A stretch of DNA of 64,000 bases, from assembly GCA_963422205.2 (NCBI GenBank), contig CAXMWX010000005.1:160001-224000 (forward strand). The letters run 5' to 3'. Source of the stretch: Gammaproteobacteria bacterium (GTDB lineage Bacteria > Pseudomonadota > Gammaproteobacteria > Eutrophobiales > Eutrophobiaceae). Below, one piece after another: positions 1-64,000 of this stretch; positions within the stretch are counted from its first letter, which is position 1; every line of letters starts with the position of its first letter. The notes beneath the pieces are model-generated. The model ran no database searches. It was not told the DNA's origin and was given only the letters and a program-made list of their open reading frames with translations. The position numbers and the translations under genes are program-made.

Positions 1-426
1 CAGCAGGCACAGTCGGTGTTACATACCGAGTTCGATAAAGATATTTTCCAAACCGCGGCACGGTATGAGCTGAATAGGGCAGAGCAGTTACGCTATCGGC
101 AGGGATTACTGGCACAGCATATCTGGTCCAGGGCCGATAGTCTGCTTGCACAACACCATTGGCAGCTGGCCTATGATACCTATGAACAGGCAAAGCATTT
201 ACACCGGCTGGCTATTGGCGAAGAATTTGATGCGGCGATTGCCGCCATGCAGTTTAATCAGGTGACAGCCAAGCTGTACTTGAAGTTAAATCACGAGGCG
301 ATCCGTTTATATGAAGCGATCCGTGATAAGGCGCCTTACTACGAACCGGCAAAGATGCGGGCACTTGAAAAAGCCCTGGCATTTCCTGCCAGGCCACCAC
401 CGCTACCCGAACCGTATCCCCCCTGA
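1..426 (+). CDS. Hypothetical helical (TPR-like) protein, 5'-truncated by window edge
   Basis: Frame +1 is open from position 1 to TGA at 424-426. Amphipathic helical pattern (LAYDTYEQA, EAIRLYEAI) and a Pro-rich C-terminal tail. Confidence 0.55.
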   Translation, partial: QQAQSVLHTEFDKDIFQTAARYELNRAEQLRYRQGLLAQHIWSRADSLLAQHHWQLAYDTYEQAKHLHRLAIGEEFDAAIAAMQFNQVTAKLYLKLNHEAIRLYEAIRDKAPYYEPAKMRALEKALAFPARPPPLPEPYPP

Positions 427-445
427 TCACAGTCAAATGCCAGGC

Positions 446-901
446 TTAATCCAGCGCCCTGACATACCTGTGTAATTTCGCCAGACAGTGTTCAAGCTGT
501 TTTAATTCTGCCCTCGTCAGCACACATTCCAATTCTTTCTCAAACCTTAATGCCAGCGGCACGATCCGTCGGTAGCTGGCACGGCCCCTGGCGGTCAAGC
601 GCAACACGGAACGGCGTTTATCCTCGGCAGAAAACGTCCTGTGCAGGAGTTTTTTTTGCAGCAGACGGGCGACGGCACGACTGACCGAGACCTTCACCAT
701 TTCAGTCTCAACACCCACCTGTTCAGCAGACAAACCGGACTTCTCTCCCAGCACCGCCAGCACCCGCCATTCATGGATAGACAGATTAAACGGCGTGGAG
801 TAAAGCCGGGCAAATGCGGTGCTGATCCGGTTGGTCACGACCGACAACTGATAAGGAATAAATTCCCGCAGCTTCAATACCTGATGGTTTTTGTTACTCA
901 T
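446..901 (-). CDS. MarR-family transcriptional regulator (homogentisate pathway-associated)
   Basis: LxLxxFxPYxLS...EWRVLAVL...VSRAVxxL...[11 protein letters not shown] winged-helix signature. ATG at 901 overlaps the hmgA stop (translational coupling), so the ORF-track start at 1012 is likely too long. Confidence 0.9.
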
Positions 902-2240
902 CGGCGGCGGGGAAATATTTTTCCAGTGACTGCCAGCAAGCGGTGTAATGTCTTTGTCTTTGTGCTGATTCCTGGGCGTAGCGGGTGGGGTGGATGATAT
1001 AACGTGATTCAAACATAAACGCCATTGTCGCTTCCTGTTTTACCGGTGCTAACCGGGCATTGCTGGCCTCTTCAAACGCCTGTTTGTCCGGGCCGTGGGC
1101 CGACATACAGTTATGCAGGCTGGCACCGCCGGGCATAAACCCGGCTGGCTTGGCATCATAAACACCATCGATCAAGCCCATGAACTCGCTCATGACGTTA
1201 CGATGATACCAGGGCGGGCGGAAGGTATCCTCGGCCACCATCCAGCGCGGCGGGAAGATCACAAAATCCACATTCGCCATGCCCTCGGTGTCAGACGGTG
1301 ATGTCATGACGGTGAAGATGGACGGGTCGGGATGATCATAGCTGATGCTGCCCATCACATTGAAGCGCTCCAGCGCATATTTATAAGGCAGGGAATTACC
1401 TGCCCAGGCCACCACATCCAGCGGCGAGTGATGCAAAGCGGCCTGGTAGAGCTTGCCGGCGAACTTGCACGTCAGCGTAAACTCGCCCGCTTTATCTTCA
1501 AAGGCAGCCACCGGCGCCATGAAGTCGCGATTATTGGCATAGCCATCAGAGCCCACCGGGCCACGCTCCGGCAGGCGGAATGGGGCGCCGTAGTTTTCAC
1601 AGATATACCCGCGCGCTTCCCCCTCAAGCAGCCTCACCTGAAACTTCATGCCTCTGGGGATCAGGACAATCTCGCCCGGTACGGCGCGCAACCGGCCGCA
1701 CTCGGTAAAAACAGCCAGCCCGCCTGACTCCGGCACGATCAATAACTCGCCATCGGCGTCATAAAAATAACGCCCCTGCATGGACTGATTGGCGGCATAC
1801 ATATGAATGCCGCAACCTGTCTGTGTCGCCGCATCACCATTGGCCGCCAGCGTTACCAGGCCATCAATAAAATCCTGCGGTGTCTCCGGCAGCGGCAGGG
1901 GATCCCAACGCATCGGGGTCGGTGGTGCTGCCACATCGAAAATCGGGGCGGTTTGCCACAAATCATGGGGCAGCGGGGTAAAATCATGCTGCACCACAGA
2001 CGGGCGAATACGATAAAACCAGTTCCGGCGGTTCTCCGCACGTGGTGCAGTGAAGGCGGTGGTGCTGAACTTCTCCGTATACAGGCCATGGGCTACCCTC
2101 TGGGGAGAGAAGCGCCCCCTGGGCAAGGCATCCGGCAAGGCTTCTGATTCCTGCTCATTACCAAAACCGCTGAGGTAGACATAGTCATCGGCCGCCGCTG
2201 CGGTCTTGAGTGGCTGTGTTTTCATGACGCTCGCCATCAT
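894..2240 (-). CDS. hmgA: Homogentisate 1,2-dioxygenase
   Basis: [57 protein letters not shown] motifs. Confidence 0.97.
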
Positions 2241-2289
2241 GCTGACTCCGATTTGAATTTAATGATTGAATTTGACAATCAAGCCAGTA

Positions 2290-2307
2290 TAGTTACAAAT
2301 GTAACTA
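2290..2307. promoter_or_regulatory. Palindromic operator TAGTTACA-AA-TGTAACTA, probable MarR site in the hmgA/fahA divergent promoter
   Basis: Perfect 8-bp inverted repeat with 2-nt spacer in an AT-rich divergent intergenic region. A related site lies at 5969-5986. Confidence 0.75.
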
Positions 2308-2343
2308 ATTTCAAATCTACCCAACAGCACGAGGAGAAGCCGC

Positions 2344-3339
2344 GTGAAATTAGCCAGCCTGAAAACCGGTGGTCGTGATGGTACGCTGGTGGTGGTTGAT
2401 AAAACCCTGTCCCGGGCGGTCGGGGTGCCGCAGATTGCCGCCACCCTGCAGGCCGCTCTGGATGCGTGGGCGAGTAAAGCAGCGGCACTGGTGGAGGTGT
2501 ACCAGGCGCTGAACACTGGCTCCCTCGAAGGTGAGTTTGCCTTTGATCCGACAGTCGCCGCCGCCCCCCTGCCGCGCAGCTATCACTGGGCCGATGGCAG
2601 CGCCTATGTCACCCATGTCGAGTTGGTACGCAAGGCACGGGGGGTGGAGTTGCCGGACGCCTTCTGGACTGATCCGCTGATGTACATGGGCGCATCCGAT
2701 GCATTCATCGGCCCGCACGATGACATACTGGTAGAGGATGAGGACTGGGGCATTGATTTTGAATCCGAAGTGGTGGTGTTTACCGATGATGTGCCGGCTG
2801 GCATCAAGGCAGATAAGGCCGGACGGCATATCAAGCTGCTGGCGCTGGTCAATGATGTGTCTTTGCGTCATCTCATCCCGGCCGAGCTCGCCAAGCAGTT
2901 TGGGTTTTATCAGTCCAAGCCCTGGACTTCGTTTACGCCGGTCGCCATCACGCCCGATGAATTGGGCGCTGCCTGGGATGGCGAGCGGCTGCACCTGCCC
3001 CTGCACTCCACCTTGAACGGGAAAAAACTCGGCGCACCCCATGCCGGGAAGGACATGACGTTTGGTTTTCCCGAGCTGATCTCACACGCCGCCAAGTCCC
3101 GGCATCTGATGGCCGGCAGCGTGATCGGCTCTGGCACGATCGCAACCGTTGGCAGCAAAGACGGCTCATCCTGCCTTGCTGAAATACGCTCTCTGGAAAC
3201 CATTGCGGATGGCAAACCGACAACGGCATTCATGCGCTTCGGTGATCGCATTGAGATCGAGATGTTTGATGCACACGGGGCCAGCCTGTTCGGCAAGATC
3301 GATCAAGTGGTGAAAAAATATGATCCGCCGACCGACTGA
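2344..3339 (+). CDS. fahA: Fumarylacetoacetate hydrolase family protein
   Basis: MKLASLK..GRDG, WADGSAY, IDFESE, NDVSLR, GFYQSKP, GSGT motifs; divergent from hmgA. Confidence 0.88.
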   Translation: MKLASLKTGGRDGTLVVVDKTLSRAVGVPQIAATLQAALDAWASKAAALVEVYQALNTGSLEGEFAFDPTVAAAPLPRSYHWADGSAYVTHVELVRKARGVELPDAFWTDPLMYMGASDAFIGPHDDILVEDEDWGIDFESEVVVFTDDVPAGIKADKAGRHIKLLALVNDVSLRHLIPAELAKQFGFYQSKPWTSFTPVAITPDELGAAWDGERLHLPLHSTLNGKKLGAPHAGKDMTFGFPELISHAAKSRHLMAGSVIGSGTIATVGSKDGSSCLAEIRSLETIADGKPTTAFMRFGDRIEIEMFDAHGASLFGKIDQVVKKYDPPTD

Positions 3340-3437
3340 TGGACATAAAAATACCGGCTGCCCGGCGGCATCAGCACATGATACGGGCGGTCGATTAACC
3401 CGCATGATAATCAGCATGTTCGATAAAGAGGAAAGCC

Positions 3438-4136
3438 ATGGCCGGTTTTGATAAATGCGTTGGCAGCTATGCGGCGGCCTTAGATGGCCTGGAAGATGGC
3501 ATGACCATCATCGCCGGTGGCTTTGGCTTGTGCGGCATACCGGAGGGCTGCATCGCACAGATAAAAAAAATGGGTTCCCGTGCGCTCACCATCGTTTCCA
3601 ATAACTGCGGGGTGGATGATTTCGGACTGGGGCTGTTGTTGCACGATAAGCAGATCAAAAAAATGATCTCCTCGTATGTGGGTGAGAATGCGCTGTTTGA
3701 AGAGCAGTTGTTAAACGGTGAGCTGGAAGTTGAATTGACGCCACAGGGCACTCTGGCGGAGAGGATGCGCGCAGGGGGTGCTGGCATTCCGGCATTCTAC
3801 ACCGCTACCGGTTACGCAACGCCAGTGGGTGAGAACAAGGAAGTCAGGGAATTCAACGGCAAGCCCTGTATTCTGGAGGAGGCCATCATGGGTGATTTTG
3901 CCATTGTTAAAGGCTGGAAGGCGGATCGCTATGGCAACGTCATCTACCGCCACACGGCGCAAAATTTTAACCCCATGGCAGCGACAGCCGGCAGGATCAC
4001 CGTTGTTGAAGTGGAGGAGATCGTCGAGCCAGGTGCATTGGAGCCTGCACAGATACACACACCGGGCATTTATGTGGATCGCTTGATCCAGGGCCGGTTT
4101 GAAAAACGCATCGAACAACGCACCACGGCGGGGTGA
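3438..4136 (+). CDS. scoA: 3-oxoacid (acetoacetate) CoA-transferase subunit A
   Basis: [45 protein letters not shown]. Confidence 0.93.
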
Positions 4137-4139
4137 ACC

Positions 4140-4799
4140 ATGGCGCTGACTCGTGAACAACTCGCCATGCGCGTGGCCCGGGAGTTGCGGGATGGCTACT
4201 ACGTCAATCTCGGCATCGGTATCCCGACACTGGTGGCCAATTATGTGCCGACAGGCATGGCGGTGATGCTGCAATCAGAAAACGGCTTGCTGGGCATGGG
4301 CGCTTTTCCCGCCGAGGCGGAACTCGATGCCGATATGATCAATGCTGGCAAGCAGACTGTGACGGCGATTACCGGTGCATCGATCTTCAATTCGGCCGAA
4401 TCCTTCGCCATGATACGTGGTGGGCATATCGATCTGACCGTGTTAGGGGCCTTTGAGGTGGACGTACAAGGCAATATCGCCTCCTGGATGATCCCGGGCA
4501 AGCTGATCAAAGGCATGGGCGGGGCCATGGATCTGGTCGCCGGTGCCAGCAATATTATTGTCACCATGACCCATGCCAGCAAGCAGGGCGAATCTAAGCT
4601 GCTGCCACAGTGTCGCCTGCCGCTCACTGGTGCCGCCTGCATTCATAAGGTGGTGACCGATCTGGCGTATGTGGAGATCAGGGACGGGAAATTCTGGCTA
4701 AAAGAGCGGGCGCCGGGCGTCAGTATTGATGAGATCGTGGCAAAGACCGCCGGTGAACTGGTGGTGCCGGCATCGGTGCCGGAGATGGAATTGGGTTAA
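4140..4799 (+). CDS. scoB: 3-oxoacid (acetoacetate) CoA-transferase subunit B
   Basis: VNLGIGIPT, catalytic SENG, GMGGAMDLV. Confidence 0.93.
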   Translation: MALTREQLAMRVARELRDGYYVNLGIGIPTLVANYVPTGMAVMLQSENGLLGMGAFPAEAELDADMINAGKQTVTAITGASIFNSAESFAMIRGGHIDLTVLGAFEVDVQGNIASWMIPGKLIKGMGGAMDLVAGASNIIVTMTHASKQGESKLLPQCRLPLTGAACIHKVVTDLAYVEIRDGKFWLKERAPGVSIDEIVAKTAGELVVPASVPEMELG

Positions 4800-4846
4800 G
4801 AGCCGAGCGCAAGCCCTCACGCCCTGGCCGGGGTGAGTGACAATGG

Positions 4847-5905
4847 CTATGCCGTCAGCACACCCCGGCGCAACTGATCCAGTTCAATCGATTCGAACAG
4901 TGCCTGGAAGTTGCCCTCACCAAACCCCGTATTGCCCTTGCGCTGAATGATCTCAAAGAAGATCGGGCCGATCACGGTCTCGGTGAAGATCTGCAATAAC
5001 ACACCCTGGCCCTCGGTTGGCGCACCATCAATTAGAAGGCTTCTTTGCAGCAACGCCTCCACATCCTCTTCATGCCCGGCAACACGGGTATTGATGTTCT
5101 CATAATAGGTAGCCGGTGTGTCCTGAAAAACGACATGGTTGGCACGCAAGGCATCCACGGAGGCATAAATATCATCGGTGCCGAGTGCGATATGCTGTAC
5201 GCCCTCGCCATTGTACTGCTGCAAGTATTCGGCAATCTGCGACTTATCATCGGCAGACTCATTGATGGGGATATGAATCTTCCCGCACGGGCTGGTCATG
5301 GCACGGCTTCTCAAACCGGTCATCTTGCCCTCGATATCAAAGTATTTCAGCTCACGAAAATTAAACAGCTTCTCATAAAAACCCGCCCACTCGTCCATGT
5401 TGCCACGGGCGACATTGTGAGTCAGATGATCCACATAGGTCAGGCCGGTTTGCCGCACCGCCGGGCTGGGCGCCACGGGTTCAAAGTCAACATCATAGAT
5501 CGTACTGGGACCGTAGCGATCAACCAGATACAAACGGCTGCCGCCGATTCCCTCTATCGCCGGGATGGCGAGTTCCATCGGCCCGATAACATCATTGACG
5601 CCGGTAGCACCCCTGGCGAGCGCATGTTCATACGCTGTACCTGCATCCCTCACCCTAAGAGCAAAAGCACAAATCGACGGGCCATGCTGCTCGGCAAACT
5701 GTTGTGCGAAACTGTCCGGTTCGGCATTGATGATAAAATTGATATCGCCCTGGGAATGCAGGCTGACGTTCTTGCGCCGATGCCTGGCGGTTACCGGAAA
5801 ACCCATTTTCTCAAACAGGTTACGCAATAATCCGGGGTCGGGGGCGGTATATTCGATGAATTCAAAGCCATCTGTGCCCATCGGGTTGGCATGTAAATCA
5901 GTCAT
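4847..5905 (-). CDS. hppD: 4-hydroxyphenylpyruvate dioxygenase
   Basis: NPMGTDGFEFIE, DHLTHNV, QHIAL, FFEIIQRKG..GFGEGNF. Start placed at ATG 5905 behind an AGGAG RBS. Confidence 0.96.
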   Translation of the reverse strand: MTDLHANPMGTDGFEFIEYTAPDPGLLRNLFEKMGFPVTARHRRKNVSLHSQGDINFIINAEPDSFAQQFAEQHGPSICAFALRVRDAGTAYEHALARGATGVNDVIGPMELAIPAIEGIGGSRLYLVDRYGPSTIYDVDFEPVAPSPAVRQTGLTYVDHLTHNVARGNMDEWAGFYEKLFNFRELKYFDIEGKMTGLRSRAMTSPCGKIHIPINESADDKSQIAEYLQQYNGEGVQHIALGTDDIYASVDALRANHVVFQDTPATYYENINTRVAGHEEDVEALLQRSLLIDGAPTEGQGVLLQIFTETVIGPIFFEIIQRKGNTGFGEGNFQALFESIELDQLRRGVLTA

Positions 5906-5968
5906 TGTGAGGCTCCTGTTGTTAGATTGTTGCAGCAGATTATACTGCCTGCTCTTGTCAACCCATAT

Positions 5969-5986
5969 TAGTTGCTTGTGCAACTA
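5969..5986. promoter_or_regulatory. Palindromic operator TAGTTGC-TTGT-GCAACTA, probable MarR site in the hppD/marR divergent promoter
   Basis: Perfect 7-bp inverted repeat, 18 bp in total, sharing consensus TAGTTRC-N4-GYAACTA with 2290-2307. Confidence 0.75.
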
Positions 5987-5994
5987 TTGTCAAC

Positions 5995-6459
5995 ATGGCA
6001 CGGAAATCATTGCATAACATATTGAAATTAGAGAATTTTCTCCCCTACAGGTTATCCCTGCTATCGAACCTGATGAGCGGTGCTATCGCCAGAACCTATG
6101 AGGATAAGTTCGGTATCTCCATGCCGGAATGGCGCATCATGATGATCCTGGCGGAGTATCCTGACAGTGCCGCCGAGGCGGTGTGCCAGCGCACCCGGAT
6201 TGAAAAATCCGTGGTCAGCCGTGCCTTGTCCCGGTTGACCAAACGCCGCCTGGTAGATCGGAAAACCGACCCGGCAGACCGGCGCCGCTCTGTGTTGCGT
6301 CTGACCGAAACCGGCATGAGTGTCTATGCTGACGTCTTGCCGGTCGCCATCGACTATGAACAACAGTTTCTTGCCGCATTAAGCGATGAGGAGATCACGC
6401 GGCTCAATCAACTGATTGAGAAGCTGATGGCGGTGAGTCATGGCATGGAAAAACCGTAA
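5995..6459 (+). CDS. MarR-family transcriptional regulator (paralog of 446-901)
   Basis: LKLENFLPYRLS...EWRIMMIL...KSVVSRAL...[13 protein letters not shown]. Confidence 0.92.
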   Translation: MARKSLHNILKLENFLPYRLSLLSNLMSGAIARTYEDKFGISMPEWRIMMILAEYPDSAAEAVCQRTRIEKSVVSRALSRLTKRRLVDRKTDPADRRRSVLRLTETGMSVYADVLPVAIDYEQQFLAALSDEEITRLNQLIEKLMAVSHGMEKP

Positions 6460-6689
6460 ACATCACGCACCACACACCGCCAGGGCATCCAGCCGCCGCC
6501 CGGCGATAACGGCAGTGATCCCAAAGGCAGATCATACCGATAGCCCTGCCTGATGGCAGCCCGCCCGTCCTCATCCAAGGGGGGCTTCTTTGTTCGGTGT
6601 ATTTGCGCTAATGTAGACCCCGGTATGGGTGAACCTGTAGCAATGCGGTGAACAAGACCAGGAAAAACGTCAGTGTCGTTGGCTCGGCC

Positions 6690-8345
6690 ATGAACACGGG
6701 CAGAAAAGCCCACAAGAGATATGCGTTCATCAAGCCTGCCGCCATCGCCCGCCATGAGACAGAACACTGCCCGGTGATTATCGTCGGGGCTGGCCCGGTC
6801 GGGCTGACCGCAGCAATCGATCTGGCCCGGTACGGTATCAACTCCATCGTGCTGGAAAAATACAATACCATCAGCGATGGTTCACGTGCTATCTGCTGGG
6901 CAAAGCGTACCCTGGAGATACTCGACCGCCTGGGCACGGGCGAGCGCATGCTGGAGAGGGGCGTGATCTGGAATACCGGAAAGATGTTTGCCGATGCAGA
7001 TCGAGAGCCGCTGTACAGCTTCGACCTGCTGGCCGATAAGGATCAGCAGTTCCCGGCTTTTATCAACCTGCAACAATACTACACGGAAGAGTATCTGATC
7101 GAACAGCTTGCCGAGTTAAGCCTTGGCGAGATACGCTGGCAGAACACCGTGCTTGCGATCGATAATCGAGCCGATGAGGTCATCATCACAGTCGACACGC
7201 CCGCCGGACAATATCAGCTTGCCTGTGATTATCTGATTGCCGCCGATGGGTGCCGCAGCCAGGTGCGTGATTGCCTGGGGCTGGATTTTGACGGACGTAT
7301 TTTTGAAGATAACTTTTTGATCGCCGATGTCAAAATCCATACCGATTTCCCGGCAGAGCGGCGTTTCTGGTTTAACCCGCCGTTTAATCCGGGGCAGACC
7401 TCGTTAATCCACAAGCAGGCAGACGATGTCTACCGGATTGATTTTCAGTTGGGCTGGGACATTGATAAACAAGCCGCCTTAAAAGAAGAAAATGTGACCA
7501 AAAAAGTCCGGGCATTTCTCGGGCCGGGGGTAGATTTTCAATATGAATGGGTCAGCCTCTACACCTTTGCCTGCCTGCGTATGGAAAAATTTGTCCATGA
7601 CCGGGTCATTTTTGCCGGCGATGCCGCCCACCTGGTCTCCCCCTTCGGCGCCCGTGGTGCCAATGGCGGTATTCAGGATGCCGACAATCTGATATGGAAA
7701 CTGGCCCTGGTGTTAAACGGCCTGGCCTCACAAGAGCTGCTTCAATCCTATGATGCCGAGCGCATTTACGGTGCGGATGAGAATATCATGAACTCGGCGC
7801 GCAGCACCGATTTCATGTCGCCCAAAGGGGAAGTCAGCCTGGCGTTTCGCAATGCCACCCTGGAGTTGGCACGGGATTTTGAGTTCGCCCGCCGCTTTGT
7901 CAACGGCGGGCGGCTGTCAGTGCCGTGCACTCTGGATGAGTCACCGCTCAATACAAAAGATGAGGACCGGTTCTCTGACAAGCAGCGCCCTGGCTCGCCC
8001 TGCATGGATGCACCGATCCGTGCCAACAATCAGGATAGCTGGTTGTTAAAGCGACTGGGAAATCGTTTTGTCGGTTTATATTTTACCGATGGAACAACGG
8101 CATCACCACGGCCAGAGGACATAGCCACAGCCGCCGCCATCCCCCCCATCCCCCTGGAGTTGCTCATCGTCAATCAACAGAACACCGGGGATGTATACGA
8201 TAAAAAGGGGCTGGCATTTCAACATTACGATGCAACCCCGGGCACCTTCTATCTTATCCGCCCGGATCAGCATGTGGCGGCACGCTGGCGGCAGTTTAAT
8301 GCGGATAAAGTCGCAGCGGCCTTGAGAGTGGCTACCGCCCAGTAA
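6690..8345 (+). CDS. FAD-dependent aromatic-ring monooxygenase (MhaA-like hydroxyphenylacetate hydroxylase candidate); start uncertain (6648 or 6690)
   Basis: IVGAGPVG Rossmann motif, ADG, GDAAH..PFGARGANGG, C-terminal YLIRPDQHVAARW domain; clustered with MBL-fold and DUF2783 genes. Confidence 0.85.
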   Translation: MNTGRKAHKRYAFIKPAAIARHETEHCPVIIVGAGPVGLTAAIDLARYGINSIVLEKYNTISDGSRAICWAKRTLEILDRLGTGERMLERGVIWNTGKMFADADREPLYSFDLLADKDQQFPAFINLQQYYTEEYLIEQLAELSLGEIRWQNTVLAIDNRADEVIITVDTPAGQYQLACDYLIAADGCRSQVRDCLGLDFDGRIFEDNFLIADVKIHTDFPAERRFWFNPPFNPGQTSLIHKQADDVYRIDFQLGWDIDKQAALKEENVTKKVRAFLGPGVDFQYEWVSLYTFACLRMEKFVHDRVIFAGDAAHLVSPFGARGANGGIQDADNLIWKLALVLNGLASQELLQSYDAERIYGADENIMNSARSTDFMSPKGEVSLAFRNATLELARDFEFARRFVNGGRLSVPCTLDESPLNTKDEDRFSDKQRPGSPCMDAPIRANNQDSWLLKRLGNRFVGLYFTDGTTASPRPEDIATAAAIPPIPLELLIVNQQNTGDVYDKKGLAFQHYDATPGTFYLIRPDQHVAARWRQFNADKVAAALRVATAQ

Positions 8346-8634
8346 GATCACCCCGTAAGGCATGGCGGAAAAACAGCGGTCAGCCCTTGATCATCGTCTG
8401 GCATGGCATCTGCTGGTTTTTATCTCACCCCGGCAGTTTTTCGGCGTATGATGATCCTCCCTGATCGCACGTATCCCACACATGCCGGGCAAAAATACTC
8501 CCTGATCTGCGGCCATCATGCCGCAAGATATCAGCGGCAAAATCAACCCGGTCCCCCTTACATAAGAACAGCTTTTGTGTCAATTTCATGGCAGAATTGA
8601 GGGCATACATGACAACATGATTGAGGTGCGACCA

Positions 8635-9594
8635 ATGGCGAAAAAATTTGCCTCCCAGGCAGATATGGAAGAGAAACAGGTGACGTTTTCACGGCTGGCG
8701 GAAAATGCCTATGCCTACACGGCCGAGGGCGATCCTAATACCGGCGTGATTATCGGCGATGAGGCCGTGATGGTGGTCGATACCCAGGCCACGCCAATGA
8801 TGGCCGGCCGGGTAATTGAGAAGATCCGTACAGTCACCGACAAGCCGGTCAACTATGTCCTGATGACCCACTATCATGCCGTGCGCGTGTTGGGCGCTTC
8901 CGCCTATGAGCCGCAGCATATCATCGCCAGCCAGGACACCTACGATTTGATCGTCGAACGGGGTGAGGCCGACTGGAAATCTGAGTTTGAGCGCTTCCCC
9001 CGTCTGTTCCAGGGCCATGAATCCATCCCCGGACTGACCTGGCCGAACATTGTATTCCAGGGCGAGATGACCTTATGGCTGGGCAAGACCGAGGTCAAGA
9101 TCATGCAAAAAGGCCGTGGTCACACCAAGGGCGATACGGTTGCCTGGCTGCCGAAAGAGCGCGTGTTGTACACTGGCGATCTGGTCGAATACGGCGCCAC
9201 GCCCTATACCGGCGATGCCTATCTGAAAGACTGGCCGGCCACGCTGGATAAGCTACTGGCACTTGATCCGGTCGCCATGGTGCCCGGACGTGGCGATGCA
9301 CTGACCACAGCAGAGACCATTGCGGCGGCGATTGGTGGCACCCGCAACTTCATCACCGCCATGTACCGCGCAGTTGAGGCCGGAAAAAAAGCCGGCAAGG
9401 ATTTGAACACCATCTATAAGGAAACCTATGCGGCACTAGAACCGGACTACGGCCACTGGGTGATCTTTGATCACTGCCTGCCGTTTGATGTCACCCGTGC
9501 TTATGACATCGCCGATGGCATTGAGGACCCGCGGATCTGGACGGCCGAGCGTGACGCCCAAATGTGGCAGGCACTGGAGGGCCAGCCCGGGTGA
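8635..9594 (+). CDS. Metallo-beta-lactamase-fold protein with degenerate metal motif
   Basis: AEGDPNTG, VVDT, THYHAVR (in place of HxHxDH), GHTKGD, TGD, PGRG. GAGGTG RBS before ATG 8635. Confidence 0.85.
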   Translation: MAKKFASQADMEEKQVTFSRLAENAYAYTAEGDPNTGVIIGDEAVMVVDTQATPMMAGRVIEKIRTVTDKPVNYVLMTHYHAVRVLGASAYEPQHIIASQDTYDLIVERGEADWKSEFERFPRLFQGHESIPGLTWPNIVFQGEMTLWLGKTEVKIMQKGRGHTKGDTVAWLPKERVLYTGDLVEYGATPYTGDAYLKDWPATLDKLLALDPVAMVPGRGDALTTAETIAAAIGGTRNFITAMYRAVEAGKKAGKDLNTIYKETYAALEPDYGHWVIFDHCLPFDVTRAYDIADGIEDPRIWTAERDAQMWQALEGQPG

Positions 9595-9788
9595 CCAGGC
9601 TGCGTACCTCGCCGGGCATAGCCGATGCGGATGATTTTTACGCCCGGCTGATGGAGCTGCATCGGGGGCTGACCCAGGAGCAGAGCAACAAGATCAACGC
9701 CAAGATCACTTTGCTGCTGGCCAACCATGTGGGGGATGCTGAGGTGTTGGATGAGGTGCTGGGGTATGTTAAGAACAGCCTGGGATAA
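9591..9788 (+). CDS. DUF2783-family small protein (MhaB-like coupling subunit candidate)
   Basis: DDFYxxLxxLHxGLxxEQS..INAK..LLLANHVGD signature. GTG start overlaps the MBL stop (GTGA). Confidence 0.85.
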   Translation: MTRLRTSPGIADADDFYARLMELHRGLTQEQSNKINAKITLLLANHVGDAEVLDEVLGYVKNSLG

Positions 9789-9928
9789 GAAGGCGTAGCA
9801 GACAAGCGTACTGCGCTGCGATGGATGTGCGCATCAGAACTTATACAAGCCGTCAACATCGTGGTATGAACGTACCAGGCCCCAGACAGCCGCCGCCAGT
9901 GGCTGTGCTTATCATCAGCCGCATCGTG

Positions 9929-10213
9929 TTATCTGCGTACGCCAGAAGCGCTGTTGCCGAAGATAAAACCGCTGGCGGTGCCGACAATGAGCGAAATCAG
10001 CCTGTTCGCCCACACCTGAAGTTCTTTGTTATCGTTAAAAAGGCGATGGCTGGAAACACCGCACCAATGCCCACTGCGGCAGCCCTGGTTTTCAAGCATT
10101 CGATCTCCATCGCGACCGCCGCAATAGCATCGGATGGCAGTGCGTGAGTGGATTGGATAGTCTCGGCCACCGCCCTGCTGCTTATTGATTGAGAATACCA
10201 ACCAACCCAGCAT
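9929..10213 (-). pseudogene. Possible decayed small membrane-protein gene
   Basis: Two hydrophobic segments (AAVGIGAVFPAIAFL and LISLIVGTASGFIFG) lie in different frames either side of a T-run near 10037-10041. No clear start or RBS. Confidence 0.25.
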
Positions 10214-10370
10214 CCAGCACCGCCGGGCCTGACGTGAAGCCGATGTGGGTTCTACCAGAGAGGCGCTGCGCTTGATAGACTTTCATGACCGATAGCGCGC
10301 AGCGAATGATCCCGGCTTTTCTCGTCCCCTCATCCCTGGCGATCATCGGTCAATGTATGTTATTCTCAAT

Positions 10371-10925
10371 TCAGGATGCTTCGGTGGCAATGCCGATGAT
10401 GATCGCCGTGGAGCAATGATAGACACTGCTCGCCGTGCCCAGACACCAGTTGGTATCGTTGTTGGAAAAGGCGCGGTAAGGCGGGATGTCGCCCTCGTTA
10501 TTATTGCACAGACAACGGCTGCAACTGGTCTTGGCACAGCAGTCGTTGTAGGAAATAATGTAATCTTTCCCATCAGCCGGATTCGTGCAGGTACCTATCC
10601 AGGTCATGGGCGACATCTCTGTGCCCGGGGGACAACTCCTGTGGCTGCCACCGCAACAGCTACACAAAAAACCATCGATAGCACAGTAACGCCAGTAATC
10701 ACAGGAGGCCGGATCGCCCGGATCACCGGCCTGACCCGAGGTCTGTGGCGCCACTCCGGGATACCCCGAACCACCCCCGCCATCTGCCGCCCTGGCCACC
10801 GGTAACAAGGGCACCGCCGCTCCACCCACCAGCAGGCTGCCGAGGCCGGTCAAGAAGCTGCGCCTTGAGGTCTTGCGTGCAACGTGGCGTGCTGTGATGA
10901 CAACCAAACGATCCAGCCATTGCAT
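10371..10925 (-). CDS. mauA: TTQ amine dehydrogenase small (beta) subunit, aromatic-amine-dehydrogenase-like
   Basis: Tat signal SRRSFL; CDYWRYCAIDGFLCSCCGG; TTQ-forming Trp residues in TWIGTC and NDTNWC; multiple conserved Cys. Confidence 0.95.
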   Translation of the reverse strand: MQWLDRLVVITARHVARKTSRRSFLTGLGSLLVGGAAVPLLPVARAADGGGGSGYPGVAPQTSGQAGDPGDPASCDYWRYCAIDGFLCSCCGGSHRSCPPGTEMSPMTWIGTCTNPADGKDYIISYNDCCAKTSCSRCLCNNNEGDIPPYRAFSNNDTNWCLGTASSVYHCSTAIIIGIATEAS

Positions 10926-10937
10926 GATTATTCGCTC

Positions 10938-11579
10938 CTAATGTGAATTGCCGGAAGCAGGGGCTTGCTGATCCGAATCGACCGCAACCGCACGATGAAT
11001 GTATTCCTGCAACGAAGCAACACCGCGCTCTTTCGATTCAAACAGACTTTCCAGATGCTCGCGCGAATTGATGATGCCCATGGAGGCAACCTTGCCCTGC
11101 TCATCAATCAATACCGCATAGGGCAGTTTCGATACGCCATAACTGCGCCCGAGTATCTCCGATGAAATATAGCTAAACCTGGCCAGATCATACCTGGCGA
11201 TATAGGATTCATGATCGTGATGATCACCATCACTGGCCAGGATGATCTCCAGCCATTGGTTTTCACTTTTATGCGCCGACTTGACCATCGGCAGCAAGGT
11301 CTTGCATACCGGGCAGGTGGGCGAGATGAAAAACACCAGTGTGCTTTTACCGTTTCTCGGCACACCACCTACGGTTATCAGCCTGCCATTAATATCCAGT
11401 AACTCCAGTTGTTTGATCGGCTGTCCCACTTTAAGGGTCTGATTCATCATCAGCGCACCGGCGGGCGCCACCCGCTCATACAACACGCCGATCTGCCTGA
11501 CCAGGGCGAAGATAACCACCGCCATCAGCAGCACGACTATCCACAGCAAAACAGTCGAGATGAGCAATGCCTCAGCCAT
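10938..11579 (-). CDS. mauD: Amine dehydrogenase maturation protein MauD (thioredoxin-like)
   Basis: N-terminal TM helix, RQIGVLYERVAPAGAL, CPVC, NSREHLESL. Confidence 0.95.
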   Translation of the reverse strand: MAEALLISTVLLWIVVLLMAVVIFALVRQIGVLYERVAPAGALMMNQTLKVGQPIKQLELLDINGRLITVGGVPRNGKSTLVFFISPTCPVCKTLLPMVKSAHKSENQWLEIILASDGDHHDHESYIARYDLARFSYISSEILGRSYGVSKLPYAVLIDEQGKVASMGIINSREHLESLFESKERGVASLQEYIHRAVAVDSDQQAPASGNSH

Positions 11580-12117
11580 GTTGCGGCCTCAATGTTTTTA
11601 ACAATCCCCGGTTCACCAGCAGTTGATTGACAATGTTATAAAACAAACCGCCCACAGCGGTTGCCAGCACAATCACCACCCAGTCAAACCAGAGCAAAGG
11701 ACGCGCCGGTGGCGGATGCAGAATGATCCAGGCAAACATGAACAAGACGGCATTACGCAGCACCAGCCAGGCGCTGATTGCCTGCCGTTGATCAGGGGCA
11801 CCACAACCGCAATCAATGCTATCTCTGCCACGTAACAAATTCACAACGATTGCCAGCATGTAGACCAGCAACAACAGCATGGCACTGACCGCAGCAAATG
11901 AGGAGACCATCGGGACTAACAAAGCAAGGCCAGTGCCTGATTCGAGCAGCGGCAATAACCCGGCTATTGCATTGGCTGATCGTTCGGGTAACACGCGGTA
12001 GCCTTTTACAGTCTCGGTAAACTCAAGGGGGTTTTGCCACTTGTGAAACGCCGCCACCACAAAGACATAGCTCAACAACAGTGACAGTGTGATGGTGATG
12101 ATGGGATCAAAAACCAC
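11572..12117 (-). CDS. mauE: Amine dehydrogenase maturation membrane protein MauE
   Basis: Multi-TM protein with NLLRGR..IDCGCG and RN motifs; lies between mauB and mauD. Confidence 0.93.
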   Translation of the reverse strand: MVFDPIITITLSLLLSYVFVVAAFHKWQNPLEFTETVKGYRVLPERSANAIAGLLPLLESGTGLALLVPMVSSFAAVSAMLLLLVYMLAIVVNLLRGRDSIDCGCGAPDQRQAISAWLVLRNAVLFMFAWIILHPPPARPLLWFDWVVIVLATAVGGLFYNIVNQLLVNRGLLKTLRPQHG

Positions 12118-12129
12118 GGCCAGGCCCGG

Positions 12130-13308
12130 TCAATGCGCCGCATGGAGGATGAAGGGCGTCTCAAAGGCGCGCCCGCCGATCGTGCGCTGCCACTGCCCCG
12201 ACTCAATGTGATACACATCCAGGTTCATATCGCCATTGGTGACGACCAGATAGGGATCATCGTGCCGGGTCGCCTGAATGGAAACGCCCCAGTGCTTTAA
12301 TGTGATCTTGTCGATGCGTTTGCCGGTGACTGCATCGTAAACCCACACCTCGCTGCCGCCGTTTTTATGGCTGCCGTCAAACCCATCTTGGTGCATCAAC
12401 ACGAACAGGCGCCCGCTGTCTTCATCGGCGGTGATGATCTGCCAGCCGCCCGGACGCCAGTTCTGCTGTTGCTCTGCTGGCCTGCTCAAGGCCCAGCCCG
12501 GGCCGATCACCGGCTCTTCCGTACGCATGTCCACCGTCTGAATCATGCCCTTGAACGAGGGGTAATAAGCAATGCCGTCAATCATGGCCGGTTTGGCAAA
12601 CAGAGGATCATCATCGGCATGAAAAAACGGCTTCGTCCTGGCCTGTTTTTTCACCTGGCCGTTTTTATCCAGCTGCGTCACCAGCATGGTGTTATCACTG
12701 CACAGGCTGCCAAAGCTCAACTTGCCGGAGGGGTAGATCATGGCACAACCCGCAATGGGGATATCGTTCAAGATGCGGCGCTGCTCAATGTCAATCACCA
12801 ACACGCTGGCCGCCGGCGTGAAATTAAACACCAGCAGCAGCCGTTCATCATCGAGAAACTGCAAGGTATTCTTGTGGGTGACAAACTGCCCGCGTTTGCC
12901 GCCCGGCAGAATAATCTCATCGATCGGCGTCAGGTTTTCCTTATCATAAATGGTCAGCAGGTCTGTGCGCTCACCCCGCACACGGCGGCTGTACACGGTC
13001 TCGGCGACATATAATTCAGGCCGCTTGCTCGAAGCCAGGAAGGAGGCAAACTGTCCGGCAGGCAGCGAGCCTTTGTAATTCCTGTTCTTTGCCGCCACAT
13101 CAACGATAACCACCTTGCCGTCCACCAGGGAGAAGAAATTGCTATCGTGTGCATACACCCAGGTGGCCGGATACACTGCCGGTAACTTCTCTACCACAGG
13201 GATAGGCTCTGCCGACAGTTCAGCACGTGCCAGCGGTGCGATCACCATGGCCGGTATCAGTACACCCGGTAGCAGTATATTCGGTAACAGGGCGCTCCAG
13301 CATCTCAT
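12130..13308 (-). CDS. mauB: TTQ amine dehydrogenase large (alpha) beta-propeller subunit
   Basis: Signal peptide, YSRRVRGERTD, FNFTPA, WRPGGWQ, GSHKNGGSEVW. AGGTG RBS before ATG 13308. Confidence 0.93.
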   Translation of the reverse strand: MRCWSALLPNILLPGVLIPAMVIAPLARAELSAEPIPVVEKLPAVYPATWVYAHDSNFFSLVDGKVVIVDVAAKNRNYKGSLPAGQFASFLASSKRPELYVAETVYSRRVRGERTDLLTIYDKENLTPIDEIILPGGKRGQFVTHKNTLQFLDDERLLLVFNFTPAASVLVIDIEQRRILNDIPIAGCAMIYPSGKLSFGSLCSDNTMLVTQLDKNGQVKKQARTKPFFHADDDPLFAKPAMIDGIAYYPSFKGMIQTVDMRTEEPVIGPGWALSRPAEQQQNWRPGGWQIITADEDSGRLFVLMHQDGFDGSHKNGGSEVWVYDAVTGKRIDKITLKHWGVSIQATRHDDPYLVVTNGDMNLDVYHIESGQWQRTIGGRAFETPFILHAAH

Positions 13309-13385
13309 CTGCTTACACCTGCATGTATATTGGCAGCCATATGACCTGCCGCGCTGGCCCGCTCGTTCAATCACGCTTTCAAGGC

Positions 13386-15626
13386 TTAAAAACTGTAGGA
13401 AATACTGCCGCCTATCCATCGTGGCAGGCCGTAGTATTGCTCGGTCATGCCCAGCACGGTGGCCAGATCAAAGGTCTGCACCAGATACTCCTCATCAAAC
13501 AGGTTATTGACAAAGATGGCCGCTTCCCATTTTTGATCGGCGGTGGTGTAACTGACGCGGGAATTGACCACGGCATAGCCATTCTCGGTCACGGCCTGGG
13601 CCTGGGTTAAGCTGAAAAAATGCTCGGAGCGATAATGAACATCGCCCTGGATGGCGATGGCAGCACCGCCCGGCACCGACCACTCATAGCGCACCAGGCC
13701 ATTGAGGTTCCATTTCGGTGATTGTACCGGTTTGGTATCGCGCACACCGAGGCCAATCTGCAAGTCCACCGGCAGGTCGATATCCACATAGCCCACGCCG
13801 AACAGCAAGTCTAGGCCATCGGTTGGCGAGGCCTGTAATTCCACTTCAAAGCCATGATTTTTGGCATCGGCATTGAAGATAAACGTGGACAGACCGACGA
13901 TGCGAAAGGCCTGGAAATCCTGGTAGTCGTAATAAAACGCCGAGGCATTTAAGCGCGCCAGCCCGCCGGCCAGGGTGGACTTAAAGCCGATCTCATAGGC
14001 ATCGAGCTTCTCCTCATCAAAGCGCATCAGGGCATCATCCAGCGTAAGACCGGTAATATCCAACGGTGCATTAAAACCGCCGCCTTTAACACCGCGGTTC
14101 CAACTGGCGTAGACCAGGAGATCATCGGTTGGCCGCCAGTCCAGCTCCACCCGGGCCGACCACAGCCCACGATCCAGCTTGCCGTCATAGCGACCGCTCT
14201 CCGCAATAATATTCGGGTTACCGTTACGCTGGCGCATACCGGGTTCAAAATCCACAAAATTGCTGACATAGCTGTGGGTCTTCTCTTCCTCTATCCAGCG
14301 AAAGCCGGCGATGGCGGTGAACTGCTCCGTCAAGTCATATTCCACCTGCCCGAACACCGACCAGCTTTTGGTGTCCGTGGTGTACGGATTATCCGAGCCC
14401 TGAAAAGAACCATCGCTATCGACCAAGGGGCCGGGAACCCCAAGGGCGACGGCAACGCCCGGACCACTCAAGGGCTGCTCGGCGCCGTTGGCATCATTAA
14501 CATCGATGTCGAGATAGTAAAACCCCGCCACCCAGCGCATGACATCCGTCTCGCCATTGACGCGCAACTCCTGCGAGAACTGCCCGGCATCGGTATTTAG
14601 GAAAAAATTGAAATCGGCAAACGGCGAGGCGTCCGAGTCCTCAAGGTAGTCCCGTTTAATGTGCTGATAGTCGGTAATGGAGGTCAGTTGCATGCCATCG
14701 GCCAGATTCCATTTAAGCGTGCCGGATACGCCGTAGGATTCCATGTCCTGAAAACCAAACCGGTCATAGTCACCAGCGAACACATCGCCGTCCGCATCGC
14801 GGTAGCCGTTGATATTAGCCAGGTTGGGTGTCAGCTCGCCCAGCCCATCCCCATCCAGATCACGCGATGAGACGTTCTCGAACGGGCCGCCGGTGCGAAT
14901 ATTCTGCAAGGCGCCGCGCACATTGACCAGCAGCTCCAAATCGTCAGTCGGGCTGAACAGTAACTGCAAACGCGCCGCATAGTCATCGGCGTTATTAATG
15001 TCATCACCCAGCACGCGGTTTTCAATGTAGCCATCGTTATGGTGGGTGGCAACGGATAAACGGGCGGCCAGCGTATCACCGAGACCACCGCCCACGGCGC
15101 CCTGGAACTTCACCTGATTATAAGAGCCCAGCGTGACCTGGCCGTAGCCGTCAAATTCCTGGGTCGGCTTGCGGGTGACATAATGCGCCAGTCCGCCGGT
15201 GGCGTTGCGCCCGAACAGGGTGCCCTGCGGGCCGCGCAATAACTCAACACGCTCCATGTCAAACAGCAGAAAACCCGCCCCCGACATCTGGCTGACATAG
15301 ACCTCATCCACATAGATGGACACCGGGCTTTCCTGGTTGCTGATAAAATCATTCTGCGCCACGCCGCGAATGGCGAGAGCATAATTGGACGGCCCATTAG
15401 GCTGAATCGTGCTGACCCCAGGCGCCAGGGCGGATAACTCCTGGGCATTGGTGTAGCCCAGCGCCCGTAATTGCTCGCCGGAGAAAGCAGTGACTGAAAT
15501 ACCCACATCCTGCAAATTCTGCTCACGCTTCTGGGCAGTGACCACCACCTCTTCGAGCACGATTCGTGCATTAGCCACATGGAACAGGCCGAGACAGGCC
15601 AAAGCGAGACCGATTTTCTTCATCAT
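13386..15626 (-). CDS. TonB-dependent outer-membrane receptor
   Basis: Signal peptide, TonB-box region EEVVVTAQKREQ, plug motif VELLRGPQGTLFGRNATGG, terminal aromatic YSF. Confidence 0.96.
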   Translation of the reverse strand: MMKKIGLALACLGLFHVANARIVLEEVVVTAQKREQNLQDVGISVTAFSGEQLRALGYTNAQELSALAPGVSTIQPNGPSNYALAIRGVAQNDFISNQESPVSIYVDEVYVSQMSGAGFLLFDMERVELLRGPQGTLFGRNATGGLAHYVTRKPTQEFDGYGQVTLGSYNQVKFQGAVGGGLGDTLAARLSVATHHNDGYIENRVLGDDINNADDYAARLQLLFSPTDDLELLVNVRGALQNIRTGGPFENVSSRDLDGDGLGELTPNLANINGYRDADGDVFAGDYDRFGFQDMESYGVSGTLKWNLADGMQLTSITDYQHIKRDYLEDSDASPFADFNFFLNTDAGQFSQELRVNGETDVMRWVAGFYYLDIDVNDANGAEQPLSGPGVAVALGVPGPLVDSDGSFQGSDNPYTTDTKSWSVFGQVEYDLTEQFTAIAGFRWIEEEKTHSYVSNFVDFEPGMRQRNGNPNIIAESGRYDGKLDRGLWSARVELDWRPTDDLLVYASWNRGVKGGGFNAPLDITGLTLDDALMRFDEEKLDAYEIGFKSTLAGGLARLNASAFYYDYQDFQAFRIVGLSTFIFNADAKNHGFEVELQASPTDGLDLLFGVGYVDIDLPVDLQIGLGVRDTKPVQSPKWNLNGLVRYEWSVPGGAAIAIQGDVHYRSEHFFSLTQAQAVTENGYAVVNSRVSYTTADQKWEAAIFVNNLFDEEYLVQTFDLATVLGMTEQYYGLPRWIGGSISYSF

Positions 15627-15872
15627 TGTTATACTCCCCCAAGAATGATTGATACAAGGACTTAACGGACGCTGGCGCGTTCATGCAAATTTAACCCAAA
15701 CCATCCGCTGTATGTGTCCAAGCACTTTAGGACAAGCGCCCAAATATAGCACATAAAAATCAGGGGTAAAGAGGAAATCAGCCCTGGTTACAACATTGTT
15801 GGTATATGGCAACAGCAGCGGGCGAACTCCTCATCCCATGACCAAAGCCGTTGATTTGGTTAAGATGACCCC

Positions 15873-16550
15873 GTGGTCTTACGCACTCGAAAAGCCTTAA
15901 ATCGCCCCGGCACCGCCACCCAGGAAAAGGGCTTATCTCGCCTTGTGAATATCCTGGATGCAGCACATGCGGTGTTCACGACCGAGGGCTATGCCAACCT
16001 GTCCATGCGTAAGGTGGCAAAACAGGCGGAGATCTCCATTGGTAATCTGAACTATTACTACCGCACCAAGGAGGACTTGCTGCGCGATCTGGCCGACTAT
16101 TTTGTCACGCCTTATATCGAAGAGTTTGATCGCGCCCGACAGCAGGCCGGGGAGTCACCGGAGCGGCAGCTAAGAGCCGTGCTTGATTTTTGGGTGGCGG
16201 ACTTGAGCACACCGGAGACCACCGCCTTCTTCCCGGAATTGTGGGCGCTCAGTAATCATAACCCGTACATCGCCGAACTGCTGGATGAGGTGTATATCGC
16301 CGCCAGGGAGTCCTTAAACGAGCTGGTGCCACAGATCAACGGCAGCCTGTCAAAGACCGAGGCCGAGCAAGTGTGTTTGTGCATGTGTGCAGCGATGGAG
16401 GGGCTGACGATCTTTGTTGGTCACGAGAAACCTTGGTACCCGCAACGGGATGCTATCCGCCGGCTCACCGTCGACTCGCTGATGAACATGGCAAAGCATA
16501 CCATTGGCAAAAAAAACACGCGCAAGGCGCGAGCTGATTGCCACCGGTAA
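15873..16550 (+). CDS. TetR/AcrR-family transcriptional regulator
   Basis: ILDAA..F...GY..LSMRKVA..A.IS.GNLNYYYRTKEDL helix-turn-helix; divergent from the receptor/mau operon. Confidence 0.92.
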   Translation: MVLRTRKALNRPGTATQEKGLSRLVNILDAAHAVFTTEGYANLSMRKVAKQAEISIGNLNYYYRTKEDLLRDLADYFVTPYIEEFDRARQQAGESPERQLRAVLDFWVADLSTPETTAFFPELWALSNHNPYIAELLDEVYIAARESLNELVPQINGSLSKTEAEQVCLCMCAAMEGLTIFVGHEKPWYPQRDAIRRLTVDSLMNMAKHTIGKKNTRKARADCHR

Positions 16551-16902
16551 ACCGGCCAGATAAACCAGCAGCCTACCCCTCCATCGTGCCAGAAAAAACA
16601 CCATGCCGGGCGAATAGCTGTACGGCGGCGAACTCAACCGCCGACCCCCAAAGCGATGCGTCAGTGCAGGGTGTCATGTGTGTCAGCATCGCTTCAATCT
16701 GCGGCCAGGGGTTGGGATCAGGCACAACGCAAGAGGTCAGAATCAACCGGTGATTTCACCCGCCAGACGCTGAAACCGCCCGCAGCCTGCCACCTCCTCC
16801 GCAGCCGTCCCGGCAGAGCGTCCACTTGTCACCCTGGCGGCATTTGTTAAAATTCAGGCACGATCCGTATTCCGGGCGAGACCATCCATAGCAGGCGTCA
16901 TC

Positions 16903-18288
16903 TTGCAATCCGAATCAGCCACCCAACGCACCGTACTTCTCATCGTCTGCCTGGGGGCGTTCATATCGCCCCTGATGCTCTCTGCGGTCAACGTGGCTAT
17001 TCCGGGGATTGCACAGGACTTCGGGGCAACCGCCACCGCCATCAGCTGGATACCGCTGGCCTATCTACTGAGCAGCGCCGTGTTCATGTTACCGGCGGGG
17101 CGCATTGCCGATGGCTACGGGCGCAAGCGCATCTACCAGACCGGCATGATCGTCATCACCGTGGCCTCCTCGCTGGCGGCACTGAGCGAGTCCATCGGCT
17201 GGCTGCTGTTTTGCCGGGCCTTGCAGGGCCTGGGGGCGGCCATGTTATTCGCCACCGGCCAGGCCATGCTGGCCTCGGTCTTCCCACCGGCCAAACGTGG
17301 CCGTGCCATCGGCCTGTCCGTCTCCGCCGTGTATCTGGGGCTGACCGCCGGGCCGGCACTGGGTGGCTGGGCGATAGCGGCTTACGGCTGGCGCGCCAGC
17401 CTGCTCATCCACCTGCCGTTGGCCCTGCTGGTCATCGGCATCACGCGGCTGAAATTAACCGGCGACTGGCGGGGTGATGAGAGCAGAAAGCTCGATCTGA
17501 CCGGCAGCCTGATCTATGGCGGGGCGCTGGTTATCAGCATGTACGGCTTATCTTCACTGCCCGGGGCAACAGGCATTGCCTGCATCATTCTCGGCTGTGT
17601 CGGCTTTATTGTGTTCTTTCGTTATGCCCGCCGGCGTGCTGATCCCATCTTTGATGTCAGCCTGTTTCGCACCAACCGGCTGTTTACTTTTTCCTGCCTT
17701 GCCGCCCTGGCGATCTATGCAGCAACCTTCAGCATTTCCTATCTGATGAGCCTATACCTGCAATACATCAAAGGGCTGGCAGCCGACAGCGCCGGCATCA
17801 TCATGATCGGCCAGCCCTTAATCATGACCTTATTATCGCCAGTGGCAGGCAGACTGTCAGACAAATATGAAGCCTGGGTGCTGGCCTCATCGGGCGTTGG
17901 GCTTGTCTGTGTCGGGCTGGGCCTGCTGGCAAGCCTGACGGCAGACAGCGCTGTGATGACGGTTTTTATCTACCTGATGCTGACCGGGATGGGTTTCGCC
18001 CTGTTCAGCGCACCGAATATGAATGCCATCATGAGTTCGGTCAACAAGCGCCATTTAGGGCTTGCCGCCGGCTCTGTCAGCACCATGCGTGTACTCGGGC
18101 AAATGATCAGCATGGCGATAGTCACCGTGGTATTTGCTTTGCTGGTGGGGCCTGTTGAGGTGGTCTTGCTCGATCATGACCTGCTGATGCACAGCATTCG
18201 CATGAGCTTCGTGGCCGCTGCCTGCCTTGCGGCCACGGCCATCCCCTTATCGCTGAAGCGGGGCAACATGCGCCTTGATGCAGGTTGA
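16903..18288 (+). CDS. MFS transporter, DHA2 (EmrB/QacA-like, ~14 TM)
   Basis: VNVAIP, GRIADGYGRKR motif A, GPALGG motif C, GRLSDKY; many hydrophobic helices. Confidence 0.9.
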   Translation: MQSESATQRTVLLIVCLGAFISPLMLSAVNVAIPGIAQDFGATATAISWIPLAYLLSSAVFMLPAGRIADGYGRKRIYQTGMIVITVASSLAALSESIGWLLFCRALQGLGAAMLFATGQAMLASVFPPAKRGRAIGLSVSAVYLGLTAGPALGGWAIAAYGWRASLLIHLPLALLVIGITRLKLTGDWRGDESRKLDLTGSLIYGGALVISMYGLSSLPGATGIACIILGCVGFIVFFRYARRRADPIFDVSLFRTNRLFTFSCLAALAIYAATFSISYLMSLYLQYIKGLAADSAGIIMIGQPLIMTLLSPVAGRLSDKYEAWVLASSGVGLVCVGLGLLASLTADSAVMTVFIYLMLTGMGFALFSAPNMNAIMSSVNKRHLGLAAGSVSTMRVLGQMISMAIVTVVFALLVGPVEVVLLDHDLLMHSIRMSFVAAACLAATAIPLSLKRGNMRLDAG

Positions 18289-18321
18289 TGCCAAGTGCTG
18301 ACAGCACATGGGCGGCCCCGG

Positions 18322-19182
18322 TTACGGGCGTTTGCCGTAACGCCAGCGGGTGGCGAAGGTAAACACCCGCTCATCACACACATCAATACACCGCCCGCAG
18401 TTGGTGCAGTCACCACTTAAGATCAATGGGCTGGCCTGCTCGTTGGCCGGTTTCAATGCCGGGGCGATCACCTGGGGTTCAGGGCAGTGCGTAAAGCAAT
18501 CCCCACAGTCAGTGCATGCCTGCCTGTCAGCGGCTTTAATGCGGATCAGGGAGACCTTGCCCAGCACGCCATAGAACACGCCCACCGGGCAGAGATGCCC
18601 ACACCAGGCACGGCGGCTGACAAAGACATCCAGCAGAAATACCGCCAGCATGATCACCCAGGCCATGCCCATGCCGAAGACCAGCCCTCGTTGTAACAGG
18701 GTGATCGGGTTGACTATCTCCCAGGCAATCGTTGTGGTCAGGGCAGAGACGATCAGCACCATGATAAACAGCCAGTTGCGGCTGGATTTTTTCAGTGGCA
18801 GGCTGGCGCTGATCCCCAGTTGGGTACGCAACCAATAGGCCAGATCCGTGACGATGTTGATCGGACACACCCAGGAGCAATATGCCCGGCCGCCCAGCAG
18901 CAGGTAGATGATGACGACATTCAGCGCACCCATGCTCGCAAGCGTGCCCATCTTGTGGCCGGCGGCAATCGATTGCAGGTAGATATACGGATCAGTCAAG
19001 GGCAGGACAGAGAACACCGTACTGGAGGCAAGATTCCCTTTGAGGATCCACAGCCCATAGAGCGGCCCGGCAAGAAACAGGCCCAGCAATGTCAACTGCG
19101 AGGTGCGCCTTAGCAGCCACCATGTATGCCGGCTGAACCAGGAACGCCTGCTCGTTACAGACATGACGGCTTGCTGTCCCAT
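18322..19182 (-). CDS. napH: NapH/MauN-family membrane polyferredoxin (quinol dehydrogenase subunit)
   Basis: LRRTSQ, GRAYCSWVCP, WCGHLCP, two CxxCxxCxxxC ferredoxin motifs. Confidence 0.9.
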   Translation of the reverse strand: MGQQAVMSVTSRRSWFSRHTWWLLRRTSQLTLLGLFLAGPLYGLWILKGNLASSTVFSVLPLTDPYIYLQSIAAGHKMGTLASMGALNVVIIYLLLGGRAYCSWVCPINIVTDLAYWLRTQLGISASLPLKKSSRNWLFIMVLIVSALTTTIAWEIVNPITLLQRGLVFGMGMAWVIMLAVFLLDVFVSRRAWCGHLCPVGVFYGVLGKVSLIRIKAADRQACTDCGDCFTHCPEPQVIAPALKPANEQASPLILSGDCTNCGRCIDVCDERVFTFATRWRYGKRP

Positions 19183-19186
19183 GGCG

Positions 19187-19843
19187 TTAGCGGTCCTGCT
19201 TCGCCAGCACCGTTGGTAACACCTTGATGGACGCCTGCTCTGTCACGCACGCTTTCTCACACTTGCCGCAGCCGGTGCAATGGGCGGCATGGACTGTCGG
19301 CTCAAAATAGGTGCGGCGGCCGGTGCGTTTTTGCTCCATCGTGATCGCCTCGCCTTGCAGCGGACAGGCCAGATAACAGGCACGGCAATGGGCGGCGCCC
19401 GTGATGCTGTAGCAGGTATCCAAACCCGTCATCACCGCCACCCCCATGCTCGCCTGCCCGACATCATCAAGCTCCTTGCTCAAGGCATCGGTCGGGCAGG
19501 CGGCGGTACAGGGAATATCCTCGCACATCTCACAGGGCACCTGGCGGGCGATGAAATACGGCGAGCCAGTCGCCACGTCCTCGGCAAATGTGGCCAGGCG
19601 CAAGGTATCAAACGGGCAAGCACGCACACACAGGCCGCAACGCACACAGGCAGCCAAAAAGTCCTCATCATCAATGGCACCGGGCGGGCGCAGCGCCCAA
19701 GCCGGGGTCGAGACAGACTGCGCTGAATAGGCGCCAAGCAAGAGGCCGATGAGGCTGAAACCGCCCGCCGTTTGCAGGCACTGCCCGACAAACTGCCGCC
19801 GACTCAGGTAATGTGCGTGATCTGGATTCGCTGTATCGGCCAT
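19187..19843 (-). CDS. napG: NapG/MauM-family periplasmic 4Fe-4S ferredoxin
   Basis: Tat motif SRRQF, LRPPGA, CVRCGLCVRACP, PCEMCEDIPC, CTGCGKCEKAC. Confidence 0.9.
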   Translation of the reverse strand: MADTANPDHAHYLSRRQFVGQCLQTAGGFSLIGLLLGAYSAQSVSTPAWALRPPGAIDDEDFLAACVRCGLCVRACPFDTLRLATFAEDVATGSPYFIARQVPCEMCEDIPCTAACPTDALSKELDDVGQASMGVAVMTGLDTCYSITGAAHCRACYLACPLQGEAITMEQKRTGRRTYFEPTVHAAHCTGCGKCEKACVTEQASIKVLPTVLAKQDR

Positions 19844-19879
19844 ACCGCCCTCGTTAGCTTGCTACCCCCCCCCCAGGTA

Positions 19880-19908
19880 ACAATAGTACAGCCGTCCTAT
19901 TTATTCAA
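19880..19908 (-). promoter_or_regulatory. Candidate sigma70 promoter for napG-napH
   Basis: TTGAAT-N17-TATTGT on the minus strand, ~37 nt upstream of the napG start. Confidence 0.45.
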
Positions 19909-19954
19909 GCAGCAAGAGGAGGCCGGCACAACCACCTCAGCGGTTAGCAGCTAA

Positions 19955-20314
19955 TCAGCAACTTCTTATGCAGGCATTCTCTATCTCACGGCAATCGTAT
20001 CGACAAGATACGCTACCACCCCGGCAAGACAGATCACAGGTCTTCTTTTCTTTCAAACAACGATACTCACATCTTTTACGCTTTTTTTCTGATCTTTCAG
20101 CGAGAATTGCTCGCTTTATCCTGAGCACATCGCTTGGATAAACTGCAAACAGCAAGTCATTGTCGCTTGATTGCCCCGAGGCAAAGGGGTTGGACGCATC
20201 ACACAAGACCAGGGGGGCTGACTCACCAGCGATGGGTATCGCCTCATCGGCGATTGTGGCGGTGTTGGATAGGGTAGTAGCGACAAGGGATAACAGGCAG
20301 ATAAGGTGTTTCAT
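19955..20314 (-). CDS. Small secreted cysteine-rich protein (119 aa) with four CX3C motifs
   Basis: AGGAG RBS, then MKHLICLLSLVA signal-like N-terminus. C-terminus is KKRKR-CEYRC-X6-CDLSC-X6-CRYDC-X6-CIRSC-stop. Confidence 0.75.
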   Translation of the reverse strand: MKHLICLLSLVATTLSNTATIADEAIPIAGESAPLVLCDASNPFASGQSSDNDLLFAVYPSDVLRIKRAILAERSEKKRKRCEYRCLKEKKTCDLSCRGGSVSCRYDCREIENACIRSC

Positions 20315-20535
20315 ATTTTCAGTCTCCTGTGTTATTAGATGACACCCGACACGCAGCAGGGTGTCGGGCATTTCAACATGCGCTAACACAGGAAAGCACA
20401 CCCTACTTATTTCCGGGTGGTCTTGTATTCGTAGGATACCCGACCGGGGGGCTCCTGTGTTAAACGCAAGACACAGATTTCTGTTGAAGGAAACCTGTAT
20501 GCAGGGCATACTACACACGCAACATTAAAATGCAA
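20315..20535 (-). promoter_or_regulatory. Structured 5' leader and candidate promoter of the Cys-rich gene
   Basis: TTGCAT-N16-TAGTAT (20535-20508). RBS-containing 11-mer TAACACAGGAG occurs twice (20462-20452, 20334-20324) with its complement TCCTGTGTTA (20393-20384) between them. Hairpin CCCGACAC/GTGTCGGG at 20345-20368. Confidence 0.5.
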
Positions 20536-20628
20536 CCCTTGATAAGCCAGGCCGATGGGATGATGCAGGCGGTGTATTATCGGCTGGTTCTTACCCGAGG
20601 CATGACAACAAGCCGCCGGCAAGCCCCG

Positions 20629-21105
20629 TCATAACTGCGTCTGTAACGGCAGTTCGGTCGTGTCCTTGATCTCGGTGACGGCGATGGTGGAGTGCATTTC
20701 CCGAATCATCGGCAAGCTCATCAAGTGATTGCGGATGAAGCGCTCATAATGCTGGATGTCTTTGGTGATGATCTTCAGCAGGTAATCCATGGTGCCGGTC
20801 ACGGTATAACAGGCCAGCACTTCAGGGAATTTGCGGATGGCTTTTTCAAACTCCTCCAGGTTTTCCCGACCATGGGCGGACAGGCTGATGGTAACGAACA
20901 CCACCACCTCCATGCCCAGCTTGACGTGATCCAGCACAGCGACCCGGCGCTTGATCAAGCCGGCCTGCTGCAAGCGGCTGATACGCCGCCAGCAAGGGGA
21001 CTGTGACAGACCGACCCGGGCGGCGACCTGGGCCGTGCTCAAGGCCGCATTACGCTGCAATAATTGCAATATTCGGATATCGCTGTCATTCAACTCAATC
21101 GGCAT
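20629..21105 (-). CDS. Lrp/AsnC-family transcriptional regulator
   Basis: DIRILQLLQ..A....VA.RVGLSQSPCWRRI HTH, CYTVTGTMDYLL RAM domain. Confidence 0.95.
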   Translation of the reverse strand: MPIELNDSDIRILQLLQRNAALSTAQVAARVGLSQSPCWRRISRLQQAGLIKRRVAVLDHVKLGMEVVVFVTISLSAHGRENLEEFEKAIRKFPEVLACYTVTGTMDYLLKIITKDIQHYERFIRNHLMSLPMIREMHSTIAVTEIKDTTELPLQTQL

Positions 21106-21117
21106 TACTTAACCTTT

Positions 21118-21149
21118 TTTATGCAAAAAATTAGATTATTTATGCAAAA
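21118..21149. promoter_or_regulatory. Phased TTTATGCAAAA direct repeat, candidate Lrp-family binding sites
   Basis: Identical 11-mers at 21118-21128 and 21139-21149 (21-bp period, two helical turns) in the AT-rich lrp/ior divergent region. Confidence 0.45.
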
Positions 21150-21238
21150 TATACCCGTTTTATCGAATGAATAAAATAATAATTTCCCTCCGTTTATCCT
21201 AAGATTGAGACCATTATCTGCAACGGAGTATCCTCACC

Positions 21239-24200
21239 ATGGCGCCCACACCTGTCCCCCCGGCAATGATTTCACTGGAAGATAAATACGCCCTGGATGC
21301 CACCCGTGCATACATCACTGGCATTGAAGCCCTGGTCAGGCTGCCCATCCTGCAACACCAGCGTGACCTGGAAGCAGGGCTGAATACCGCCGGCTTCATC
21401 TCCGGTTATCGCGGCTCCCCGCTGGGCAATCTAGACCAGTCACTGTGGCAGGCAAAGCCGCATCTGGACAAACATCACATCCACTTCCAGCCCGGTGTCA
21501 ACGAAGACCTGGCCGCCACTGCCGTCTGGGGTTCGCAGCAGGTGAACCTGTTTCCCCAGGCGAAGTACGATGGCGTCTTCGGCTTATGGTATGGCAAAGG
21601 CCCGGGGGTGGATCGCAGCATGGACGCCATCCGTCATGCCAATGCGTTTGGCACCGCAAAATACGGCGGCGTGCTGGCAATCGCCGGCGATGATCATGCG
21701 TGCAAGTCCTCCACCTTGCCGCACCAGAGTGAGCATCTGTTCATCGGCGCCTCCATTCCGGTGTTAAGCCCGGCCAATGTACAGGAGGTGCTGGACTTGG
21801 GAGTCTACGGGTGGGAATTGTCACGTTACAGCGGCTGCTGGGTGGCGTTGAAAGCGATCACGGAAAACATGGACTCCGCCCTATCGGCCGAGATCGATCC
21901 GCATCGGGTGAGCATAACCCGGCCGGATGATTTTGCCCTGCCCGATGACGGCGTCAATGCCCGCTGGCCGGACCTGCCGCTGGCGCAGGAGCGGCGGCTG
22001 AACAAATATAAAATTTACGCGGCGCGACATTTTGCCTATGTCAACCGGCTGAATCGGATCATGCTGGACAGCGATAACCCGCGCTTGGGAATCATCACGG
22101 CTGGCAAGGCATATCTGGATGTCTTGCAGGCGCTGGATGATCTGGGTATTGATGCGGCCGAGGCGGGGCGTATCGGCCTTAGGGTTTACAAGCTGGGCAT
22201 GAGCTGGCCGTTGGAGCCGCTCGCCACGCACGCCTTTGCTGAAGGGCTGGAGGAGATCCTGGTGGTGGAGGAGAAACGCAGCATTATCGAAGATCAACTC
22301 ACCGGGCAATTATACAACTGGCCAGTAGATAAACGTCCACGTGTGGTCGGCGAGTTTGATGAGCACGGGGCTGACTTGCTGCCGAACATCGGCGAGCTCA
22401 CCCCCGCCCTGGTCGCCAAGGCGATCGCCTCGCGCACCGGCAGGTTTTATACCAGCAAAACCATTGAGCAACGGCTGGCCTTTCTGACAGCAAAAGCGCA
22501 GCGCTTATCTGCCCCCCGAAATGTGCTCACCCGTGTGCCTTATTTTTGCTCCGGCTGCCCGCATAACAGCTCGACCAAAGTGCCGGCAGGCAGCCGGGCG
22601 ATGGCCGGCATAGGCTGTCACTACATGGTGCAGTGGATGGATCGCCAGACCCTGACATTCACACACATGGGCGGCGAAGGGGCCACCTGGATTGGTCAGG
22701 CGCCGTTTACCGACACCGAACATGTGTTTCAAAACCTGGGCGATGGCACGTATTTTCACTCCGGCATTCTTGCCATACGCGCCGCCATCGCCGCCGGGGT
22801 CAACATCACGTATAAAATTCTCTACAACGATGCCGTGGCCATGACCGGCGGGCAAAAAGTCGAGGGCAATTTGAGTGTGAGCCAGATCGTCAACCAGCTT
22901 ATCGGCGAGGGTATCAAACGTATTGCGATCCTCACCGATGAGATGAAGCCTTACCCTGACATCTTCCCTGGCTTTGCTGGCCTTAGCATTGATCAGCGTG
23001 ACCGGCTTGAGGCTATTCAACTGGAACTGAGACAGATAACCGGCACCACGATCATCATCTATGATCAGACCTGTGCTGCCGAGAAACGTCGGCGCCGGAG
23101 AAAAAATCTGCTGCCAGGGCCGGCCCGACGTATTTTTATCAACGAGGAGGTCTGCGAAGGCTGTGGGGATTGCGGCATCCAGTCGAATTGTTTATCGGTC
23201 CTGCCCAGGGAAACCCCGCTTGGACGCAAGCGACAAATTGACCAGCATGCCTGTAATCAGGACTTCAGTTGTGTTGAGGGCCTTTGCCCCAGTTTTGTCT
23301 CCGTGATGGGCGCTGAGTTGAAGACAGGCAAGCCCGTTGGACAGACAACGATAGTCAATGCCTTGCCGAAGCCGGACCTGCCATCACTCGCCCAGCCCTG
23401 GAATATCCTGATCACGGGCATAGGCGGCACGGGTGTGCTGACTGTCAGCTCTATCCTGGCCATGGCGGCACACATTGAGGGCAAGGGTTGTTCGGTATTA
23501 AACCAGACCGGACTGGCACAAAAATTTGGCTCGGTCATCAGCCATGTCCGCATCGGCGCACAGCAGGACGATATCCATGCGGTAAGAATAGCGGCCGGTG
23601 ATGCCGATCTCCTATTAGGTGGCGATCTGGTGGTGGCGGCCTCGGATGAGGCACTGACCAAACTGCACCGGCAGCGCTCATATGCCATCATCAATGCCTG
23701 TCACTCGCCAACGGCGGATTTTATTACCGCACCGGATGCCATATTTCCAGCCGATGCCATGCGTACCACTGTGCTGGAAGAAGTTGGGGCGGACAAGGCC
23801 TGGTTCATTGATGCGATGAGTATCAGCACGCAGATACTGGGCGATCCCATCGCCTGCAACGTATTGCTGCTGGGGTATGCCTGGCAACGGGGGTTGATCC
23901 CCGTCAGCGCCGAGGCTATAAATCAGGCGCTTGCGGTGAACGGCGTGGCGGTTGAACTTAACCGCCAGGCATTTCTGTGGGGCCGGCGCACAGCATCTGA
24001 TGAGGAGGCCGTGCTGGCCAGGGTGGATAGAACAGAAGCCGGACAGAAAGCGCCGGTGCAGATCGATGAGATCATTCGAGACAGACATCAGCGCCTGTGT
24101 GATTATCAGGACAAGCCCTGTGCAGATGCGTATGAAAAATTTATCACCCACACAAGAGCGGCTGAAAAACAGGCTGTCGGCCAGACGGTGGCGAATAAAA

Positions 24201-24748
24201 ACGGAGAGGAATTCAGCCGTGCCGTGAGCTGTAATCTGTATAAACTTATGGCATATAAAGATGAATATGAAGTCGCCCGGCTGTATAGCAATGGAAAATT
24301 TATGCAGCAACTCAATGCCACATTCAGCGGCGACTTCACCTTGCGCTTTCATCTGGCCCCGCCGATCCTGGCGCGCCGGGATCATGCCAGCGGCAGATTG
24401 AAAAAACGTACCTTCCCACAGGCAACGCTGGTCTTGTTTGCCTTGCTGGCAAAGCTGAAATATCTGCGTGGCGGTTGGTTTGATGTATTTGGCTATAAGG
24501 AAGAGCGCATGCGGGAGCGGCGGCTGATTGCTGAGTATAAAGCAACTATCAATGCGATTTTGACCGACATCAACGCGGAAAATTATGCCACAGCGGTAAA
24601 GTTAGCCCGGCTGCCGGAGCAAATCAGAGGATTTGGTGTGGTCAAGTCTGCGAATATGAAAAAAGCAGCACGTGAAAAAACCAGGTTACTGAATCAATTT
24701 TACCATCGCTTGCCAGAAGCACGGCGTTCACCTGATCAAACGGCATAA
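21239..24748 (+). CDS. Fused indolepyruvate/phenylpyruvate:ferredoxin oxidoreductase (IorAB family)
   Basis: SGYRGSPLG, NEDLAAT, WYGKGPGVDRS, FCSGCPHN, TPP motif GDGT...YNDAVAMTGGQ, CEGCGDC ferredoxin motif, GIGGTG, AYKDEYEVARL. Confidence 0.93.
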   Translation: MAPTPVPPAMISLEDKYALDATRAYITGIEALVRLPILQHQRDLEAGLNTAGFISGYRGSPLGNLDQSLWQAKPHLDKHHIHFQPGVNEDLAATAVWGSQQVNLFPQAKYDGVFGLWYGKGPGVDRSMDAIRHANAFGTAKYGGVLAIAGDDHACKSSTLPHQSEHLFIGASIPVLSPANVQEVLDLGVYGWELSRYSGCWVALKAITENMDSALSAEIDPHRVSITRPDDFALPDDGVNARWPDLPLAQERRLNKYKIYAARHFAYVNRLNRIMLDSDNPRLGIITAGKAYLDVLQALDDLGIDAAEAGRIGLRVYKLGMSWPLEPLATHAFAEGLEEILVVEEKRSIIEDQLTGQLYNWPVDKRPRVVGEFDEHGADLLPNIGELTPALVAKAIASRTGRFYTSKTIEQRLAFLTAKAQRLSAPRNVLTRVPYFCSGCPHNSSTKVPAGSRAMAGIGCHYMVQWMDRQTLTFTHMGGEGATWIGQAPFTDTEHVFQNLGDGTYFHSGILAIRAAIAAGVNITYKILYNDAVAMTGGQKVEGNLSVSQIVNQLIGEGIKRIAILTDEMKPYPDIFPGFAGLSIDQRDRLEAIQLELRQITGTTIIIYDQTCAAEKRRRRRKNLLPGPARRIFINEEVCEGCGDCGIQSNCLSVLPRETPLGRKRQIDQHACNQDFSCVEGLCPSFVSVMGAELKTGKPVGQTTIVNALPKPDLPSLAQPWNILITGIGGTGVLTVSSILAMAAHIEGKGCSVLNQTGLAQKFGSVISHVRIGAQQDDIHAVRIAAGDADLLLGGDLVVAASDEALTKLHRQRSYAIINACHSPTADFITAPDAIFPADAMRTTVLEEVGADKAWFIDAMSISTQILGDPIACNVLLLGYAWQRGLIPVSAEAINQALAVNGVAVELNRQAFLWGRRTASDEEAVLARVDRTEAGQKAPVQIDEIIRDRHQRLCDYQDKPCADAYEKFITHTRAAEKQAVGQTVANKNGEEFSRAVSCNLYKLMAYKDEYEVARLYSNGKFMQQLNATFSGDFTLRFHLAPPILARRDHASGRLKKRTFPQATLVLFALLAKLKYLRGGWFDVFGYKEERMRERRLIAEYKATINAILTDINAENYATAVKLARLPEQIRGFGVVKSANMKKAAREKTRLLNQFYHRLPEARRSPDQTA

Positions 24749-25085
24749 CACGCAACACCTTGCCAGCGATAATATCGCCGCTGATGGTGATGATGAGTGG
24801 ACGTACCAAGCTACAGAGTCCGGCCACAGCGAATCCAAAGCCACCACTTAACCCCCCCCCTTGGGCGGGCTTGCTACAGAAAGCTGGCCGACAGAAACAG
24901 ATACATGATGCCCACAGCAGTGAATCAGGCGATGCACGATAGGGGCTGGGTTTATCATCTTATCCTGGGCGATACCGGCGCATGCCTGCTGTGCTCCTTA
25001 GGATACTCAGCAGGAAGACAGTGAGCATTTCCTTTTCTGATCTGACAGGGCTGATCTGACAGGTGCTATTGGTTATGATCAGCGT

Positions 25086-25122
25086 AAATAAAAAAGCCGA
25101 ATAACCTCATCGGTTATTCGGC
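25086..25122 (-). terminator. Rho-independent terminator of the alpha operon
   Basis: 11-bp stem GCCGAATAACC/GGTTATTCGGC followed by a U-run on the minus strand, downstream of rplQ. Confidence 0.85.
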
Positions 25123-25150
25123 GGCTTATCAATACCACGATATTATTACG

Positions 25151-25543
25151 TTAATCGTCCGTGTTATCGTTATGCCCTTCCCCTGGTGGTCTGTCGACCA
25201 GTTCTACCAGCGCCATGGGCGCTTTATCCCCATTGCGAAAACCACATTTCAGAATCCGCAGATACCCCCCTGGCCGGTCTTTGTAATGCGGGCCCAGCTC
25301 ATCAAATAATTTTGTCACTGTCTGCCGGTCTCGAAGGCGCGCAAATGCCAACCGGCGCTTGGCAACCGAATCAGTTCTCGCCAGAGTAATTAATGGCTCG
25401 GCCACCCGGCGCAGCTCTTTTGCCTTGGGCACGGTGGTGCGTATGACTTCATGCTGCAACAACGACACAGCCATGTTACGAAACATCGCCTTTCGGTGAC
25501 TGCTGTTGCGGTTCAGCTTCCTGCCGCTTTCTCTGTGTCGCAT
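25151..25543 (-). CDS. rplQ: 50S ribosomal protein L17
   Basis: [30 protein letters not shown]. Confidence 0.98.
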
Positions 25544-25579
25544 TGTTGTCTCTACGTATTGATTATTCGATCTTGAGGA

Positions 25580-26593
25580 TTACATCATGGCCGAGAGCAG
25601 GCTCCGGTCTTCATACAACCCGGCAGGTGGCCAGTTCTCCAGCCGCATACCCAGTGACAGACCACGTGATGCCAGCACATCCTTGATCTCTGTCAGTGAC
25701 TTTTTACCCAGATTCGGGGTTTTTAATAGTTCCACTTCAGTGCGCTGAATCAAATCACCGATGTAGTAGATGCTCTCGGCTTTGAGGCAATTCGCTGACC
25801 GGACGGTTAATTCAAGATCATCAACCGGACGCAGCAGAACAGGGTCGACTTCCGGCTCATTGCTGGCAGCCGCCTCTTCGGCCTCCTCGGCCTCCAGGTC
25901 AACAAAAACAGATAACTGATTACGCAGAATGCGCGCCGCCTCACGGATTGCATCTTCAGAATCAATAGTACCATTGGTTTCAATCTCAATAATCAGCTTG
26001 TCCAGATCGGTCTGTTGTTCCACCCGTGCGCTTTGCACATCATAAGCAATCCGTTTGACCGGGCTGAACGAGGCATCCAGCTTGAGTTTGCCAATCGTCT
26101 GATCAACGCCTTCTTCGGTGCTGGCAACGATAACAGGACGATAACCCCGGCCACGCTCAATTTTAATACGCATATCAAGCTCACCGGACTTGGTAAGGTT
26201 GGCAATGATATGATCCGGATTGGCTATTTCCACATCATGATCCAGGGTGATGTCACTGGCACGCACCTCGCCAAGGCCGGACTTGCTCAGTGTCAGCATG
26301 GCCTCATTATTGGTGTGCATGGTAATGGCCAGACCTTTGAGGTTGAGCAGAATATCGGTCACATCTTCCTGCACACCTTCGATGGTGGTGTACTCATGCA
26401 ATACGCCCCGAATTTCCACTTCAGTCACAGCACAACCGGACATGGATGATAACAACACCCGACGCAGGGCATTGCCCAGCGTATGACCAAAACCGCGATT
26501 CAGCGGCTCTATGGTGACCTTGGCCAGGGTGCTGGAGAGGGCCTCCACATCCACTCTTCTGGGCTTTAATAATTCATTAAATGTTGATGGCAT
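25580..26593 (-). CDS. rpoA: RNA polymerase alpha subunit
   Basis: [38 protein letters not shown]. Confidence 0.98.
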
Positions 26594-26621
26594 CTGGTTT
26601 CTTCCTCATCTCTCGCGGCTT

Positions 26622-27242
26622 TTATTTGGAATACAGTTCAACAACTAGCTGCTCGTTTATCTCGGCGGGCAATTCGGCTCGCTCCGGCACAGCCTTAAAA
26701 ACACCTTCCATTTTTTTGGTATTCACGTCCACCCATTCAGGAAAACCCACCTGCTCGGCAACATTCAAGGCATCGGCAATGCGTAATTGCTTTTTACTCT
26801 TTTCTCTTATCTGTATTTTATCTGCTGGCTGCACCTGATAGGAGGGGATATTCACCGGCCTGTCATTGACCAAAACCGCTTTATGGCTGACCAACTGGCG
26901 CGCTTCATTGCGGGTACTGCCAAACCCCATACGATAAACAACATTGTCCAAACGCCCTTCCAGCAGTTGTAACAGGTTCTCACCGGTCGAGCCTTTCGCC
27001 CTGGCCGCCTCTTTGTAGTAACGCCGAAACTGCTTTTCCAGAATGCCATAGATGCGCCGCAGTTTTTGTTTTTCACGCAACTGTACGGCATAATCAGACA
27101 TCCGCTTGGGCCTTGTGCCCTGCTCACCGGGGGCCTTGTCTATCTGGCATTTTGATTCGATAGAGCGGGCACGGCTTTTCAGGAACAAATCAGTCCCCTC
27201 GCGCCGGCTCAGTTTGCATTTCGGGCCCAGGTAACGTGCCAT
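26622..27242 (-). CDS. rpsD: 30S ribosomal protein S4
   Basis: [29 protein letters not shown]; start trimmed to 27242. Confidence 0.97.
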
Positions 27243-27255
27243 GGTTAATCTCCAG

Positions 27256-27648
27256 TCAGACTCGGCGTTTCTTCGGTGGACGGCAACCATTATGCGGGAT
27301 GGGCGTCACATCCGTGATGTTAGTAATTTTATAACCAACGGCATTCAATGCCCGCACGGCGGACTCACGTCCCGGCCCGGGGCCTTTGATATTGACTTCC
27401 AGATTTTTCATGCCCACTTCCTGGGCAATCTCGCCCGCTTTTTGTGCGGCAATCTGGGCGGCAAACGGCGTACTTTTACGCGAGCCGCGAAAGCCGCTGC
27501 CGCCTGCTGTTGCCCAGGCCACCGTATTGCCCTGTCGGTCGGTGATGGTAATAATCGTATTATTAAAAGACGCATGGATGTGGGCGATGCCATCAACAAT
27601 CGTCTTTTTAACTTTTTTCTTGGTTCGGCGTTGTTTGACCATCGTCAT
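27256..27648 (-). CDS. rpsK: 30S ribosomal protein S11
   Basis: [30 protein letters not shown]. Confidence 0.98.
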
Positions 27649-27657
27649 TCCCTCGGC

Positions 27658-28014
27658 TTATTTTTTGATAGGCCGTCTTGGGCCTTTACGTGTTCTGGCA
27701 TTGGTTCGTGTCCGCTGGCCTCTGAGCGGCAGGCCGCGACGATGACGAATACCCCGGTAACTGCCCAGATCCCTGAGACGTTTGATATTCATGGAGACTT
27801 CACGACGCAAATCCCCTTCAACTTCATGGTTCGCAATTTCGGCACGCAGCCTGTCCAAATCACCTTCAGAGAGCTCCCTCACCCTGATCACAGGGCTAAT
27901 CCCGGTAACATCACAAATACTGTGTGCACGTCTTCTGCCGATCCCGTAGATATAGGTCAGCGCCACACTGATGTGTTTATTATCCGGTATATTAACGCCA
28001 GCAATTCGAGCCAT
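27658..28014 (-). CDS. rpsM: 30S ribosomal protein S13
   Basis: [22 protein letters not shown]. Confidence 0.97.
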
Positions 28015-28032
28015 GAACAATCTCCTTACGCG

Positions 28033-28146
28033 CTAACCCTGGCGCTGTTTATGACGAGGATCACGGCATATCACCCGCACACTGCCTCTACGGCGGATGA
28101 TCCGGCAATCCCGACAAATTCGCTTTACTGATGCTCTTACTTTCAT
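28033..28146 (-). CDS. rpmJ: 50S ribosomal protein L36 (Zn-ribbon form), missing from the ORF track
   Basis: Manual translation [37 protein letters not shown]; AGGAG RBS. Confidence 0.96.
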
Positions 28147-28168
28147 AACGACTCCTAACAATATGCGG

Positions 28169-29512
28169 CTATCTTCGGCCATGACTTTTAAGGTTGGCTT
28201 TTTTCAGCACGCCCTCATATTGATGCGACATCAGATGCGCCTGTATCTGTGCCATAAAATCCATCACCACCACAACAATGATCAACAACGATGTGCCGCC
28301 AAAATAAAACGGCACATTAAATTTCAAGATCAAAAACTCCGGCAGCAGGCAGATGGCGGTAATATAGATCGAGCCCACCAGCGTCAAGCGCGTCAACACG
28401 GAATCAAAATAGCGTGCGGTTTGCTCGCCCGGGCGCATACCCGGAACAAAGGCCCCGGATTTTTTCAGGTTATCTGCCGTCTCGCGCGGATCAAACACGA
28501 TTGCAGTGTAGAAAAAACAGAAAAACATGATCCCGGCGGCGTACAGGCCCACATAGAGCAACTGCCCGGGTTGCAATAATGTCGATAATTCCTGCAACCA
28601 GCGCATGTCCCTGGCCTGCCCTGCCCAGTTAGCCAGCGTGCCGGGAAAGAGGATCAGGCTGGAGGCAAAAATCGGCGGAATCACGCCGGCCATGTTCAGT
28701 TTTAATGGCAAATGACTGGACTGACCCGCATAGAGTTTACGCCCCATCTGGCGCTTGGCATAGTTGACCGTGATGCGGCGCTGACCCCGCTCAATAAAAA
28801 TAACAAACGCCGTCACGGCGATGGCCAACACAAAGAATACCAGAACTAACAGGGGACTCAGCGCCCCTTCCTTGGTCAACTCCAGCGTACCGCCGATCGC
28901 ACTCGGCAGGCCAGCGACAATACCTGCAAATATCAACAGGGAAATCCCGTTACCTACACCGCGCTCGGTTATCTGCTCACCCAGCCACATCAAAAACATG
29001 GTGCCGGTGACCAGGGTCGTCACCGCCGTGATACGAAACCCCAGGCCCGGATCCATGACCACAGTGGTACCGGCGGCCTGCTGTGCCTCCAGGGCCAGCG
29101 AGACACCCACCGCCTGGAAAGTCGCCAGCAACACCGTGCCGTAGCGGGTATATTGCGTGATCTTGCGCTTGCCCGCCTCGCCTTCCTTGCGTAGCTGTTT
29201 CAAACGTGGCTCAACAAAAGAGAGTAACTGCATAATGATCGATGCGGATATATACGGCATGATGCCCAGCGCAACGACTGAAAAACGCTCCAGCGCACCG
29301 CCGGAAAACACATTGAACAAGTCAATGATCGTGCCGCTTTGCTGCTCAAATAATGCGGCCAGTGCGGTCGGATTAATCCCCGGCACGGGTATATAGGTGC
29401 AAATACGATAGATAAACAGCGCAAACAACACGAATAACAGCCGTTGTCGCAGCTCTTTTAATTGCACCAGGCCACCCAAGCCGCCTGGAATTGCCGGGTT
29501 CGTTGCTGCCAT
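28169..29512 (-). CDS. secY: Preprotein translocase SecY
   Basis: [43 protein letters not shown]. Confidence 0.98.
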
Positions 29513-29513
29513 G

Positions 29514-29948
29514 TTACTCCTCTACGCTGCCACCAGCCGCCTCAATCGCAAGGCGTGCGCCTTTGCTTGCCCGGATCCCTTTTAAGATGATCGCTTTATT
29601 AATCTCACCGGTGGCGATCACCTTGGCACGTTTAATGTTTCTTGCGATCAGATTAGCCGCCCGCAAGGCATTGATATCGATCACCTTGACATCCAGCTTG
29701 TCTAACTGGCTTAGACGAATCTCGGCGGTAATACGAGCCAGATGGGAATTAAAACCGGTCTTCGGCAGGCGTCTTTGCAAGGGCATCTGCCCGCCTTCAA
29801 ACCCCACTTTGTGATACCCGCCGGAGCGTGACTTCTGGCCCTTGTGACCACGCCCGGCGGTCTTTCCCTGGCCAGAACCCGTACCGCGACCAACCCGTTT
29901 GCCCCTGGTTTTTGCACCCGCTGCGGGTTTCATTGAGTTAAGCTGCAT
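29514..29948 (-). CDS. rplO: 50S ribosomal protein L15
   Basis: [20 protein letters not shown]. Confidence 0.98.
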
Positions 29949-29949
29949 G

Positions 29950-30141
29950 TCAGGCTTCCTCTACTGCCAATAGATAAGAAACTTTATTTATCATGCCCCG
30001 TATGGCGGGGGTGTCTTCTACGGTCACGGTATGACCAATACGGCGCAAGCCAAGGCCAGCGACACAGGCCTTGTGTGCGGCAATCCGGCGATTCGTACTT
30101 CTCTTCAAGGTGATGCGTATCTTCTTGTCGCTGGGGGTCAT
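29950..30141 (-). CDS. rpmD: 50S ribosomal protein L30
   Basis: [11 protein letters not shown]...[12 protein letters not shown]. Confidence 0.96.
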
Positions 30142-30146
30142 GTCGA

Positions 30147-30653
30147 TTAACCGGTAATGTCCTCAATACGCTTGCCGCGCTTGGCGGCGATATAGTCGGG
30201 CGAGACCATCGATTCCAGACCTTTCACTGTCGCCCTGACCACATTCACCGGGTTAGTCGAACCGATGGATTTGGCCAGCACATTATGAATGCCGACACAC
30301 TCAAACACGGCACGCATGGCACCGCCAGCGATGATACCGGTGCCTTCCGATGCCGGCTGCATGTAGACTTTTGCCGCCCCGTGGGTGGCGGTGATCGGGT
30401 ATTGCAGGGTGGCTTCGCTTAATGGCACTGAAATCATATTGCGGCGCGCCCTCTCCATTGCTTTTTGAATGGCAACCGGTACTTCCCGCGCCTTGCCGCG
30501 ACCAAAACCAACACGACCATTCCCATCACCGACCACCGTCAATGCAGTAAACCCAAAGATACGGCCGCCTTTCACGACCTTGGCAACCCGGTTTACCGCC
30601 ACCAGTTTCTCCAGGAATTCGTCGTTACCTGTAATGGATTCTGTCACTGCCAT
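30147..30653 (-). CDS. rpsE: 30S ribosomal protein S5
   Basis: [26 protein letters not shown]. Confidence 0.98.
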
Positions 30654-30662
30654 TTCTTGCTC

Positions 30663-31016
30663 CTAAAACTGCATGCCCTGTTCCCGGGCAGCCTCGGCCA
30701 ATGCCTTTACCCGACCATGATACTTAAACCCTGAACGATCAAACGCCACCCGGGTCACGCCGGTTTTTTTTGCCCGCTCGGCGATCGCCCTGCCAACGAT
30801 AACAGCGGCATCGGTGTTACCGCTGTAGTTTATCTGGCTACGCAACTCCTTATCCAGAGAAGAGGCGCTGGCGAGCACTTTTGCCCCCTGTGCATCCAGC
30901 ACCTGTGCATAGATATGGCGCGGTGTACGATAGACACACAAACGTGATTCACCCCGCCGTTTTATATGTGTACGTGCCCGGCGGGCGCGTCTTAATCTTG
31001 CGGATTTCTTGTTCAT
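30663..31016 (-). CDS. rplR: 50S ribosomal protein L18
   Basis: [18 protein letters not shown]. Confidence 0.98.
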
Positions 31017-31027
31017 GGCATCTGCCT

Positions 31028-31561
31028 TTATGCCTTCTTGGCCTCTTTACGGATAATCTGCTCATCAGCATAACGTACACCTTTGCCTTTATATGGCTCA
31101 GGCGGCCTGTACGCCCGGATATTGGCGGCCACCTGATGCACCTGTTGTTTGTCTGCCCCCTTGATGATGATGTCAGTCTGGCTTGGGGTCTCAATAACCA
31201 CGCCTTCAGGCACCGGAAAATCCACCGGATGCGAAAAGCCCAAACTAAGACTGACGCTGCTCGCCTGGGCCTGGGCACGATAACCGACACCGATAATTTC
31301 CAGCGTGATCTGAAAACCCTCAGTCACACCCGTGACCATGTTCTGCACTATCGCCCGGGTAGTACCAGCTAAGGCCCTGGCTGACTTGGACTTGTCTTTT
31401 GCTGAGACCTGTAATTGCCTGTCCGTCTTGTTCACCTCAACCAGGGCATGCAACTGATGCTGTAACTCACCGTTGCCGCCTTTCACCTTCAAGACAGCAC
31501 CCGCTATATTCACATCCACCCCTTCAGGGATCTGCACAGGATGATTCGCTATTCGTGACAT
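31028..31561 (-). CDS. rplF: 50S ribosomal protein L6
   Basis: [24 protein letters not shown]. Confidence 0.98.
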
Positions 31562-31570
31562 GATCGGCCT

Positions 31571-31978
31571 TCACGCAACAATACAGATAATCTCGCCACC
31601 AACGCCCTGCTGGCGCGCATGGCGATCAGTCATCATGCCTTTGGAAGTGGAGACAATGGCAACGCCCAAACCACCCTGCACTGCCGGCAGGGAGCCGACT
31701 GGGCGATACTGCCGGAGGCCAGGGCGGCTGATTCGCTTCAACAGGGCGATCACCGGCTTGCCTTCAAAATATTTCAACTCAATAGTCAGTTCGGGTTTCA
31801 TTATCTGCTGATGGGCATGTTGCCGAATCTCAAAGTCGGTGATATATCCTTCTTCTTTTAAGATGGAAGCAACCGCCACCTTCTGCTTTGAAGCCGGCAT
31901 GGTGACCTGGCGTTTTGCCCGTTGCTGGCCGTTACGGATACGGGTCAACATATCCGACAGTTGATCTTGTAAACTCAT
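31571..31978 (-). CDS. rpsH: 30S ribosomal protein S8
   Basis: [21 protein letters not shown]. Confidence 0.98.
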
Positions 31979-32013
31979 AGGCTTGCTCTTCTCATTAACT
32001 TGTCACTAACTTC

Positions 32014-32319
32014 TCACCAGCTTGCTTTAACCAGGCCCGGAATATCACCGCGCATGGCCGCTTCGCGTAATTTATTTCTGGACAGGCCAAACTTCCGGTA
32101 ATAACCATGGGGTCGACCGGACAAGGCGCAGCGATTACGCAAACGGCTTTTGCTGGTGTCTCTTGGCATCTTGTTCAGCGTGATATGCGCTGCTTTACGC
32201 TCCTCTTCGCTCAACGACATATCTTTGATGATTGCCTTAAGTCCTGCCCGTTTGTTCGCATATTTTTCTACCTGTCTGCGCCGCCTGGCTTCCCGGTTGA
32301 CCATGGATGCTTTTGCCAT
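32014..32319 (-). CDS. rpsN: 30S ribosomal protein S14 (101-aa form)
   Basis: [24 protein letters not shown]. Confidence 0.97.
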
Positions 32320-32350
32320 AATGCGTTATCTCTTGTTAAGGTTAATTCGT

Positions 32351-32890
32351 TTATTGCCGAACAGGAAATTTAAAGGCCAGTAACAGGGCCTTCGCTTCTT
32401 CGTCTGTTTTTGCGGATGTCGTGATCGTAACATCCATGCCTCGTAGCTTGTCGATCCTGTCATAATCAATTTCCGGGAAGATGATCTGCTCTTTCACGCC
32501 CATGCTGTAATTGCCTCTGCCATCGAAAGCACGCGGGCTTAGACCACGAAAATCACGAATGCGCGGGATCGCTATGCTGATCAAGCGATCCAGAAATTCA
32601 TACATTCTTTGTCTGCGTAATGTGACCTTGCAGCCATTGGGATACCCTTCTCTTACCTTAAAATTAGCAACAGATTTTCTGGCGTTGGTTACCACCGGCT
32701 TTTGCCCGGCGATCAAAGTCATATCCTGTAGCGCATGTTCAATGACTTTTTTATCAGCAACCGCTTCACCCAGGCCCATGTTCAAGGTGATCTTGGTAAT
32801 CCGCGGCACTTCCATCACGGATTGATAAGCAAACTGCCCGGTCAACTTTGCGATGACCTCGGTCTTGTAGAATTCCTGTAATCTGGACAT
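32351..32890 (-). CDS. rplE: 50S ribosomal protein L5
   Basis: [23 protein letters not shown]. Confidence 0.98.
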
Positions 32891-32944
32891 GGCCTGCTCT
32901 GCTGTTAAATCTGTTCGTCTGACTTGCCTTGTGCTTAACGCGTA

Positions 32945-33265
32945 TTAAACGTCAATCACCTCATTGGTGGATTTAAAGTAACGCACCTTGGTGCCATCTT
33001 CCAAAAACCTGAACCCGGCCCGGTCAGCCTTGTTGGTCACCGGATTGAAGATAGCCACATTAGACACATCAATCGGCATTTCTTTTTCAATGATGCCGCC
33101 CGGTATGCCCTGCACAGGGTTGCCCTTGGTGTGGCGCTTCACGGTATTGACATTCTCCACGATGACTTTTGCTTTCGCTGTTATCACAGCGAGCACGACA
33201 CCGCGCCTGCCCTTGTCTTTGCCGGCAAGCACGATGACCTCATCACCTTTTTTAATCTTGTTCAT
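32945..33265 (-). CDS. rplX: 50S ribosomal protein L24
   Basis: [18 protein letters not shown] motif. Confidence 0.98.
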
Positions 33266-33275
33266 GCACTAATCG

Positions 33276-33644
33276 CTAAAGGACTTCCGGTGCCAGAGAG
33301 ATGATCTTCATAAAGTTCTCACTTCGCAATTCTCGTGTCACCGGGCCAAAGATACGTGTACCTATCGGCTGTCGCTGATTATTCAGCAACACAGCAGCAT
33401 TGCTGTCAAAACGGATCAGTGAACCGTCAGGACGCCGTATGCCCTTGCGGGTACGGACAACAACGGCATGATACATTTCGCCTTTTTTCACCCTGCCGCG
33501 TGGAATGGCCTCTTTTACACTGACCTTGATTATATCACCGACCCGGGCATACCGGCGCTTCGAACCACCTAATACCTTAACACACATGAGCCGGCGTGCT
33601 CCGCTGTTATCAGCAGCCTCTAAAACGGTTTGCATCTGGATCAT
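33276..33644 (-). CDS. rplN: 50S ribosomal protein L14
   Basis: [21 protein letters not shown]. Confidence 0.98.
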
Positions 33645-33680
33645 GTTCGCATTCCAATTATCAGTCGACCGGCAAAACCC

Positions 33681-33962
33681 TTAGACTTCCTGGGCCCTGG
33701 TGATGATTTTTTGCAGCCGCCAGGCCTTCCTCCTGGAGATGGGTCTGGAGGACTCGATCACGACCATATCACCTTCATTGCATTCATTATGTTCATCATG
33801 CGCCAATAGTCGGGTTGAACGCCGAATATATTTCCCATACAGCGGATGCTTGACTGTCCTTTGAATTAACACTGAAACAGACTTGTCCATCCGGTTACTG
33901 ACCACCCGACCAGTCAAGGTTCTTGATGTTCTTTTGGGGGGCGTTTTTGCAGCCTCATTCAT
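33681..33962 (-). CDS. rpsQ: 30S ribosomal protein S17
   Basis: [26 protein letters not shown]. Confidence 0.97.
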
Positions 33963-34168
33963 TCAACTCGCTCGCTATCGTTTGCTTTCATTTCATGCAG
34001 CACGGTTTTGATTCGTGCAATATCGCGCCGCACCTGCTTGAATTCACTGGGTTTGCCAAGCTGGCCTGAGCCTTTCTGCATACGCAGGTTAAACAACTTG
34101 CGCCAGCAGTCGCCAAGCATGGTGTTTAACTCCTCCGGCGTTTTATCTCGTAAATCCGCTGCTTGCAT
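33959..34168 (-). CDS. rpmC: 50S ribosomal protein L29
   Basis: FNLRMQ...[10 protein letters not shown]; S10 operon position. Confidence 0.96.
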
Positions 34169-34582
34169 TTATAACATCGTCCGGTTCACAAACGTTGTCT
34201 TTACCGGCAGCTTGGCGGCGGCAAGCCGGAATGCCTGACGTGCCAGCTCCTCAGATACACCTTCAATTTCATACAACATCTTGCCAGGCTGAATCTGTGC
34301 TACCCAATACTCCACATTACCTTTCCCGCCACCCATTCTGACTTCCAGCGGCTTTTTGCTGATCGGCTTATCCGGGAATATCCGTATCCATAGCTTGCCG
34401 CCGCGCTTCACCGTACGTGTGATGGTGCGTCTTGCCGCCTCAATCTGGCGGGCAGTAATCCGGCCGCGCCCAGCCGCCTTCAGGCCATACTCACCGAAGC
34501 TGACCTTGTTACCGTTAAAGGCCAGGCCCCTGTTTCTGGACTTGCTCTGTTTTCTGAACTTTGTTCTTTTCGGCTGTAACAT
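34169..34582 (-). CDS. rplP: 50S ribosomal protein L16
   Basis: [18 protein letters not shown]. Confidence 0.98.
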
Positions 34583-34598
34583 GTATGCACCTTATCCC

Positions 34599-35273
34599 TC
34601 AAGATGAAGCGGTTTGTGCGGCTTCCTCTTCCTGCTTCTCTTCCCGGCTGAAAACCTCACCTTTGAATATCCACACCTTCACGCCTATCACACCATAAGT
34701 CGTGCTGGCCCTGGCAAGGCCGTAATCAATATCAGCACGCAGGGTGTGTAATGGGACACGTCCTTCTCGGTACCATTCAGAGCGGGCGATCTCGGCACCA
34801 TTCAAGCGACCAGCAACATTGATCTTGACGCCCAACGCCCCCAGGCGCATGGTATTCGTGACAGCACGTTTCATCGCCCGGCGAAACATAATACGTCTCT
34901 CGATCTGCTGGGCAACACTCTCAGCAACTAAATGTGCATCCAGTTCAGGCTTTCTGATCTCCTCCACACTGACACTTGCACGCACCCCCATCATCGTGGA
35001 GACTTCCTGGCGCAACTTGTCGATGTCCTCACCTTTTTTACCAATCACAATGCCAGGGCGGGCGGTATGAATGATCACATGGGCATTATCGGCATGGCGT
35101 TCGATCTGAATACGACTGACAGACGCATTCGCCAGTTTACTCCGAAGATGCTGGCGCACTTTAAGATCCGTATGCAGATAAGCCGCATATTCCTGTGAAC
35201 CGGTAAACCAGGTTGACGTCCAGTCTTTAATAATGCCCAGACGAATACCTGTCGGATGAACTTTTTGTCCCAT
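34599..35273 (-). CDS. rpsC: 30S ribosomal protein S3
   Basis: [30 protein letters not shown]. Confidence 0.98.
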
Positions 35274-35278
35274 AAGCG

Positions 35279-35617
35279 TTACTCTTCTGCCCCTGCCACA
35301 GTCACGCTAAGATGACTGGTTCTTTTGATAATCCTGTCGGCCCGGCCTCTGGCTCTGGGGCGTAATCTTTTCAACGTCGGCCCCTGATCAACCATGATGG
35401 CCGAGACGGTCAGCTCATCAATATCAGCCCCATCGTTGTGTTCGGCATTGGCAATCGCCGATTCCAATACCTTCTTGATAATGACCGCCCCTTTTTTATT
35501 GCTGAAGTTCAGGACATTCAGCGCCTTGTCCACTGACAGACCGCGGATCTGATCGGCCAGCAGGCGTAACTTTTGCGGGGCGATGCGCGAATGTCTCAAT
35601 CTTGCTGTTGTCGGCAT
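35279..35617 (-). CDS. rplV: 50S ribosomal protein L22
   Basis: [21 protein letters not shown]. Confidence 0.98.
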
Positions 35618-35623
35618 GAGTCT

Positions 35624-35896
35624 TTAACCTGTTTTTCTGTCGCCCGCATGCTCGCGGAAGGTACGTGTCAACACAAATTCGCCCAGCTTGTGACCGACCA
35701 TGTTCTCGGTGATAAAGACCGGCAGATGATCCCTGCCATTGTGTACCGCAATCGTCAGCCCGACCATATCCGGCAGGATCATCGAACGCCTGGACCAGGT
35801 CTTGATGGGGCGCTTGTCATTCGATTTCCTGGCCTGCTCCACTTTTTTGAGCAAGTGATGATCCACAAACGGGCCTTTTTTAATTGAACGTGGCAT
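35624..35896 (-). CDS. rpsS: 30S ribosomal protein S19
   Basis: [19 protein letters not shown]. Confidence 0.98.
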
Positions 35897-35912
35897 CGGT
35901 ATCCTCTGGCTG

Positions 35913-36734
35913 TTACTTGCGTTTACGGACGATCATCGTGTTGGTGCGTTTGTTCTTGCGGGTCTTAAAACCCTTGGTGGGGTTGCCCCAAGGCGTCACC
36001 GGATGCCGGCCACCTGAAGTACGCCCCTCACCACCCCCATGTGGGTGATCGACCGGGTTCATTGCCACCCCGCGCACGGTCGGCCGGATACCACGCCAGC
36101 GCTTCGCCCCGGCTTTACCGAGCTTACGCAGGGCATGCTCACTGTTGCTGACGCTGCCGATCGTGGCACGACACTCCAGCGGCAGCTTACGCATTTCACC
36201 TGAGCGCAGGCGGAGCGTGGCGTGTGCGCCCTCGCGGGCAACCAACTGGACACTGGCACCGGCACTTCTGGCAAGCTGGGCGCCTTTACCCGGCTTCATC
36301 TCAACACAGTGCACCACGGTGCCAACCGGAATATTTCTGATGGGCAGCGCATTACCTGTATCAATCGGCGCTTGTGAACCTGACAGCACTTCATCGCCTG
36401 CATTGATGCCCTCCGGGGCAATAATGTACCGTCGCTCGCCATCGGCATAACATAGCAAGGCCAGATAAGCGGTGCGATTGGGATCGTATTCCAGGCGTTC
36501 CACTCTGGCCTTGATGCCATCTTTATCACGCTTAAAATCAACCAGACGATAGCGCTGTTTGGCACCACCGCCGCGGTGTCTGACAGTGATCCTGCCGTTG
36601 TTGTTACGGCCGGATTTTTTGCTCTGCATCTCAAGCAAAGGCGCATACGGCTTGCCTTTATGCAGATGTTTATTGACGATATGCACCATGGCCCGACGGG
36701 CGGGCGATGTCGGTTTTGATTTAACTAATGCCAT
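35913..36734 (-). CDS. rplB: 50S ribosomal protein L2
   Basis: [20 protein letters not shown]. Confidence 0.98.
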
Positions 36735-36757
36735 GAGCTTTACCTGGTCTGTCCTGT

Positions 36758-37051
36758 TTAAGCGCCGACAAAGTCGATATCAAAGCCGGGCTTTAATGTC
36801 ACATAGGCTTTTTTCCAGTCAGCACGCCGACCACGCTTCATCTTGAAAGTCTTGCGCTTGCCTTTGACATTGCTGGTCTGCACCGACTGCACTTGTACTT
36901 CAAACATCTCCTCCACCGCCCGTCTGATTTCCGGCTTGGTCGCATCGCTTAGCACCCGAAAGACAAACTGCTTGTACTTATCACCAAGCAAGGTGGATTT
37001 TTCAGTCACCCTGGGCTCCAGCAAGATGCACATCAGCCTTTCGTCTTTCAT
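36758..37051 (-). CDS. rplW: 50S ribosomal protein L23
   Basis: PRVTEKS, KPEI, WKKAYV. Confidence 0.97.
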
Positions 37052-37665
37052 GAGAGCCAGGACTCCACTTTCTCAATGGCTGCCTGTGTGATTAATACGT
37101 GTGCAAAGGCAAGCAGACGATAGGGATCAAGTGCCTGCATGGCAATGACATCCACCCTGGGCAGATTGCGGGTGGCGAGATACAGATTCTCACTCACTTC
37201 CTCTGTGACCAGCAGCACATCCGTCAAACCGAGGGCCTTCAGCATGGCTGACGCCGCCCGGGTTTTCGGTGCCTTGAACTCCACAGTATCGATAGCGCTC
37301 AAGCGTTCCTGCCTGGCTAACTCTGACAAAATGACGCGCATTGCACCACGATACATTTTCTTATTGACCTTGAGGCGATGATCACGGGGCCTGGCTGCAA
37401 AGGTGACACCACCACCTCGCCAGAGCGGGCTGCGGATAGTGCCAGCACGCGCCCTGCCAGTGCCTTTCTGACGCCAGGGCTTACGACCACCGCCGCGCAC
37501 AGCGGCGCGGTTTTTTTGCGCTTTTGTCCCGGCCCGTGAGGCTGACATAAAGGCACTGAGCACCTGATGCACCAAGGCTTCGTTGTAAGCGGCGGCAAAC
37601 ACGGCATCAGAGACTTCAAGTCTGGCCGGGGTTTTCCTGCCCGCCTTGTGTAATACCAGTTGCAT
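37048..37665 (-). CDS. rplD: 50S ribosomal protein L4
   Basis: [22 protein letters not shown]. Confidence 0.98.
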
Positions 37666-37668
37666 GGG

Positions 37669-38307
37669 CTATGCCTTCACCGCCGGTTTGATGATGACCC
37701 GGCCACCCTTGGCGCCAGGCACTGAGCCTTTTATCAAAACGAGATGACGCGCAACATCCACTTTCACGACTTCCAGGTTCTGGACAGTGCGCCTGACATT
37801 ACCCATCTGTCCTGCCATTTTTTTACCCTTGAACACCCGACCCGGCGTCTGACATTGCCCGGTAGAACCCGGGGCGCGATGCGCCAGTGAGTTACCGTGC
37901 GTGGCACGTTGGGCACGGAAATTATGCCGCTTAATCACCCCCGCATACCCCTTGCCAATCGTGGTGCCAACCACATCAACCTTCTGCCCTTCAGCAAAGA
38001 TATCCACCGTAAACTCCTTACCGGGCGCCAATGCGTCAGCTTCACTGCCGGTCAGGCGAAACTCGATCAAGCCTTCCGCATTATCAACCCCGGCTTTTGC
38101 CAGAGTCCCTGCGGCTGGCTTACTGATCAGATGGCGGCGTTTACTGCCATGAGCAAAATGCACCGCACGATAACCCTCTTTTTCCACATCGGTCAGGCGA
38201 ATGAGGCGATTGGGAACCGCTTCGACCACAGTGACAGGAATGGACCGGCCTGCTGCCGTGAAGATGCGGGTCATGCCGCGTTTTTTGCCTACCAGTCCAA
38301 TACTCAT
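37669..38307 (-). CDS. rplC: 50S ribosomal protein L3
   Basis: [29 protein letters not shown]. Confidence 0.98.
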
Positions 38308-38349
38308 CTGCTTAACTCCACTATCTCTTCACTTATAAATCTAAGCCGG

Positions 38350-38667
38350 TTAATTCAGCTTAATCTGCACATCAACGCCAGCGGCTAACTCCAGCTTCAT
38401 TAGCGCATCAACGGTTTTGTCTGTCGGGTTGATGATGTCCATCAATCTTTTATGCGTGCGAATCTCATATTGATCACGGGCGTCTTTGTTGACGTGTGGG
38501 GAGATCAACACCGTGAACCGCTCTTTCTTGGTCGGCAAGGGAATCGGCCCTTTCACCTGCGCCCCGGTGCGACGTGCTGTTTCCACGATCTCCCGGGTGG
38601 ACTGATCGATCAGCCGGTGATCAAATGCCTTGAGCCGAATGCGTATATTTTGTTTGTTATCTGCCAT
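38350..38667 (-). CDS. rpsJ: 30S ribosomal protein S10
   Basis: [24 protein letters not shown]; start trimmed to 38667. Confidence 0.97.
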
Positions 38668-38682
38668 ATTGCTTGTCTCTGA

Positions 38683-39892
38683 AGCCAACCCCATCCTTCA
38701 AGCTATTCAATAATGTTAGCGACTACCCCGGCACCCACAGTACGACCCCCCTCACGAATAGCAAAGCGCAAGCCCTCCTCCATCGCTATCGGGTTAATCA
38801 GGCTCACTACCAGCTTGATGTTATCCCCCGGCATCACCATCTCAGCCCCCTCCGGCAATTCTACCGCCCCGGTCACATCGGTCGTGCGAAAATAAAACTG
38901 TGGCCGGTAATTACTGAAAAACGGGGTGTGCCGGCCGCCCTCCTCTTTGCTCAATACATACACTTCGCACTCAAACCGGGTATGTGGCGTAATGCTGCCA
39001 GGCACACATAACACCTGCCCCCGCTCAACCTCTTCCCGTTTCGTGCCACGCAGCAACACGCCGACATTATCCCCCGCCTGCCCCTCATCTAAGAGCTTGC
39101 GAAACATCTCCACGCCGGTGCAGGTGGTCTTCATGGTCTCCTTAATCCCGACTATCTCTATCTCATCGCCAACCTTCACTATCCCGCGCTCCACCCGACC
39201 GGTCACTACCGTGCCCCGACCACTGATGGAGAACACGTCTTCTATCGGCAGCAGAAAGGGCTGTGAGACCGGCCGCTCCGGTACCGGGATGTAGGTATCC
39301 ATCGCCGCCACCAGCTTCTCTATCGAGGCACGGCCAAGCTCGCCCTCATCGCCCTCCAGGGCCTTCAATGCGCTGCCAGTGACCACCGGTGTCTCATCAC
39401 CAGGAAACTCATAGCTGTCCAGCAGCTCCCTCACCTCCATCTCCACCAATTCCAGCAGCTCGGCATCGTCCACCTGGTCGGCCTTGTTCATGTACACCAC
39501 GATCTTCGGTACACCCACCTGACGTGCCAGCAGGATATGCTCACGGGTCTGGGGCATCGGGCCATCCGCTGCGCTCACCACCAGCACCGCCCCGTCCATC
39601 TGCGCCGCACCGGTGATCATGTTCTTCACATAGTCCGCATGACCCGGACAATCCACATGGGCATAGTGGCGGGTCTCGCTCTCATACTCCACATGGGCTG
39701 TGGCTATGGTAATCCCGCGGGCGCGCTCCTCCGGGGCATTGTCTATCTGCTCGTAGGCCTTCGCCTCGCCGCCAAACTTCAATGACATCGTCTTCGTTAT
39801 CGCCGCCGTCAAAGTCGTCTTGCCATGATCTACATGGCCTATCGTGCCAACATTTACATGCGACTTCGTGCGCTCAAATTTCGCCTTGGACA
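38683..39892. repeat. ~1.2-kb direct repeat: tuf copy apparently identical to 55740-56949
   Basis: Same protein and identical alternative-frame ORFs in the ORF track at offset 17057. Identity extends 20 bp past the stop codon. Confidence 0.85.
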
Positions 39893-39893
39893 C
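38703..39893 (-). CDS. tuf: Elongation factor Tu (str-operon copy, GTG start)
   Basis: [29 protein letters not shown]. Confidence 0.99.
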
Positions 39894-39948
39894 TGTTCTC
39901 TACCTCATTCGTTTGCAGTTGCTGTTATTTGCCCTGCTGCTCTCAAGT

Positions 39949-42051
39949 TTATTGGGGTTTACTGATAATTGCCTCGGCAATATTCGGGGGAACCGGGTTA
40001 TATTTGGCAAATTCCATCGTGTAAGTGGCGCGGCCCTGGGTTGCCGAGCGCAGATCCGTGGCGTAACCAAACATCTCTGACAGCGGCACCTCGGCGCGGA
40101 CGATCTTGCCCGCAGCGGAGTCCTCCGTACCTGAGAGTATGCCTCGGCGGCGGTTCAGATCACCGGTGACAGCCCCCAGATAATCCTCGGGCGTCACCAC
40201 TTCCACACTCATCATCGGCTCCAGCAAAATGGGGGCCGCCTGGCCAGCCCCTGCCTTAAACCCCATGGAACCGGCGATCTTGAAGGCCATTTCACTGGAA
40301 TCGACCTCATGAAACGAGCCGTCAAACAGAGTAACCTTGACATCCACCACCGGATAACCGGCAATCACCCCGTTGCCCATCTGCTCCTGAATTCCTTTAT
40401 CCACGGCCGGGATGTACTCTTTGGGAATTGCCCCGCCAACGATCTCATTAATAAACTCATAGCCGCTGCCGGTATCCTGCGGCTCGATCTTCAACACCAC
40501 ATGACCATACTGCCCGCGACCACCGGATTGCCGGACAAATTTTCCCTCGACCTTCTCCACCGGCTTTTTGATGGTCTCGCGATAAGCCACCCGTGGCTTG
40601 CCGACATTGGCCTCCACCTTGAACTCGCGCTTTAGGCGGTCAACAATGATCTCCAGATGCAATTCACCCATGCCGGAGATGATCGTCTGGCCGGATTCCT
40701 CATCGGTATGCACACGAAACGAGGGATCTTCCTGCGCCAGCTTGCCCAATGCCACCCCCATTTTTTCCTGATCGGGTTTCGTCTTTGGCTCAACGGCAAC
40801 CGAGATAACCGGCTCAGGAAATTCCATTCTCTCCAGCGTAAGCACGGCATTGTTATCGCACAGTGTGTCCCCGGTGGTGACATCTTTCAGGCCGACCGCC
40901 GCGGCAATATCGCCCGCATGCACTTCCTTGATCTCCTCGCGGCTGTTGGAGTGCATCTGTAACAGGCGACCGATACGTTCTTTTTTGTGTTTAACCGGAT
41001 TGAAAACCGCATCACCGGAATTCAACACGCCGGAATACACCCGAAAGAATGTCAAGGTGCCGACAAAGGGATCGGTGGCGATCTTAAACGCCAGGGCGGA
41101 AAACGGCTCGGCATCATCCGCATGACGTTCAGCCTCGGTTTCCTTGCCATCATCGAGAATGCCTTTGATGGCTGGCACATCCACAGGGGCCGGCAGGTAA
41201 TCAATAACGGCATCCAGCATCGCCTGTACGCCTTTGTTCTTAAAGGCCGACCCGCATAAGGTGGGGACAATTTCGTTGTTTAAGGTGCGTAGCCTGAGCC
41301 CTTCCCTGATCTGCGCCGGGGTCAACTCGCCTGCCTCCAGATACGCCTCCATCAACGGCTCGTTTGCCTCCGCCGCCGCTTCCATCATCTGCTCGCGCCA
41401 GCGTTCACAATCGACCAGCATCGCCTCCGGGATATCCTGCTCCTTAAACTTCACGCCCATGTTTTCCTGCTCCCAGTAAATGGCCTTCATCTTGATGAGA
41501 TCAACAATACCGGCAAAGCCATCTTCCGCCCCTATGGGTAATTGCACTGGCACCGGGTGGCTGCCAAGTCGGGTCTTTATCTGCTCAACCACGCGCAAAA
41601 AATCAGCGCCTGCGCGATCCATTTTGTTGACGAATGCCATGCGAGGGACGTGATATTTATTCGCCTGACGCCAGACTGTCTCAGACTGCGGCTCCACCCC
41701 GCCGACCGCACAAAATACCGCACAGGCCCCATCCAGCACACGCAAAGAGCGCTCTACCTCAATGGTAAAATCCACATGGCCGGGGGTGTCGATGATGTTG
41801 ATGCGATGCTCCTCAGCGTTGCCCTCCATACCACGCCAGAAGCAGGTGGTGGCAGCGGATGTGATGGTGATGCCGCGCTCCTGCTCCTGTTCCATCCAGT
41901 CCATGGTAGCGGCGCCATCATGCACTTCGCCGATCTTGTGAGACACACCGGTGTAGTAGAGAATGCGCTCGGTGGTGGTCGTCTTGCCAGCATCAATATG
42001 GGCCATGATGCCGATATTGCGGTAGCGTTCGATAGGGGTATGACGTGCCAT
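39949..42051 (-). CDS. fusA: Elongation factor G
   Basis: [31 protein letters not shown]; start trimmed to 42051. Confidence 0.98.
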
Positions 42052-42073
42052 GGGTATCATTCTGCCTCGGTAC

Positions 42074-42544
42074 TTACCAGCGATAATGCGAAAATGCCCT
42101 GTTGGCCTCGGCCATCTTGTGGGTATCTTCACGTCTTCTGATCGCTGTGCCACGATTGTCTGCCGCATCCAGCAACTCCCCGGCCAGGCGCAAGCCCATA
42201 TTTTTCTCGCCACGGTTTTTTGCCGCCCCCACCAGCCAGCGCATAGCCAGGGTCATGGCCCGGTCCTGGCGAACTTCTATCGGGATCTGATACGTTGCAC
42301 CACCCACGCGCCTGGATTTAACCTCCACCACCGGGCGCAGGTTGTGCAGCGCTTGATTAAACAACTCCAGCGAGTCTGCATTTCTCTTCCGGCCAATCTC
42401 ATCCAGTGCGCCATAGACGATCTTCTCGGCGATGGATTTCTTGCCGTGGCGCATCAGCATATTGATAAACTTGGCCAGCACTTTATCGTGATATTTCGGG
42501 TCGGGCAGAATTTCCCGCTTCTCTGCAACTCGTCTTCTGGACAT
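42074..42544 (-). CDS. rpsG: 30S ribosomal protein S7
   Basis: [28 protein letters not shown]. Confidence 0.98.
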
Positions 42545-42575
42545 GGCTGGCGACTTACCAAGGTTATAATGTGGG

Positions 42576-42950
42576 TTACGATTTGGGTTTCTTGGCGCCG
42601 TATTTGGAACGCGCCTGGCGCCGGTCGGCAACGCCGGAAGTATCCAGGGTGCCGCGCACGGTGTGATAGCGCACACCGGGCAGGTCCTTCACACGTCCAC
42701 CGCGGATTAAAATGACCGAGTGTTCCTGGAGGTTATGACCTTCTCCGCCGATATACGTGGTCACTTCCTGGCCGTTGGTCAAGCGTACCCGCGCCACTTT
42801 ACGCAGGGCCGAATTGGGCTTTTTCGGCGTGGTGGTATACACCCGGGTACAGACCCCGCGCCTTTGCGGACATGCCTGCAAGGCGGGCACATTGCTCTTG
42901 GCCTTTTGCCGCTTCCTTGGCTTTCGCACTAACTGGTTGATCGTAGACAT
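42576..42950 (-). CDS. rpsL: 30S ribosomal protein S12
   Basis: [23 protein letters not shown] (wild-type streptomycin-sensitive Lys residues). Confidence 0.98.
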
Positions 42951-43325
42951 AAAAATACAACTTCCTCTCACTTTTATTGTAAATAAACCCGGCTTTTTCA
43001 AAGCAAAAATACGCCACAGGGACGGCCGCCCATCAAGCCGAATGGGTCATGTCAGTTATGAGAATTTGAACAGATACGCTTCATACGCATTAAAGATACG
43101 TCTCTGTCCCCTAAAGCCACTACGATACGGGTGACTGTGCAGCACGGGTGCTGCCATTTTTCAGCATAAAGCGGCTGACAAAATAACGAAAAACCTGCCT
43201 GTTGCAGATCTTCCTCGCCCTAAAAACCGATTGCCTGAAAACGACTGGATTAAACGGGCGCTTATTTTAAGGAGTCGCTTAATCTACCGGGCTAAAACCA
43301 CATTACCCCAGTAAAAAAGAGCGGA

Positions 43326-43355
43326 ATTGTATGGCCTTCACAGTACGGCTGTCAA
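43326..43355 (-). promoter_or_regulatory. Sigma70 promoter of the str operon
   Basis: TTGACA-N18-TACAAT followed by GC-rich TCCGC discriminator, just after the rpoC stop. Confidence 0.7.
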
Positions 43356-43370
43356 GCCTCAAATATCCGC

Positions 43371-46300
43371 TTAACTGCCCGGCACTTGCAGCAGCGGTAT
43401 CTGCTTGTCTTCAGCCGCTTCTGTCGCCGGTATGAGGGAGTTCGCAACCGACGATGCTGCCTCAGGCTCTGCGGTTGGCATCACCGCCCCTTGCGTCGAA
43501 TCCTCCTCCGCCTTGTTGCGTCTTTCCGTGTGATAAGCCAGGCCAGTGCCAGCCGGGATCAGGCGCCCGACGATCACGTTTTCCTTCAAGCCGCGCAACT
43601 CATCACGCTTGCCATTCACGCTGGCTTCGGTCAGCACCCGGGTGGTCTCCTGGAATGAGGCCGCCGAGATAAACGACTCGGTAGACAATGACGCCTTGGT
43701 GATGCCCAGCAGCACCGGCTCATACTCCGCCGGCTGCTTGTCATCGGCAATCAGCGCCTCATTCTCCTCATCCACCCGGGCACGCTCTGCCTGCTCGCCC
43801 TTGAGCAGGCTGGAATCGCCCGGTGCGGTGATCTCGCAACGCCGCAGCATCTGCCTGACGATCAACTCTATGTGCTTTTCGTTGATCCTGACGCCCTGCA
43901 GGCGGTAGACCTCCTGAATCTCATTCACAATGTATTCGGTCAAGGTATGCACGCCCTTCAGACGCAGAATGTCATGCGGTGCGGGCGGGCCATCGACAAC
44001 AACATCGCCTTTTTCCACATACTCGCCTTCAAATACATTAATATCACGCCATTTGGGGATCAACGCTTCGTAGGTCTCGCCATCTGCATCGGCGATAACC
44101 AGCCGTCGCTTGCCCTTGGTCTCTTTACCAAAGCTGACGGTGCCGGTTTTCTCGGCCAGGATGGCTGGCTCCTTCGGTTTTCTGGCCTCAAATAAATCAA
44201 TCACACGTGGCAGACCACCGATGATATCACGGGTTTTTAACGACTCCTGTGGCAAGCGGGCGATCACATCACCCACCGTCACCGGATCCCCATCGGCCAC
44301 GGTAACCACAGCCTTGGGAGGAAGCGGATAGTGTGCAGGAATATCCGTGCCTGGAATTTTTAACTCATCGCCCTCCTCATTGACCAGTTGCACCACAGGA
44401 CGCATGTCCTTGACGCTGCGAAATTTCGGATCTTTATTCATCTCCTCGCGTCTTTTCTTTCTCTCATTATCATCCTTGCCCTTGACCACAACAAGACGCC
44501 CGGTCGACTTGTCTATAAAGCCATCCTTTTTCAAGTTGGGATTCGGCATGATGATCACTATCTCGGTCAGACCAGTGACCTCATCCACCCGCCGTTCCAT
44601 CGTCACACTTTCAGTAATATCACTGAACTTCGTCCGGCCTGCCACCTCGGAGATGACTGGGTGAGTGTGTGGGTCCCAACTGGCAATCCTGGCAGCCGCC
44701 GCAATCGTGTCGCCATCGGCCACGGTCAGCACCGCACCGTAAGGGAGTTTGTAACGCTCACGCTCACGACCCACCTCATCCAGCAACGAGACCTCGCCAG
44801 AGCGGGAAACCACAACCCGCTTGCCGCCGCCCTGATCCAGCAATTTGACATTATCCAAGCGTATGCGACCGCCATATTTGACCTCAATCGCGCTGACGGC
44901 CGCCGCCCGTGAAGCGGCACCACCGATGTGGAAGGTACGCAAGGTCAGCTGGGTGCCCGGCTCGCCGATCGATTGTGCCGCCACCACACCGACCGCCTCG
45001 CCCCTGCTGACCAAGTGGCCGCGCCCCAGATCACGGCCATAACACATGGCGCAGATGCCATAGCGGGTATGGCAGGTGATGGCCGAGCGCACATACACCT
45101 CATCAATGCCTTTCTCATCCAGCCTGGCTACCCACTCCTCGTCCAGCAAGGTGCCCGCGGCGGCAACCACGTCCTCTGTACCCGGTTTCACCGCATCCCT
45201 GGCCAGCACCCGACCCAGGATACGCTCAGCCAGATGTTCAACCACATCGCCGCCTTCAATGATCGATGTCATCCTCAGCCCCTCACCGGTGCCACAATCA
45301 TGCTCAACCACCACCAAGTCCTGGGCCACATCCACCAGCCGACGCGTGAAATAACCGGCATTCGCCGTCTTCAGGGCAGTATCGGTCAGCCCCTTGCGCG
45401 CACCGTGGGTGGAGATGAAGTACTGCAACACATCCAGCCCTTCACGAAAGTTGGCGGTGATCGGCGTCTCAATAATGGCACCGTCCGGCTTGGTCATCAG
45501 GCCACGCATACCGGCCAACTGCCTGATCTGTACGGCTGAACCACGGGCGCCGGAATCGGCCATCATATAAATAGAGTTAAATGACGGCTCGCTGATCGCC
45601 TGGCCCTGCTCGTCGGTGACCACATCCACGCCCAGCGTGTCCATCATCGCCTTGGCCACCTGATCATTGGTGTGCGACCAGATATCCACGACCTTGTTAT
45701 AGCGCTCGCCATCGGTGATGAGGCCAGAGGTATATTGCTGCTCAAATGTCCTGACCTGCGCTTCGGCATTGCTGATGATGCTGGTCTTCTGATCTGGAAT
45801 GACTATATCCTCAACACCAAAAGAGACACCGGCACGGGTGGAATAATAAAAACCGGTATACATGAGTTGATCAGAAAAGATAACTGTCGTCTTCAGCCCC
45901 TCCTGTCGATAGCAGGTGTTGATTAACTTCAATATCTCTTTTTTATTTAAGGGTTTGTTCACCAGCGAGAACGGCATACCGGCAGGCAGGATGCGCGATA
46001 ACAGGGCCCGGCCCACTGTGGTTTCCACGCGCTCATGGCGGCTGATTTTCCCCCCTGCCTCATCCATAATGCACTGCTCGATCCTGACCTGTATCCTGGC
46101 ATGAAGATCTACCACGTTTGTCTCATGGGCGCGATGCACCTCATCAACATCGGCAAACACCTTGCCGCCGCCCCTGGCCGCCGCTGATTCCCGCGTCATG
46201 TAATACAGGCCCAACACCACATCCTGGGTAGGCACGATGATCGGCTCACCGTTGGCCGGCGATAAGATATTATTGGTGGACATCATCAAGACCCTGGCCT

Positions 46301-47735
46301 CCAGTTGTGCCTCCACAGACAGCGGGACGTGCACAGCCATCTGATCGCCGTCAAAGTCCGCATTAAACGCAGTACACACCAGCGGATGCAGTTGTATGGC
46401 CTTGCCTTCAATCAGCACCGGCTCAAACGCCTGAATCCCCAGCCGGTGCAAGGTGGGCGCCCGGTTAAGCATCACCGGATGTTCACGAATCACCTCTTCC
46501 AGAATATCCCAGACCTCCGAGCCTTCCCGTTCAACCAGTTTTTTCGCCGCCTTAATGGTGGTCGCCAGACCACGACGCTCCAGCTTGCTGAAGATGAATG
46601 GCTTGAATAATTCCAGCGCCATTTTCTTCGGCAGACCGCACTGATGCAGTTTCAAGGTGGGCCCGACCACAATGACCGAGCGGCCAGAGTAATCCACCCG
46701 CTTGCCCAGCAGGTTCTGCCGAAAACGTCCCTGCTTGCCCTTGATCATGTCCGCCAGGGATTTTAATGGCAGCTTGTTCGTGCCCGTGATGGCACGCCCT
46801 CGACGGCCATTATCCAGCAGGGCATCCACGGCCTCCTGCAACATGCGCTTCTCGTTACGGACGATAATATCGGGCGCATTGAGATCCAGCAGACGTTTCA
46901 AGCGGTTGTTGCGATTAATCACGCGCCGGTACAGATCATTCAGATCGGAAGTAGCGAAGCGACCGCCATCTAATGGCACCAGTGGCCGCAGCTCCGGTGG
47001 CAGCACGGGCAACACCTCCATCACCATCCATTGCGGCTTGTTACCGGACTTTTGAAACCCTTCAAGCAGCTTTAAGCGTTTGGAGAGCTTACGCAGCTTG
47101 GTCTCTGATTTGGTTTGCGGAATCTGCTCCCGCAATTCGTCGACTTCCAGATCAATATCGATGCGGATCAGCAGTTCGTGGATGGCCTCGGCCCCCATTT
47201 TTGCCTCAAATTCATCGCCATATTGTTCCAGTGCCTCCAGGTAGTTTTCCTCTGTCAGCAACTGGCCACAGGCTAATTGTGTCATGCCAGGCTCAACCAC
47301 CACATAGGCCTCGAAATACAACACCCGCTCAATCTCGCGCAGGGTCATATCCAGCAGCAGACCCATTCTGGATGGCAACGACTTCAGATACCAGATATGC
47401 GCTACCGGGCTGGCCAGTTCAATATGCCCCATGCGCTCCCGACGTACCTTGGACAAGGTAACCTCAACCCCGCATTTCTCGCACACCACGCCCCGGTGCT
47501 TCAAGCGCTTGTATTTACCACACAGGCATTCGTAGTCTTTTGTCGGGCCGAAGATCTTGGCGCAAAACAGGCCATCGCGCTCCGGCTTAAACGTGCGATA
47601 GTTAATGGTCTCGGGTTTTTTCACCTCGCCATAAGACCAGGAGCGTATTTTTTCAGGTGATGCCAGGCCGATGGAAATACAATCGAATTCATCCGCCTGG
47701 CCTTGCTGCTTTAATAATTTGAGTAAGTCTTTCAA
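43371..47735 (-). CDS. rpoC: RNA polymerase beta' subunit
   Basis: NADFDGD catalytic motif, N-terminal Zn finger, RTFHIGG trigger loop; TTG start. Confidence 0.99.
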
Positions 47736-47794
47736 CGCTCACTACCTCCGGGGTATGGTGTGATCTTGTTTTTTGAGTCTGTGATCTGGCATCC

Positions 47795-50700
47795 CTAGTT
47801 ATCCAACTCGATATCTATGGCCAGCGAGCGGATCTCCTTGAGCAACACATTAAACGACTCCGGCATACCGGCTTCTATGTAATGATCGCCATCGACGATG
47901 TTTTTATACATTTTAGTCCGACCATTGACATCGTCTGATTTAACCGTCAGCATTTCCTGCAAGGTATAGGCCGCACCGTAGGCCTCCAGCGCCCAGACCT
48001 CCATCTCACCAAAACGCTGCCCGCCGAATTGGGCCTTGCCGCCCAGTGGCTGCTGCGTCACCAGGCTGTACGGCCCGGTCGAACGGGCGTGCATTTTATC
48101 ATCCACCAGATGATTTAATTTCAACATGTACATATAACCGACCGTGATACGGCGCTCAAAGGCATCACCCGTGCGGCCATCATACAACACACTCTGACCA
48201 TCAGCTGCCAGCCCGGCCAACGCCAGCATGGCCTTGATCTCACCTTCGCTGGCACCATCAAAAACGGGCGTGGCCATAGGCACACCGTTTTGCAAGTTGC
48301 CGGCCAGGGCCATGATGTCGGCATCGGATAATGCCGCCAGGTCCTCGCTACGCCCGCTGGCGTTATAGATCTGTCCTAAAAATTTACGCAGCCGGGCGAT
48401 ACTCGCCTGTGCCTGCAACATGCGCCCGAGCTTATTACCCAGGCCCTTGGCCGCCCAGCCCAGATGGGTCTCCAGCACCTGACCCACATTCATGCGTGAG
48501 GGTACGCCCAGCGGATTTAACACGACATCCACCGGCGTACCATCTTCCAGATACGGCATGTCTTCAACCGGGACGATGCTGGATATGACGCCTTTATTGC
48601 CATGCCGACCGGCGATCTTGTCGCCCGGCTGCATACGGCGTTTTACCGCCAGATAGACTTTGACCATTTTCAACACACCCGGGGCCAAATCATCGCCCGT
48701 GGTCAGCTTGGCACGCTTCTCCTCAAACTTCTTATCAAAGTTCTCTTTCAATTCCTTGAGTTGTGATGCTGCCTCATCCAGCAGGCGAGTCGCCGCCTCG
48801 TTTTTCAGGCGGATCTCCGTCCACCGCAGGCGTGGCGTTGTCTGCAAATACGTCTCGGTGATCCGGCTGCCAGCCTCCAGCCCGTTCGGGCCACCGGCTG
48901 CGATCTTGTCGATGAGGTGTCGCTGCATCCGCTGATAAACGCCATCTTCCATGATACGCAGCTGATCATTTAAGTCTTTACGTACCCGGTTTAACTCAGC
49001 CTCTTCAATCTCCAGGGCACGGGCATCTTTTTCTACCCCATCACGAATGAAGACCTGCACATCAATCACCGTGCCATTGGTGCCGGACGGTACGCGCAGC
49101 GAGGTGTCTTTGACATCGGACGCCTTCTCACCGAAGATCGCCCGCAGCAATTTCTCCTCCGGCGTCAACTGCGTCTCCCCCTTGGGCGTGACCTTGCCAA
49201 CGAGGATATCGCCAGCGTTGACTTCAGCACCGATAAAGACAATGCCGGACTCATCCAGCTTGTTCAGCGCATGCTCGCTGACGTTCGGGATATCCGCCGA
49301 GATCTCTTCCGGCCCCAGCTTGGTATCGCGGGCAACGCAGGTCAGCTCCTCAATATGAATCGTGGTGTAACGGTCTTCCTGCACCAGATTCTCAGAAATC
49401 AGGATAGAGTCTTCAAAGTTGTACCCATTCCACGGCATGAAGGCGACCATCAGGTTCTGCCCCAGGGCCAGCTCGCCCATATCAGTGGACGGGCCATCGG
49501 CCAGTACATCGCCGCAGGCCACCTGATCACCGGGCCTGACCAGCGGTTTTTGGTTGATGCAGGTGTTTTGGTTGGATCGGGTATATTTTGTCAAGTTGTA
49601 AATATCCACACCCGGATCACCCGCGATGACATCCTTGTCATTGACCCGAATCACAATACGGCTGGCATCCACAGAATCGACCGTACCGCCGCGCCCGGCA
49701 ACCACGGTGACGCCGGAGTCAATCGCCACCGCACGCTCCATGCCAGTGCCAACCAGGGGCTTCTCCGCCTTCAGGGTTGGCACGGCCTGGCGCTGCATGT
49801 TTGAACCCATCAGGGCGCGGTTGGCATCATCGTGTTCCAGGAACGGAATCAGGGAGGCGGCAACCGAGACGATCTGCCGCGGTGATACGTCCATATAATT
49901 AATCCTATCAGGAGATGACAGGACGGATTCATTGCGGGTGCGGGATGGAATCAACTCATCAACCAGCCTGCCCCTGGCATCTACGTTTGTGTTCGCCTGG
50001 GCGATAACATAATCGCCTTCCTCAATGGCGGACAGGTAGTCGGTCTCATCGGTCACCCGGCCGGCCACCACCTTGCGGTAAGGCGTCTCCAGAAACCCGT
50101 ATTCATTGGTACGGGCGTACACCGCCAGAGAATTGATCAAACCAATGTTCGGCCCTTCAGGCGTCTCAATCGGGCAAACCCGGCCATAGTGTGTTGGGTG
50201 GACGTCACGCACCTCAAAGCCGGCGCGCTCACGGGTCAGCCCGCCCGGGCCAAGGGCGGAGATGCGCCGTTTATGAGTCACCTCGGACAAGGGATTATTC
50301 TGATCCATGAATTGCGATAGCTGGCTGGAGCCAAAAAATTCCTTGATCACGGCAGAGACTGGCTTGGCATTGATGATCTCCTGCGGCATCAAGCCTTCGG
50401 ACTCGGCCAGGCTCAGGCGTTCTTTGACGGCACGTTCCACCCGCACCAGGCCAATGCGGAATTGATTCTCCGCCATCTCACCGACACTTCTAACGCGACG
50501 ATTACCCAGGTGATCAATATCATCAATCGTGCCCTTGCCGTTGCGGATATCCACCAGGGACCTCATCACATCGACAATATCCGAATCCATACCACGGAAT
50601 AAGGCCCGCAAATCAGCATAGCTGGCCAGGGCTTTGCGGGCCTTCTCATTGATGTGTTGTAACAACAACTGCATCTCGGCCTTGAGATCGGCCAGTTGCA

Positions 50701-52036
50701 GCTTCTGCTCATCTTTCCTGGTCAGCAGAGAACCGGCAAAGTATTCGCCATCAAAAAGCACGCCGGTACCCGTGAGTGCTTCACGCCCAGCCCGACGATT
50801 GAATTTCATTCTGCCAACGGCGGACAAGTCATAACGTTCAGCGGTAAAAAACAGGTTGCGAAACAGGCCCTCAGCCGCTTCTTTGGTGGGCGGTTCGCCA
50901 GGGCGCATCATGCGATAGATCTCGATCTGCGCCTCCAGTTGCGAATTGGTGGTATCAATTCGCAGGGTATCGGAGATAAAAGACCCTCGGTCCAGATCAT
51001 TGGTGAACAGGGTTTCAAACTCAAAATCCTTGTTCTCAGTGAGGGTTGCGATGATCTCCTCGGTCATTTCCGTATTCGCCGGCAGAAGTATCTCACCGGT
51101 TTCTGTATCGACTATATCCCGGGCGATGACCTGACCCAGCAAATAATCGGCCGGTACCTCCAGCTGTTTTATACCGGCCTTCTCAAGCCGGCGGATATCC
51201 CTGGCGGTGATGCGCCGCTCTGCTTCAAGCAGCACCTTGCCGTTTTTATCCAGAATATCGAAGTTGACGGTCTCACCGCGCAAGCGCTCGGCCACCAGCG
51301 CCAGGTTGACTGTGCCATCCTCGATATGAAAGACATGGGTATCAAAAAAAGTATCCAGTATCTGCTGGGTGGTGTAACCCAGGGCGCGCAACAATATCGT
51401 GGCCGGGATCTTGCGGCGTCTGTCGATACGGCAATACAGCAGATCTTTCGCATCAAATTCAAAATCCAGCCAGGAGCCACGATAAGGGATCACACGGGCA
51501 GAATAAAGCAGCTTGCCAGAGGAGTGGCTTTTCCCTTTATCATGCTCAAAAAACACGCCGGGAGAGCGGTGCAGTTGGGAGACGATCACCCGCTCTGTGC
51601 CGTTGATGACAAAGGTGCCGGTATCGGTCATGAGGGGTATTTCACCCATGTACACATCCTGCTCCCTGACATCCTTGACCACTTTGTTATTCAGGCCAGC
51701 CTCCTTGTCATAGATGATCAAGCGTGCCTTGACGCGCAATGAGGCAGCATAAGTCAGCCCTCTTAACTGGCATTCCTTGACATCAAATACAGGCACACCC
51801 AGGCGGTAACCTGCATACTCCAGCACGGCATTGCCTGAATAGGACTCGATGGGGAATACGGATTGAAATGCCGCATGTATGCCCATATCGCGGCGGCTGT
51901 CCTCATCGCTTTCCAGCTGCAAAAACTTCTCGTAGGAATTACGCTGCATCGCCAGCAGATACGGCACAGGAAGGACACTCTGACGTTTGCCGAAATCCTT
52001 TCTAATGCGTTTCTTTTCAGTATAGGAATAAGTCAT
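47795..52036 (-). CDS. rpoB: RNA polymerase beta subunit
   Basis: [50 protein letters not shown]; start trimmed to 52036. Confidence 0.99.
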
Positions 52037-52081
52037 TACCGCTCCTTCAAGTTGGCACAACGGGGTAGTACAGACATCGAT

Positions 52082-52462
52082 TTATTTCAGCTCGACAGTC
52101 GCACCGGCCTCTTCAAGCTGCTTTTTCAACTCCTCAGCCTCATCTTTGCTGGCCGCTTCCTTGAGCGTTGAAGGTGCGCCCTCCACCATGTCTTTCGCCT
52201 CTTTAAGACCTAATGCCGTCACCGCACGCACGACCTTGATCACGCCGACTTTGTTATCACCAAAGCTGGCCAGCACAACGTCAAACTCGGTTTTCTCTTC
52301 CACAGCAGCCGCACCATCATCGGCCGCCGGCCCGGCGGCAACGGCAACCGGTGCAGCCGCAGAGACGCCCCAGGATTGTTCCAGCTCGGAAATAAGATCG
52401 ACCAGCTCCATGACTGGCATGTTGTTTAAGGTTTCTTTGATTTCATCTTTTGATACAGCCAT
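52082..52462 (-). CDS. rplL: 50S ribosomal protein L7/L12
   Basis: [11 protein letters not shown] hinge, [15 protein letters not shown]. Confidence 0.97.
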
Positions 52463-52505
52463 TACTCTGCTCCTCATTTACGATCGTTTTACTTGAAGTG
52501 ATAAA

Positions 52506-53027
52506 TCAGGCCGCCTGATCCCGCCTGGCGGCGAGCAAGCGCACAAACTTTGCCTCCGGCTCTGCCAGCAGACGCACAAACTTGCCCAGCGGTGCCTGCA
52601 TGAGACCAAGCAACAGGGCACGTGCCTGTTCCAGGGAAGGCAATTCTGCCAGTCGGTCAATGTCCTCAGCGGCTAACAACTGACCATCCATCGCCACCAG
52701 CCTGACCACCAGCTTGTCATTTTCCCGGGCAAAATCGCGGATAACCCGAGCCGCCGAACCCGGCTCATCGCCAGAGAATGCCAGCACCAAAGGACCGACC
52801 AGCTTCTCCCGCATACAGTCGAACTTCGTGCCTTCCAGGGCGCGCCGGGCCAGGGTGTTGCGAACAACCCGCAGGTAGACACCGGCTGCCCGTGCTGAGC
52901 GCCTGAGATCGGTCATCTCCACAACGTTCAAGCCAGCATATTCGGCGGCAATCGCCGTTGGTGCCTGGGCGGCAATCGCCGCAACGTCACTGACAATGAC
53001 CTGTTTCTGCTCTAATGTAAGACTCAC
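52506..53027 (-). CDS. rplJ: 50S ribosomal protein L10
   Basis: VVRNTLARRA, LAELPS; position between rplA and rplL. Confidence 0.97.
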   Translation of the reverse strand: MSLTLEQKQVIVSDVAAIAAQAPTAIAAEYAGLNVVEMTDLRRSARAAGVYLRVVRNTLARRALEGTKFDCMREKLVGPLVLAFSGDEPGSAARVIRDFARENDKLVVRLVAMDGQLLAAEDIDRLAELPSLEQARALLLGLMQAPLGKFVRLLAEPEAKFVRLLAARRDQAA

Positions 53028-53123
53028 TACCGCTTACCCTCCTCTTGCCGTGTTACAGACATAGCCCCGGCAGAGAACACAGTCTGACCGGCACTCCCTA
53101 AGACACTATATCCGGCTAACAAT

Positions 53124-53265
53124 CACGGTGAACTGGTGCAGTCAACCTGTACCGGGCTACACCGTCTGCGTAGGCTAAGTTCCTGCATGAGATCAACACA
53201 TCACCGCTGATCCCATGCAGGTATGCCGTAAATTTAAGAACACTCTCACCTACGGTCTTTGACGG
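53124..53265 (-). ncRNA. L10 (rplJ) autoregulatory leader
   Basis: Transcript reads CCGTCAAAGACCGTAGG...TTAA...CCTACGCAGACGG, the L10-leader core, upstream of rplJ. Confidence 0.75.
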
Positions 53266-53349
53266 CTGTCAGTCCATCCGCCAGCCCAAAGTCTCCAGAT
53301 TAAATTTTCAATCAATACCATGCAGCGCAGCCTGTTCACGCCCACGCCC

Positions 53350-54039
53350 CTACAAGGTGCTCTGATCAACCACCACGCCCGGCCCCATCGTGCTCGACAG
53401 CGAGACCTTACGCAGGTAGATGCCCTTGGCGCTGGCGGGTTTTACCTTGTGCAGGTCGGCCAGCAGGCAGGCCAGGTTTTCCTCAAGAGCCGCCGCAGAA
53501 AAAGACGCCTTGCCTATACCACAATGAATAATGCCGTTCTTATCGGCACGGTAGCGCACCTGACCGGATTTTGCATTGCTCACGGCCTGTTTGATATCCT
53601 GGCTGACTGTACCGACCTTCGGATTCGGCATCAGCCCCCGAGGGCCGAGCACCTTGCCCAACTTACCCACCACAGGCATGGCATCGGGGGCCGCAATGAC
53701 AATGTCAAAATCCATAAAACCCGCGTGAATCTTTTCCGCCAGATCATCCATGCCGACATGCTCTGCCCCGGCATCTGTGGCATCTTTCGCCTGTCCGCCC
53801 TGGGCGAAAACGGCGACCCGCATGGTTTTACCGGTGCCCTTCGGCAGGACGATGGCGCCCCGGACGACCTGGTCTGACTTTCTTGGATCGATACCCAGGT
53901 TGACCGCAACCTCAACAGTCTCATCAAATTTTGCCGTGGCACAGGCCTTTACCAGCTTCAAGGCATCAGGCAGCGCATAATCTCTGGTGTTATCCATTTG
54001 CTTCAGGAGCGCCTGCTGGCGCTTGCTCAACCTTGCCAT
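53350..54039 (-). CDS. rplA: 50S ribosomal protein L1
   Basis: [27 protein letters not shown]. Confidence 0.98.
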
Positions 54040-54041
54040 GC

Positions 54042-54473
54042 CTAGACGCCCTCGGTTTCCAGCCCCATGCTGCGGGCGGTACCGGCCACGGTACGTACAG
54101 CCGCTTCCAGATCATTGGCACTTAGGTCAGGCTGCTTGGTCCTGGCAATTTCCTCCAGTTGCACACGGGTCACCTTGCCGACCTTGTGGGTGTTCGGTGT
54201 ACCGCTGCCGCTGTTAATGCCAGCCGCCTGCTTTAACAAATAGGAGGCTGGCGTTGTCTTGGTCAGAAAGGTAAAACTTTTATCACTGTAGACCGTAATT
54301 ACCACAGGCACAGGCAAGCCCGGCTCCATGGATTGTGTCTGGGCGTTAAACGCCTTGCAAAACTCCATGATGTTCAAGCCGTGCTGGCCTAATGCCGGGC
54401 CGACGGGCGGGCTGGGATTGGCCTGTCCTGCGGGCACTTGCAGCTTGATATAGGTATCAATTTTTTTTGCCAT
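54042..54473 (-). CDS. rplK: 50S ribosomal protein L11
   Basis: [27 protein letters not shown]. Confidence 0.98.
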
Positions 54474-54604
54474 GCGAATATTCCTCCGGGGGCAAATGGG
54501 TCACGGACGGATTATCCGAAACTCGCCGGCGACTTAATTTACGTAATGTACTTTCAGCTAACATCGATCGGGTTATTCTGCATACATGAATTGACGGCTT
54601 GCTG

Positions 54605-55138
54605 TTATTCTTTTTCTACCTGGGTAAACTCAAGCTCAACAGGCGTTGAACGGCCAAAGATCAGCACGGAAACCCGAAGGCGGCTTTTTTCATAATTCAC
54701 CTCTTCCACCATACCGCTGAAATCCGTGAACGGGCCGTCAGTGACCCGCACCACTTCGCCCGCCTCAAACAAGACCTTTGGCCTCGGCTTGTCAACGCCT
54801 TCCTCTACACGCTGTAATATCGTATCGGCCTCTGCATCGGATATGGGCGCCGGTTTATCCGATGTGCCGCCGATAAATCCCAGCACCTTGGGGGATTCTT
54901 TTATCAGATGCCAGGTGGCCTCGTTCATGTCCATCTGCACCAGCACATAACCGGGGAAAAATTTTCTGTCACTCTTGCGTTTTTTCCCATCACGCATCTC
55001 GACCACTTCTTCAGTCGGCACCAGTATCTTGCCGAACTGCTCCTTAAAACCACTGCGGTCAACCCGATCCTTGATCGTTTGCATCACTTTCTGTTCATAG
55101 CCTGAATACGCCTGCACAACATACCATTTCAATGACAT
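54605..55138 (-). CDS. nusG: Transcription termination/antitermination factor NusG
   Basis: [29 protein letters not shown]. Confidence 0.98.
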
Positions 55139-55151
55139 TGCATCAGGCCCC

Positions 55152-55526
55152 TTACCCGCCGATCACAAGGCGTATCAGCTTGCCCAGCAAGCTGTCCAGC
55201 AGCCAGAAAAACAAGGCGGCAACAATCACAGTGAAGATAACCAGTAACGTGGTTTGCCCTGTCTCCTGTCTGGTCGGCCAGATAACTTTCCTGACCTCTA
55301 TCTGCGCGCTATGGGAAAATTCCCAAAACGCCTTCCCCTGGCTGGACTGCATAAAAACCCATGCCGCTATGCCGATAGCAACCAGCAAACCCATCACCCG
55401 GGTTAGCTGGGATTGCTCTTCATAGACATAAAAACCGGCTATCGCAGCGATGATGATCGCAATAGCGATGGCGATCTTGACCTTATCCAGCACAGGACGG
55501 CTGGCCGCTTCAGTGTTTAAACTCAT
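55152..55526 (-). CDS. secE: Preprotein translocase SecE (3-TM form); start uncertain
   Basis: [13 protein letters not shown] motif with three hydrophobic helices. Confidence 0.94.
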
Positions 55527-55566
55527 ATTCACCATACATGGATTAACCAGCACTATTCATCTTCAA

Positions 55567-55642
55567 TGGCAGGCCAGGAGGGAATCGAACCCCCAACCTG
55601 CGGTTTTGGAGACCGCCGCTCTGCCAATTGAGCTACTGGCCT
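55567..55642 (-). tRNA. tRNA-Trp (CCA)
   Basis: AGGCCAGTAGCTCAATTGG...CTCCAAA...GTTCGATTC...TGGCCTGCCA, 76-nt cloverleaf with encoded CCA end. Confidence 0.97.
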
Positions 55643-55759
55643 TATCTTTAACAGTACGGCAGGCATCCATGCCGCCACAGCTTAAAAATCAGCAACGCCA
55701 GCTTCGCCATCCCAACCATTAAACAACACCCGACTTGCCAGCCAACCCCATCCTTCAAG

Positions 55760-56950
55760 CTATTCAATAATGTTAGCGACTACCCCGGCACCCACAGTAC
55801 GACCCCCCTCACGAATAGCAAAGCGCAAGCCCTCCTCCATCGCTATCGGGTTAATCAGGCTCACTACCAGCTTGATGTTATCCCCCGGCATCACCATCTC
55901 AGCCCCCTCCGGCAATTCTACCGCCCCGGTCACATCGGTCGTGCGAAAATAAAACTGTGGCCGGTAATTACTGAAAAACGGGGTGTGCCGGCCGCCCTCC
56001 TCTTTGCTCAATACATACACTTCGCACTCAAACCGGGTATGTGGCGTAATGCTGCCAGGCACACATAACACCTGCCCCCGCTCAACCTCTTCCCGTTTCG
56101 TGCCACGCAGCAACACGCCGACATTATCCCCCGCCTGCCCCTCATCTAAGAGCTTGCGAAACATCTCCACGCCGGTGCAGGTGGTCTTCATGGTCTCCTT
56201 AATCCCGACTATCTCTATCTCATCGCCAACCTTCACTATCCCGCGCTCCACCCGACCGGTCACTACCGTGCCCCGACCACTGATGGAGAACACGTCTTCT
56301 ATCGGCAGCAGAAAGGGCTGTGAGACCGGCCGCTCCGGTACCGGGATGTAGGTATCCATCGCCGCCACCAGCTTCTCTATCGAGGCACGGCCAAGCTCGC
56401 CCTCATCGCCCTCCAGGGCCTTCAATGCGCTGCCAGTGACCACCGGTGTCTCATCACCAGGAAACTCATAGCTGTCCAGCAGCTCCCTCACCTCCATCTC
56501 CACCAATTCCAGCAGCTCGGCATCGTCCACCTGGTCGGCCTTGTTCATGTACACCACGATCTTCGGTACACCCACCTGACGTGCCAGCAGGATATGCTCA
56601 CGGGTCTGGGGCATCGGGCCATCCGCTGCGCTCACCACCAGCACCGCCCCGTCCATCTGCGCCGCACCGGTGATCATGTTCTTCACATAGTCCGCATGAC
56701 CCGGACAATCCACATGGGCATAGTGGCGGGTCTCGCTCTCATACTCCACATGGGCTGTGGCTATGGTAATCCCGCGGGCGCGCTCCTCCGGGGCATTGTC
56801 TATCTGCTCGTAGGCCTTCGCCTCGCCGCCAAACTTCAATGACATCGTCTTCGTTATCGCCGCCGTCAAAGTCGTCTTGCCATGATCTACATGGCCTATC
56901 GTGCCAACATTTACATGCGACTTCGTGCGCTCAAATTTCGCCTTGGACAT
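55760..56950 (-). CDS. tuf: Elongation factor Tu (tRNA-operon copy, ATG start)
   Basis: Protein identical to 38703-39893. Confidence 0.99.
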
Positions 56951-57014
56951 GTCAGGTGTCTCCTTAATTTATATCTTCAAATGTTAGAAATCGTGCTCAC
57001 TAACCTGGCCGGGA

Positions 57015-57089
57015 TGGAGCCCATAACCGGATTTGAACCGGTGACCTCTCCCTTACCAAGGGAGTGCTCTGCCACTGAGCTATATGGGC
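57015..57089 (-). tRNA. tRNA-Thr (GGT)
   Basis: GCCCATATAGCTCAGTGG...CTTGGTAAG...GTTCAAATC...ATGGGCTCCA. Confidence 0.97.
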
Positions 57090-57164
57090 GCACCTGCTCA
57101 AATTTATCTGCCCTGTCTGTCTGCCCTGGCTATCTCTATCTGCTCTGGCCTGGCCTGGCTGCTC

Positions 57165-57238
<74 letters not shown>

Positions 57239-57377
57239 TGTGCCTGCATTTTACGGCTGACATTACAATCACCAGCTTGGCTTTTCATATATTGTTTGGG
57301 CGAAAAACTGATTGCTGGCCGTCTTCTGCTATGTATTAAGTTGAGGCTCTATCCCCCGCCACCCGTGGTTATCTGTG

Positions 57378-57462
57378 TGGTGGAGGGGGTAGGATTCGAA
57401 CCTACGAAGGCATTGCCAGCAGATTTACAGTCTGCCCCCGTTGACCGCTTGGGTACCCCTCC
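57378..57462 (-). tRNA. tRNA-Tyr (GTA)
   Basis: GGAGGGGTACCCAAGCGG...CTGTAAA...long variable arm...GTTCGAATC...CCTCCACCA, 85 nt. Confidence 0.97.
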
Positions 57463-57482
57463 TGAGGTTGAGCAAGCCGATA

Positions 57483-57511
57483 ATTTTGAATGAATAATCT
57501 AAAGCTGTCAA
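57483..57511 (-). promoter_or_regulatory. Sigma70 promoter of the tRNA-tuf operon
   Basis: TTGACA-N17-CAAAAT about 20 nt upstream of tRNA-Tyr. Confidence 0.65.
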
Positions 57512-57574
57512 CATTAAAGGCTTGATTTACACATGAATATTTCACGCCGGAAATCACGCGGCAAAACGCAAGCA

Positions 57575-58126
57575 TCAGGCCCGGATCACCTGTCCGGTCA
57601 GCGCATGACGAATCTCGCTGGGGCGGCGGTTGTTATCGGTCTCCCCTGGCAGGACATAATCAAGGCGGCGGCCAAAATACGCCCGTACCCGTTGCGGGTT
57701 ACAGGCTGGCGGTGCTTCGGCCGGATTGGCACTGGTCGAGACCAGGGGCCCTGAGCAGAGGCATAGCTGCTGTATCAGGGCATGATCAGGGATACGCACG
57801 GCCAGGGTGTCATGCGCCCCATGCAGCCAGGCGGGGGTAAGCGTATTCAATGGCAGCAGCCAGGTCACCGGCCCCGGCCAGCTTGCCTCGATCTCCCGCC
57901 AGTCAGGCACCCTGGCAAAATCTACCAGTGGCCGTAGCTGGTCAGGATGGGCGGCAACCACGATCAAGCCCTTGCTGACTGGCCGCCGTTTCAGGGCCAG
58001 CACCTTACACACCGCAGAGCGATTCCAGGGATCACAGCCGAGACCGTAGACTGCCTCGGTCGGGTAGGCGATCACACCGCCACGAGACACGCAAGCGCTG
58101 GCCTTAAACAGGTGCAAGCGTTGCAT
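57575..58126 (-). CDS. tsaC: Threonylcarbamoyl-AMP synthase (Sua5/YrdC); start uncertain
   Basis: GGVIAYPTEAVYGLGCDP, KRRP..KGLI, WPGP, STSAN. Confidence 0.93.
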   Translation of the reverse strand: MQRLHLFKASACVSRGGVIAYPTEAVYGLGCDPWNRSAVCKVLALKRRPVSKGLIVVAAHPDQLRPLVDFARVPDWREIEASWPGPVTWLLPLNTLTPAWLHGAHDTLAVRIPDHALIQQLCLCSGPLVSTSANPAEAPPACNPQRVRAYFGRRLDYVLPGETDNNRRPSEIRHALTGQVIRA

Positions 58127-58323
58127 CAAGGCACCGGCGGCACACACACAGTCGATCATCATCACCAGAGCAGGGTCAGACCGGGTGCCAGTCTATCGTC
58201 AAAATTGCATGGCATGCCATCCTGGCCTTCTCAAACAGGCAGTTCACAAACACTTTAACAACAGACGGATGCGCCTGTCTGCCGGTTCCCCGCCGCGTGC
58301 TGCCGACCTGCTGGCAACCGGCC

Positions 58324-60702
58324 TCATTTCAGCCTGGCGGTGTTTTTAGCGGATTTTCTGCTTGTCTTTTCGGTGGGCTTTTGGGCCGCCGCCTTGCCTG
58401 TCTGCCTACTGCCCCTGCGCCGGCCTAGCGGTGCCTCGGCGAGCAGCTTCTGACAATCTGCCAGGCTGAGTTGCTTCGGGTCTGTTTGTTTGGGGACTTT
58501 GGCATTTTTTTTGCCATCGGTGACATAAGGACCGTAACGGCCATTCAAAACCGCTATGCCCTGCTCGGTAAATTCCTGGATTTGTTTCTGTGCATCGGCT
58601 TTTTTCTTCTCACGGACCAGCTCCAGGGCGCGCGCCAGCGGCAGGGTGTACGGGTCGTCATCTTTGGGAATGGAGACGAATTTGCTGCCATAGCGGACAT
58701 AAGGGCCGAAGCGACCGATGTTGACAACGATTTCCTCGTCATCCTCTGAGCGCCCAAGCTCCCTGGGCAGCTTAAATAACTCCATCGCCTCATCAAAACT
58801 GATGCTGTCGATGCGCTGGCCGGGACGCAGGCCGGCAAACTTCGGTTTGTCTGCATCATCTTTGCTGCCGAGTTGCACATAGGGGCCATAGCGTCCCATA
58901 CGCACGGACACGGGCCGCCCGGTCTTTGGATCCTTGCCCAACAAGCGGGACTGCGCCGCTTCGCTGCGACTGATGTTATCTTCCTTGTCCTTGATGGTTG
59001 CCGAGAATGGCGTCCAAAATTCCTGCATGAGTGGCACCCATTCTTTCTCTCCGCGCGAGATCGCATCCAGCTCATCTTCGAGCCTTGCAGTGAAATCATA
59101 ATCGACATAATCGGTAAAATGCTCCGTCAGAAACCTGTTCACGATGCGCCCGACATCAGAGGGGATAAACCGCTTTCGCTCCATCGTCACGTAGTCGCGG
59201 TTACGCAATGTGGAGATGATGCTGGCATAGGTGGAAGGGCGACCGATACCATATTCCTCCAGGGTTTTAACCAGGCTCGCCTCGGTATATCGAGGCGGTG
59301 GCTCGGTGAAGTGCTGCTGCGGACGAATTGCTTTTAATGTGACCGCATCGCCGGGCTTCATGGCCGGCAGGGTCTTATCATCGCTGTCTTGTTTTTTATC
59401 ATCGCTATCCTCGGTATAGAGCAGCATAAATCCCTGTTCAGCGACCGTGGCGCCGTTCGCCCTGAAGGTATGCTGCTCGCCACAGGCAAGATCAACCGCG
59501 ACCGTGTCGATCAAGGCGTTAGCCATTTGGCTGGCCGTGGTACGCTTCCAGATCAACTCATAGAGCCTGAACTGATCGGTGGTCAGCCGGGCCTTGATTT
59601 CCTTTGGCAATCGCCGGATCGAGGTTGGCCGTATCGCCTCGTGCGCCTCCTGGGCGTTCTTGGATTTGGTCTTGAATGTACGTGGGCTTGCCGGGCAATA
59701 ATGCGCGCCATAGGTTTGCGTAATGTAATCCCGAATCTCACTGACTGCCTCTTTTGCCAGGGTCACAGAATCCGTACGCATATAGGTGATGAGACCGACC
59801 GCCCCCTCACCCGTGTCAATCCCTTCATAGAGCTGTTGTGCCGTTCGCATGGTGTTTTGTGCTGTGAAGCCCAGCTTGCGTACGGCCTCCTGTTGCAGGG
59901 TGGAGGTGATGAACGGCGGGGCGGGTTGTCTTTTGCGTTGCTTCTTGTCGACTTTCTGCACCATGAGCCTGCCGTTGGCGGCCTGATCAAGCAGCCCCAC
60001 GGCCTGGCTGGCATCGGCTTCGCTGGTGAGGGTAAATTGCTTGACCTTCTCATCGGCAAGCCGGGTTAGCCGGGCGCTGAAATCAACCTGGCTGTGCTGA
60101 AGCTCTGCATCGATCGTCCAATACTCCCTGGACTTGAACTTTTCAATCTCCTCCTCACGTTCAACGATCATACGCAAGGCCGGGCTTTGCACACGCCCGG
60201 CAGACAGGCCACGATGGATCTTCTTCCACAGCAAGGGCGATAAATTAAAACCGACCAGATAGTCCAGCGCGCGCCGGGCCTGCTGGGCGTTGATCAAATC
60301 GGTTGAAAGCTCTCTTGGATGCTGCATGGCATCAAGGATGGCGGACTTGGTTACCTCATGAAAGACCACTCGCTTTACCTGCTTGTCCTTGAGTACCCCT
60401 TTATCTTTCAGCAACTCATACAGATGCCAGGAAATGGCCTCTCCCTCTCTGTCCGGATCAGTGGCCAGATATAAGGTGTCTGCTTTTTTCAGCGCCCTGG
60501 CAATGGTATCAACCGATTTGGATTTTTTTTCAATGACTTGATAGTGCATCAGAAAATCCTTCTCGGTATCGACCGCCCCGGATTTTGGCAATAAATCCCT
60601 GACATGGCCGTTTGAAGCCAGCACGTTAAAATCCTTGCCAAGATAACGGTTAAGCGTTTTTGCCTTGGCCGGGGATTCAACGATCAGCAGTGACTTGCCC
60701 AT
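58324..60702 (-). CDS. topA: DNA topoisomerase I with Zn-free C-terminal repeats
   Basis: IVESPAKAKT, ATDPDREGE, SAGRVQS, ITYMRTDS; three GR[YF]GPYV repeats and a basic tail. Confidence 0.97.
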   Translation of the reverse strand: MGKSLLIVESPAKAKTLNRYLGKDFNVLASNGHVRDLLPKSGAVDTEKDFLMHYQVIEKKSKSVDTIARALKKADTLYLATDPDREGEAISWHLYELLKDKGVLKDKQVKRVVFHEVTKSAILDAMQHPRELSTDLINAQQARRALDYLVGFNLSPLLWKKIHRGLSAGRVQSPALRMIVEREEEIEKFKSREYWTIDAELQHSQVDFSARLTRLADEKVKQFTLTSEADASQAVGLLDQAANGRLMVQKVDKKQRKRQPAPPFITSTLQQEAVRKLGFTAQNTMRTAQQLYEGIDTGEGAVGLITYMRTDSVTLAKEAVSEIRDYITQTYGAHYCPASPRTFKTKSKNAQEAHEAIRPTSIRRLPKEIKARLTTDQFRLYELIWKRTTASQMANALIDTVAVDLACGEQHTFRANGATVAEQGFMLLYTEDSDDKKQDSDDKTLPAMKPGDAVTLKAIRPQQHFTEPPPRYTEASLVKTLEEYGIGRPSTYASIISTLRNRDYVTMERKRFIPSDVGRIVNRFLTEHFTDYVDYDFTARLEDELDAISRGEKEWVPLMQEFWTPFSATIKDKEDNISRSEAAQSRLLGKDPKTGRPVSVRMGRYGPYVQLGSKDDADKPKFAGLRPGQRIDSISFDEAMELFKLPRELGRSEDDEEIVVNIGRFGPYVRYGSKFVSIPKDDDPYTLPLARALELVREKKKADAQKQIQEFTEQGIAVLNGRYGPYVTDGKKNAKVPKQTDPKQLSLADCQKLLAEAPLGRRRGSRQTGKAAAQKPTEKTSRKSAKNTARLK

Positions 60703-60734
60703 GGGTTTCTGTTAAGCGGAATGCGTGTTATCGG

Positions 60735-61232
60735 TCAGTGTCGTGTCGCTTCCATCTCATCCATGACCAGCGATTCCATCCAGCAGACGGATTCTTCCCG
60801 GCCCGGCTGATTAAGCAACACCATCAACACCACCCATTTCAACTGCTGCAAACTAATCTCCTCTATCTCCAGGGCCATGATGCGATCGATGATCAGCTCC
60901 CTGCTGCCTGCATCCAGTATGCCTGTCTGCTCAAGATGCAATATAAAACCCCGGCTCTCGGTATTGAGCTTATCGGTTTCCTGCTCATTGAACGTCCGGT
61001 GACTGGCCACCTGCCCGGTCTGGGCATGGCTATCGGCAGGCTCGAAAATGAGGTTTTGCGAGGCGATGACTGCCAGCCAGTCGAAGGCGCGATCTATCTG
61101 CCGCTCACCAAACCCGACCATCAGCAGCTCTCTCTTGAGGGTGGACTGACTGGCGGTTATCTCAACATCATCTGCAAAACAGTGATCAAACAAATACATG
61201 AGCACATCAAATAAACTGGTGCTGGTCGTCAT
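60735..61232 (-). CDS. smg: Smg (DUF494) protein
   Basis: FDVLMYLF, AFDWL, RELIIDR, LKWVVLMVL; dprA-smg-topA synteny. Confidence 0.92.
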   Translation of the reverse strand: MTTSTSLFDVLMYLFDHCFADDVEITASQSTLKRELLMVGFGERQIDRAFDWLAVIASQNLIFEPADSHAQTGQVASHRTFNEQETDKLNTESRGFILHLEQTGILDAGSRELIIDRIMALEIEEISLQQLKWVVLMVLLNQPGREESVCWMESLVMDEMEATRH

Positions 61233-62332
61233 GGGTAATTCCTGCTGTATACACCGGCGGAGCGCGCTGAGATATGTCCTGAAAGTTCAAGTTTCAGCAG
61301 CTTTCCTGTCAATATGTCAATGTTGATCTCGGTAATTAAATAAAGTTCGTCTACAGATATGGGATCACACCCTATATTATCAAGCAGCACTTTTTCAGTT
61401 TCGTCAAGTGTATTTTCATCATTGCCTGACACCTGTCGATTGACGTGCTGCATTTCAGCGACAGGCTCGATGGCCAATTCCTCAGTAATATCGGTCACAT
61501 CATGAACGAGTTTTGCCCCATCCTGTATCAGTTTATGACAACCTGCGGCCAGCGGATTGTTGACCGAGCCCGGCAAGGCGAACACCTCCCTTGCCTGCTC
61601 CACCGCACATCTGGCCGTAATCAATGAGCCGCTCTTAATCGCCGCCTCCACCACCAGCACCCCTTTGCTCAAGCCGCTGATGATGCGGTTACGGCGCGGG
61701 AAGTTGGCCGGTAAGGGTTTGTAGCTGACCGGGTATTCCGTCACCAGGACGCCTTGTTCAGCAATCTGTCTCGCCAGCGATTTGTTGGCGGCCGGGTAGA
61801 GGTGGTGAAAGCCATGACCAAGCACGGCCACGGTTTTGCCAGCAGACAATGCCGCCCGGTGAGCGCAGGAATCAATGCCGGCTGCCATGCCGCTGGTGAT
61901 CACAAGATCGTAGCGGCAAAGCTGTTCTGTGATACGGGCGGCCATGTCTTTGCCGTATTTCGATGGCCTTCTGCTGCCGACAACAGCCAGTTGTGCATGT
62001 TCCAATAACCCGCCATCACCCTGGATAAAAAGACCCAGCGGCGGCTTGTATATCTCTTTTAGCTGGGCTGGATAAGCGGCATCGGTATAGCGGATAAACC
62101 CATGATCATCCTGTTCCAGCCAACGCCTGTCCGCATCTACAGATGTCTGCTCTGGTGAGAGTAAATTTGCCCTGAGGCGCCTGGGCAGGGCGGCCTGCAT
62201 GGCCTTGTCATCACGCAAGGCGGCCAGAAAGCCGGCAGCACCATGACAGGTTTCAATCAGGGGAATGAGATTAACAGTGGTCGTGACGCTGGCATGGGCT
62301 AAGCGCAGCCAGTCGGCAATATCATCCGGCAC
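61229..62332 (-). CDS. dprA: DNA-processing protein DprA
   Basis: AVVGSR, SGMAAGID, FPRRNRIISGLS, SGSLITA. Confidence 0.96.
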   Translation of the reverse strand: MPDDIADWLRLAHASVTTTVNLIPLIETCHGAAGFLAALRDDKAMQAALPRRLRANLLSPEQTSVDADRRWLEQDDHGFIRYTDAAYPAQLKEIYKPPLGLFIQGDGGLLEHAQLAVVGSRRPSKYGKDMAARITEQLCRYDLVITSGMAAGIDSCAHRAALSAGKTVAVLGHGFHHLYPAANKSLARQIAEQGVLVTEYPVSYKPLPANFPRRNRIISGLSKGVLVVEAAIKSGSLITARCAVEQAREVFALPGSVNNPLAAGCHKLIQDGAKLVHDVTDITEELAIEPVAEMQHVNRQVSGNDENTLDETEKVLLDNIGCDPISVDELYLITEINIDILTGKLLKLELSGHISARSAGVYSRNYP

Positions 62333-62440
62333 AGAGAGTCCTCCATGAACATGTTGATGTTGCTGACAACTATAATGCGATCATATCTTTTGCCAATGCC
62401 ATGACTGTCAGACCGGCATGCCGACACCGCCCTGGCATGG

Positions 62441-63487
62441 CTACAGATTTCTTACAGTATCACGCAGATGTATGGCGTTGATGGCCTCCATGATCACGCC
62501 ATAACTGACCTGTTCAAAGGTGCGAAACACCAGCAGCACGCCGGCATACTCCTCAGGTAATGTGATTGAATTGGCCTCGCTGCCGACCGGGTCGGTGATA
62601 ACCGCACCCGATTGATAAATGCCCAGCACACTGCCGACATCCACCCCTTTTGACGTACCGGCATCAATCACCACAACCTGATACTGACCGATCTCGGACA
62701 ACACATCCGTGGCTGAAATCACGGACGCATCGACCTCTGTGGCCGGCTGATGCGGAATAATATCGGTATTGATGTCTGCTTCGGATTGCGGTATCAGCCG
62801 ATCACCGATCAACACCTCCCGCTTAGCTGAGGTTACCACCAGTGAAGATGGGTCAGCCTGCTCATCGAGGATCGCCTCACCGACATAAATTGCCTCATAC
62901 CCAAGCAACTCACCGTTACTCTCATAGGCCCCGCCCTGGCGATAGATGGAATACTTCTGTCTGTCAGCCGCATCGCTAATCCCTTCAACATAAATTCGAC
63001 TGCCCGGCCCGGCGATCAGCAACTCCTCATAACTGGACACCACATAAGGCCAGGCCGCTATCTCACTTTCCTGCACAACCAGCGGATGGGAGAGAAAACT
63101 GCGAATTGCATCAATGGGGATAGTGGGGATCGCCTCTGCCCGATCATAACGGCGCACGGCAGGGGATAATTTGACCGTCCGGCTGTCTGTGCGCTGTGCC
63201 GTGCTGCCGGGACGGTCAACCTGAAGCACGGGGGCACCATCCTGATAGCTTAACGAGATGACATCGCCAGGATAAATTAGGTGCGGGTCGGCGATTTGCG
63301 TGTTCGCCTGCCAGATCTCCGGCCAGCGCCAGGGCTCGACCAGAAAACGACCGGCAATGTCCCACAGCGTGTCCCCCTTGACCACGGTATAGGTGCCTGG
63401 ATTGTCAGGCGAGACTTGAACCTCATCAGCAAAAGCGGTTGAACTGCAACCGATCAACGCTATCAATATGATAAATTTATTCAGCAT
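62441..63487 (-). CDS. LysM peptidoglycan-binding protein (TsaP-like)
   Basis: Signal peptide, YTVVKGDTLWDIA..F...PWRWPEIW..N.QI.DPHLIYPGD; def-lysM-dprA synteny. Confidence 0.92.
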   Translation of the reverse strand: MLNKFIILIALIGCSSTAFADEVQVSPDNPGTYTVVKGDTLWDIAGRFLVEPWRWPEIWQANTQIADPHLIYPGDVISLSYQDGAPVLQVDRPGSTAQRTDSRTVKLSPAVRRYDRAEAIPTIPIDAIRSFLSHPLVVQESEIAAWPYVVSSYEELLIAGPGSRIYVEGISDAADRQKYSIYRQGGAYESNGELLGYEAIYVGEAILDEQADPSSLVVTSAKREVLIGDRLIPQSEADINTDIIPHQPATEVDASVISATDVLSEIGQYQVVVIDAGTSKGVDVGSVLGIYQSGAVITDPVGSEANSITLPEEYAGVLLVFRTFEQVSYGVIMEAINAIHLRDTVRNL

Positions 63488-63674
63488 ATGCGATACCTTA
63501 CGTAATATTCTTAATGTAGCTTAGCAATAAAGTCTAGCAAATAGTTTCACATTAGACCACAGTTTCACTTAAAGAAAGCGAATAATCTCATTTTCCTTTA
63601 TACTTTCAGAGGGTTAGCCAAGTTTAGCACGCATCACCCCATGATCAATCAACAAGCGGGAGACCTGAAATACC

Positions 63675-64000
63675 ATGGCAAAATTACCTGTTTTACACTT
63701 TCCCGACCCCCGGTTGCGAAAAAAAGCGGTTCGGGTAGCGAGCATAGACAGTGAGATTGAACAACTCGCCGCCGATATGCTGGAGACCATGTATGGCGAA
63801 CACGGCATTGGTCTCGCCGCCACCCAGGTGAATGTGCAAAAACGCCTGATCGTGATCGATCTGTCCGAAGAGCGCCATTCCCCGCTGATCCTGATCAACC
63901 CGGAGATCACCAGCAAAGATGGCAGCGAGCAGATGCAGGAGGGCTGTCTGTCCGTGCCGGGATTTTATGAAACTGTCCAGCGAGCCGAGCATATCCGTTA
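63675..64000 (+). CDS. def: Peptide deformylase, 3'-truncated by window edge (missing from the ORF track)
   Basis: Manual translation [15 protein letters not shown]...GIGLAATQV...INPEI...EGCLSVPG. Confidence 0.95.

Follow-up and report, generated by a model that had tools for sequence, protein, structure and literature searches.

The window, the whole 64,000-nucleotide stretch of DNA analysed, contains a 24-kb block of genes for aromatic metabolism (positions 446-24748) that makes up about 40% of a roughly 61-kb island and forms its right-hand part (genome G000, contig C7:123.7-184.7 kb). The island is flanked by gatAB on one side and the rplQ-rpoA operon on the other. The rplQ-rpoA-rpsD-secY operon is the true right border of the block, whereas the left border is a mere window edge, with the island running about 36 kb farther upstream. 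All 22 ORFs named in a preliminary description of the block are present by ORF calls, Pfam and NCBIfam. Four regulators (two MarR, one TetR, one Lrp) and at least seven strand changes lie within it. Upstream of the window the island carries an AOR-family aldehyde oxidoreductase (AOR), a PLP-dependent aromatic-type amino-acid decarboxylase, an hpa meta-cleavage set, maiA, a second cluster of TonB-dependent receptor (TBDR), amidase, TTQ dehydrogenase and cytochrome c genes, and paaK and paaZ, which form its left end. Comparisons were made with 36 family genomes, a same-genus genome (G001, 92% complete), and the neighbourhoods of 78 mau loci (range 10 kb), of the best 80 of 575 loci with the metallo-beta-lactamase-fold (MBL) gene described below, and of 80 AOR loci.

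Gene content of the block

Homogentisate 1,2-dioxygenase (hmgA; 894..2240, minus strand; HgmA_N 371.9 bits, HgmA_C 256.3 bits) is followed on the same strand by a MarR-family regulator (446..1012; MarR_2 46.1 bits), as it also is in G001, G003, G009, G010 and G030; hmgA orthologs (65-78% identity) were found in 10 of the 36 family relatives. Divergent from hmgA is a 331-aa FAA-hydrolase family protein (2344..3339, plus; FAA_hydrolase 122 bits, FAA_hydro_N_2 90 bits) that meets no NCBIfam equivalog and is likely fumarylacetoacetase (FahA); its gene has this arrangement in G001, G003, G007, G010, G017, G026 and G030 as well. The 3-oxoacid CoA-transferase genes scoA (3438..4136, plus; TIGR02429 235.5 bits, cut-off 128.5) and scoB (4140..4799, plus; CoA_trans 156.1 bits) follow, and scoB homologs (87-90% identity) adjoin scoA, maiA and fahA in G007 and G017. 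4-Hydroxyphenylpyruvate dioxygenase (hppD; 4847..5983, minus; TIGR01263 393.3 bits, cut-off 277) is divergent from a second MarR-family regulator (5995..6459, plus; MarR_2 52 bits) that is 39% identical to the first. The expected core from tyrosine through homogentisate to acetoacetate is present in the block, with maiA (maleylacetoacetate isomerase) outside it, some 14 kb beyond the window's upstream edge. Together hmgA-marR, fahA-scoAB and hppD-marR would form a homogentisate central-pathway module, which tyrosine would enter directly through HppD; HmgA, MaiA and FahA would yield fumarate and acetoacetate, the latter activated by ScoAB.

Next lie genes for an MhaA-like FAD aromatic hydroxylase of 565 aa (6648..8345, plus; NF006002 772.6 bits, cut-off 416), besides which the genome yielded no other large FAD_binding_3 hydroxylase; the MBL protein (8575..9594, likely start 8635, plus; Lactamase_B 46.4 bits); and a DUF2783 small protein (9564..9788, plus; PF10932 80.6 bits, cut-off 25), the last detected only once short ORFs were listed. 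The MBL protein shows about 70% identity among Gamma- and Betaproteobacterial sequences, has an invariant HYHAVR in place of the HxHxDH motif, and scores 421 bits against PDB 8d2z, an entry without a function name. DUF2783 is single-copy in each of the 5 genomes searched. Within the best 80 of 575 MBL loci, mhaA is present in 67, DUF2783 in 64 and hmgA in 34, and mhaA-MBL-DUF2783 is a widespread module. According to the part of PMC3053370 available, MhaA (566 aa) and MhaB (60 aa) constitute the 3-hydroxyphenylacetate 6-hydroxylase that forms homogentisate, and mhaA/mhaB adjoin hmgA in strain LB400. The trio matches this MhaAB-type hydroxylase in size and position, and DUF2783 is a probable MhaB-type coupling protein, equated by size and position only.

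The amine dehydrogenase operon lies on the minus strand. It comprises a TBDR (13386..15626; Plug and beta-barrel domains) directly upstream of mauB, the TTQ heavy subunit mauB (12130..13419, likely start 13308; Me-amine-dh_H 146.4 bits), MauE-like membrane (11572..12117; PF07291 91.3 bits) and MauD-like thiol-disulfide (10938..11579; TIGR02661 179.3 bits, cut-off 188.6) accessory proteins, and the small subunit mauA (10371..10925; Me-amine-dh_L 169.1 bits). A divergent TetR-family regulator precedes it (15873..16550, plus; TetR_N, TetR_C_6). Twenty-one of the mau loci have a MauB sharing 55% or more identity with the window's; of these, 18 have a TBDR homolog within 10 kb of mauB (44 of 78 overall) and 16 have TetR. 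TetR-TBDR-mauBEDA is a module of its own. The aromatic type proposed for the enzyme is supported by better scores against PDB aromatic amine dehydrogenase (AADH) of Alcaligenes faecalis than against Paracoccus denitrificans methylamine dehydrogenase (MADH), for both the small (165 vs 121 bits) and heavy subunit (163.5 vs 124 bits), with the MADH light-chain entry 3c75_L nearly equal to AADH for the small subunit (160.5 bits). The small subunit carries Trp109, Trp160, Asp128 and a Tat-like SRRSFL motif. There is no mauG in the cluster, the only CCP_MauG-family gene of the genome being on contig C9, and no cytochrome c or clear cupredoxin gene adjoins mauA. Neither an azurin gene nor a copper amine oxidase was found.

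An MFS transporter (16903..18288, plus; MFS_1 210 bits) is similar to DHA2/EmrB-type efflux proteins (207.6 bits to TIGR00711, just under the cut-off of 230.2) and is not an aromatic-acid symporter; 5 of the same 21 loci retain it beside the cluster, as do G007, G009 and G017. NapH/MauN-type membrane (18322..19182, minus; NF007013 384.2 bits, cut-off 234) and NapG/MauM-type (19187..19843, minus; TIGR00397 218.9 bits, cut-off 178.85; NF007012 266.2 bits, cut-off 269) ferredoxin proteins follow, the latter with a Tat-like SRRQFV near its N-terminus; G017 and locus L151 likewise have a NapH-like gene close to the mau cluster. A 187-aa ORF (19955..20518, minus) has no Pfam or NCBIfam match and no homolog at the relatives' loci; it likely encodes a secreted, Cys-rich protein of about 120 aa starting at 20314.

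At the right end, an Lrp/AsnC regulator (20629..21105, minus; AsnC_trans_reg 83.1 bits, HTH_24 63.6 bits) is divergent from a fused indolepyruvate:ferredoxin oxidoreductase family protein (IOR) of 1169 aa (21239..24748, plus; NF009588 1626.7 bits, cut-off 952), a pair seen also in G007 and at MBL locus L063.

Linkage of the modules in relatives

No other genome surveyed has the 24-kb arrangement in exactly this form, and the sub-clusters do not make up a fixed unit: most relatives have them unlinked. Among the 78 mau loci, none has hmgA or hppD within 10 kb, while mhaA, IOR and fahA occur at one locus each. Both MauB and hmgA were found in nine of the 36 family relatives, MauB only in two and hmgA only in one; orthologs of the window's MauB (57-64% identity) are present in five, and the mau cluster is more than 100 kb from hmgA in G007, G030 and G031. 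In G001, mhaA-MBL-DUF2783 has no adjoining mau operon, DUF2783 being followed by unrelated DNA, and the MauB of that genome is of the paralog type only. The proposed association of amine dehydrogenase clusters with MBL-DUF2783 or hmgA nonetheless recurs across several of the family's genera: the distance between MBL-DUF2783 and mauA is 1-17 kb at four of five orthologous family loci, even with mhaA elsewhere (within 10 kb in 5 of the 78 surveyed mau loci), and G003 and G026, from two other genera, have paralogous TBDR-mau clusters at 7-22 kb from hmgA. The island is a patchwork of modules, each conserved separately.

The preliminary description had placed the aldehyde dehydrogenase outside the window, and there is a strong candidate for this step: an AOR with AFOR_N and AFOR_C domains lies just outside on the upstream side, 1.9 kb from hmgA. 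The same spacing measures 0.6 kb (G007), 1.9 kb (G030), 2.8 kb (G010) and 11.8 kb (G009) in relatives, and G017 has an AOR paralog 0.6 kb from hmgA. Being within 3 kb of hmgA in four family genomes, AOR is the leading candidate for the aldehyde oxidation, which is probably carried out by this tungsten/molybdenum-type enzyme. A search of the genome for PF00171 aldehyde dehydrogenases returned HpaE and PaaZ in the island and others on contig C11. AOR enzymes are frequently oxygen-sensitive. An AOR-decarboxylase pair occurs in 6 of the 80 AOR loci, all among the closest AORs. In its catalytic loop the decarboxylase carries the Tyr that marks true decarboxylases, and so it would make amine in the cytoplasm; the TTQ enzyme is periplasmic, which leaves a topological gap in the proposed flow.

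Proposed flow and alternatives

The gene linkage suggests, with moderate confidence, a multi-entry, three-sink aromatic island built from separate modules. In the TetR-controlled operon, accompanied by the efflux-like MFS and NapGH-like proteins, the TonB receptor would import a primary arylethylamine and the AADH-like TTQ dehydrogenase would oxidise it in the periplasm to an arylacetaldehyde, with a c-type cytochrome encoded in the second TTQ cluster, 37 kb from the operon, as the probable electron acceptor. AOR would convert the aldehyde to an arylacetate, and hydroxyphenylacetate would most likely be converted to homogentisate by MhaA/DUF2783, with the MBL protein. The hpa meta-cleavage set would handle catecholic arylacetates, and the paa pathway would receive phenylacetate through PaaK and phenylacetyl-CoA from IOR. 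Homogentisate would thus be just one of three ring-cleavage routes served by the island.

It is fairly unlikely, though the most serious alternative, that the adjacency of mau and homogentisate genes is incidental and that TBDR-mauBEDA oxidises aliphatic or other non-aromatic primary amines (e.g. isoamylamine), with a product outside the homogentisate route. At the eight loci of the closest MauB subclade (61-66% identity), TBDR-mauBA precedes a leucine/isovalerate set, namely MerR (liuR), isovaleryl-CoA (acyl-CoA) dehydrogenase, and the carboxyltransferase and biotin carboxylase genes of methylcrotonyl-CoA carboxylase, with enoyl-CoA hydratase. An acyl-CoA synthetase is present in 18 of the 78 mau loci and an NAD-type aldehyde dehydrogenase in 16, contexts that likewise fit aliphatic amines. 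The absence of hmgA within 10 kb at all 78 and the lack of a TBDR-mauBEDA ortholog in the same-genus genome also favour this alternative. However, in a quick tree the liu-context loci are a nested subclade within a 17-row clade whose remaining members have mauE/D, five rows and the window having MBL-DUF2783, which elsewhere is tied to mhaA and hmgA. The TTQ clusters of a different clade beside hmgA in G003 and G026, and the higher scores of both subunits against AADH than against P. denitrificans MADH, also argue against this alternative.

A route in which homoprotocatechuate meta-cleavage is the chief destination of the products of amine dehydrogenase, decarboxylase and AOR (dopamine or L-DOPA to 3,4-dihydroxyphenylacetate), with homogentisate not the main sink, is judged improbable. 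This would be the classical tyramine/dopamine route via homoprotocatechuate described in E. coli and P. putida. PMC3053370 gives a summary of the hpa pathway. AOR and the decarboxylase are directly upstream of the hpa genes and not in one run with hmgA: a one-strand run at C7:147.8-159.0 kb holds AOR, decarboxylase, a familyless ORF, hpaH, hpaI, two hpaG-like genes, hpaE (776.9 bits, over the equivalog cut-off of 638.35), a LigB-type dioxygenase and a CHM isomerase. The dioxygenase, however, fails the HpaD model (37 bits vs 316), and in G007, G010, G030 and loci L235-L238 the neighbour of AOR, alone or paired with the decarboxylase, is hmgA rather than hpa. Moreover, no HpaB-type 4-hydroxyphenylacetate (4-HPA) 3-hydroxylase was found in the genome (98% complete), so tyramine-derived 4-HPA could not reach homoprotocatechuate by that route.

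The preliminary description had taken the 24 kb as one co-regulated unit passing tyrosine, tyramine-like amines and IOR-derived arylacetyl-CoA all to homogentisate, and some observations favour it: the block genes are contiguous with no unrelated insert, G007 has hmgA 13 kb and mhaA 26 kb away from Lrp-IOR, IOR-Lrp is directly beside MBL-mhaA-DUF2783 at L063, and a 4HBT-type thioesterase between mauA and DUF2783 in G017 could release arylacetate from its CoA ester. That IOR makes arylacetyl-CoA and that the genome has paa genes (paaK and paaZ in the island; paaA, paaC, paaE and paaX elsewhere, with paaA and paaC on C5) make the phenylacetyl-CoA route the more plausible destination of IOR; the window has no thioesterase, and one of the best 80 MBL loci has IOR within 10 kb, while IOR was found in 4 of the 36 family relatives, compared with 10 for hmgA. 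With four different regulators and the many strand changes speaking against one transcription unit, the modules dispersed in most relatives, and paa and hpa as further sinks, the single funnel is the least probable reading, and a patchwork is preferred.

Comparison with known systems

The trio resembles MhaAB with hmgABC of Pseudomonas putida U and Paraburkholderia xenovorans LB400 in having an FAD hydroxylase of about 565 aa and a small protein of about 60 aa beside homogentisate genes, a layout shared with 64-67 of the best 80 MBL loci; this likeness is one of size and position. Unlike the MhaAB system, the window and the survey have a third, highly conserved MBL-fold gene (the word "lactamase" is absent from PMC3053370), and several relatives have MBL-DUF2783 away from mhaA, beside a TTQ dehydrogenase operon.

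Like AADH of Alcaligenes faecalis (PDB 2agl/2agy series), the amine dehydrogenase is a two-subunit periplasmic TTQ enzyme with mauE- and mauD-like genes between the subunit genes; about half of 132 aligned small-subunit residues are identical (counted from the alignment), with the two Trp at 109 and 160 and the Asp at 128. In contrast to AADH, the operon is led by a TBDR and TetR and lacks an azurin gene, the likely acceptor is a distant c-type cytochrome, and close MauB relatives stand in a leucine-pathway context. Classical mau clusters for methylamine utilisation (Paracoccus) include mauM/mauN. The order mauB, mauE, mauD, mauA is the same here, with NapG/NapH-like MauM/MauN-type ferredoxin genes close by (TIGR00397 and TIGR02163 cut-offs reached), but the heavy subunit is far under the MADH equivalog cut-off (TIGR02658, 154.9 vs 454.45 bits), the small subunit (170.5 vs 196.85) and MauD are slightly under theirs, and the cluster lacks amicyanin, mauF and mauG and has an extra TonB receptor, TetR and MFS.

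In Aromatoleum aromaticum, AOR functions in phenylalanine metabolism (PMC6365974, in the part available). Like that tungsten enzyme, AorABC, the island protein is an AOR-family catalytic subunit with a predicted link to aromatic amino-acid breakdown via phenylacetaldehyde; it scores 155 bits against PDB 8c0z and higher, about 182 bits, against the archaeal-type AORs 9mqx and 1aor. Unlike AorABC, it has no aorA or aorC next to it, a single-gene layout, and sits inside a homogentisate cluster, an embedding for which no report was found in the literature searched.

In known biogenic-amine catabolism, an amine oxidase and an NAD aldehyde dehydrogenase lead into paa/hpa (E. coli tynA-feaB; the P. 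putida U "catabolons"). The island shares with these systems the proposed sequence from amine through arylacetaldehyde and arylacetate to a central aromatic pathway, and the service of several central pathways (paa, hpa, hmg) from clustered genes. It differs in that the amine step would use a TonB-receptor-fed TTQ dehydrogenase instead of a copper amine oxidase, the candidate aldehyde step a pterin-dependent AOR instead of an FeaB-type NAD aldehyde dehydrogenase, and that homogentisate would be among the sinks.

Gene content of the block and the surrounding island

Genes were called from an ORF listing of the window, scanned against Pfam and NCBIfam, and every gene that the preliminary description had named in the block at 446-24748 was present. 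Its left part holds a MarR regulator (446-1012, minus strand; Pfam/NCBIfam scan), hmgA (894-2240, minus; both HgmA Pfam domains), a 331-aa FAA-hydrolase (2344-3339, plus), scoA and scoB (3438-4799, plus), hppD (4847-5983, minus; TIGR01263 393.3 bits, cut-off 277) and a second MarR gene (5995-6459, plus). The hydroxylase trio follows, namely a 565-aa FAD monooxygenase (6648-8345, plus; NF006002 772.6 bits, cut-off 416; FAD_binding_3 218.6 bits), an MBL-fold protein (8575-9594 or 8635-9594, plus) and a DUF2783 protein of at most 74 aa (9564-9788, plus; 80.6 bits). Next come the amine dehydrogenase genes for the TTQ small subunit, MauD, MauE and the TTQ heavy subunit (10371-13419, minus), a TonB-dependent receptor (TBDR; 13386-15626, minus), a TetR regulator (15873-16550, plus), an MFS transporter (16903-18288, plus), NapH-like and NapG-like genes (18322-19843, minus), an Lrp regulator (20629-21105, minus) and a fused, 1169-aa indolepyruvate:ferredoxin oxidoreductase (IOR; 21239-24748, plus; NF009588 1626.7 bits, cut-off 952). 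The transporter scores 207.6 bits against the DHA2/EmrB efflux model (cut-off 230.2) and resembles such efflux proteins rather than an aromatic-acid symporter. Since rplQ, rpoA, rpsD and secY stand directly after the IOR gene, the right border of the block is real.

A 580-nt stretch with no convincing ORF (9789-10370) separates DUF2783 from mauA, the two genes being convergent. Relatives have a cytochrome c or thioesterase gene at this place; no trace of either was found in the stretch, which contains a terminator-like hairpin (10229-10204, minus strand). The promoter and terminator pattern scan returned consensus matches only, with promoter-like sites about as many as in shuffles, and is given no weight as evidence. 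Directly upstream of the NapG-like gene is a 187-aa ORF (19955-20518, minus) that has no family assignment and matches nothing in the loci of the relatives. Read from an internal Met near 20314, its product would have a signal peptide and a C-terminal part rich in Cys.

The window corresponds to C7:160001-224000 of the source genome, and the 40 kb upstream of it on this contig were fetched and annotated. Leftwards from the window start lie a TPR-like ORF, an aldehyde:ferredoxin oxidoreductase of the AOR family (C7:157268-159013; AFOR_N 195.9 bits, AFOR_C 175.7 bits), a group-II PLP decarboxylase (C7:155687-157141), an ORF of unknown family, and an hpa meta-cleavage set (C7:147.8-154.8 kb) with HpaH-like, HpaI aldolase, two FAA-hydrolase HpaG-like, HpaE (777 bits, cut-off 638), LigB-type dioxygenase and CHM isomerase genes. 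Beyond an acyl-CoA synthetase come maiA (C7:145400-146224; TIGR01262 250.2 bits, cut-off 171.05), a second MBL-fold gene, a transporter, a GntR regulator, and a second TTQ cluster (C7:132950-140892; L004:12950-19980 in the fetched stretch) consisting of TBDR, amidase, amidohydrolase, mauB2, mauA2 and cytochrome c genes. PcfJ-like, WYL, GIY-YIG and PD-(D/E)XK genes (C7:128457-132294; L004:8457-12294), which have the appearance of an inserted mobile or defence element, separate this cluster from a PaaK-like ligase (C7:125848-127197) and PaaZ (C7:123706-125748), and gatA and gatB form the left flank. The island is thus about 61 kb long and is bounded on each side by a housekeeping operon (gatA/gatB and rplQ-rpoA).

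The evidence fits best with a mosaic island that has several entries and drains into three sinks. The preliminary description, limited by the window, had read the block as a single homogentisate funnel; the block is instead part of this larger island. Tyrosine would enter through HppD, external amines through the TBDR and TTQ dehydrogenases, amino acids through the decarboxylase and arylpyruvates through IOR, and the sinks would be homogentisate, homoprotocatechuate-type meta cleavage and phenylacetyl-CoA. HppD, HmgA, MaiA and fumarylacetoacetase are all encoded in the source genome; the block itself has no maleylacetoacetate isomerase, maiA being outside it, and the 331-aa protein is assigned as FahA from its Pfam family and its conserved adjacency to hmgA. 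One plausible thread through the island would run from amine to aldehyde, by the AOR to hydroxyphenylacetate, and by MhaA, DUF2783 and the MBL protein to homogentisate. What the analysis shows is which genes are present, that the modules are conserved and that their linkage recurs; all substrates, the parts played by the AOR and the MBL protein, the match of DUF2783 with MhaB and the path of the electrons are predictions.

Amine dehydrogenases and their linkage to homogentisate genes

The small subunit belongs to the Me-amine-dh_L family (PF02975, 169.1 bits) and carries a Tat-like motif; in the precursor, Trp109 and Trp160 (51 residues apart) are presumably the TTQ tryptophans and Asp128 the catalytic Asp, roles that we take from the AADH/MADH literature. 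The heavy subunit is a beta-propeller protein of the Me-amine-dh_H family (PF06433, 146.4 bits), and between the subunit genes lie mauE (PF07291, 91.3 bits) and mauD (TIGR02661, 179.3 bits, just below the cut-off of 188.6). Both subunits fall below the methylamine dehydrogenase equivalog cut-offs (TIGR02658, heavy subunit, 154.9 vs 454.45 bits; TIGR02659, small subunit, 170.5 vs 196.85 bits). No gene for MauG, the di-haem enzyme of TTQ maturation, lies in the island; the only CCP_MauG family match in the genome (C9:47961-48410, within a 660-aa frame) may be MauG or a peroxidase. The single cupredoxin-family match in the genome (C3:481643-481807) is partial, with two in-frame TGA codons. In the relative G017, a class I/II aminotransferase gene precedes the napG/napH-like pair and a 676-aa molybdopterin oxidoreductase gene follows it (L034:12700-17605), and there the pair may serve the molybdoenzyme rather than an amine dehydrogenase. 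MauB2 and MauA2 are 42% and 63% identical to the window's copies. The second TTQ cluster is without mauE or mauD and may borrow accessory genes from the window's cluster; its gene content suggests amide-bound amines as substrates. The c-type cytochrome of this cluster is encoded at C7:132959-133588.

MauB matches were found in 12 of 60 relatives, 11 of them among the 36 relatives in the family. Over these 36, which as kin are not independent, hmgA occurs in 10, an MhaA-type gene in nine, AOR in 14 and IOR in four; MauB and hmgA occur together in nine, MauB only in two and hmgA only in one. Five family genomes have MauB orthologs (57-64% identity), and in the 40-kb stretches compared around them a TBDR directly precedes mauB in four, mauE and mauD are present in four, and MBL-DUF2783 follows within 1-17 kb in four, while none of the five contains hmgA, hppD, fahA, scoAB, mhaA or IOR.

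Linkage of mau to homogentisate genes was observed elsewhere. A cluster of about 50 kb in G003 runs from AOR, decarboxylase, an FAD-monooxygenase paralog, TBDR, mauBAED and TBDR to DUF2783-MBL-mhaA, maiA, fahA, hmgA, marR and then mauBA, and G026 has TetR, TBDR, mauB, mauD, mauA, an FAD-monooxygenase paralog, maiA, fahA and hmgA within 15 kb; the MauB proteins of both fall in a different clade from the window's in a quick IQ-TREE search. The mau-hmgA distance exceeds 100 kb in G007, G030 and G031 and is 67 kb in G017. G001, of the same genus (92% complete, about 200 contigs), shows a paralog-type MauB only, and its scoB-mhaA-MBL-DUF2783 contig runs on into DNA matching C7:540-543 kb of the source genome. 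This varied linkage indicates that the mau-homogentisate link is recurrent and has arisen more than once, yet is not fixed. The sub-clusters that the preliminary description joined are thus unlinked in most relatives, an outcome that it had itself named as speaking against it, and linked in some, and the exact 24-kb arrangement was seen in none of the other genomes examined.

A wider survey with an alignment probe yielded 78 mau loci (a single-protein MauB query gave no confirmed relative), including 21 with a MauB at least 55% identical to the window's. Within 10 kb of mauB, a TBDR was found in 44/78 loci (18/21 close loci), TetR in 26/78 (16/21), mauE in 46/78 and mauD in 49/78 (10/21 each), DUF2783 in 5/78 (5/21), MBL in 5/78 (4/21) and MFS in 5/78 (5/21). 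No locus had hmgA or hppD in that range (0/78; 0/21), and mhaA, IOR and fahA each occurred in 1/78 (0/21). Unbiased clustering of all neighbouring ORFs in the 78 loci gave cytochrome c in 50, TBDR in 46, TetR in 28, acyl-CoA synthetase in 18, NAD aldehyde dehydrogenase in 16, SDR in 11, acyl-CoA dehydrogenase in 10, enoyl-CoA hydratase in nine, biotin carboxylase in eight, and carboxyltransferase and MerR in seven each.

The closest MauB relatives (61-66% identity) are in eight genomes (L140-L146 and L196, about 6700-18100 in each) and share the order TetR, TBDR, mauB, mauA, MerR, acyl-CoA dehydrogenase, carboxyltransferase, enoyl-CoA hydratase, biotin carboxylase. The genes from MerR to biotin carboxylase are a leucine/isovalerate set, a context that hints at isoamylamine-type substrates. 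The quick IQ-TREE search places the window's MauB in a clade of 17 rows (SH-aLRT 96), and a nested subclade of nine rows (support 100) holds the leucine-context loci; the other rows of the clade have mauE/D and often MBL-DUF2783. The context evidence for an arylethylamine preference is mixed: some genomes have MBL-DUF2783 or hmgA close by, and the nearest subclade has genes of the leucine pathway. On genomic context aromatic and aliphatic specificity would each be supported in part.

The hydroxylase trio, the aldehyde step and the IOR branch

The window's MBL protein was used to probe genome contigs, and neighbours were identified in the best 80 of 575 confirmed loci by local tblastn (coverage at least 0.5), truncated contigs being kept in the denominator. 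Among these best 80, mhaA is present in 67, DUF2783 in 64, hmgA in 34, fahA in 14, hppD in three, mauBEDA in two and IOR with Lrp in one, and the usual betaproteobacterial order is MBL-mhaA-DUF2783-hmgA. According to PMC3053370, P. putida U MhaA (566 aa, a flavoprotein) and MhaB (60 aa, a coupling protein) convert 3-hydroxyphenylacetate to homogentisate, and LB400 homologs of 560 and 60 aa directly adjoin hmgA1. The betaproteobacterial order places DUF2783 exactly at the position of the 60-aa mhaB reported there for LB400, and its size and position suggest that DUF2783 is the MhaB equivalent. Linkage to hmgA, in 34 of the best 80 of 575 loci and in the window, is what predicts a 3-hydroxyphenylacetate to homogentisate activity for the trio. 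In the source genome no large aromatic FAD hydroxylase other than the MhaA-like protein was found, and a search for HpaB there found none.

The MBL protein is about 70% identical across classes and has an invariant HYHAVR (39 aligned homologs) where MBLs normally have the HxHxDH zinc motif. Its solved homolog, PDB 8d2z (421 bits), bears no function name and no paper on it was found in the literature searched; a literature search for 'DUF2783' gave only an unrelated mention. A complex prediction for MBL and DUF2783 from alignments gave no verdict (score 0.00) and is counted neither for nor against binding. In G007 the match to the mhaA ortholog is split, with residues 10-499 and 515-562 aligning separately (L044/L048, C1:346797-348444). 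This suggests a frame break, and the MBL-DUF2783 pair of G007 lies 1.15 Mb away, beside the mau operon.

The preliminary description noted that the aldehyde dehydrogenase is not in the window. A genome search gave few PF00171 matches (HpaE and PaaZ in the island, the rest on contig C11), and the candidate for the step is the AOR beside hmgA. AOR and hmgA are 1.9 kb apart in both the source genome and G030, 0.6 kb in G007, 2.8 kb in G010 and 11.8 kb in G009, and an AOR paralog lies 0.6 kb from hmgA in G017. The PDB matches of the source genome's AOR are 9mqx (182.7 bits), 1aor (182) and 8c0z (155). Among the best 80 of 577 AOR loci, hmgA, fahA and maiA all lie within 10 kb in four and the decarboxylase is directly downstream in six; all of these are among the closest AORs (71-80% identity), and the more distant AORs of the 80 have neither. 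An AOR of A. aromaticum is described in PMC6365974 as oxidising phenylacetaldehyde-type aldehydes in phenylalanine degradation.

The decarboxylase is closest to PDB entry 4obu (212 bits). Its assignment as an aldehyde synthase was rejected: its catalytic-loop Tyr aligns with Phe338 of Arabidopsis 6eei and with the residue that is mutated in 4riz and 4rj0, and with Tyr in place of the synthase's Phe it should release amine, not aldehyde. No copper amine oxidase was found in the source genome and the flavin amine-oxidase family genes are outside the island, which leaves the TTQ enzymes as the island's sole candidates for amine oxidation. We guess that MFS export bridges the gap between cytoplasmic amine and periplasmic TTQ enzyme.

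The preliminary description had routed IOR to homogentisate. IOR produces arylacetyl-CoA, whereas the hydroxylase substrate is the free acid, and the window has no thioesterase (a 4HBT-type gene follows mauA in G017 and G031). The island's IOR has DUF6537, POR and TPP_enzyme_C domains and matches NF009588, the model of the fused form of about 1170 aa. Phenylacetyl-CoA has its own route, through paaK and paaZ in the island and paaA, paaC, paaE and paaX on contig C5, and this route is the likelier destination of the IOR product. The IOR gene is loosely linked to the island's modules in G007, 13 kb from hmgA, and in G001, where it shares one contig with PaaZ-like, mauB2A2 and maiA genes; in G017 and G030 it is unlinked to them.

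A joint reading and comparison with known systems

Taken together, these results allow a joint reading that we offer tentatively and hold to be doubtful as a whole. In this marine/aquatic gammaproteobacterial family, an aerobic homogentisate pathway would include a single-subunit, pterin-dependent AOR as a dedicated step, connecting two aldehyde sources to the MhaA-MBL-DUF2783 hydroxylase. One source would be TonB-receptor-fed periplasmic TTQ arylamine dehydrogenases, and the other an aromatic amino-acid decarboxylase of the cytoplasm, the amine from which would have to be exported, perhaps through the DHA2-like MFS. The hydroxylase would require the MBL-fold protein as a third, previously undescribed component, and TonB-dependent uptake would be a general feed for TTQ amine dehydrogenases, a generality drawn from the receptor within 10 kb in 44/78 mau loci by homology to the window's receptor and in 46/78 by clustering.

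The enzyme families are all known, and the novelty is their combination: the coupling of TTQ amine dehydrogenases with TonB-dependent receptors, an aldehyde oxidoreductase of the AOR type within the homogentisate cluster of an organism that employs oxygenases too, and a highly conserved MBL-fold protein (structure solved, unnamed) travelling with an MhaA/DUF2783 hydroxylase. No description of any of the three was found in the literature searched. If true, these combinations would give functions to DUF2783 and the 8d2z-type MBL, extend AOR biology into aerobic aromatic catabolism, and illustrate biogenic-amine scavenging by oligotrophic aquatic bacteria.

By sequence, both amine dehydrogenase subunits are closer to A. 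faecalis AADH than to Paracoccus denitrificans MADH among PDB entries (small subunit 165.2 vs 121.5 bits; heavy subunit 163.5 vs 124.4 bits), with an MADH light-chain entry that includes the leader (3c75_L, 160.5 bits) near the AADH score for the small subunit. The trio's FAD-binding large subunit, at 565 aa, compares with the 566-aa MhaA of the MhaAB 3-hydroxyphenylacetate 6-hydroxylase (as given in PMC3053370), and the DUF2783 ORF, in the same operon direction, occupies the place that in Burkholderiales loci is taken by a 60-aa gene lying between mhaA and hmgA.

Follow-up and report, generated by a model that had tools for sequence, protein, structure and literature searches.

Why does a gene for a TonB-dependent receptor (TBDR) head an operon for an amine dehydrogenase, and how would that enzyme acquire its TTQ cofactor with no mauG beside it? 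The locus lies on a gammaproteobacterial contig, in a 64,000-nucleotide stretch of DNA that we analysed as a whole (the window). Judged by its sequence, the operon is intact and encodes a periplasmic amine dehydrogenase with a quinone cofactor, of the known aromatic-amine type (AADH). We consider it probable that the operon is controlled by a TetR-family regulator and serves the catabolic uptake and oxidation of a primary amine. It comprises the following genes, together with the divergent regulator:

15873-16550, plus strand: TetR-family regulator with a BetI-type C-terminal domain (PF00440, 1.5e-13; PF13977, 2.5e-7)
13386-15626, minus strand: TBDR (PF07715 Plug, 2.1e-15; PF00593 barrel, 5.3e-34)
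12130-13308, minus strand: large (alpha) subunit of an AADH-type TTQ amine dehydrogenase, mauB-like (PF06433, 1.3e-42)
11572-12117, minus strand: MauE-type membrane protein with a CGC motif, disulfide-generating and DsbB-like (PF07291, 7.9e-26)
10938-11579, minus strand: MauD-type membrane-anchored thioredoxin-like protein with a CPVC motif (TIGR02661, 5.4e-53)
10371-10925, minus strand: small (beta) subunit precursor of the TTQ dehydrogenase, mauA-like (PF02975, 5e-50)

An earlier, sequence-only reading of this DNA had placed the receptor and mauBEDA on one strand with gaps under 80 bp and TetR divergent, and the open reading frames and Pfam/NCBIfam matches agree. The mauB frame spans 12130-13419 and overlaps the receptor gene by 34 nt; its start is probably Met38, at nt 13308, because that codon is supported by a signal peptide and a ribosome-binding site (AGGTG). 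With this start, the gaps along TBDR-mauB-mauE-mauD-mauA are 77, 12, −8, and 12 nt. No hairpin was found in the 77-nt receptor-mauB junction, and the two genes are on this ground predicted to be co-transcribed. The B-E-D-A gene order is that of the Alcaligenes faecalis aau cluster. MauD scored 179.3 bits against TIGR02661, under the cut-off of 188.6. For MauE-type proteins, a preprint describes a CXC active site (10.64898/2026.03.05.709764).

Both subunits are nearer to AADH than to methylamine dehydrogenase (MADH), as had been proposed for MauA from motifs that we could verify (WIGTC, GKDYIISY, and NDTNWC). Against Protein Data Bank chains, MauA scored 165.2 bits with AADH beta and about 121 bits with mature MADH light chains, while MauB scored 163.5 bits with AADH alpha and 124 bits with the MADH heavy chain. 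The MADH (amicyanin) equivalog cut-offs were not reached by the small subunit (TIGR02659, 170.5 versus 196.85) or the large one (TIGR02658, 154.9 versus 454.45). In a MauA tree that does not include A. faecalis AADH, a branch with an SH-aLRT value of 100 separates the two MADH references from the 99 other rows. The window protein belongs to a large, mainly marine and sphingomonad group whose members are 60-88% identical to it. MauA carries a twin-arginine leader (SRRSFL). The A. faecalis AADH beta chain matches its W109 and W160 (the TTQ tryptophans), its D128 (the catalytic Asp), and its 14 Cys, all of which are invariant across 18 relatives. One relative (G224) lacks a receptor homologue, and its mau genes form a canonical MADH-type set that includes mauF, mauJ, and a mauG-like gene.

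The missing mauG, mauF, and mauC had been noted from the sequence, and a novel maturation, MauG-independent or distal, had been inferred from the lack of mauG. Searching with Paracoccus denitrificans proteins (tblastn), we found no mauG, mauF, mauJ, or amicyanin homologue in the window; in the rest of the genome we found no mauF, mauJ, or amicyanin and, in place of a canonical mauG, a single MauG-family gene on another contig, C9. The absence stands, but not its novelty. AADH-type clusters normally do without mauG, mauF, and amicyanin, which makes the absence ordinary here: none of 80 related loci has a di-haem gene nearby, and no CCP_MauG gene occurs anywhere in the genomes of five of nine MauA-positive relatives or in the genome holding locus L061. 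To our knowledge, the A. faecalis aau cluster likewise lacks mauF, mauG, and amicyanin. The locus adds genome-wide evidence that AADH-type enzymes form TTQ with no help from a MauG-family protein.

In 72 of the 80 related loci, the gene after mauA encodes a small monohaem cytochrome c. No open reading frame with a CXXCH motif is present in 9788-10371, so none lies directly after mauA in the window. The only place in the genome that encodes the cytochrome is a second AADH-type locus, 37 kb from the first and ordered TBDR-amidase-amidohydrolase-mauB-mauA-cytochrome c:

C7:132953-133324: small monohaem cytochrome c homologue, after mauA2 of the second AADH-type locus

The receptor is a protein of 746 aa with a signal peptide, a TonB-box-like EEVVVTAQKR, a plug, a 22-strand-type barrel, and an aromatic C-terminal residue (Phe), features that place it among the TBDRs; an N-terminal signalling domain is absent. 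Solved structures match its plug only, and weakly. That it belongs with the operon, as the sequence-only reading supposed, is borne out by conserved linkage. A TBDR is present in the fetched flank of 62 of the 80 MauA-anchored loci, and 39 of these 62 are at least 45% identical to the window receptor, in several gene arrangements, whereas paralogues in its own genome reach at most 37.5%. Across 24 same-family genomes, MauA and the TBDR occur together in seven, MauA alone in one, the TBDR alone in one, and neither in 15. In a search anchored on the receptor, all nine matches with at least 57% identity adjoin mauB/mauA. The receptor tree places it in a clade of 48 rows (support 99-100), every one Mau-linked, although 37 of the 48 were gathered via MauA and many are close kin. 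Cultured carriers include Halioxenophilus aromaticivorans, Paraglaciecola, Sphingosinicella microcystinivorans, and Novosphingobium aromaticivorans (plasmid pNL2). No TBDR accompanies the AADH-type clusters carried by Pseudomonas and Cupriavidus plasmids. The wider receptor subfamily is not amine-specific, because, of 40 receptor-anchored homologues, 18 (35-44% identity) have surroundings unrelated to amines; at 11 of the 40 places a class-III (omega-) aminotransferase gene is found and no mau genes. Another homologue, 45% identical and accompanied by a homologous TetR, leads an operon for quinohemoprotein amine dehydrogenase (QHNDH).

Iron control of the receptor through Fur, which the sequence-only reading had named as evidence that would count against it, left no sign: the best Fur-box match is 10/19, at or below the mode of 500 shuffles. 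The divergent promoter region of 246 nt offers a different element:

15715-15734: candidate TetR operator, imperfect palindrome TGTCC-N10-GGACA

Palindromes containing GTCCTA occupy the equivalent place in the seven closest TetR-TBDR intergenic regions examined (L002, L003, L021, L006, L007, L008, and L010) and are absent from four more distant ones (L016, L018, L020, and L025). This conserved palindrome fits TetR control of the operon and may be the operator itself. A TetR homologue occurs in 52 of the 80 loci, and the window TetR is 37% identical over 181 aa to the one preceding the TBDR-QHNDH operon of another genome.

The operon sits inside an island of about 50 kb with homogentisate and homoprotocatechuate pathways, and tyramine- or dopamine-like substrates are therefore indicated. 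Its neighbours in the window are the following:

894-2240, minus strand: HmgA (Pfam)
2344-3339, plus strand: fumarylacetoacetase (Pfam)
3438-4799, plus strand: CoA-transferase A/B (Pfam)
4847-5983, minus strand: HPPD (Pfam)
6648-8345, plus strand: MhaA-like FAD monooxygenase of 565 aa (NF006002, 772.6 bits)
8575-9594, plus strand: MBL-fold protein
9564-9788, plus strand: DUF2783 small protein (PF10932, 7e-23)
16903-18288, plus strand: DHA2-family MFS transporter, downstream of TetR (PF07690, 5.2e-62; TIGR00711, 207.6 bits)
18322-19843, minus strand: NapH/NapG-type ferredoxin pair, 57% and 45% identical to P. denitrificans MauN and MauM

HpaE, HpaG, and HpaH equivalogs, a PLP decarboxylase, and an aldehyde oxidoreductase are encoded 6-15 kb before the window. 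The genes at 6648-9788 are a candidate hydroxyphenylacetate hydroxylase yielding homogentisate, and MBL and FAD-monooxygenase genes also adjoin the operon in L012 and L070. The tie of the MFS transporter to the amine system is uncertain; among the related loci, the order MFS-TetR-TBDR, with TetR and the receptor divergent, is common only to L002, L003, and L021. Equally uncertain is that of the MauM/MauN-like pair, which the earlier reading overlooked: of the 80 related loci, just two have such a pair within 9 kb. No NapA above cut-off was found in the genome.

The reading we favour can be set out as a pathway. Powered by TonB/ExbBD, the TBDR would move its cargo, a primary amine, through the outer membrane; the likeliest is an aromatic (aralkyl) amine, for example tyramine, dopamine, or phenylethylamine. 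In the periplasm, the AADH-type alpha2-beta2 TTQ dehydrogenase would oxidise it to the aldehyde and ammonium. MauE and MauD, through their CGC and CPVC motifs, would supply the Cys-rich small subunit with its many disulfides, and TTQ would be completed without MauG, as throughout the AADH branch. Electrons would probably exit via the small monohaem cytochrome c encoded at the second locus. The aldehyde would then be oxidised to a hydroxyphenylacetate, which the neighbouring genes for the homogentisate and homoprotocatechuate pathways would degrade. As a counterpoint, small amines might pass porins without a TBDR.

The chemical nature of the substrate leaves room for two other proposals. The same machinery could act on a primary amine that is hydrophobic and aliphatic, or otherwise non-phenolic (a long-chain alkylamine or benzylamine, for instance), with the resulting acid converted to a CoA ester. 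The commonest extra neighbours in related loci are an AMP-binding acyl-CoA synthetase (39 of 80) and an aldehyde dehydrogenase (27 of 80), which would suit aliphatic, arylalkyl, and aromatic acids equally; only about five of the 80 have neighbours related to homogentisate. Acyl-CoA dehydrogenase, hydratase, and thiolase genes appear in some of these loci, sister receptor clades adjoin aminotransferase, aldehyde dehydrogenase, and acyl-CoA genes, and the A. faecalis AADH oxidises long-chain aliphatic amines as well. In this genome, however, no synthetase or aldehyde dehydrogenase gene lies within 9 kb of the operon, whose flanks hold the homogentisate and homoprotocatechuate genes instead, and we regard such a substrate as unlikely here. 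Less likely again is that the receptor takes up the amine in bound form, as part of a larger conjugate (N-acylated or peptide-linked, or a catecholamine-metal complex), with its release in the periplasm preceding oxidation. TBDRs usually carry substrates too large for porins, and hydrolases do appear in comparable settings: the amidase and amidohydrolase between TBDR and mauB at the second locus, and an amidase gene divergent from the TBDR-cytochrome c-mauBEDA operon of N. aromaticivorans pNL2. Against this, the window operon has no hydrolase gene, and the clade-wide partners of its receptor are dehydrogenase genes, TetR, and cytochromes only.

Two further alternatives concern the cofactor and the receptor itself. 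TTQ could be matured in trans by the product of the lone MauG-family gene, so that maturation would be distal and not MauG-independent:

L001 532-2508, contig C9: SCO1-fused, MbnH-like di-haem MauG-family gene, after an SBP56 gene

This protein has two CXXCH motifs (CAMCH and CIHCH), is 30% identical to MauG, and retains a Tyr that aligns with that of the FYN motif of P. denitrificans MauG, which we take to be a haem axial ligand. Yet among solved structures the best match is an MbnH-like di-haem enzyme, the SCO1 fusion and the position downstream of SBP56 point elsewhere, a His replaces the inter-haem Trp of MauG (FWDGR), and five of nine MauA-positive relatives, like the L061 genome, have no CCP_MauG gene; a part in TTQ maturation would surprise us. 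We give still less credence to the receptor being an unrelated neighbour, for a siderophore or other nutrient, that has no more than a promoter region in common with the dehydrogenase genes. The genome does have many TBDRs (at least 18 homologues), and the best NCBIfam match of the receptor is a siderophore-receptor subfamily model, but that match (TIGR01783) scores 148.3, under the cut-off of 223.5. The lack of a Fur box upstream, a linkage that survives rearrangements, the phyletic pattern common to receptor and MauA, and an exclusively Mau-linked clade all leave this explanation disfavoured.

For an amine importer feeding a TTQ enzyme, then, what survives of the sequence-only reading is the AADH type, the receptor link, the absence of Fur signs, and the lack of a canonical mauG; its claim to novelty on the last count does not. 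The new part may be the receptor, which is conserved across many bacteria and may represent an amine-uptake route so far undescribed: in the literature searched, no TBDR was tied to an AADH- or MADH-type enzyme. A homologous TetR-receptor pairing precedes two unrelated dehydrogenases, TTQ enzymes at many loci and the CTQ enzyme QHNDH at one, the receptor of the latter falling in a different clade of the subfamily. Tentatively, and with more doubt than we attach to the operon's role, we propose a TBDR clade for primary amines, with which bacteria rich in such receptors would concentrate scarce aromatic or hydrophobic amines in the periplasm for quinoprotein dehydrogenases; the same clade would build TTQ without a MauG-family enzyme, possibly via the small cytochrome c, which lacks an invariant Met ligand. 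Many marine and soil bacteria rely on TonB-dependent transporters as their chief high-affinity entry for nutrients; the cargoes known so far are iron chelates, cobalamin, sugars, and a few aromatics. If the proposal is correct, amines would be a new substrate class for these transporters, which would help to explain how very dilute biogenic amines are scavenged for carbon and nitrogen.

Among known systems, the A. faecalis AADH encoded by aauB-aauE-aauD-aauA-orf2 (PDB 2AGL, 2H3X, and others) is the closest, sharing the B-E-D-A order, the best solved-structure match for both subunits, and the cofactor, catalytic, and Cys residues. The window differs in having a TBDR as first gene and a divergent TetR, in the want of a cytochrome c gene after mauA, and in MauM/MauN-like genes close by. 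The MADH cluster of P. denitrificans (and Methylobacterium), mauRFBEDACJGMN, has homologous B, E, D, and A proteins with 28-41% identity to those of the window, which lacks mauF, amicyanin, mauJ, and mauG, scores under the MADH equivalog cut-offs, and is set apart by a long, fully supported tree branch. The tyramine/dopamine catabolon of Pseudomonas putida U similarly joins amine oxidation to the hydroxyphenylacetate, homoprotocatechuate, and homogentisate pathways, whereas the amine-oxidising step in the window would be a periplasmic TTQ dehydrogenase fed by a TBDR. By its published description, the 3-hydroxyphenylacetate 6-hydroxylase MhaAB (MhaA, 566 aa; MhaB, 60 aa; PMC3053370) resembles the 565-aa flavoprotein and small DUF2783 protein of the island.

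The receptor finds its nearest parallel in non-iron TonB transporters for carbohydrates and lignin aromatics, with which it shares the plug-and-barrel architecture without a FecA-type signalling domain and a setting in a substrate-specific catabolic operon with a local repressor and no Fur box. One such receptor, for a lignin-derived aromatic compound, is reportedly found in Sphingobium. What distinguishes the window receptor from these transporters is that its linked enzymes are periplasmic amine dehydrogenases.

ORF calling placed five co-oriented genes across 10371–15626 on the minus strand, with a TetR regulator divergent from them, in line with the sequence-only reading, which had a TonB-dependent receptor (TBDR) gene followed by mauB, mauE, mauD, and mauA with gaps under 80 bp. 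The start of mauB was placed at Met38 because the signal peptide begins there and AGGTG lies 9 nt 5′ of that ATG; the gaps between successive genes are then 77, 12, −8, and 12 nt. Predicted folding of the 77-nt receptor–mauB junction is not stronger than that of shuffles (z = +1.64), and a terminator and promoter scan gave counts not above those of shuffles. This weak folding fits read-through from the receptor gene into mauB, and the genes may therefore be co-transcribed.

Features of the operon and of other loci discussed (window coordinates unless a stretch, L, or contig, C, is named; G000 is the window's own genome, G058 another genome compared)
13386–15626, minus strand: TonB-dependent receptor, Plug domain and barrel
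12130–13419, minus strand: ORF of the MauB-like large subunit (profile match), overlapping the receptor gene; start placed at 13308
11572–12117, minus strand: MauE (profile match)
10938–11579, minus strand: MauD (profile match)
10371–10925, minus strand: MauA-like small subunit (profile match)
15873–16550, divergent from the operon with 246 nt between: TetR regulator
18322–20518, minus strand: NapH/NapG-type pair, including the preceding 187-aa ORF
L001 (G000:C9:46461–49910) 532–2508: SCO1/SenC domain fused to a MauG/MbnH-like di-haem enzyme, 658 aa, directly after an SBP56 (methanethiol-oxidase-like) gene
L082 (G000:C7:126001–146000) 6950–15721: second AADH-type locus, 37 kb away from the operon and not within the window
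C3:481643–481807, in L097 (G000:C3:480143–483307): short match, the genome's sole cupredoxin (PF00127) match
L093 (G000:C7:145001–160400): homoprotocatechuate set, between the two AADH-type loci
L098 (G058:C12:17000–34321) 7668–17320: TetR divergent from TBDR–QhpA–radical-SAM (QhpD-like)–431-aa ORF–ABC exporter

The enzyme encoded here falls within the aromatic amine dehydrogenase (AADH) branch as an ordinary member, as had been proposed from MauA motifs that we again found in the sequence. Against solved structures, the small subunit scored 165.2 bits with A. faecalis AADH beta versus ~121 bits for the mature light chains of methylamine dehydrogenase (MADH), and the large subunit scored 163.5 bits with AADH versus 124 bits with MADH. 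One MADH entry reaches 160 bits with the small subunit, solely because that entry contains the conserved leader. Neither subunit reached the NCBIfam MADH equivalog cut-offs. In a MauA tree of 101 core sequences that did not include A. faecalis AADH, a branch with SH-aLRT 100 splits two MADH references, taken from clusters carrying mauF, amicyanin, mauJ, mauG, and mauMN, from the 99 others, both copies of this genome among them. The P. aeruginosa plasmid "aauA" was considered as a substitute for A. faecalis AADH and rejected, since at 165.7 bits it is no nearer than the window protein (165.2 bits). Conserved in the small subunit are the two residues of tryptophan tryptophylquinone (TTQ), W109 and W160, as well as D128, 14 cysteines, and a twin-arginine leader. 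The sequence of MauE contains CGC and that of MauD CPVC; a 2026 preprint (10.64898/2026.03.05.709764) reports that MauE works through a CXC site and is able to stand in for DsbB.

The lack of mauG had been read as a novelty of this operon. Our search of the genome (2.99 Mb, 14 contigs, 98% complete) found no canonical mauG, and its sole CCP_MauG-family gene encodes the SCO1-fused protein on contig C9. The top solved-structure match of this protein is an MbnH-like di-haem enzyme; it shares 30% identity with P. denitrificans MauG, retains the ligand Tyr of the FYN motif, and has His at the inter-haem Trp position. The same domain occurs in frames of 644–682 aa in four relatives (G212, G218, G221, and G017). 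Homologues of mauF, mauJ, and amicyanin were not found in the genome. A search with the C9 protein as query found no di-haem gene within 9 kb in any of the 80 MauA-anchored related loci (L002–L081), and PF03150 has no match genome-wide in five of nine other MauA-positive relatives (completeness 96, 85, 93, 98, and 96%) or in the genome holding L061, one of these loci. Absence of MauG therefore characterises the AADH branch as such and was to be expected here, and the claim of novelty is not borne out. The A. faecalis aau cluster is likewise not known to contain mauG. A MauG-like gene lies close to mauA in one relative only, G224, where it accompanies mauJ and a canonical MADH-type mauF-B-E-D-A cluster. 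TTQ maturation here is probably MauG-independent, one of the two routes previously suggested.

Elsewhere in the window, the NapH/NapG-type pair resembles MauN (57% identity) and MauM (45%) of P. denitrificans; the 187-aa ORF ahead of it has a Cys-rich C-terminus and belongs to no Pfam family. As a conserved partner of the operon the pair was rejected, a similar one lying near only 2 of the 80 loci, and as part of a nitrate reductase it was rejected because NapA was not found above cut-off in the genome.

The second AADH-type locus has GntR divergent from TBDR–amidase–amidohydrolase_3–mauB2–mauA2–monohaem cytochrome c, with identities to the window counterparts of 29% (TBDR), 42% (mauB2), and 63% (mauA2). 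MauE and MauD are encoded in the window operon only, and L082 has neither; the small cytochrome c gene that 72 of 80 relatives have 3′ of mauA occurs in this genome only at the second locus. The two loci thus complement one another. Judging by the gene set of L082, its imported substrate may be an amide conjugate, hydrolysed ahead of oxidation. Many relatives (L004, L005, L014, L022, L033, L037, L038, L056–L059, L072, and L079) have two adjoining AADH-type subunit pairs, one with mauE/mauD and one without, the same units that lie 37 kb apart here. Among 72 sequences of the small cytochrome c (L082 6950–7330, minus strand, and 71 homologues in L002–L081), CQGCH is invariant, and no invariant Met, His, or Tyr was found as a candidate sixth ligand; at one position 48 of the 72 have a Met, where this genome's copy has Leu. 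Azurin or amicyanin was rejected as electron acceptor, the single weak cupredoxin match containing two in-frame TGA codons and probably being a remnant.

The surroundings of the operon argue for hydroxylated aralkylamines as substrates. Beside it are HPPD, HmgA, fumarylacetoacetase, and a CoA-transferase, and adjoining it are genes for an MhaA-like flavoprotein (565 aa), an MBL-fold protein, and a DUF2783 protein (74 aa). The flavoprotein and DUF2783 protein resemble in size the 3-hydroxyphenylacetate-to-homogentisate hydroxylase described in an excerpt of PMC3053370, consisting of MhaA (566 aa) and MhaB (60 aa). A homoprotocatechuate meta-cleavage set lies 6–15 kb before the window and consists of HpaE, HpaG, and HpaH, all above equivalog cut-offs, with HpaI-like, isomerase, and LigB-type dioxygenase genes. 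It is accompanied by genes for a PLP-dependent decarboxylase and an aldehyde:ferredoxin oxidoreductase, and L093 also holds an AMP-ligase and a GST gene. The commonest extra neighbours in relatives are acyl-CoA synthetase (39/80) and aldehyde dehydrogenase (27/80), and the receptor–dehydrogenase clade as a whole may therefore act on various hydrophobic amines.

The receptor recurs with the mau genes well beyond this genome. A TBDR lies in the fetched flank of 62 of the 80 loci, 39 of which have one with 45% or more identity to the window receptor; paralogues inside the genome reach at most 37.5%. Its placement varies, being 5′ and co-oriented (13 loci), divergent, or 3′ of cytochromes, and 16 loci, mainly from sphingomonads, carry a non-orthologous TBDR (<35% identity), co-oriented, downstream of mauA. 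Of the 18 TBDR-less loci, seven were fetched with <3 kb of sequence to one or both sides of mauA. In 24 genomes from the window's own family, which as kin do not give independent counts, MauA and a receptor homologue co-occur in seven, MauA alone in one (an MADH-type genome), the receptor alone in one, and neither in 15. A FastTree clade of 48 receptors (support 99–100) is Mau-linked throughout, a count biased by the 37 members gathered via MauA. Cultured bacteria with a receptor of this clade include Halioxenophilus aromaticivorans KU68F, Paraglaciecola marina, and Pseudoteredinibacter isoporae.

Surveying from the receptor instead, at 40 places in the same family, all nine with at least 57% identity adjoin mauB/mauA, as do two more distant ones. 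Eleven have a class-III aminotransferase near, frequently accompanied by an aldehyde dehydrogenase or acyl-CoA synthetase. The neighbourhoods of 18 are of other kinds, including FecR/sigma with sulfotransferases, 2-oxoacid dehydrogenase genes, and a xanthine-dehydrogenase-like enzyme, and the idea that every branch of the subfamily is amine-linked was rejected on these grounds. A class-wide sample gave strong homologues in only 2 of 200 other genomes, neither with MauA; these matches, at 45% and 41% identity, rule out 45% identity as the mark of a Mau-linked receptor. One, with a homologous TetR (37% identity), heads an operon for quinohemoprotein amine dehydrogenase, in which four QhpA domains and a radical-SAM protein are encoded (L098); the other follows aminotransferase and aldehyde dehydrogenase genes. 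In aminotransferase-type loci, a ~670-aa protein without a Pfam family directly adjoins the receptor (L099 6802–8820, minus strand; 36–58% identity; homologues in L113–L118, L124, L127, L128, L130, L135, and L140). At L134 (10244–13029), a distant receptor homologue (36%) precedes a Rieske LigXa-like oxygenase and a glutamine-synthetase-like gene, a pairing reminiscent of gamma-glutamylation pathways for aromatic amines.

The window receptor has a signal peptide and a TonB-box-like segment, lacks a signalling extension, and matches solved receptors weakly, over the plug only. Iron/Fur regulation, which would have spoken against amine uptake, was checked, and no Fur box was found in the promoter region (best match 10/19; mode of shuffles 11). 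An exact inverted-repeat search there returned nothing; a looser search found an imperfect palindrome at 15715–15734, whose GTCCTA half-site recurs between the TetR and receptor genes of the seven closest loci and is missing from four more distant ones.

Together, the observation of a receptor-headed mau operon is real, and the receptor–TetR front end of the operon supports the proposed energised uptake, with an amine as the putative ligand. In the literature searched, no paper connects a TBDR with a dehydrogenase for methylamine or aromatic amines; two papers name both, in a reference list or a table only. In the public annotation of N. aromaticivorans pNL2, TBDR–cytochrome c–mauBEDA has as neighbours an amidase gene and genes of a catechol pathway, and Pseudomonas and Cupriavidus plasmids carry AADH-type clusters without a TBDR. 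The receptor–TetR front end is a conserved variant, with no description in the literature searched, and is the part of this operon that goes beyond the known.

Follow-up and report, generated by a model that had tools for sequence, protein, structure and literature searches.

Phages P1 and P7 encode the c4 antisense RNA in the immI operon (c4-icd-ant), and its a/b target layout was reportedly described by Citron and Schuster in 1990. sRNA-Xcc1 was reportedly published by Chen et al. in 2011 under a title that presents it as a trans-acting sRNA. The accessible text of PMC8201110 cites and summarises the c4 antisense RNA (Citron and Schuster 1990), and the accessible parts of two preprints place sRNA-Xcc1 ahead of symE in Xanthomonas integron cassettes and, in APSE phages, ahead of a gene for an ORF6N protein (bioRxiv 10.1101/2025.06.18.660453, 10.1101/2020.03.17.996009). 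Among proteins, plant alpha-hairpinins are described in the available portion of PMC4695807 as carrying the motif C1X3C2-Xn-C3X3C4 and two disulfides.

The locus described here lies in a 64,000-nt stretch of a Gammaproteobacteria bacterium genome (contig CAXMWX010000005.1, positions 160,001 to 224,000 of the forward strand), referred to below as the window, whose numbering is used throughout. An initial annotation, made from the sequence alone, had drawn attention to a 119-aa ORF with a periodic eight-Cys C-terminus, and we confirmed this observation: the ORF runs on the minus strand from an ATG at 20314-20312 to a stop codon at 19957-19955, with the Shine-Dalgarno (SD) sequence GGAG at 20327-20324, 9 nt 5′ of the ATG, as the ribosome-binding site that had been claimed (Table 1). 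The protein layout read from the translation also holds, namely a signal-like N-terminus (MKHLICLLSLVATTLSNTATIA; a basic n-region and hydrophobic core, by inspection and hydropathy), an acidic spacer, the run KKRKR immediately before the first Cys of the domain, and an exact CX3C-X6 periodicity in which the last codon encodes the last Cys. The eight Cys of the domain occupy positions 82, 86, 93, 97, 104, 108, 115 and 119, at successive intervals of 4, 7, 4, 7, 4, 7 and 4.

Table 1 Features of the ORF and its leader, listed 5′ to 3′ along the minus strand (window coordinates).
Feature	Position	Strand	Basis or remark
Promoter-like site: -35 TTGCAT (20535-20530), 16-nt spacer, -10 TAGTAT (20513-20508)	20508..20535	(-)	inferred activity
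A1, upstream copy of the SD-containing 11-mer (SD mimic)	20452..20462	(-)	direct repeat D6, inverted repeat I6
sRNA-Xcc1-like structured RNA in the 5′ leader	20355..20444	(-)	diverged RF02221 relative
A′, 10-nt anti-SD, loop of the second hairpin of the RNA element	20384..20393	(-)	inverted repeats I5, I6
Hairpin B′:B2 (CCCGACAC / GTGTCGGG)	20345..20368	(-)	folding
A2, 11-mer containing the SD of the ORF (GGAG)	20324..20334	(-)	repeat analysis
ORF, 119 codons plus stop, Cys-hairpin protein precursor	19955..20314	(-)	ORF list, translation
Sec-type signal peptide, residues 1-22, predicted cleavage after T-I-A	20249..20314	(-)	inspection and hydropathy
Acidic spacer, residues 23-76 (net -5), contains unpaired Cys38	20087..20248	(-)	charge count, model
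KKRKR, residues 77-81, within predicted helix 60-96	20072..20086	(-)	translation, model
Eight-Cys domain (CX3C-X6)x3-CX3C, residues 82-119	19958..20071	(-)	translation; predicted helix - RGGSVS loop - helix
Weak hairpin 17 nt after the stop, possible terminator, likely 3′ limit of the module	19916..19938	(-)	folding

The Cys pattern greatly exceeds chance, with a single occurrence in the 5.98 million residues of the six-frame translation of the genome, where 2.5e-5 occurrences are expected from the Cys frequency of that translation. Its four-Cys sub-motif was found 12 times in the same translation (12.2 expected), and three of these 12 are inside the ORF. A tandem DNA repeat as the source of the periodicity was considered and rejected: TRF returned 0 rows, and the 33-nt units match one another at 11-16 of 33 bases. 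With this start held fixed, the frame stayed open in 15 of 20000 dinucleotide shuffles. Codon statistics give the ORF frame no advantage, with GC1, GC2 and GC3 flat and codon log-likelihoods of -503.0 for the ORF frame, -504.0 for one antisense frame and -494.8 for the composition background. The combination of an eight-Cys pattern without an underlying DNA repeat, the shuffle statistics and a position behind the sRNA-Xcc1-like RNA described below makes it very probable that the ORF is a real gene, and it looks, as proposed earlier, like one for an exported protein.

The protein was said to belong to no recognised family, which remains the case: the Pfam search returned 0 families and NCBIfam none. 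A word-indexed search of 5.8 billion clusters retrieved only the protein's own long-start copy (P0002), and an exhaustive phmmer search of 1.84 billion representatives retrieved only P0002 and a repeat protein of 2630 aa (P0003). The latter was rejected as a homologue: residues 13-48 were matched in 20 stretches of it, which we read as a repeat or composition artefact. Searching 60 relatives gave no match with E below 0.008; there was none in PHROGs or PADLOC, none below E 0.39 among PDB sequences (phmmer), none in the ESM Atlas for either the whole protein or residues 60-119, and none in plasmids (blastn). By these sequence searches, the gene is found in a single genome and has no detectable homologue.

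Such an orphan, with its neutral codon statistics, might be a non-functional relic or a never-translated frame, that is, the silent or decaying cargo of a captured module; among the sequencing runs listed, moreover, no RNA run contains the stretch. We consider this very unlikely. Decay would quickly erase so perfect a Cys lattice, the frame itself is intact, and so are the SD, the ATG and the anti-SD of the leader. A weak point in favour of the gene is that contigs from two DNA runs of one study carry the sequence unchanged, as one of these runs may be its source.

The N-terminus consists of MKH / LICLLSLVATTL / SNTATIA, followed by DEA. Its 12-residue hydrophobic core has a Kyte-Doolittle mean of 2.48, and T-I-A occupies positions -3 to -1; judged by inspection rather than by a trained predictor, the segment thus has the basic n-region, the core of 7-15 residues and the small -3/-1 residues of a Sec signal, and no lipobox was seen. 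Two additional Cys, at positions 6 and 38, lie outside the eight-Cys domain. Counting Cys38 with the eight of the domain, the predicted mature chain has an odd total of nine Cys, so that one would be left unpaired. The genome contains matches to the DsbA and DsbB families, both over their cut-offs. Next to the ORF we found no immunity gene, no outer-membrane export system and no protease.

The initial annotation had likened the domain to disulfide-stapled helical hairpins; the Cys geometry fits that comparison, and AlphaFold2 lends it weak support. If the Cys are paired as 82-119, 86-115, 93-108 and 97-104, the positions of every pair sum to 201, and on each predicted helix the domain Cys are confined to an arc of 60 degrees; the Cys positions fit a four-rung disulfide ladder. 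AlphaFold2 predicted helices 60-96 and 102-117 for the full protein, with pLDDT of 77-89 across residues 71-119 and disorder until about residue 59, and helices 60-98 and 108-117 for the domain alone. These are single-sequence models, of which only the best of five was moderately confident in each case (61.2 vs 36.5-42.2 and 68.2 vs 44.2-49.8). Foldseek found nothing at E <= 0.001 for the full or the domain-only model. Among its weak matches are two toxins that are helical hairpins with four disulfides: 6ux5, at E 4.8 (TM 0.67 on the target, rmsd 1.5 over 43 columns), and 1vib, at E 6.7 (28% identity over 42 columns). With the model of the domain alone no toxin was matched, and a wide search with VIA-align returned generic helical hairpins only (Z <= 6.6).

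The models also bear on the fate of the basic run. Precursors of eukaryotic antimicrobial peptides are built from a signal, an acidic region, a polybasic run and a cationic Cys domain. The layout here resembles them, with a net charge of -5 in the spacer and of +7 in residues 77-119, and cleavage at KKRKR, as had been proposed, would release a peptide of ~4.4 kDa and make the acidic spacer a neutralising pro-piece, which is compatible with a toxin role. Such processing is nevertheless unlikely: a continuous helix (60-96 or 60-98) spans the basic run in both models, and helix 1 far exceeds helix 2 in length, suggesting a stalk that belongs to the folded protein.

A different use of the eight Cys, also raised earlier, would be a periplasmic thiolate-rich protein that binds or stores Cu(I), Zn or Cd with its Cys reduced or metal-loaded. 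Copper storage (Csp) proteins are Cys-lined four-helix bundles, two hairpins of the present kind could pack into a similar bundle, and a 60-degree arc of Cys on each predicted helix is the geometry of Cys-lined helices. The domain, however, contains neither His nor Met and belongs to no Pfam or NCBIfam family, the Sec signal and the DsbA/DsbB families predict oxidation rather than free thiols, and no metal-homeostasis genes are present among the 11 neighbours scanned. A repression leader of the phage or toxin-antitoxin (TA) type would likewise be a surprising way to control a metal store, and we regard metal binding as quite unlikely. The earlier interpretation thus stands for a real, familyless gene for an exported protein with hairpin geometry, and finds no support for peptide release at KKRKR or for metal binding.

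What the initial annotation had overlooked is the leader. Upstream of the ORF lies a structured RNA that matches the whole sRNA-Xcc1 model RF02221 (positions 1-87, including the conserved core AAUACAA...GGAAAUAA) with 38.7 bits and an E value of 3.5e-5 per genome, and it is the sole copy in the genome. Because this score does not reach the gathering score of 53, we treat the leader RNA as a diverged relative of RF02221 and not as a curated member. RF02221 was the only family listed by cmscan at E up to 1, with no Rfam C4 (RF01695), in an output in which overlapping clan members would be hidden.

The ATG follows the RNA element after 40 nt, and the intervening sequence includes the 11-mer A2, of which A1 is an exact direct repeat. 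The anti-SD A′ is 100% complementary to both 11-mers. A1 and A′ are paired in the centroid fold, and this pairing shows one compensatory change (A-U to C-G) relative to a copy of the module in another genus (G007, below). In the minimum-free-energy fold of the leader, A′ sequesters the SD (-68.9 kcal/mol, z -4.07; 0 of 200 shuffles were as stable). The hairpin B′:B2 and the outer stem of the RNA element are mutually exclusive, as B′ is also the 3′ arm of that stem. No U-tract follows the closing stem of the element, so read-through into the ORF is likely. Both hexamers of the promoter-like site are kept in the G007 copy (there with TAATAT as the -10), and the site forms the 5′ edge of the conserved module; a consensus promoter scan did not flag it.

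This arrangement recurs in the leader family. Of 32 family loci, 28 have the SD and ATG of an unrelated cargo ORF 26-69 nt downstream of the RNA, one more has a distance of 155 nt, and three are without an ORF. At RNA position 49-58, a run of at least 7 nt is complementary to the SD region of the same locus in 17 of 26 loci. Over these 26 loci the mean duplex energy is -15.74 kcal/mol with the locus's own SD region vs -13.01 kcal/mol with those of other loci, the longest Watson-Crick run averages 6.88 vs 5.03 nt, and the own-target mean was reached in 0 of 5000 permutations. Among the 24 cargo proteins scanned, 17 have no family and one has a sub-threshold B-box match; those with a known family comprise two SymE_toxin proteins and one each of P22_AR_N, KilA-N, Phage_pRha and Bro-N. 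The comparison shows that, across the 26 loci, sRNA-Xcc1 behaves as a cis-encoded, locus-specific anti-SD leader with interchangeable cargo. A leader of this type can thus flag tightly repressed, possibly toxic small genes.

When the module is compared with the G007 copy, found in genus g7, the 227 nt that comprise promoter, leader, SD and ATG (20535-20309) are 79% identical, and similarity stops at ATGAAA (codon 2), beyond which the other copy carries an unrelated 53-aa protein with four CXXC motifs. A leader 22-mer gave 0 matches in collections of genome and metagenome contigs, a result of little weight given that the G007 copy contains the 22-mer. On the 3′ side, the hairpin after the stop codon has a folding energy of -11 to -15 kcal/mol, not better than shuffles. 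GC3 is 0.50 in the ORF but 0.65 in long genes; overall GC is locally 47-48%, compared with 58-63% for the neighbours. The region is not syntenic in relatives, where similarity to three AsnC-IOR loci ends at the AsnC stop codon. An integron gene cassette was considered and rejected: the best TIGR02249 match scored 80.6 bits against a cut-off of 265, no integrase over the cut-off is present in the genome, and by eye the 111 nt after the stop contain no convincing core/inverse-core pair of an attC site. By marking the gene as cargo of a portable, translationally repressed module, the leader is the best indicator both of its reality and of its kind.

The downstream genes offer another possible context. 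Genes resembling napG and napH follow the ORF on the same strand after 111 nt, with no strong terminator in between, and its product could serve the NapG/NapH-like (MauM/MauN-type) quinol dehydrogenase as an accessory protein, redox substrate or assembly factor. This is highly improbable. Such an ORF is absent from all seven napG orthologue loci in the bacterial family (55-73% identity): napA takes the upstream position in two of them, and the same-strand frames upstream of the remaining five look, from the ORF list, like shadows of opposite-strand genes. A native palindromic motif upstream of napG, kept in 6 of 6 aligned loci, begins at 19900; as it lies downstream of the ORF, napGH keeps its own control region. 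The promoter-leader module of the ORF, for its part, recurs at the unrelated G007 locus.

The explanation that we prefer, tentatively and as a plausible rather than a probable one, is that the gene encodes an RNA-repressed, foreign, exported, cationic, disulfide-stapled hairpin, most likely a toxin, antimicrobial or inhibitor. The gene, confined to a single genome, would have been acquired horizontally as the cargo of a small portable expression module that extends on the minus strand from about 20535 to 19910 and comprises the promoter, a leader of ~190 nt with the diverged sRNA-Xcc1-type RNA, SD and ATG, the ORF and the weak hairpin. The leader would act like the phage P1 c4 antisense RNA, its 10-nt loop segment being complementary both to the ribosome-binding site and to an upstream decoy, so that the RNA could hide or expose the SD, with translation normally held down. 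The protein would be exported by Sec and its signal peptide removed after residue 22. In the oxidising periplasm of a host with DsbA- and DsbB-family genes, the last 38 residues may then fold as an antiparallel helix-loop-helix, with four inter-helix disulfides locking the hairpin as a ladder. The expected product is a very stable, strongly cationic hairpin atop a longer helical stalk, and it would act on the cell envelope or on some periplasmic or foreign target.

We infer transcription, export, disulfide pairing and toxic or inhibitory activity from these features. Tight RNA repression would be explained by a toxic or inhibitory activity, as for the SymE toxins and phage antirepressors found behind the same leader family; the role as toxin or inhibitor is suggested purely by analogy, through the charge, the fold class and the other cargo of that family. 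A bolder reading, possible but doubtful, is that this is the first prokaryotic disulfide-stapled helical-hairpin toxin, with a four-rung, perfectly periodic Cys ladder, exported to the periplasm, carried as lethal or defensive cargo by a portable c4-like RNA-repressed module, and evolved independently of its counterparts in plants, scorpions, cone snails, sea anemones and nemerteans. The examples of disulfide-stapled helical hairpins that we found in the literature were all eukaryotic, and a non-exhaustive search gave mitochondrial and unrelated proteins. If the reading is true, the locus would be a type-I-like toxin-antitoxin or abortive-infection unit of a new kind, with a toxin acting from the periplasmic side. 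Helical hairpins stapled by disulfides are prized both as ultra-stable peptide scaffolds and as toxins: a bacterial four-rung version could be produced in an ordinary periplasm as a compact, engineerable scaffold, and would also exemplify convergent protein design.

Compared with described hairpins, the domain contains the C1X3C2-(X)n-C3X3C4 motif of alpha-hairpinins twice, nested (82/86...115/119 and 93/97...104/108). The accessible text on cystine-stabilised alpha/alpha (CS-alpha-alpha) hairpins describes features that are also seen or, for the helices and loop, weakly predicted here, namely CX3C motifs on two antiparallel helices, a short loop, richness in Lys and Arg and a signal peptide (PMC4695807, PMC11722136). 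B-IV (1VIB) and acrorhagin I have four disulfides, and four rungs are expected here too; as summarised in the available part of PMC11722136, one disulfide of acrorhagin I joins helix to loop, whereas the ladder predicted here is symmetric. No sequence relationship to these hairpins was detected in Pfam, by phmmer against the PDB or among the 1.84 billion representatives. They are free peptides of 30-55 residues, whereas the present hairpin ends a 97-residue mature chain in a bacterial host and, unlike theirs, has perfectly regular spacing (CX3C-X6 four times), with disulfides that are predicted. Small Tim proteins (twin-CX3C) and Cox17/CHCH proteins (twin-CX9C) are, in the descriptions available, likewise helix-loop-helix proteins with two inter-helix disulfides, oxidised in a compartment equivalent to the periplasm; they are mitochondrial and have two motifs, whereas the protein here is bacterial, has four CX3C motifs and a Sec signal and has no Pfam match to those families. 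From the Csp four-helix bundle it differs in being modelled as a two-helix hairpin, again with no matching Pfam or NCBIfam entry.

The leader has equally close counterparts. As in the published sRNA-Xcc1 loci, the element precedes a cargo ORF by a short, fixed distance, but sRNA-Xcc1 was published as trans-acting, whereas the leader RNA here reads as a cis anti-SD. Like c4, it lies in the leader of the transcription unit that it would repress, and its loop segment can pair both with the ribosome-binding region downstream and with a duplicate of that region upstream. Antirepressor-type cargo is common to c4 and the leader family (P22_AR_N, KilA-N, Rha and Bro-N in the latter); the cargo of c4 is an antirepressor, whereas that of the present locus is a predicted secreted Cys-rich protein.

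The Cys-hairpin ORF, a gene for a small protein ending in eight periodic cysteines, starts 40 nt downstream of an RNA element that is a diverged relative of the sRNA-Xcc1 family (RF02221). This element scores below the gathering score of 53, with an E value of 3.5e-5 genome-wide; it was the sole element returned by the Rfam scan and is present as a single copy in the genome. Matches occurred in 7 of 126 genomes sampled from the order and in 14 of 151 from the class, where the 14 count two unpublished genomes whose three loci were left out.

Features of the Cys-hairpin ORF, its leader and related elements (nucleotide positions refer to the window unless a locus is named)
Feature	Position	Strand	Details
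sRNA-Xcc1 (RF02221) element	20355-20444	minus, same as ORF	Rfam scan, full model, 38.7 bits
Shine-Dalgarno (SD) GGAG	20327-20324	minus	9 nt 5' of the ORF's ATG
Cys-hairpin ORF	ATG at 20314, stop 19957-19955	minus	119 aa
Signal-like segment	residues 1-22		basic n-region, 12-residue hydrophobic core (mean hydropathy 2.48), T-I-A before Asp23
Acidic segment	residues 23-76		net charge -5
KKRKR	residues 77-81
Eight Cys	residues 82, 86, 93, 97, 104, 108, 115, 119		final residue is the last Cys
Palindromic motif, TAGGAC-N6-GTACTA type	19883-19900		~40-55 nt 5' of napG-like start
Sister promoter-leader module (G007)	L033:1411-1790		ahead of an unrelated protein of 53 aa (four CXXC pairs, no signal peptide, no known family)

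Placement of an ORF behind the RNA is a property of the family: in 28 of 32 loci examined, an ORF with SD and ATG begins 26-69 nt past the RNA, three loci have no ORF, and the sole ORF of the remaining locus, 155 nt away, is doubtful. The cargo differs from locus to locus and is unrelated. Among 24 cargo proteins scanned we found SymE_toxin (two), four kinds of phage antirepressor-type protein, namely P22_AR_N, KilA-N, Phage_pRha and Bro-N (one each), and one sub-threshold B-box match; the other 17 had no family, although one of them has a signal peptide and a match to a phage family of unknown function. Three loci (L027-L029) share 57-63-aa proteins with two CXXC pairs that belong to no known family. 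Our survey agrees with placements reported in parts of two preprints: 10.1101/2025.06.18.660453 locates sRNA-Xcc1 ahead of symE in the Xanthomonas integron cassette with the widest distribution, and 10.1101/2020.03.17.996009 locates it before an ORF6N gene of APSE phages.

The sequence of the leader points to translational control. A 10-mer in the loop of the second RNA hairpin (20384-20393) is exactly complementary to the SD-bearing 11-mer at 20324-20334 and also to an identical upstream 11-mer, a potential decoy, at 20452-20462; for the outer stem's 3' arm, 20345-20352 is a possible alternative partner. The minimum free energy fold of the leader sequesters the SD (-68.9 kcal/mol, z -4.07, equally stable shuffles 0/200), and the centroid fold has the anti-SD bound to the decoy rather than the SD. 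Locus specificity was assessed on 26 loci, after removal of the three that had no cargo, the locus with its ORF 155 nt away and a single genome's two near-duplicates. Mean duplex energy was -15.74 kcal/mol for each RNA with its own SD region versus -13.01 kcal/mol with those of other loci, the mean longest Watson-Crick run was 6.88 versus 5.03 nt, and the own-target mean was reached in none of 5000 permutations. In 17 of the 26 loci a run of at least 7 nt lies in the loop at RNA positions 49-58 and covaries with the sequence immediately 5' of the SD. Across these loci, sRNA-Xcc1 behaves like an anti-SD leader of the c4 type, encoded in cis and specific to its locus. Phage P1's c4 antisense RNA follows the same logic; a summary and citation for it appear in PMC8201110. 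The portions of the literature searched yielded no description of sRNA-Xcc1 as a cis anti-SD leader.

Promoter and leader also occur together elsewhere. The copy in G007, a genome of another genus, is 79% identical over 227 nt (window 20535-20309): the alignment opens at a -35 TTGCAT with the -10 sixteen nt on, spans RNA, hairpin and SD, and ends at ATGAAA. One paired A-U to C-G substitution distinguishes the copies and leaves the decoy:anti-SD helix intact. The site is a break in synteny: similarity to the AsnC-IOR loci of three relatives ends at the AsnC stop codon. All six aligned family genomes retain the palindromic motif upstream of napG, which is a candidate operator for the napGH-like operon. 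Its conservation argues that the napGH control region is native and therefore that the module's 3' end lies between 19955 and ~19905; a weak hairpin precedes this limit. No integron integrase scored over cut-off in the genome. The ORF could instead serve NapGH as an accessory gene, but this reading lacks positive support, and a comparable ORF is absent from all seven napG orthologue loci.

Several features of the neighbouring genes are recorded here. The divergent pair at 20629-24748 encodes a regulator of the AsnC/Lrp type and a fused ferredoxin oxidoreductase of indolepyruvate type, 1169 aa long (TPP_enzyme_C, POR and DUF6537 domains). Four family genomes retain the pair at 81-85% identity, and conservation ends precisely at the stop codon of AsnC. 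The napG-like and napH-like genes (18322-19843) lack napA, which lies directly upstream of the napG orthologue in two family genomes (G004 and G020). NapG scores 266.2, just below the equivalog cut-off of 269 and above the MauM/NapG subfamily cut-off. Because an aromatic-amine-dehydrogenase-type mauBEDA operon (10371-15626) lies 7 kb away, a MauM/MauN role for the pair is possible. A tract of ten G (minus strand) occupies 19865-19874, between the operator-like motif and the napG start. Contigs from two runs show it unchanged, and it could be prone to slippage that influences expression of napGH.

In the six-frame genome translation (5.98 million residues), the eight-Cys spacing appears a single time against 2.5e-5 expected; its four-Cys sub-motif is at chance level there (12 occurrences, three inside the ORF, versus 12.2 expected). 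A DNA repeat as the source of the periodicity was rejected: TRF returned nothing, and the three 33-nt units match one another at no more than 11-16 of 33 positions. When the start codon was kept constant, dinucleotide shuffling of the coding body left the frame open in only 15 of 20000 cases. Codon log-likelihoods, by contrast, are neutral and do not favour the frame (-503.0 in frame, -504.0 in one antisense frame, -494.8 for composition background); GC3 is 0.50 versus 0.65 in long genes, and local GC is 47-48% versus 58-63% in flanking genes. Given the leader homology, the anti-SD pairing and the evidence for a portable module, we read these values as those of a foreign gene, not a non-gene. 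Contigs from two runs of a single study, possibly the source of the ORF stretch, carry it unchanged. We consider the ORF very likely to be a genuine coding sequence; a silent relic gained no positive support.

All the elements listed in the initial annotation, from the SD and signal-like N-terminus through the acidic spacer and KKRKR to the periodic cysteines, are present. Two further cysteines lie at positions 6 (within the signal peptide) and 38, and residues 77-119 carry a net charge of +7. The same annotation recognised no family for the Cys domain, and this held in Pfam, NCBIfam, PHROGs and PADLOC; sequence searches of 5.8 billion clusters, 1.84 billion representatives, PDB sequences and 60 relatives gave no homologue, a 38-residue domain having little search power. 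The lone extra phmmer match, the 2630-aa library protein P0003, was rejected as a repeat artefact: 20 stretches of its ~60-residue near-identical repeats match the N-terminal part of the query (E 5e-22), a case of summed repeat matches imitating homology.

AlphaFold2 without alignment predicts helices at 60-96 and 102-117 joined by a loop at 97-101, with block pLDDT of 77-89 over residues 71-119, confident only in the best of five models (61.2 versus 36.5-42.2); modelling the domain by itself gave a similar result (helices 60-98 and 108-117; best 68.2 versus 44.2-49.8). Since the pairs 82+119, 86+115, 93+108 and 97+104 each sum to 201 and the four Cys of each helix lie within 60 degrees, the cysteines fit an antiparallel ladder exactly. 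Structure searches returned nothing significant: weak rows included the four-disulfide helical-hairpin toxins 6ux5 and 1vib, a wide search gave generic hairpins only, and the domain-only model matched no toxin. The genome has DsbA- and DsbB-family genes. The product is probably exported and, if so, a four-rung disulfide hairpin is somewhat favoured. Positive support is lacking both for metal binding by the Cys domain and for processing at KKRKR.

By analogy, a cationic protein of the stapled-hairpin class behind a repression leader suggests a product that must stay off, which may be an antimicrobial, a toxin or an inhibitor that acts within the periplasm or from it. To our knowledge, this fold class is known only from eukaryotic peptides. 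Stapled helical hairpins include antimicrobial, inhibitor and toxin peptides, described as eukaryotic in parts of PMC4695807 and PMC11722136, and the cationic product here would share their fold class; the same type of repression leader otherwise precedes SymE toxins and phage antirepressors.
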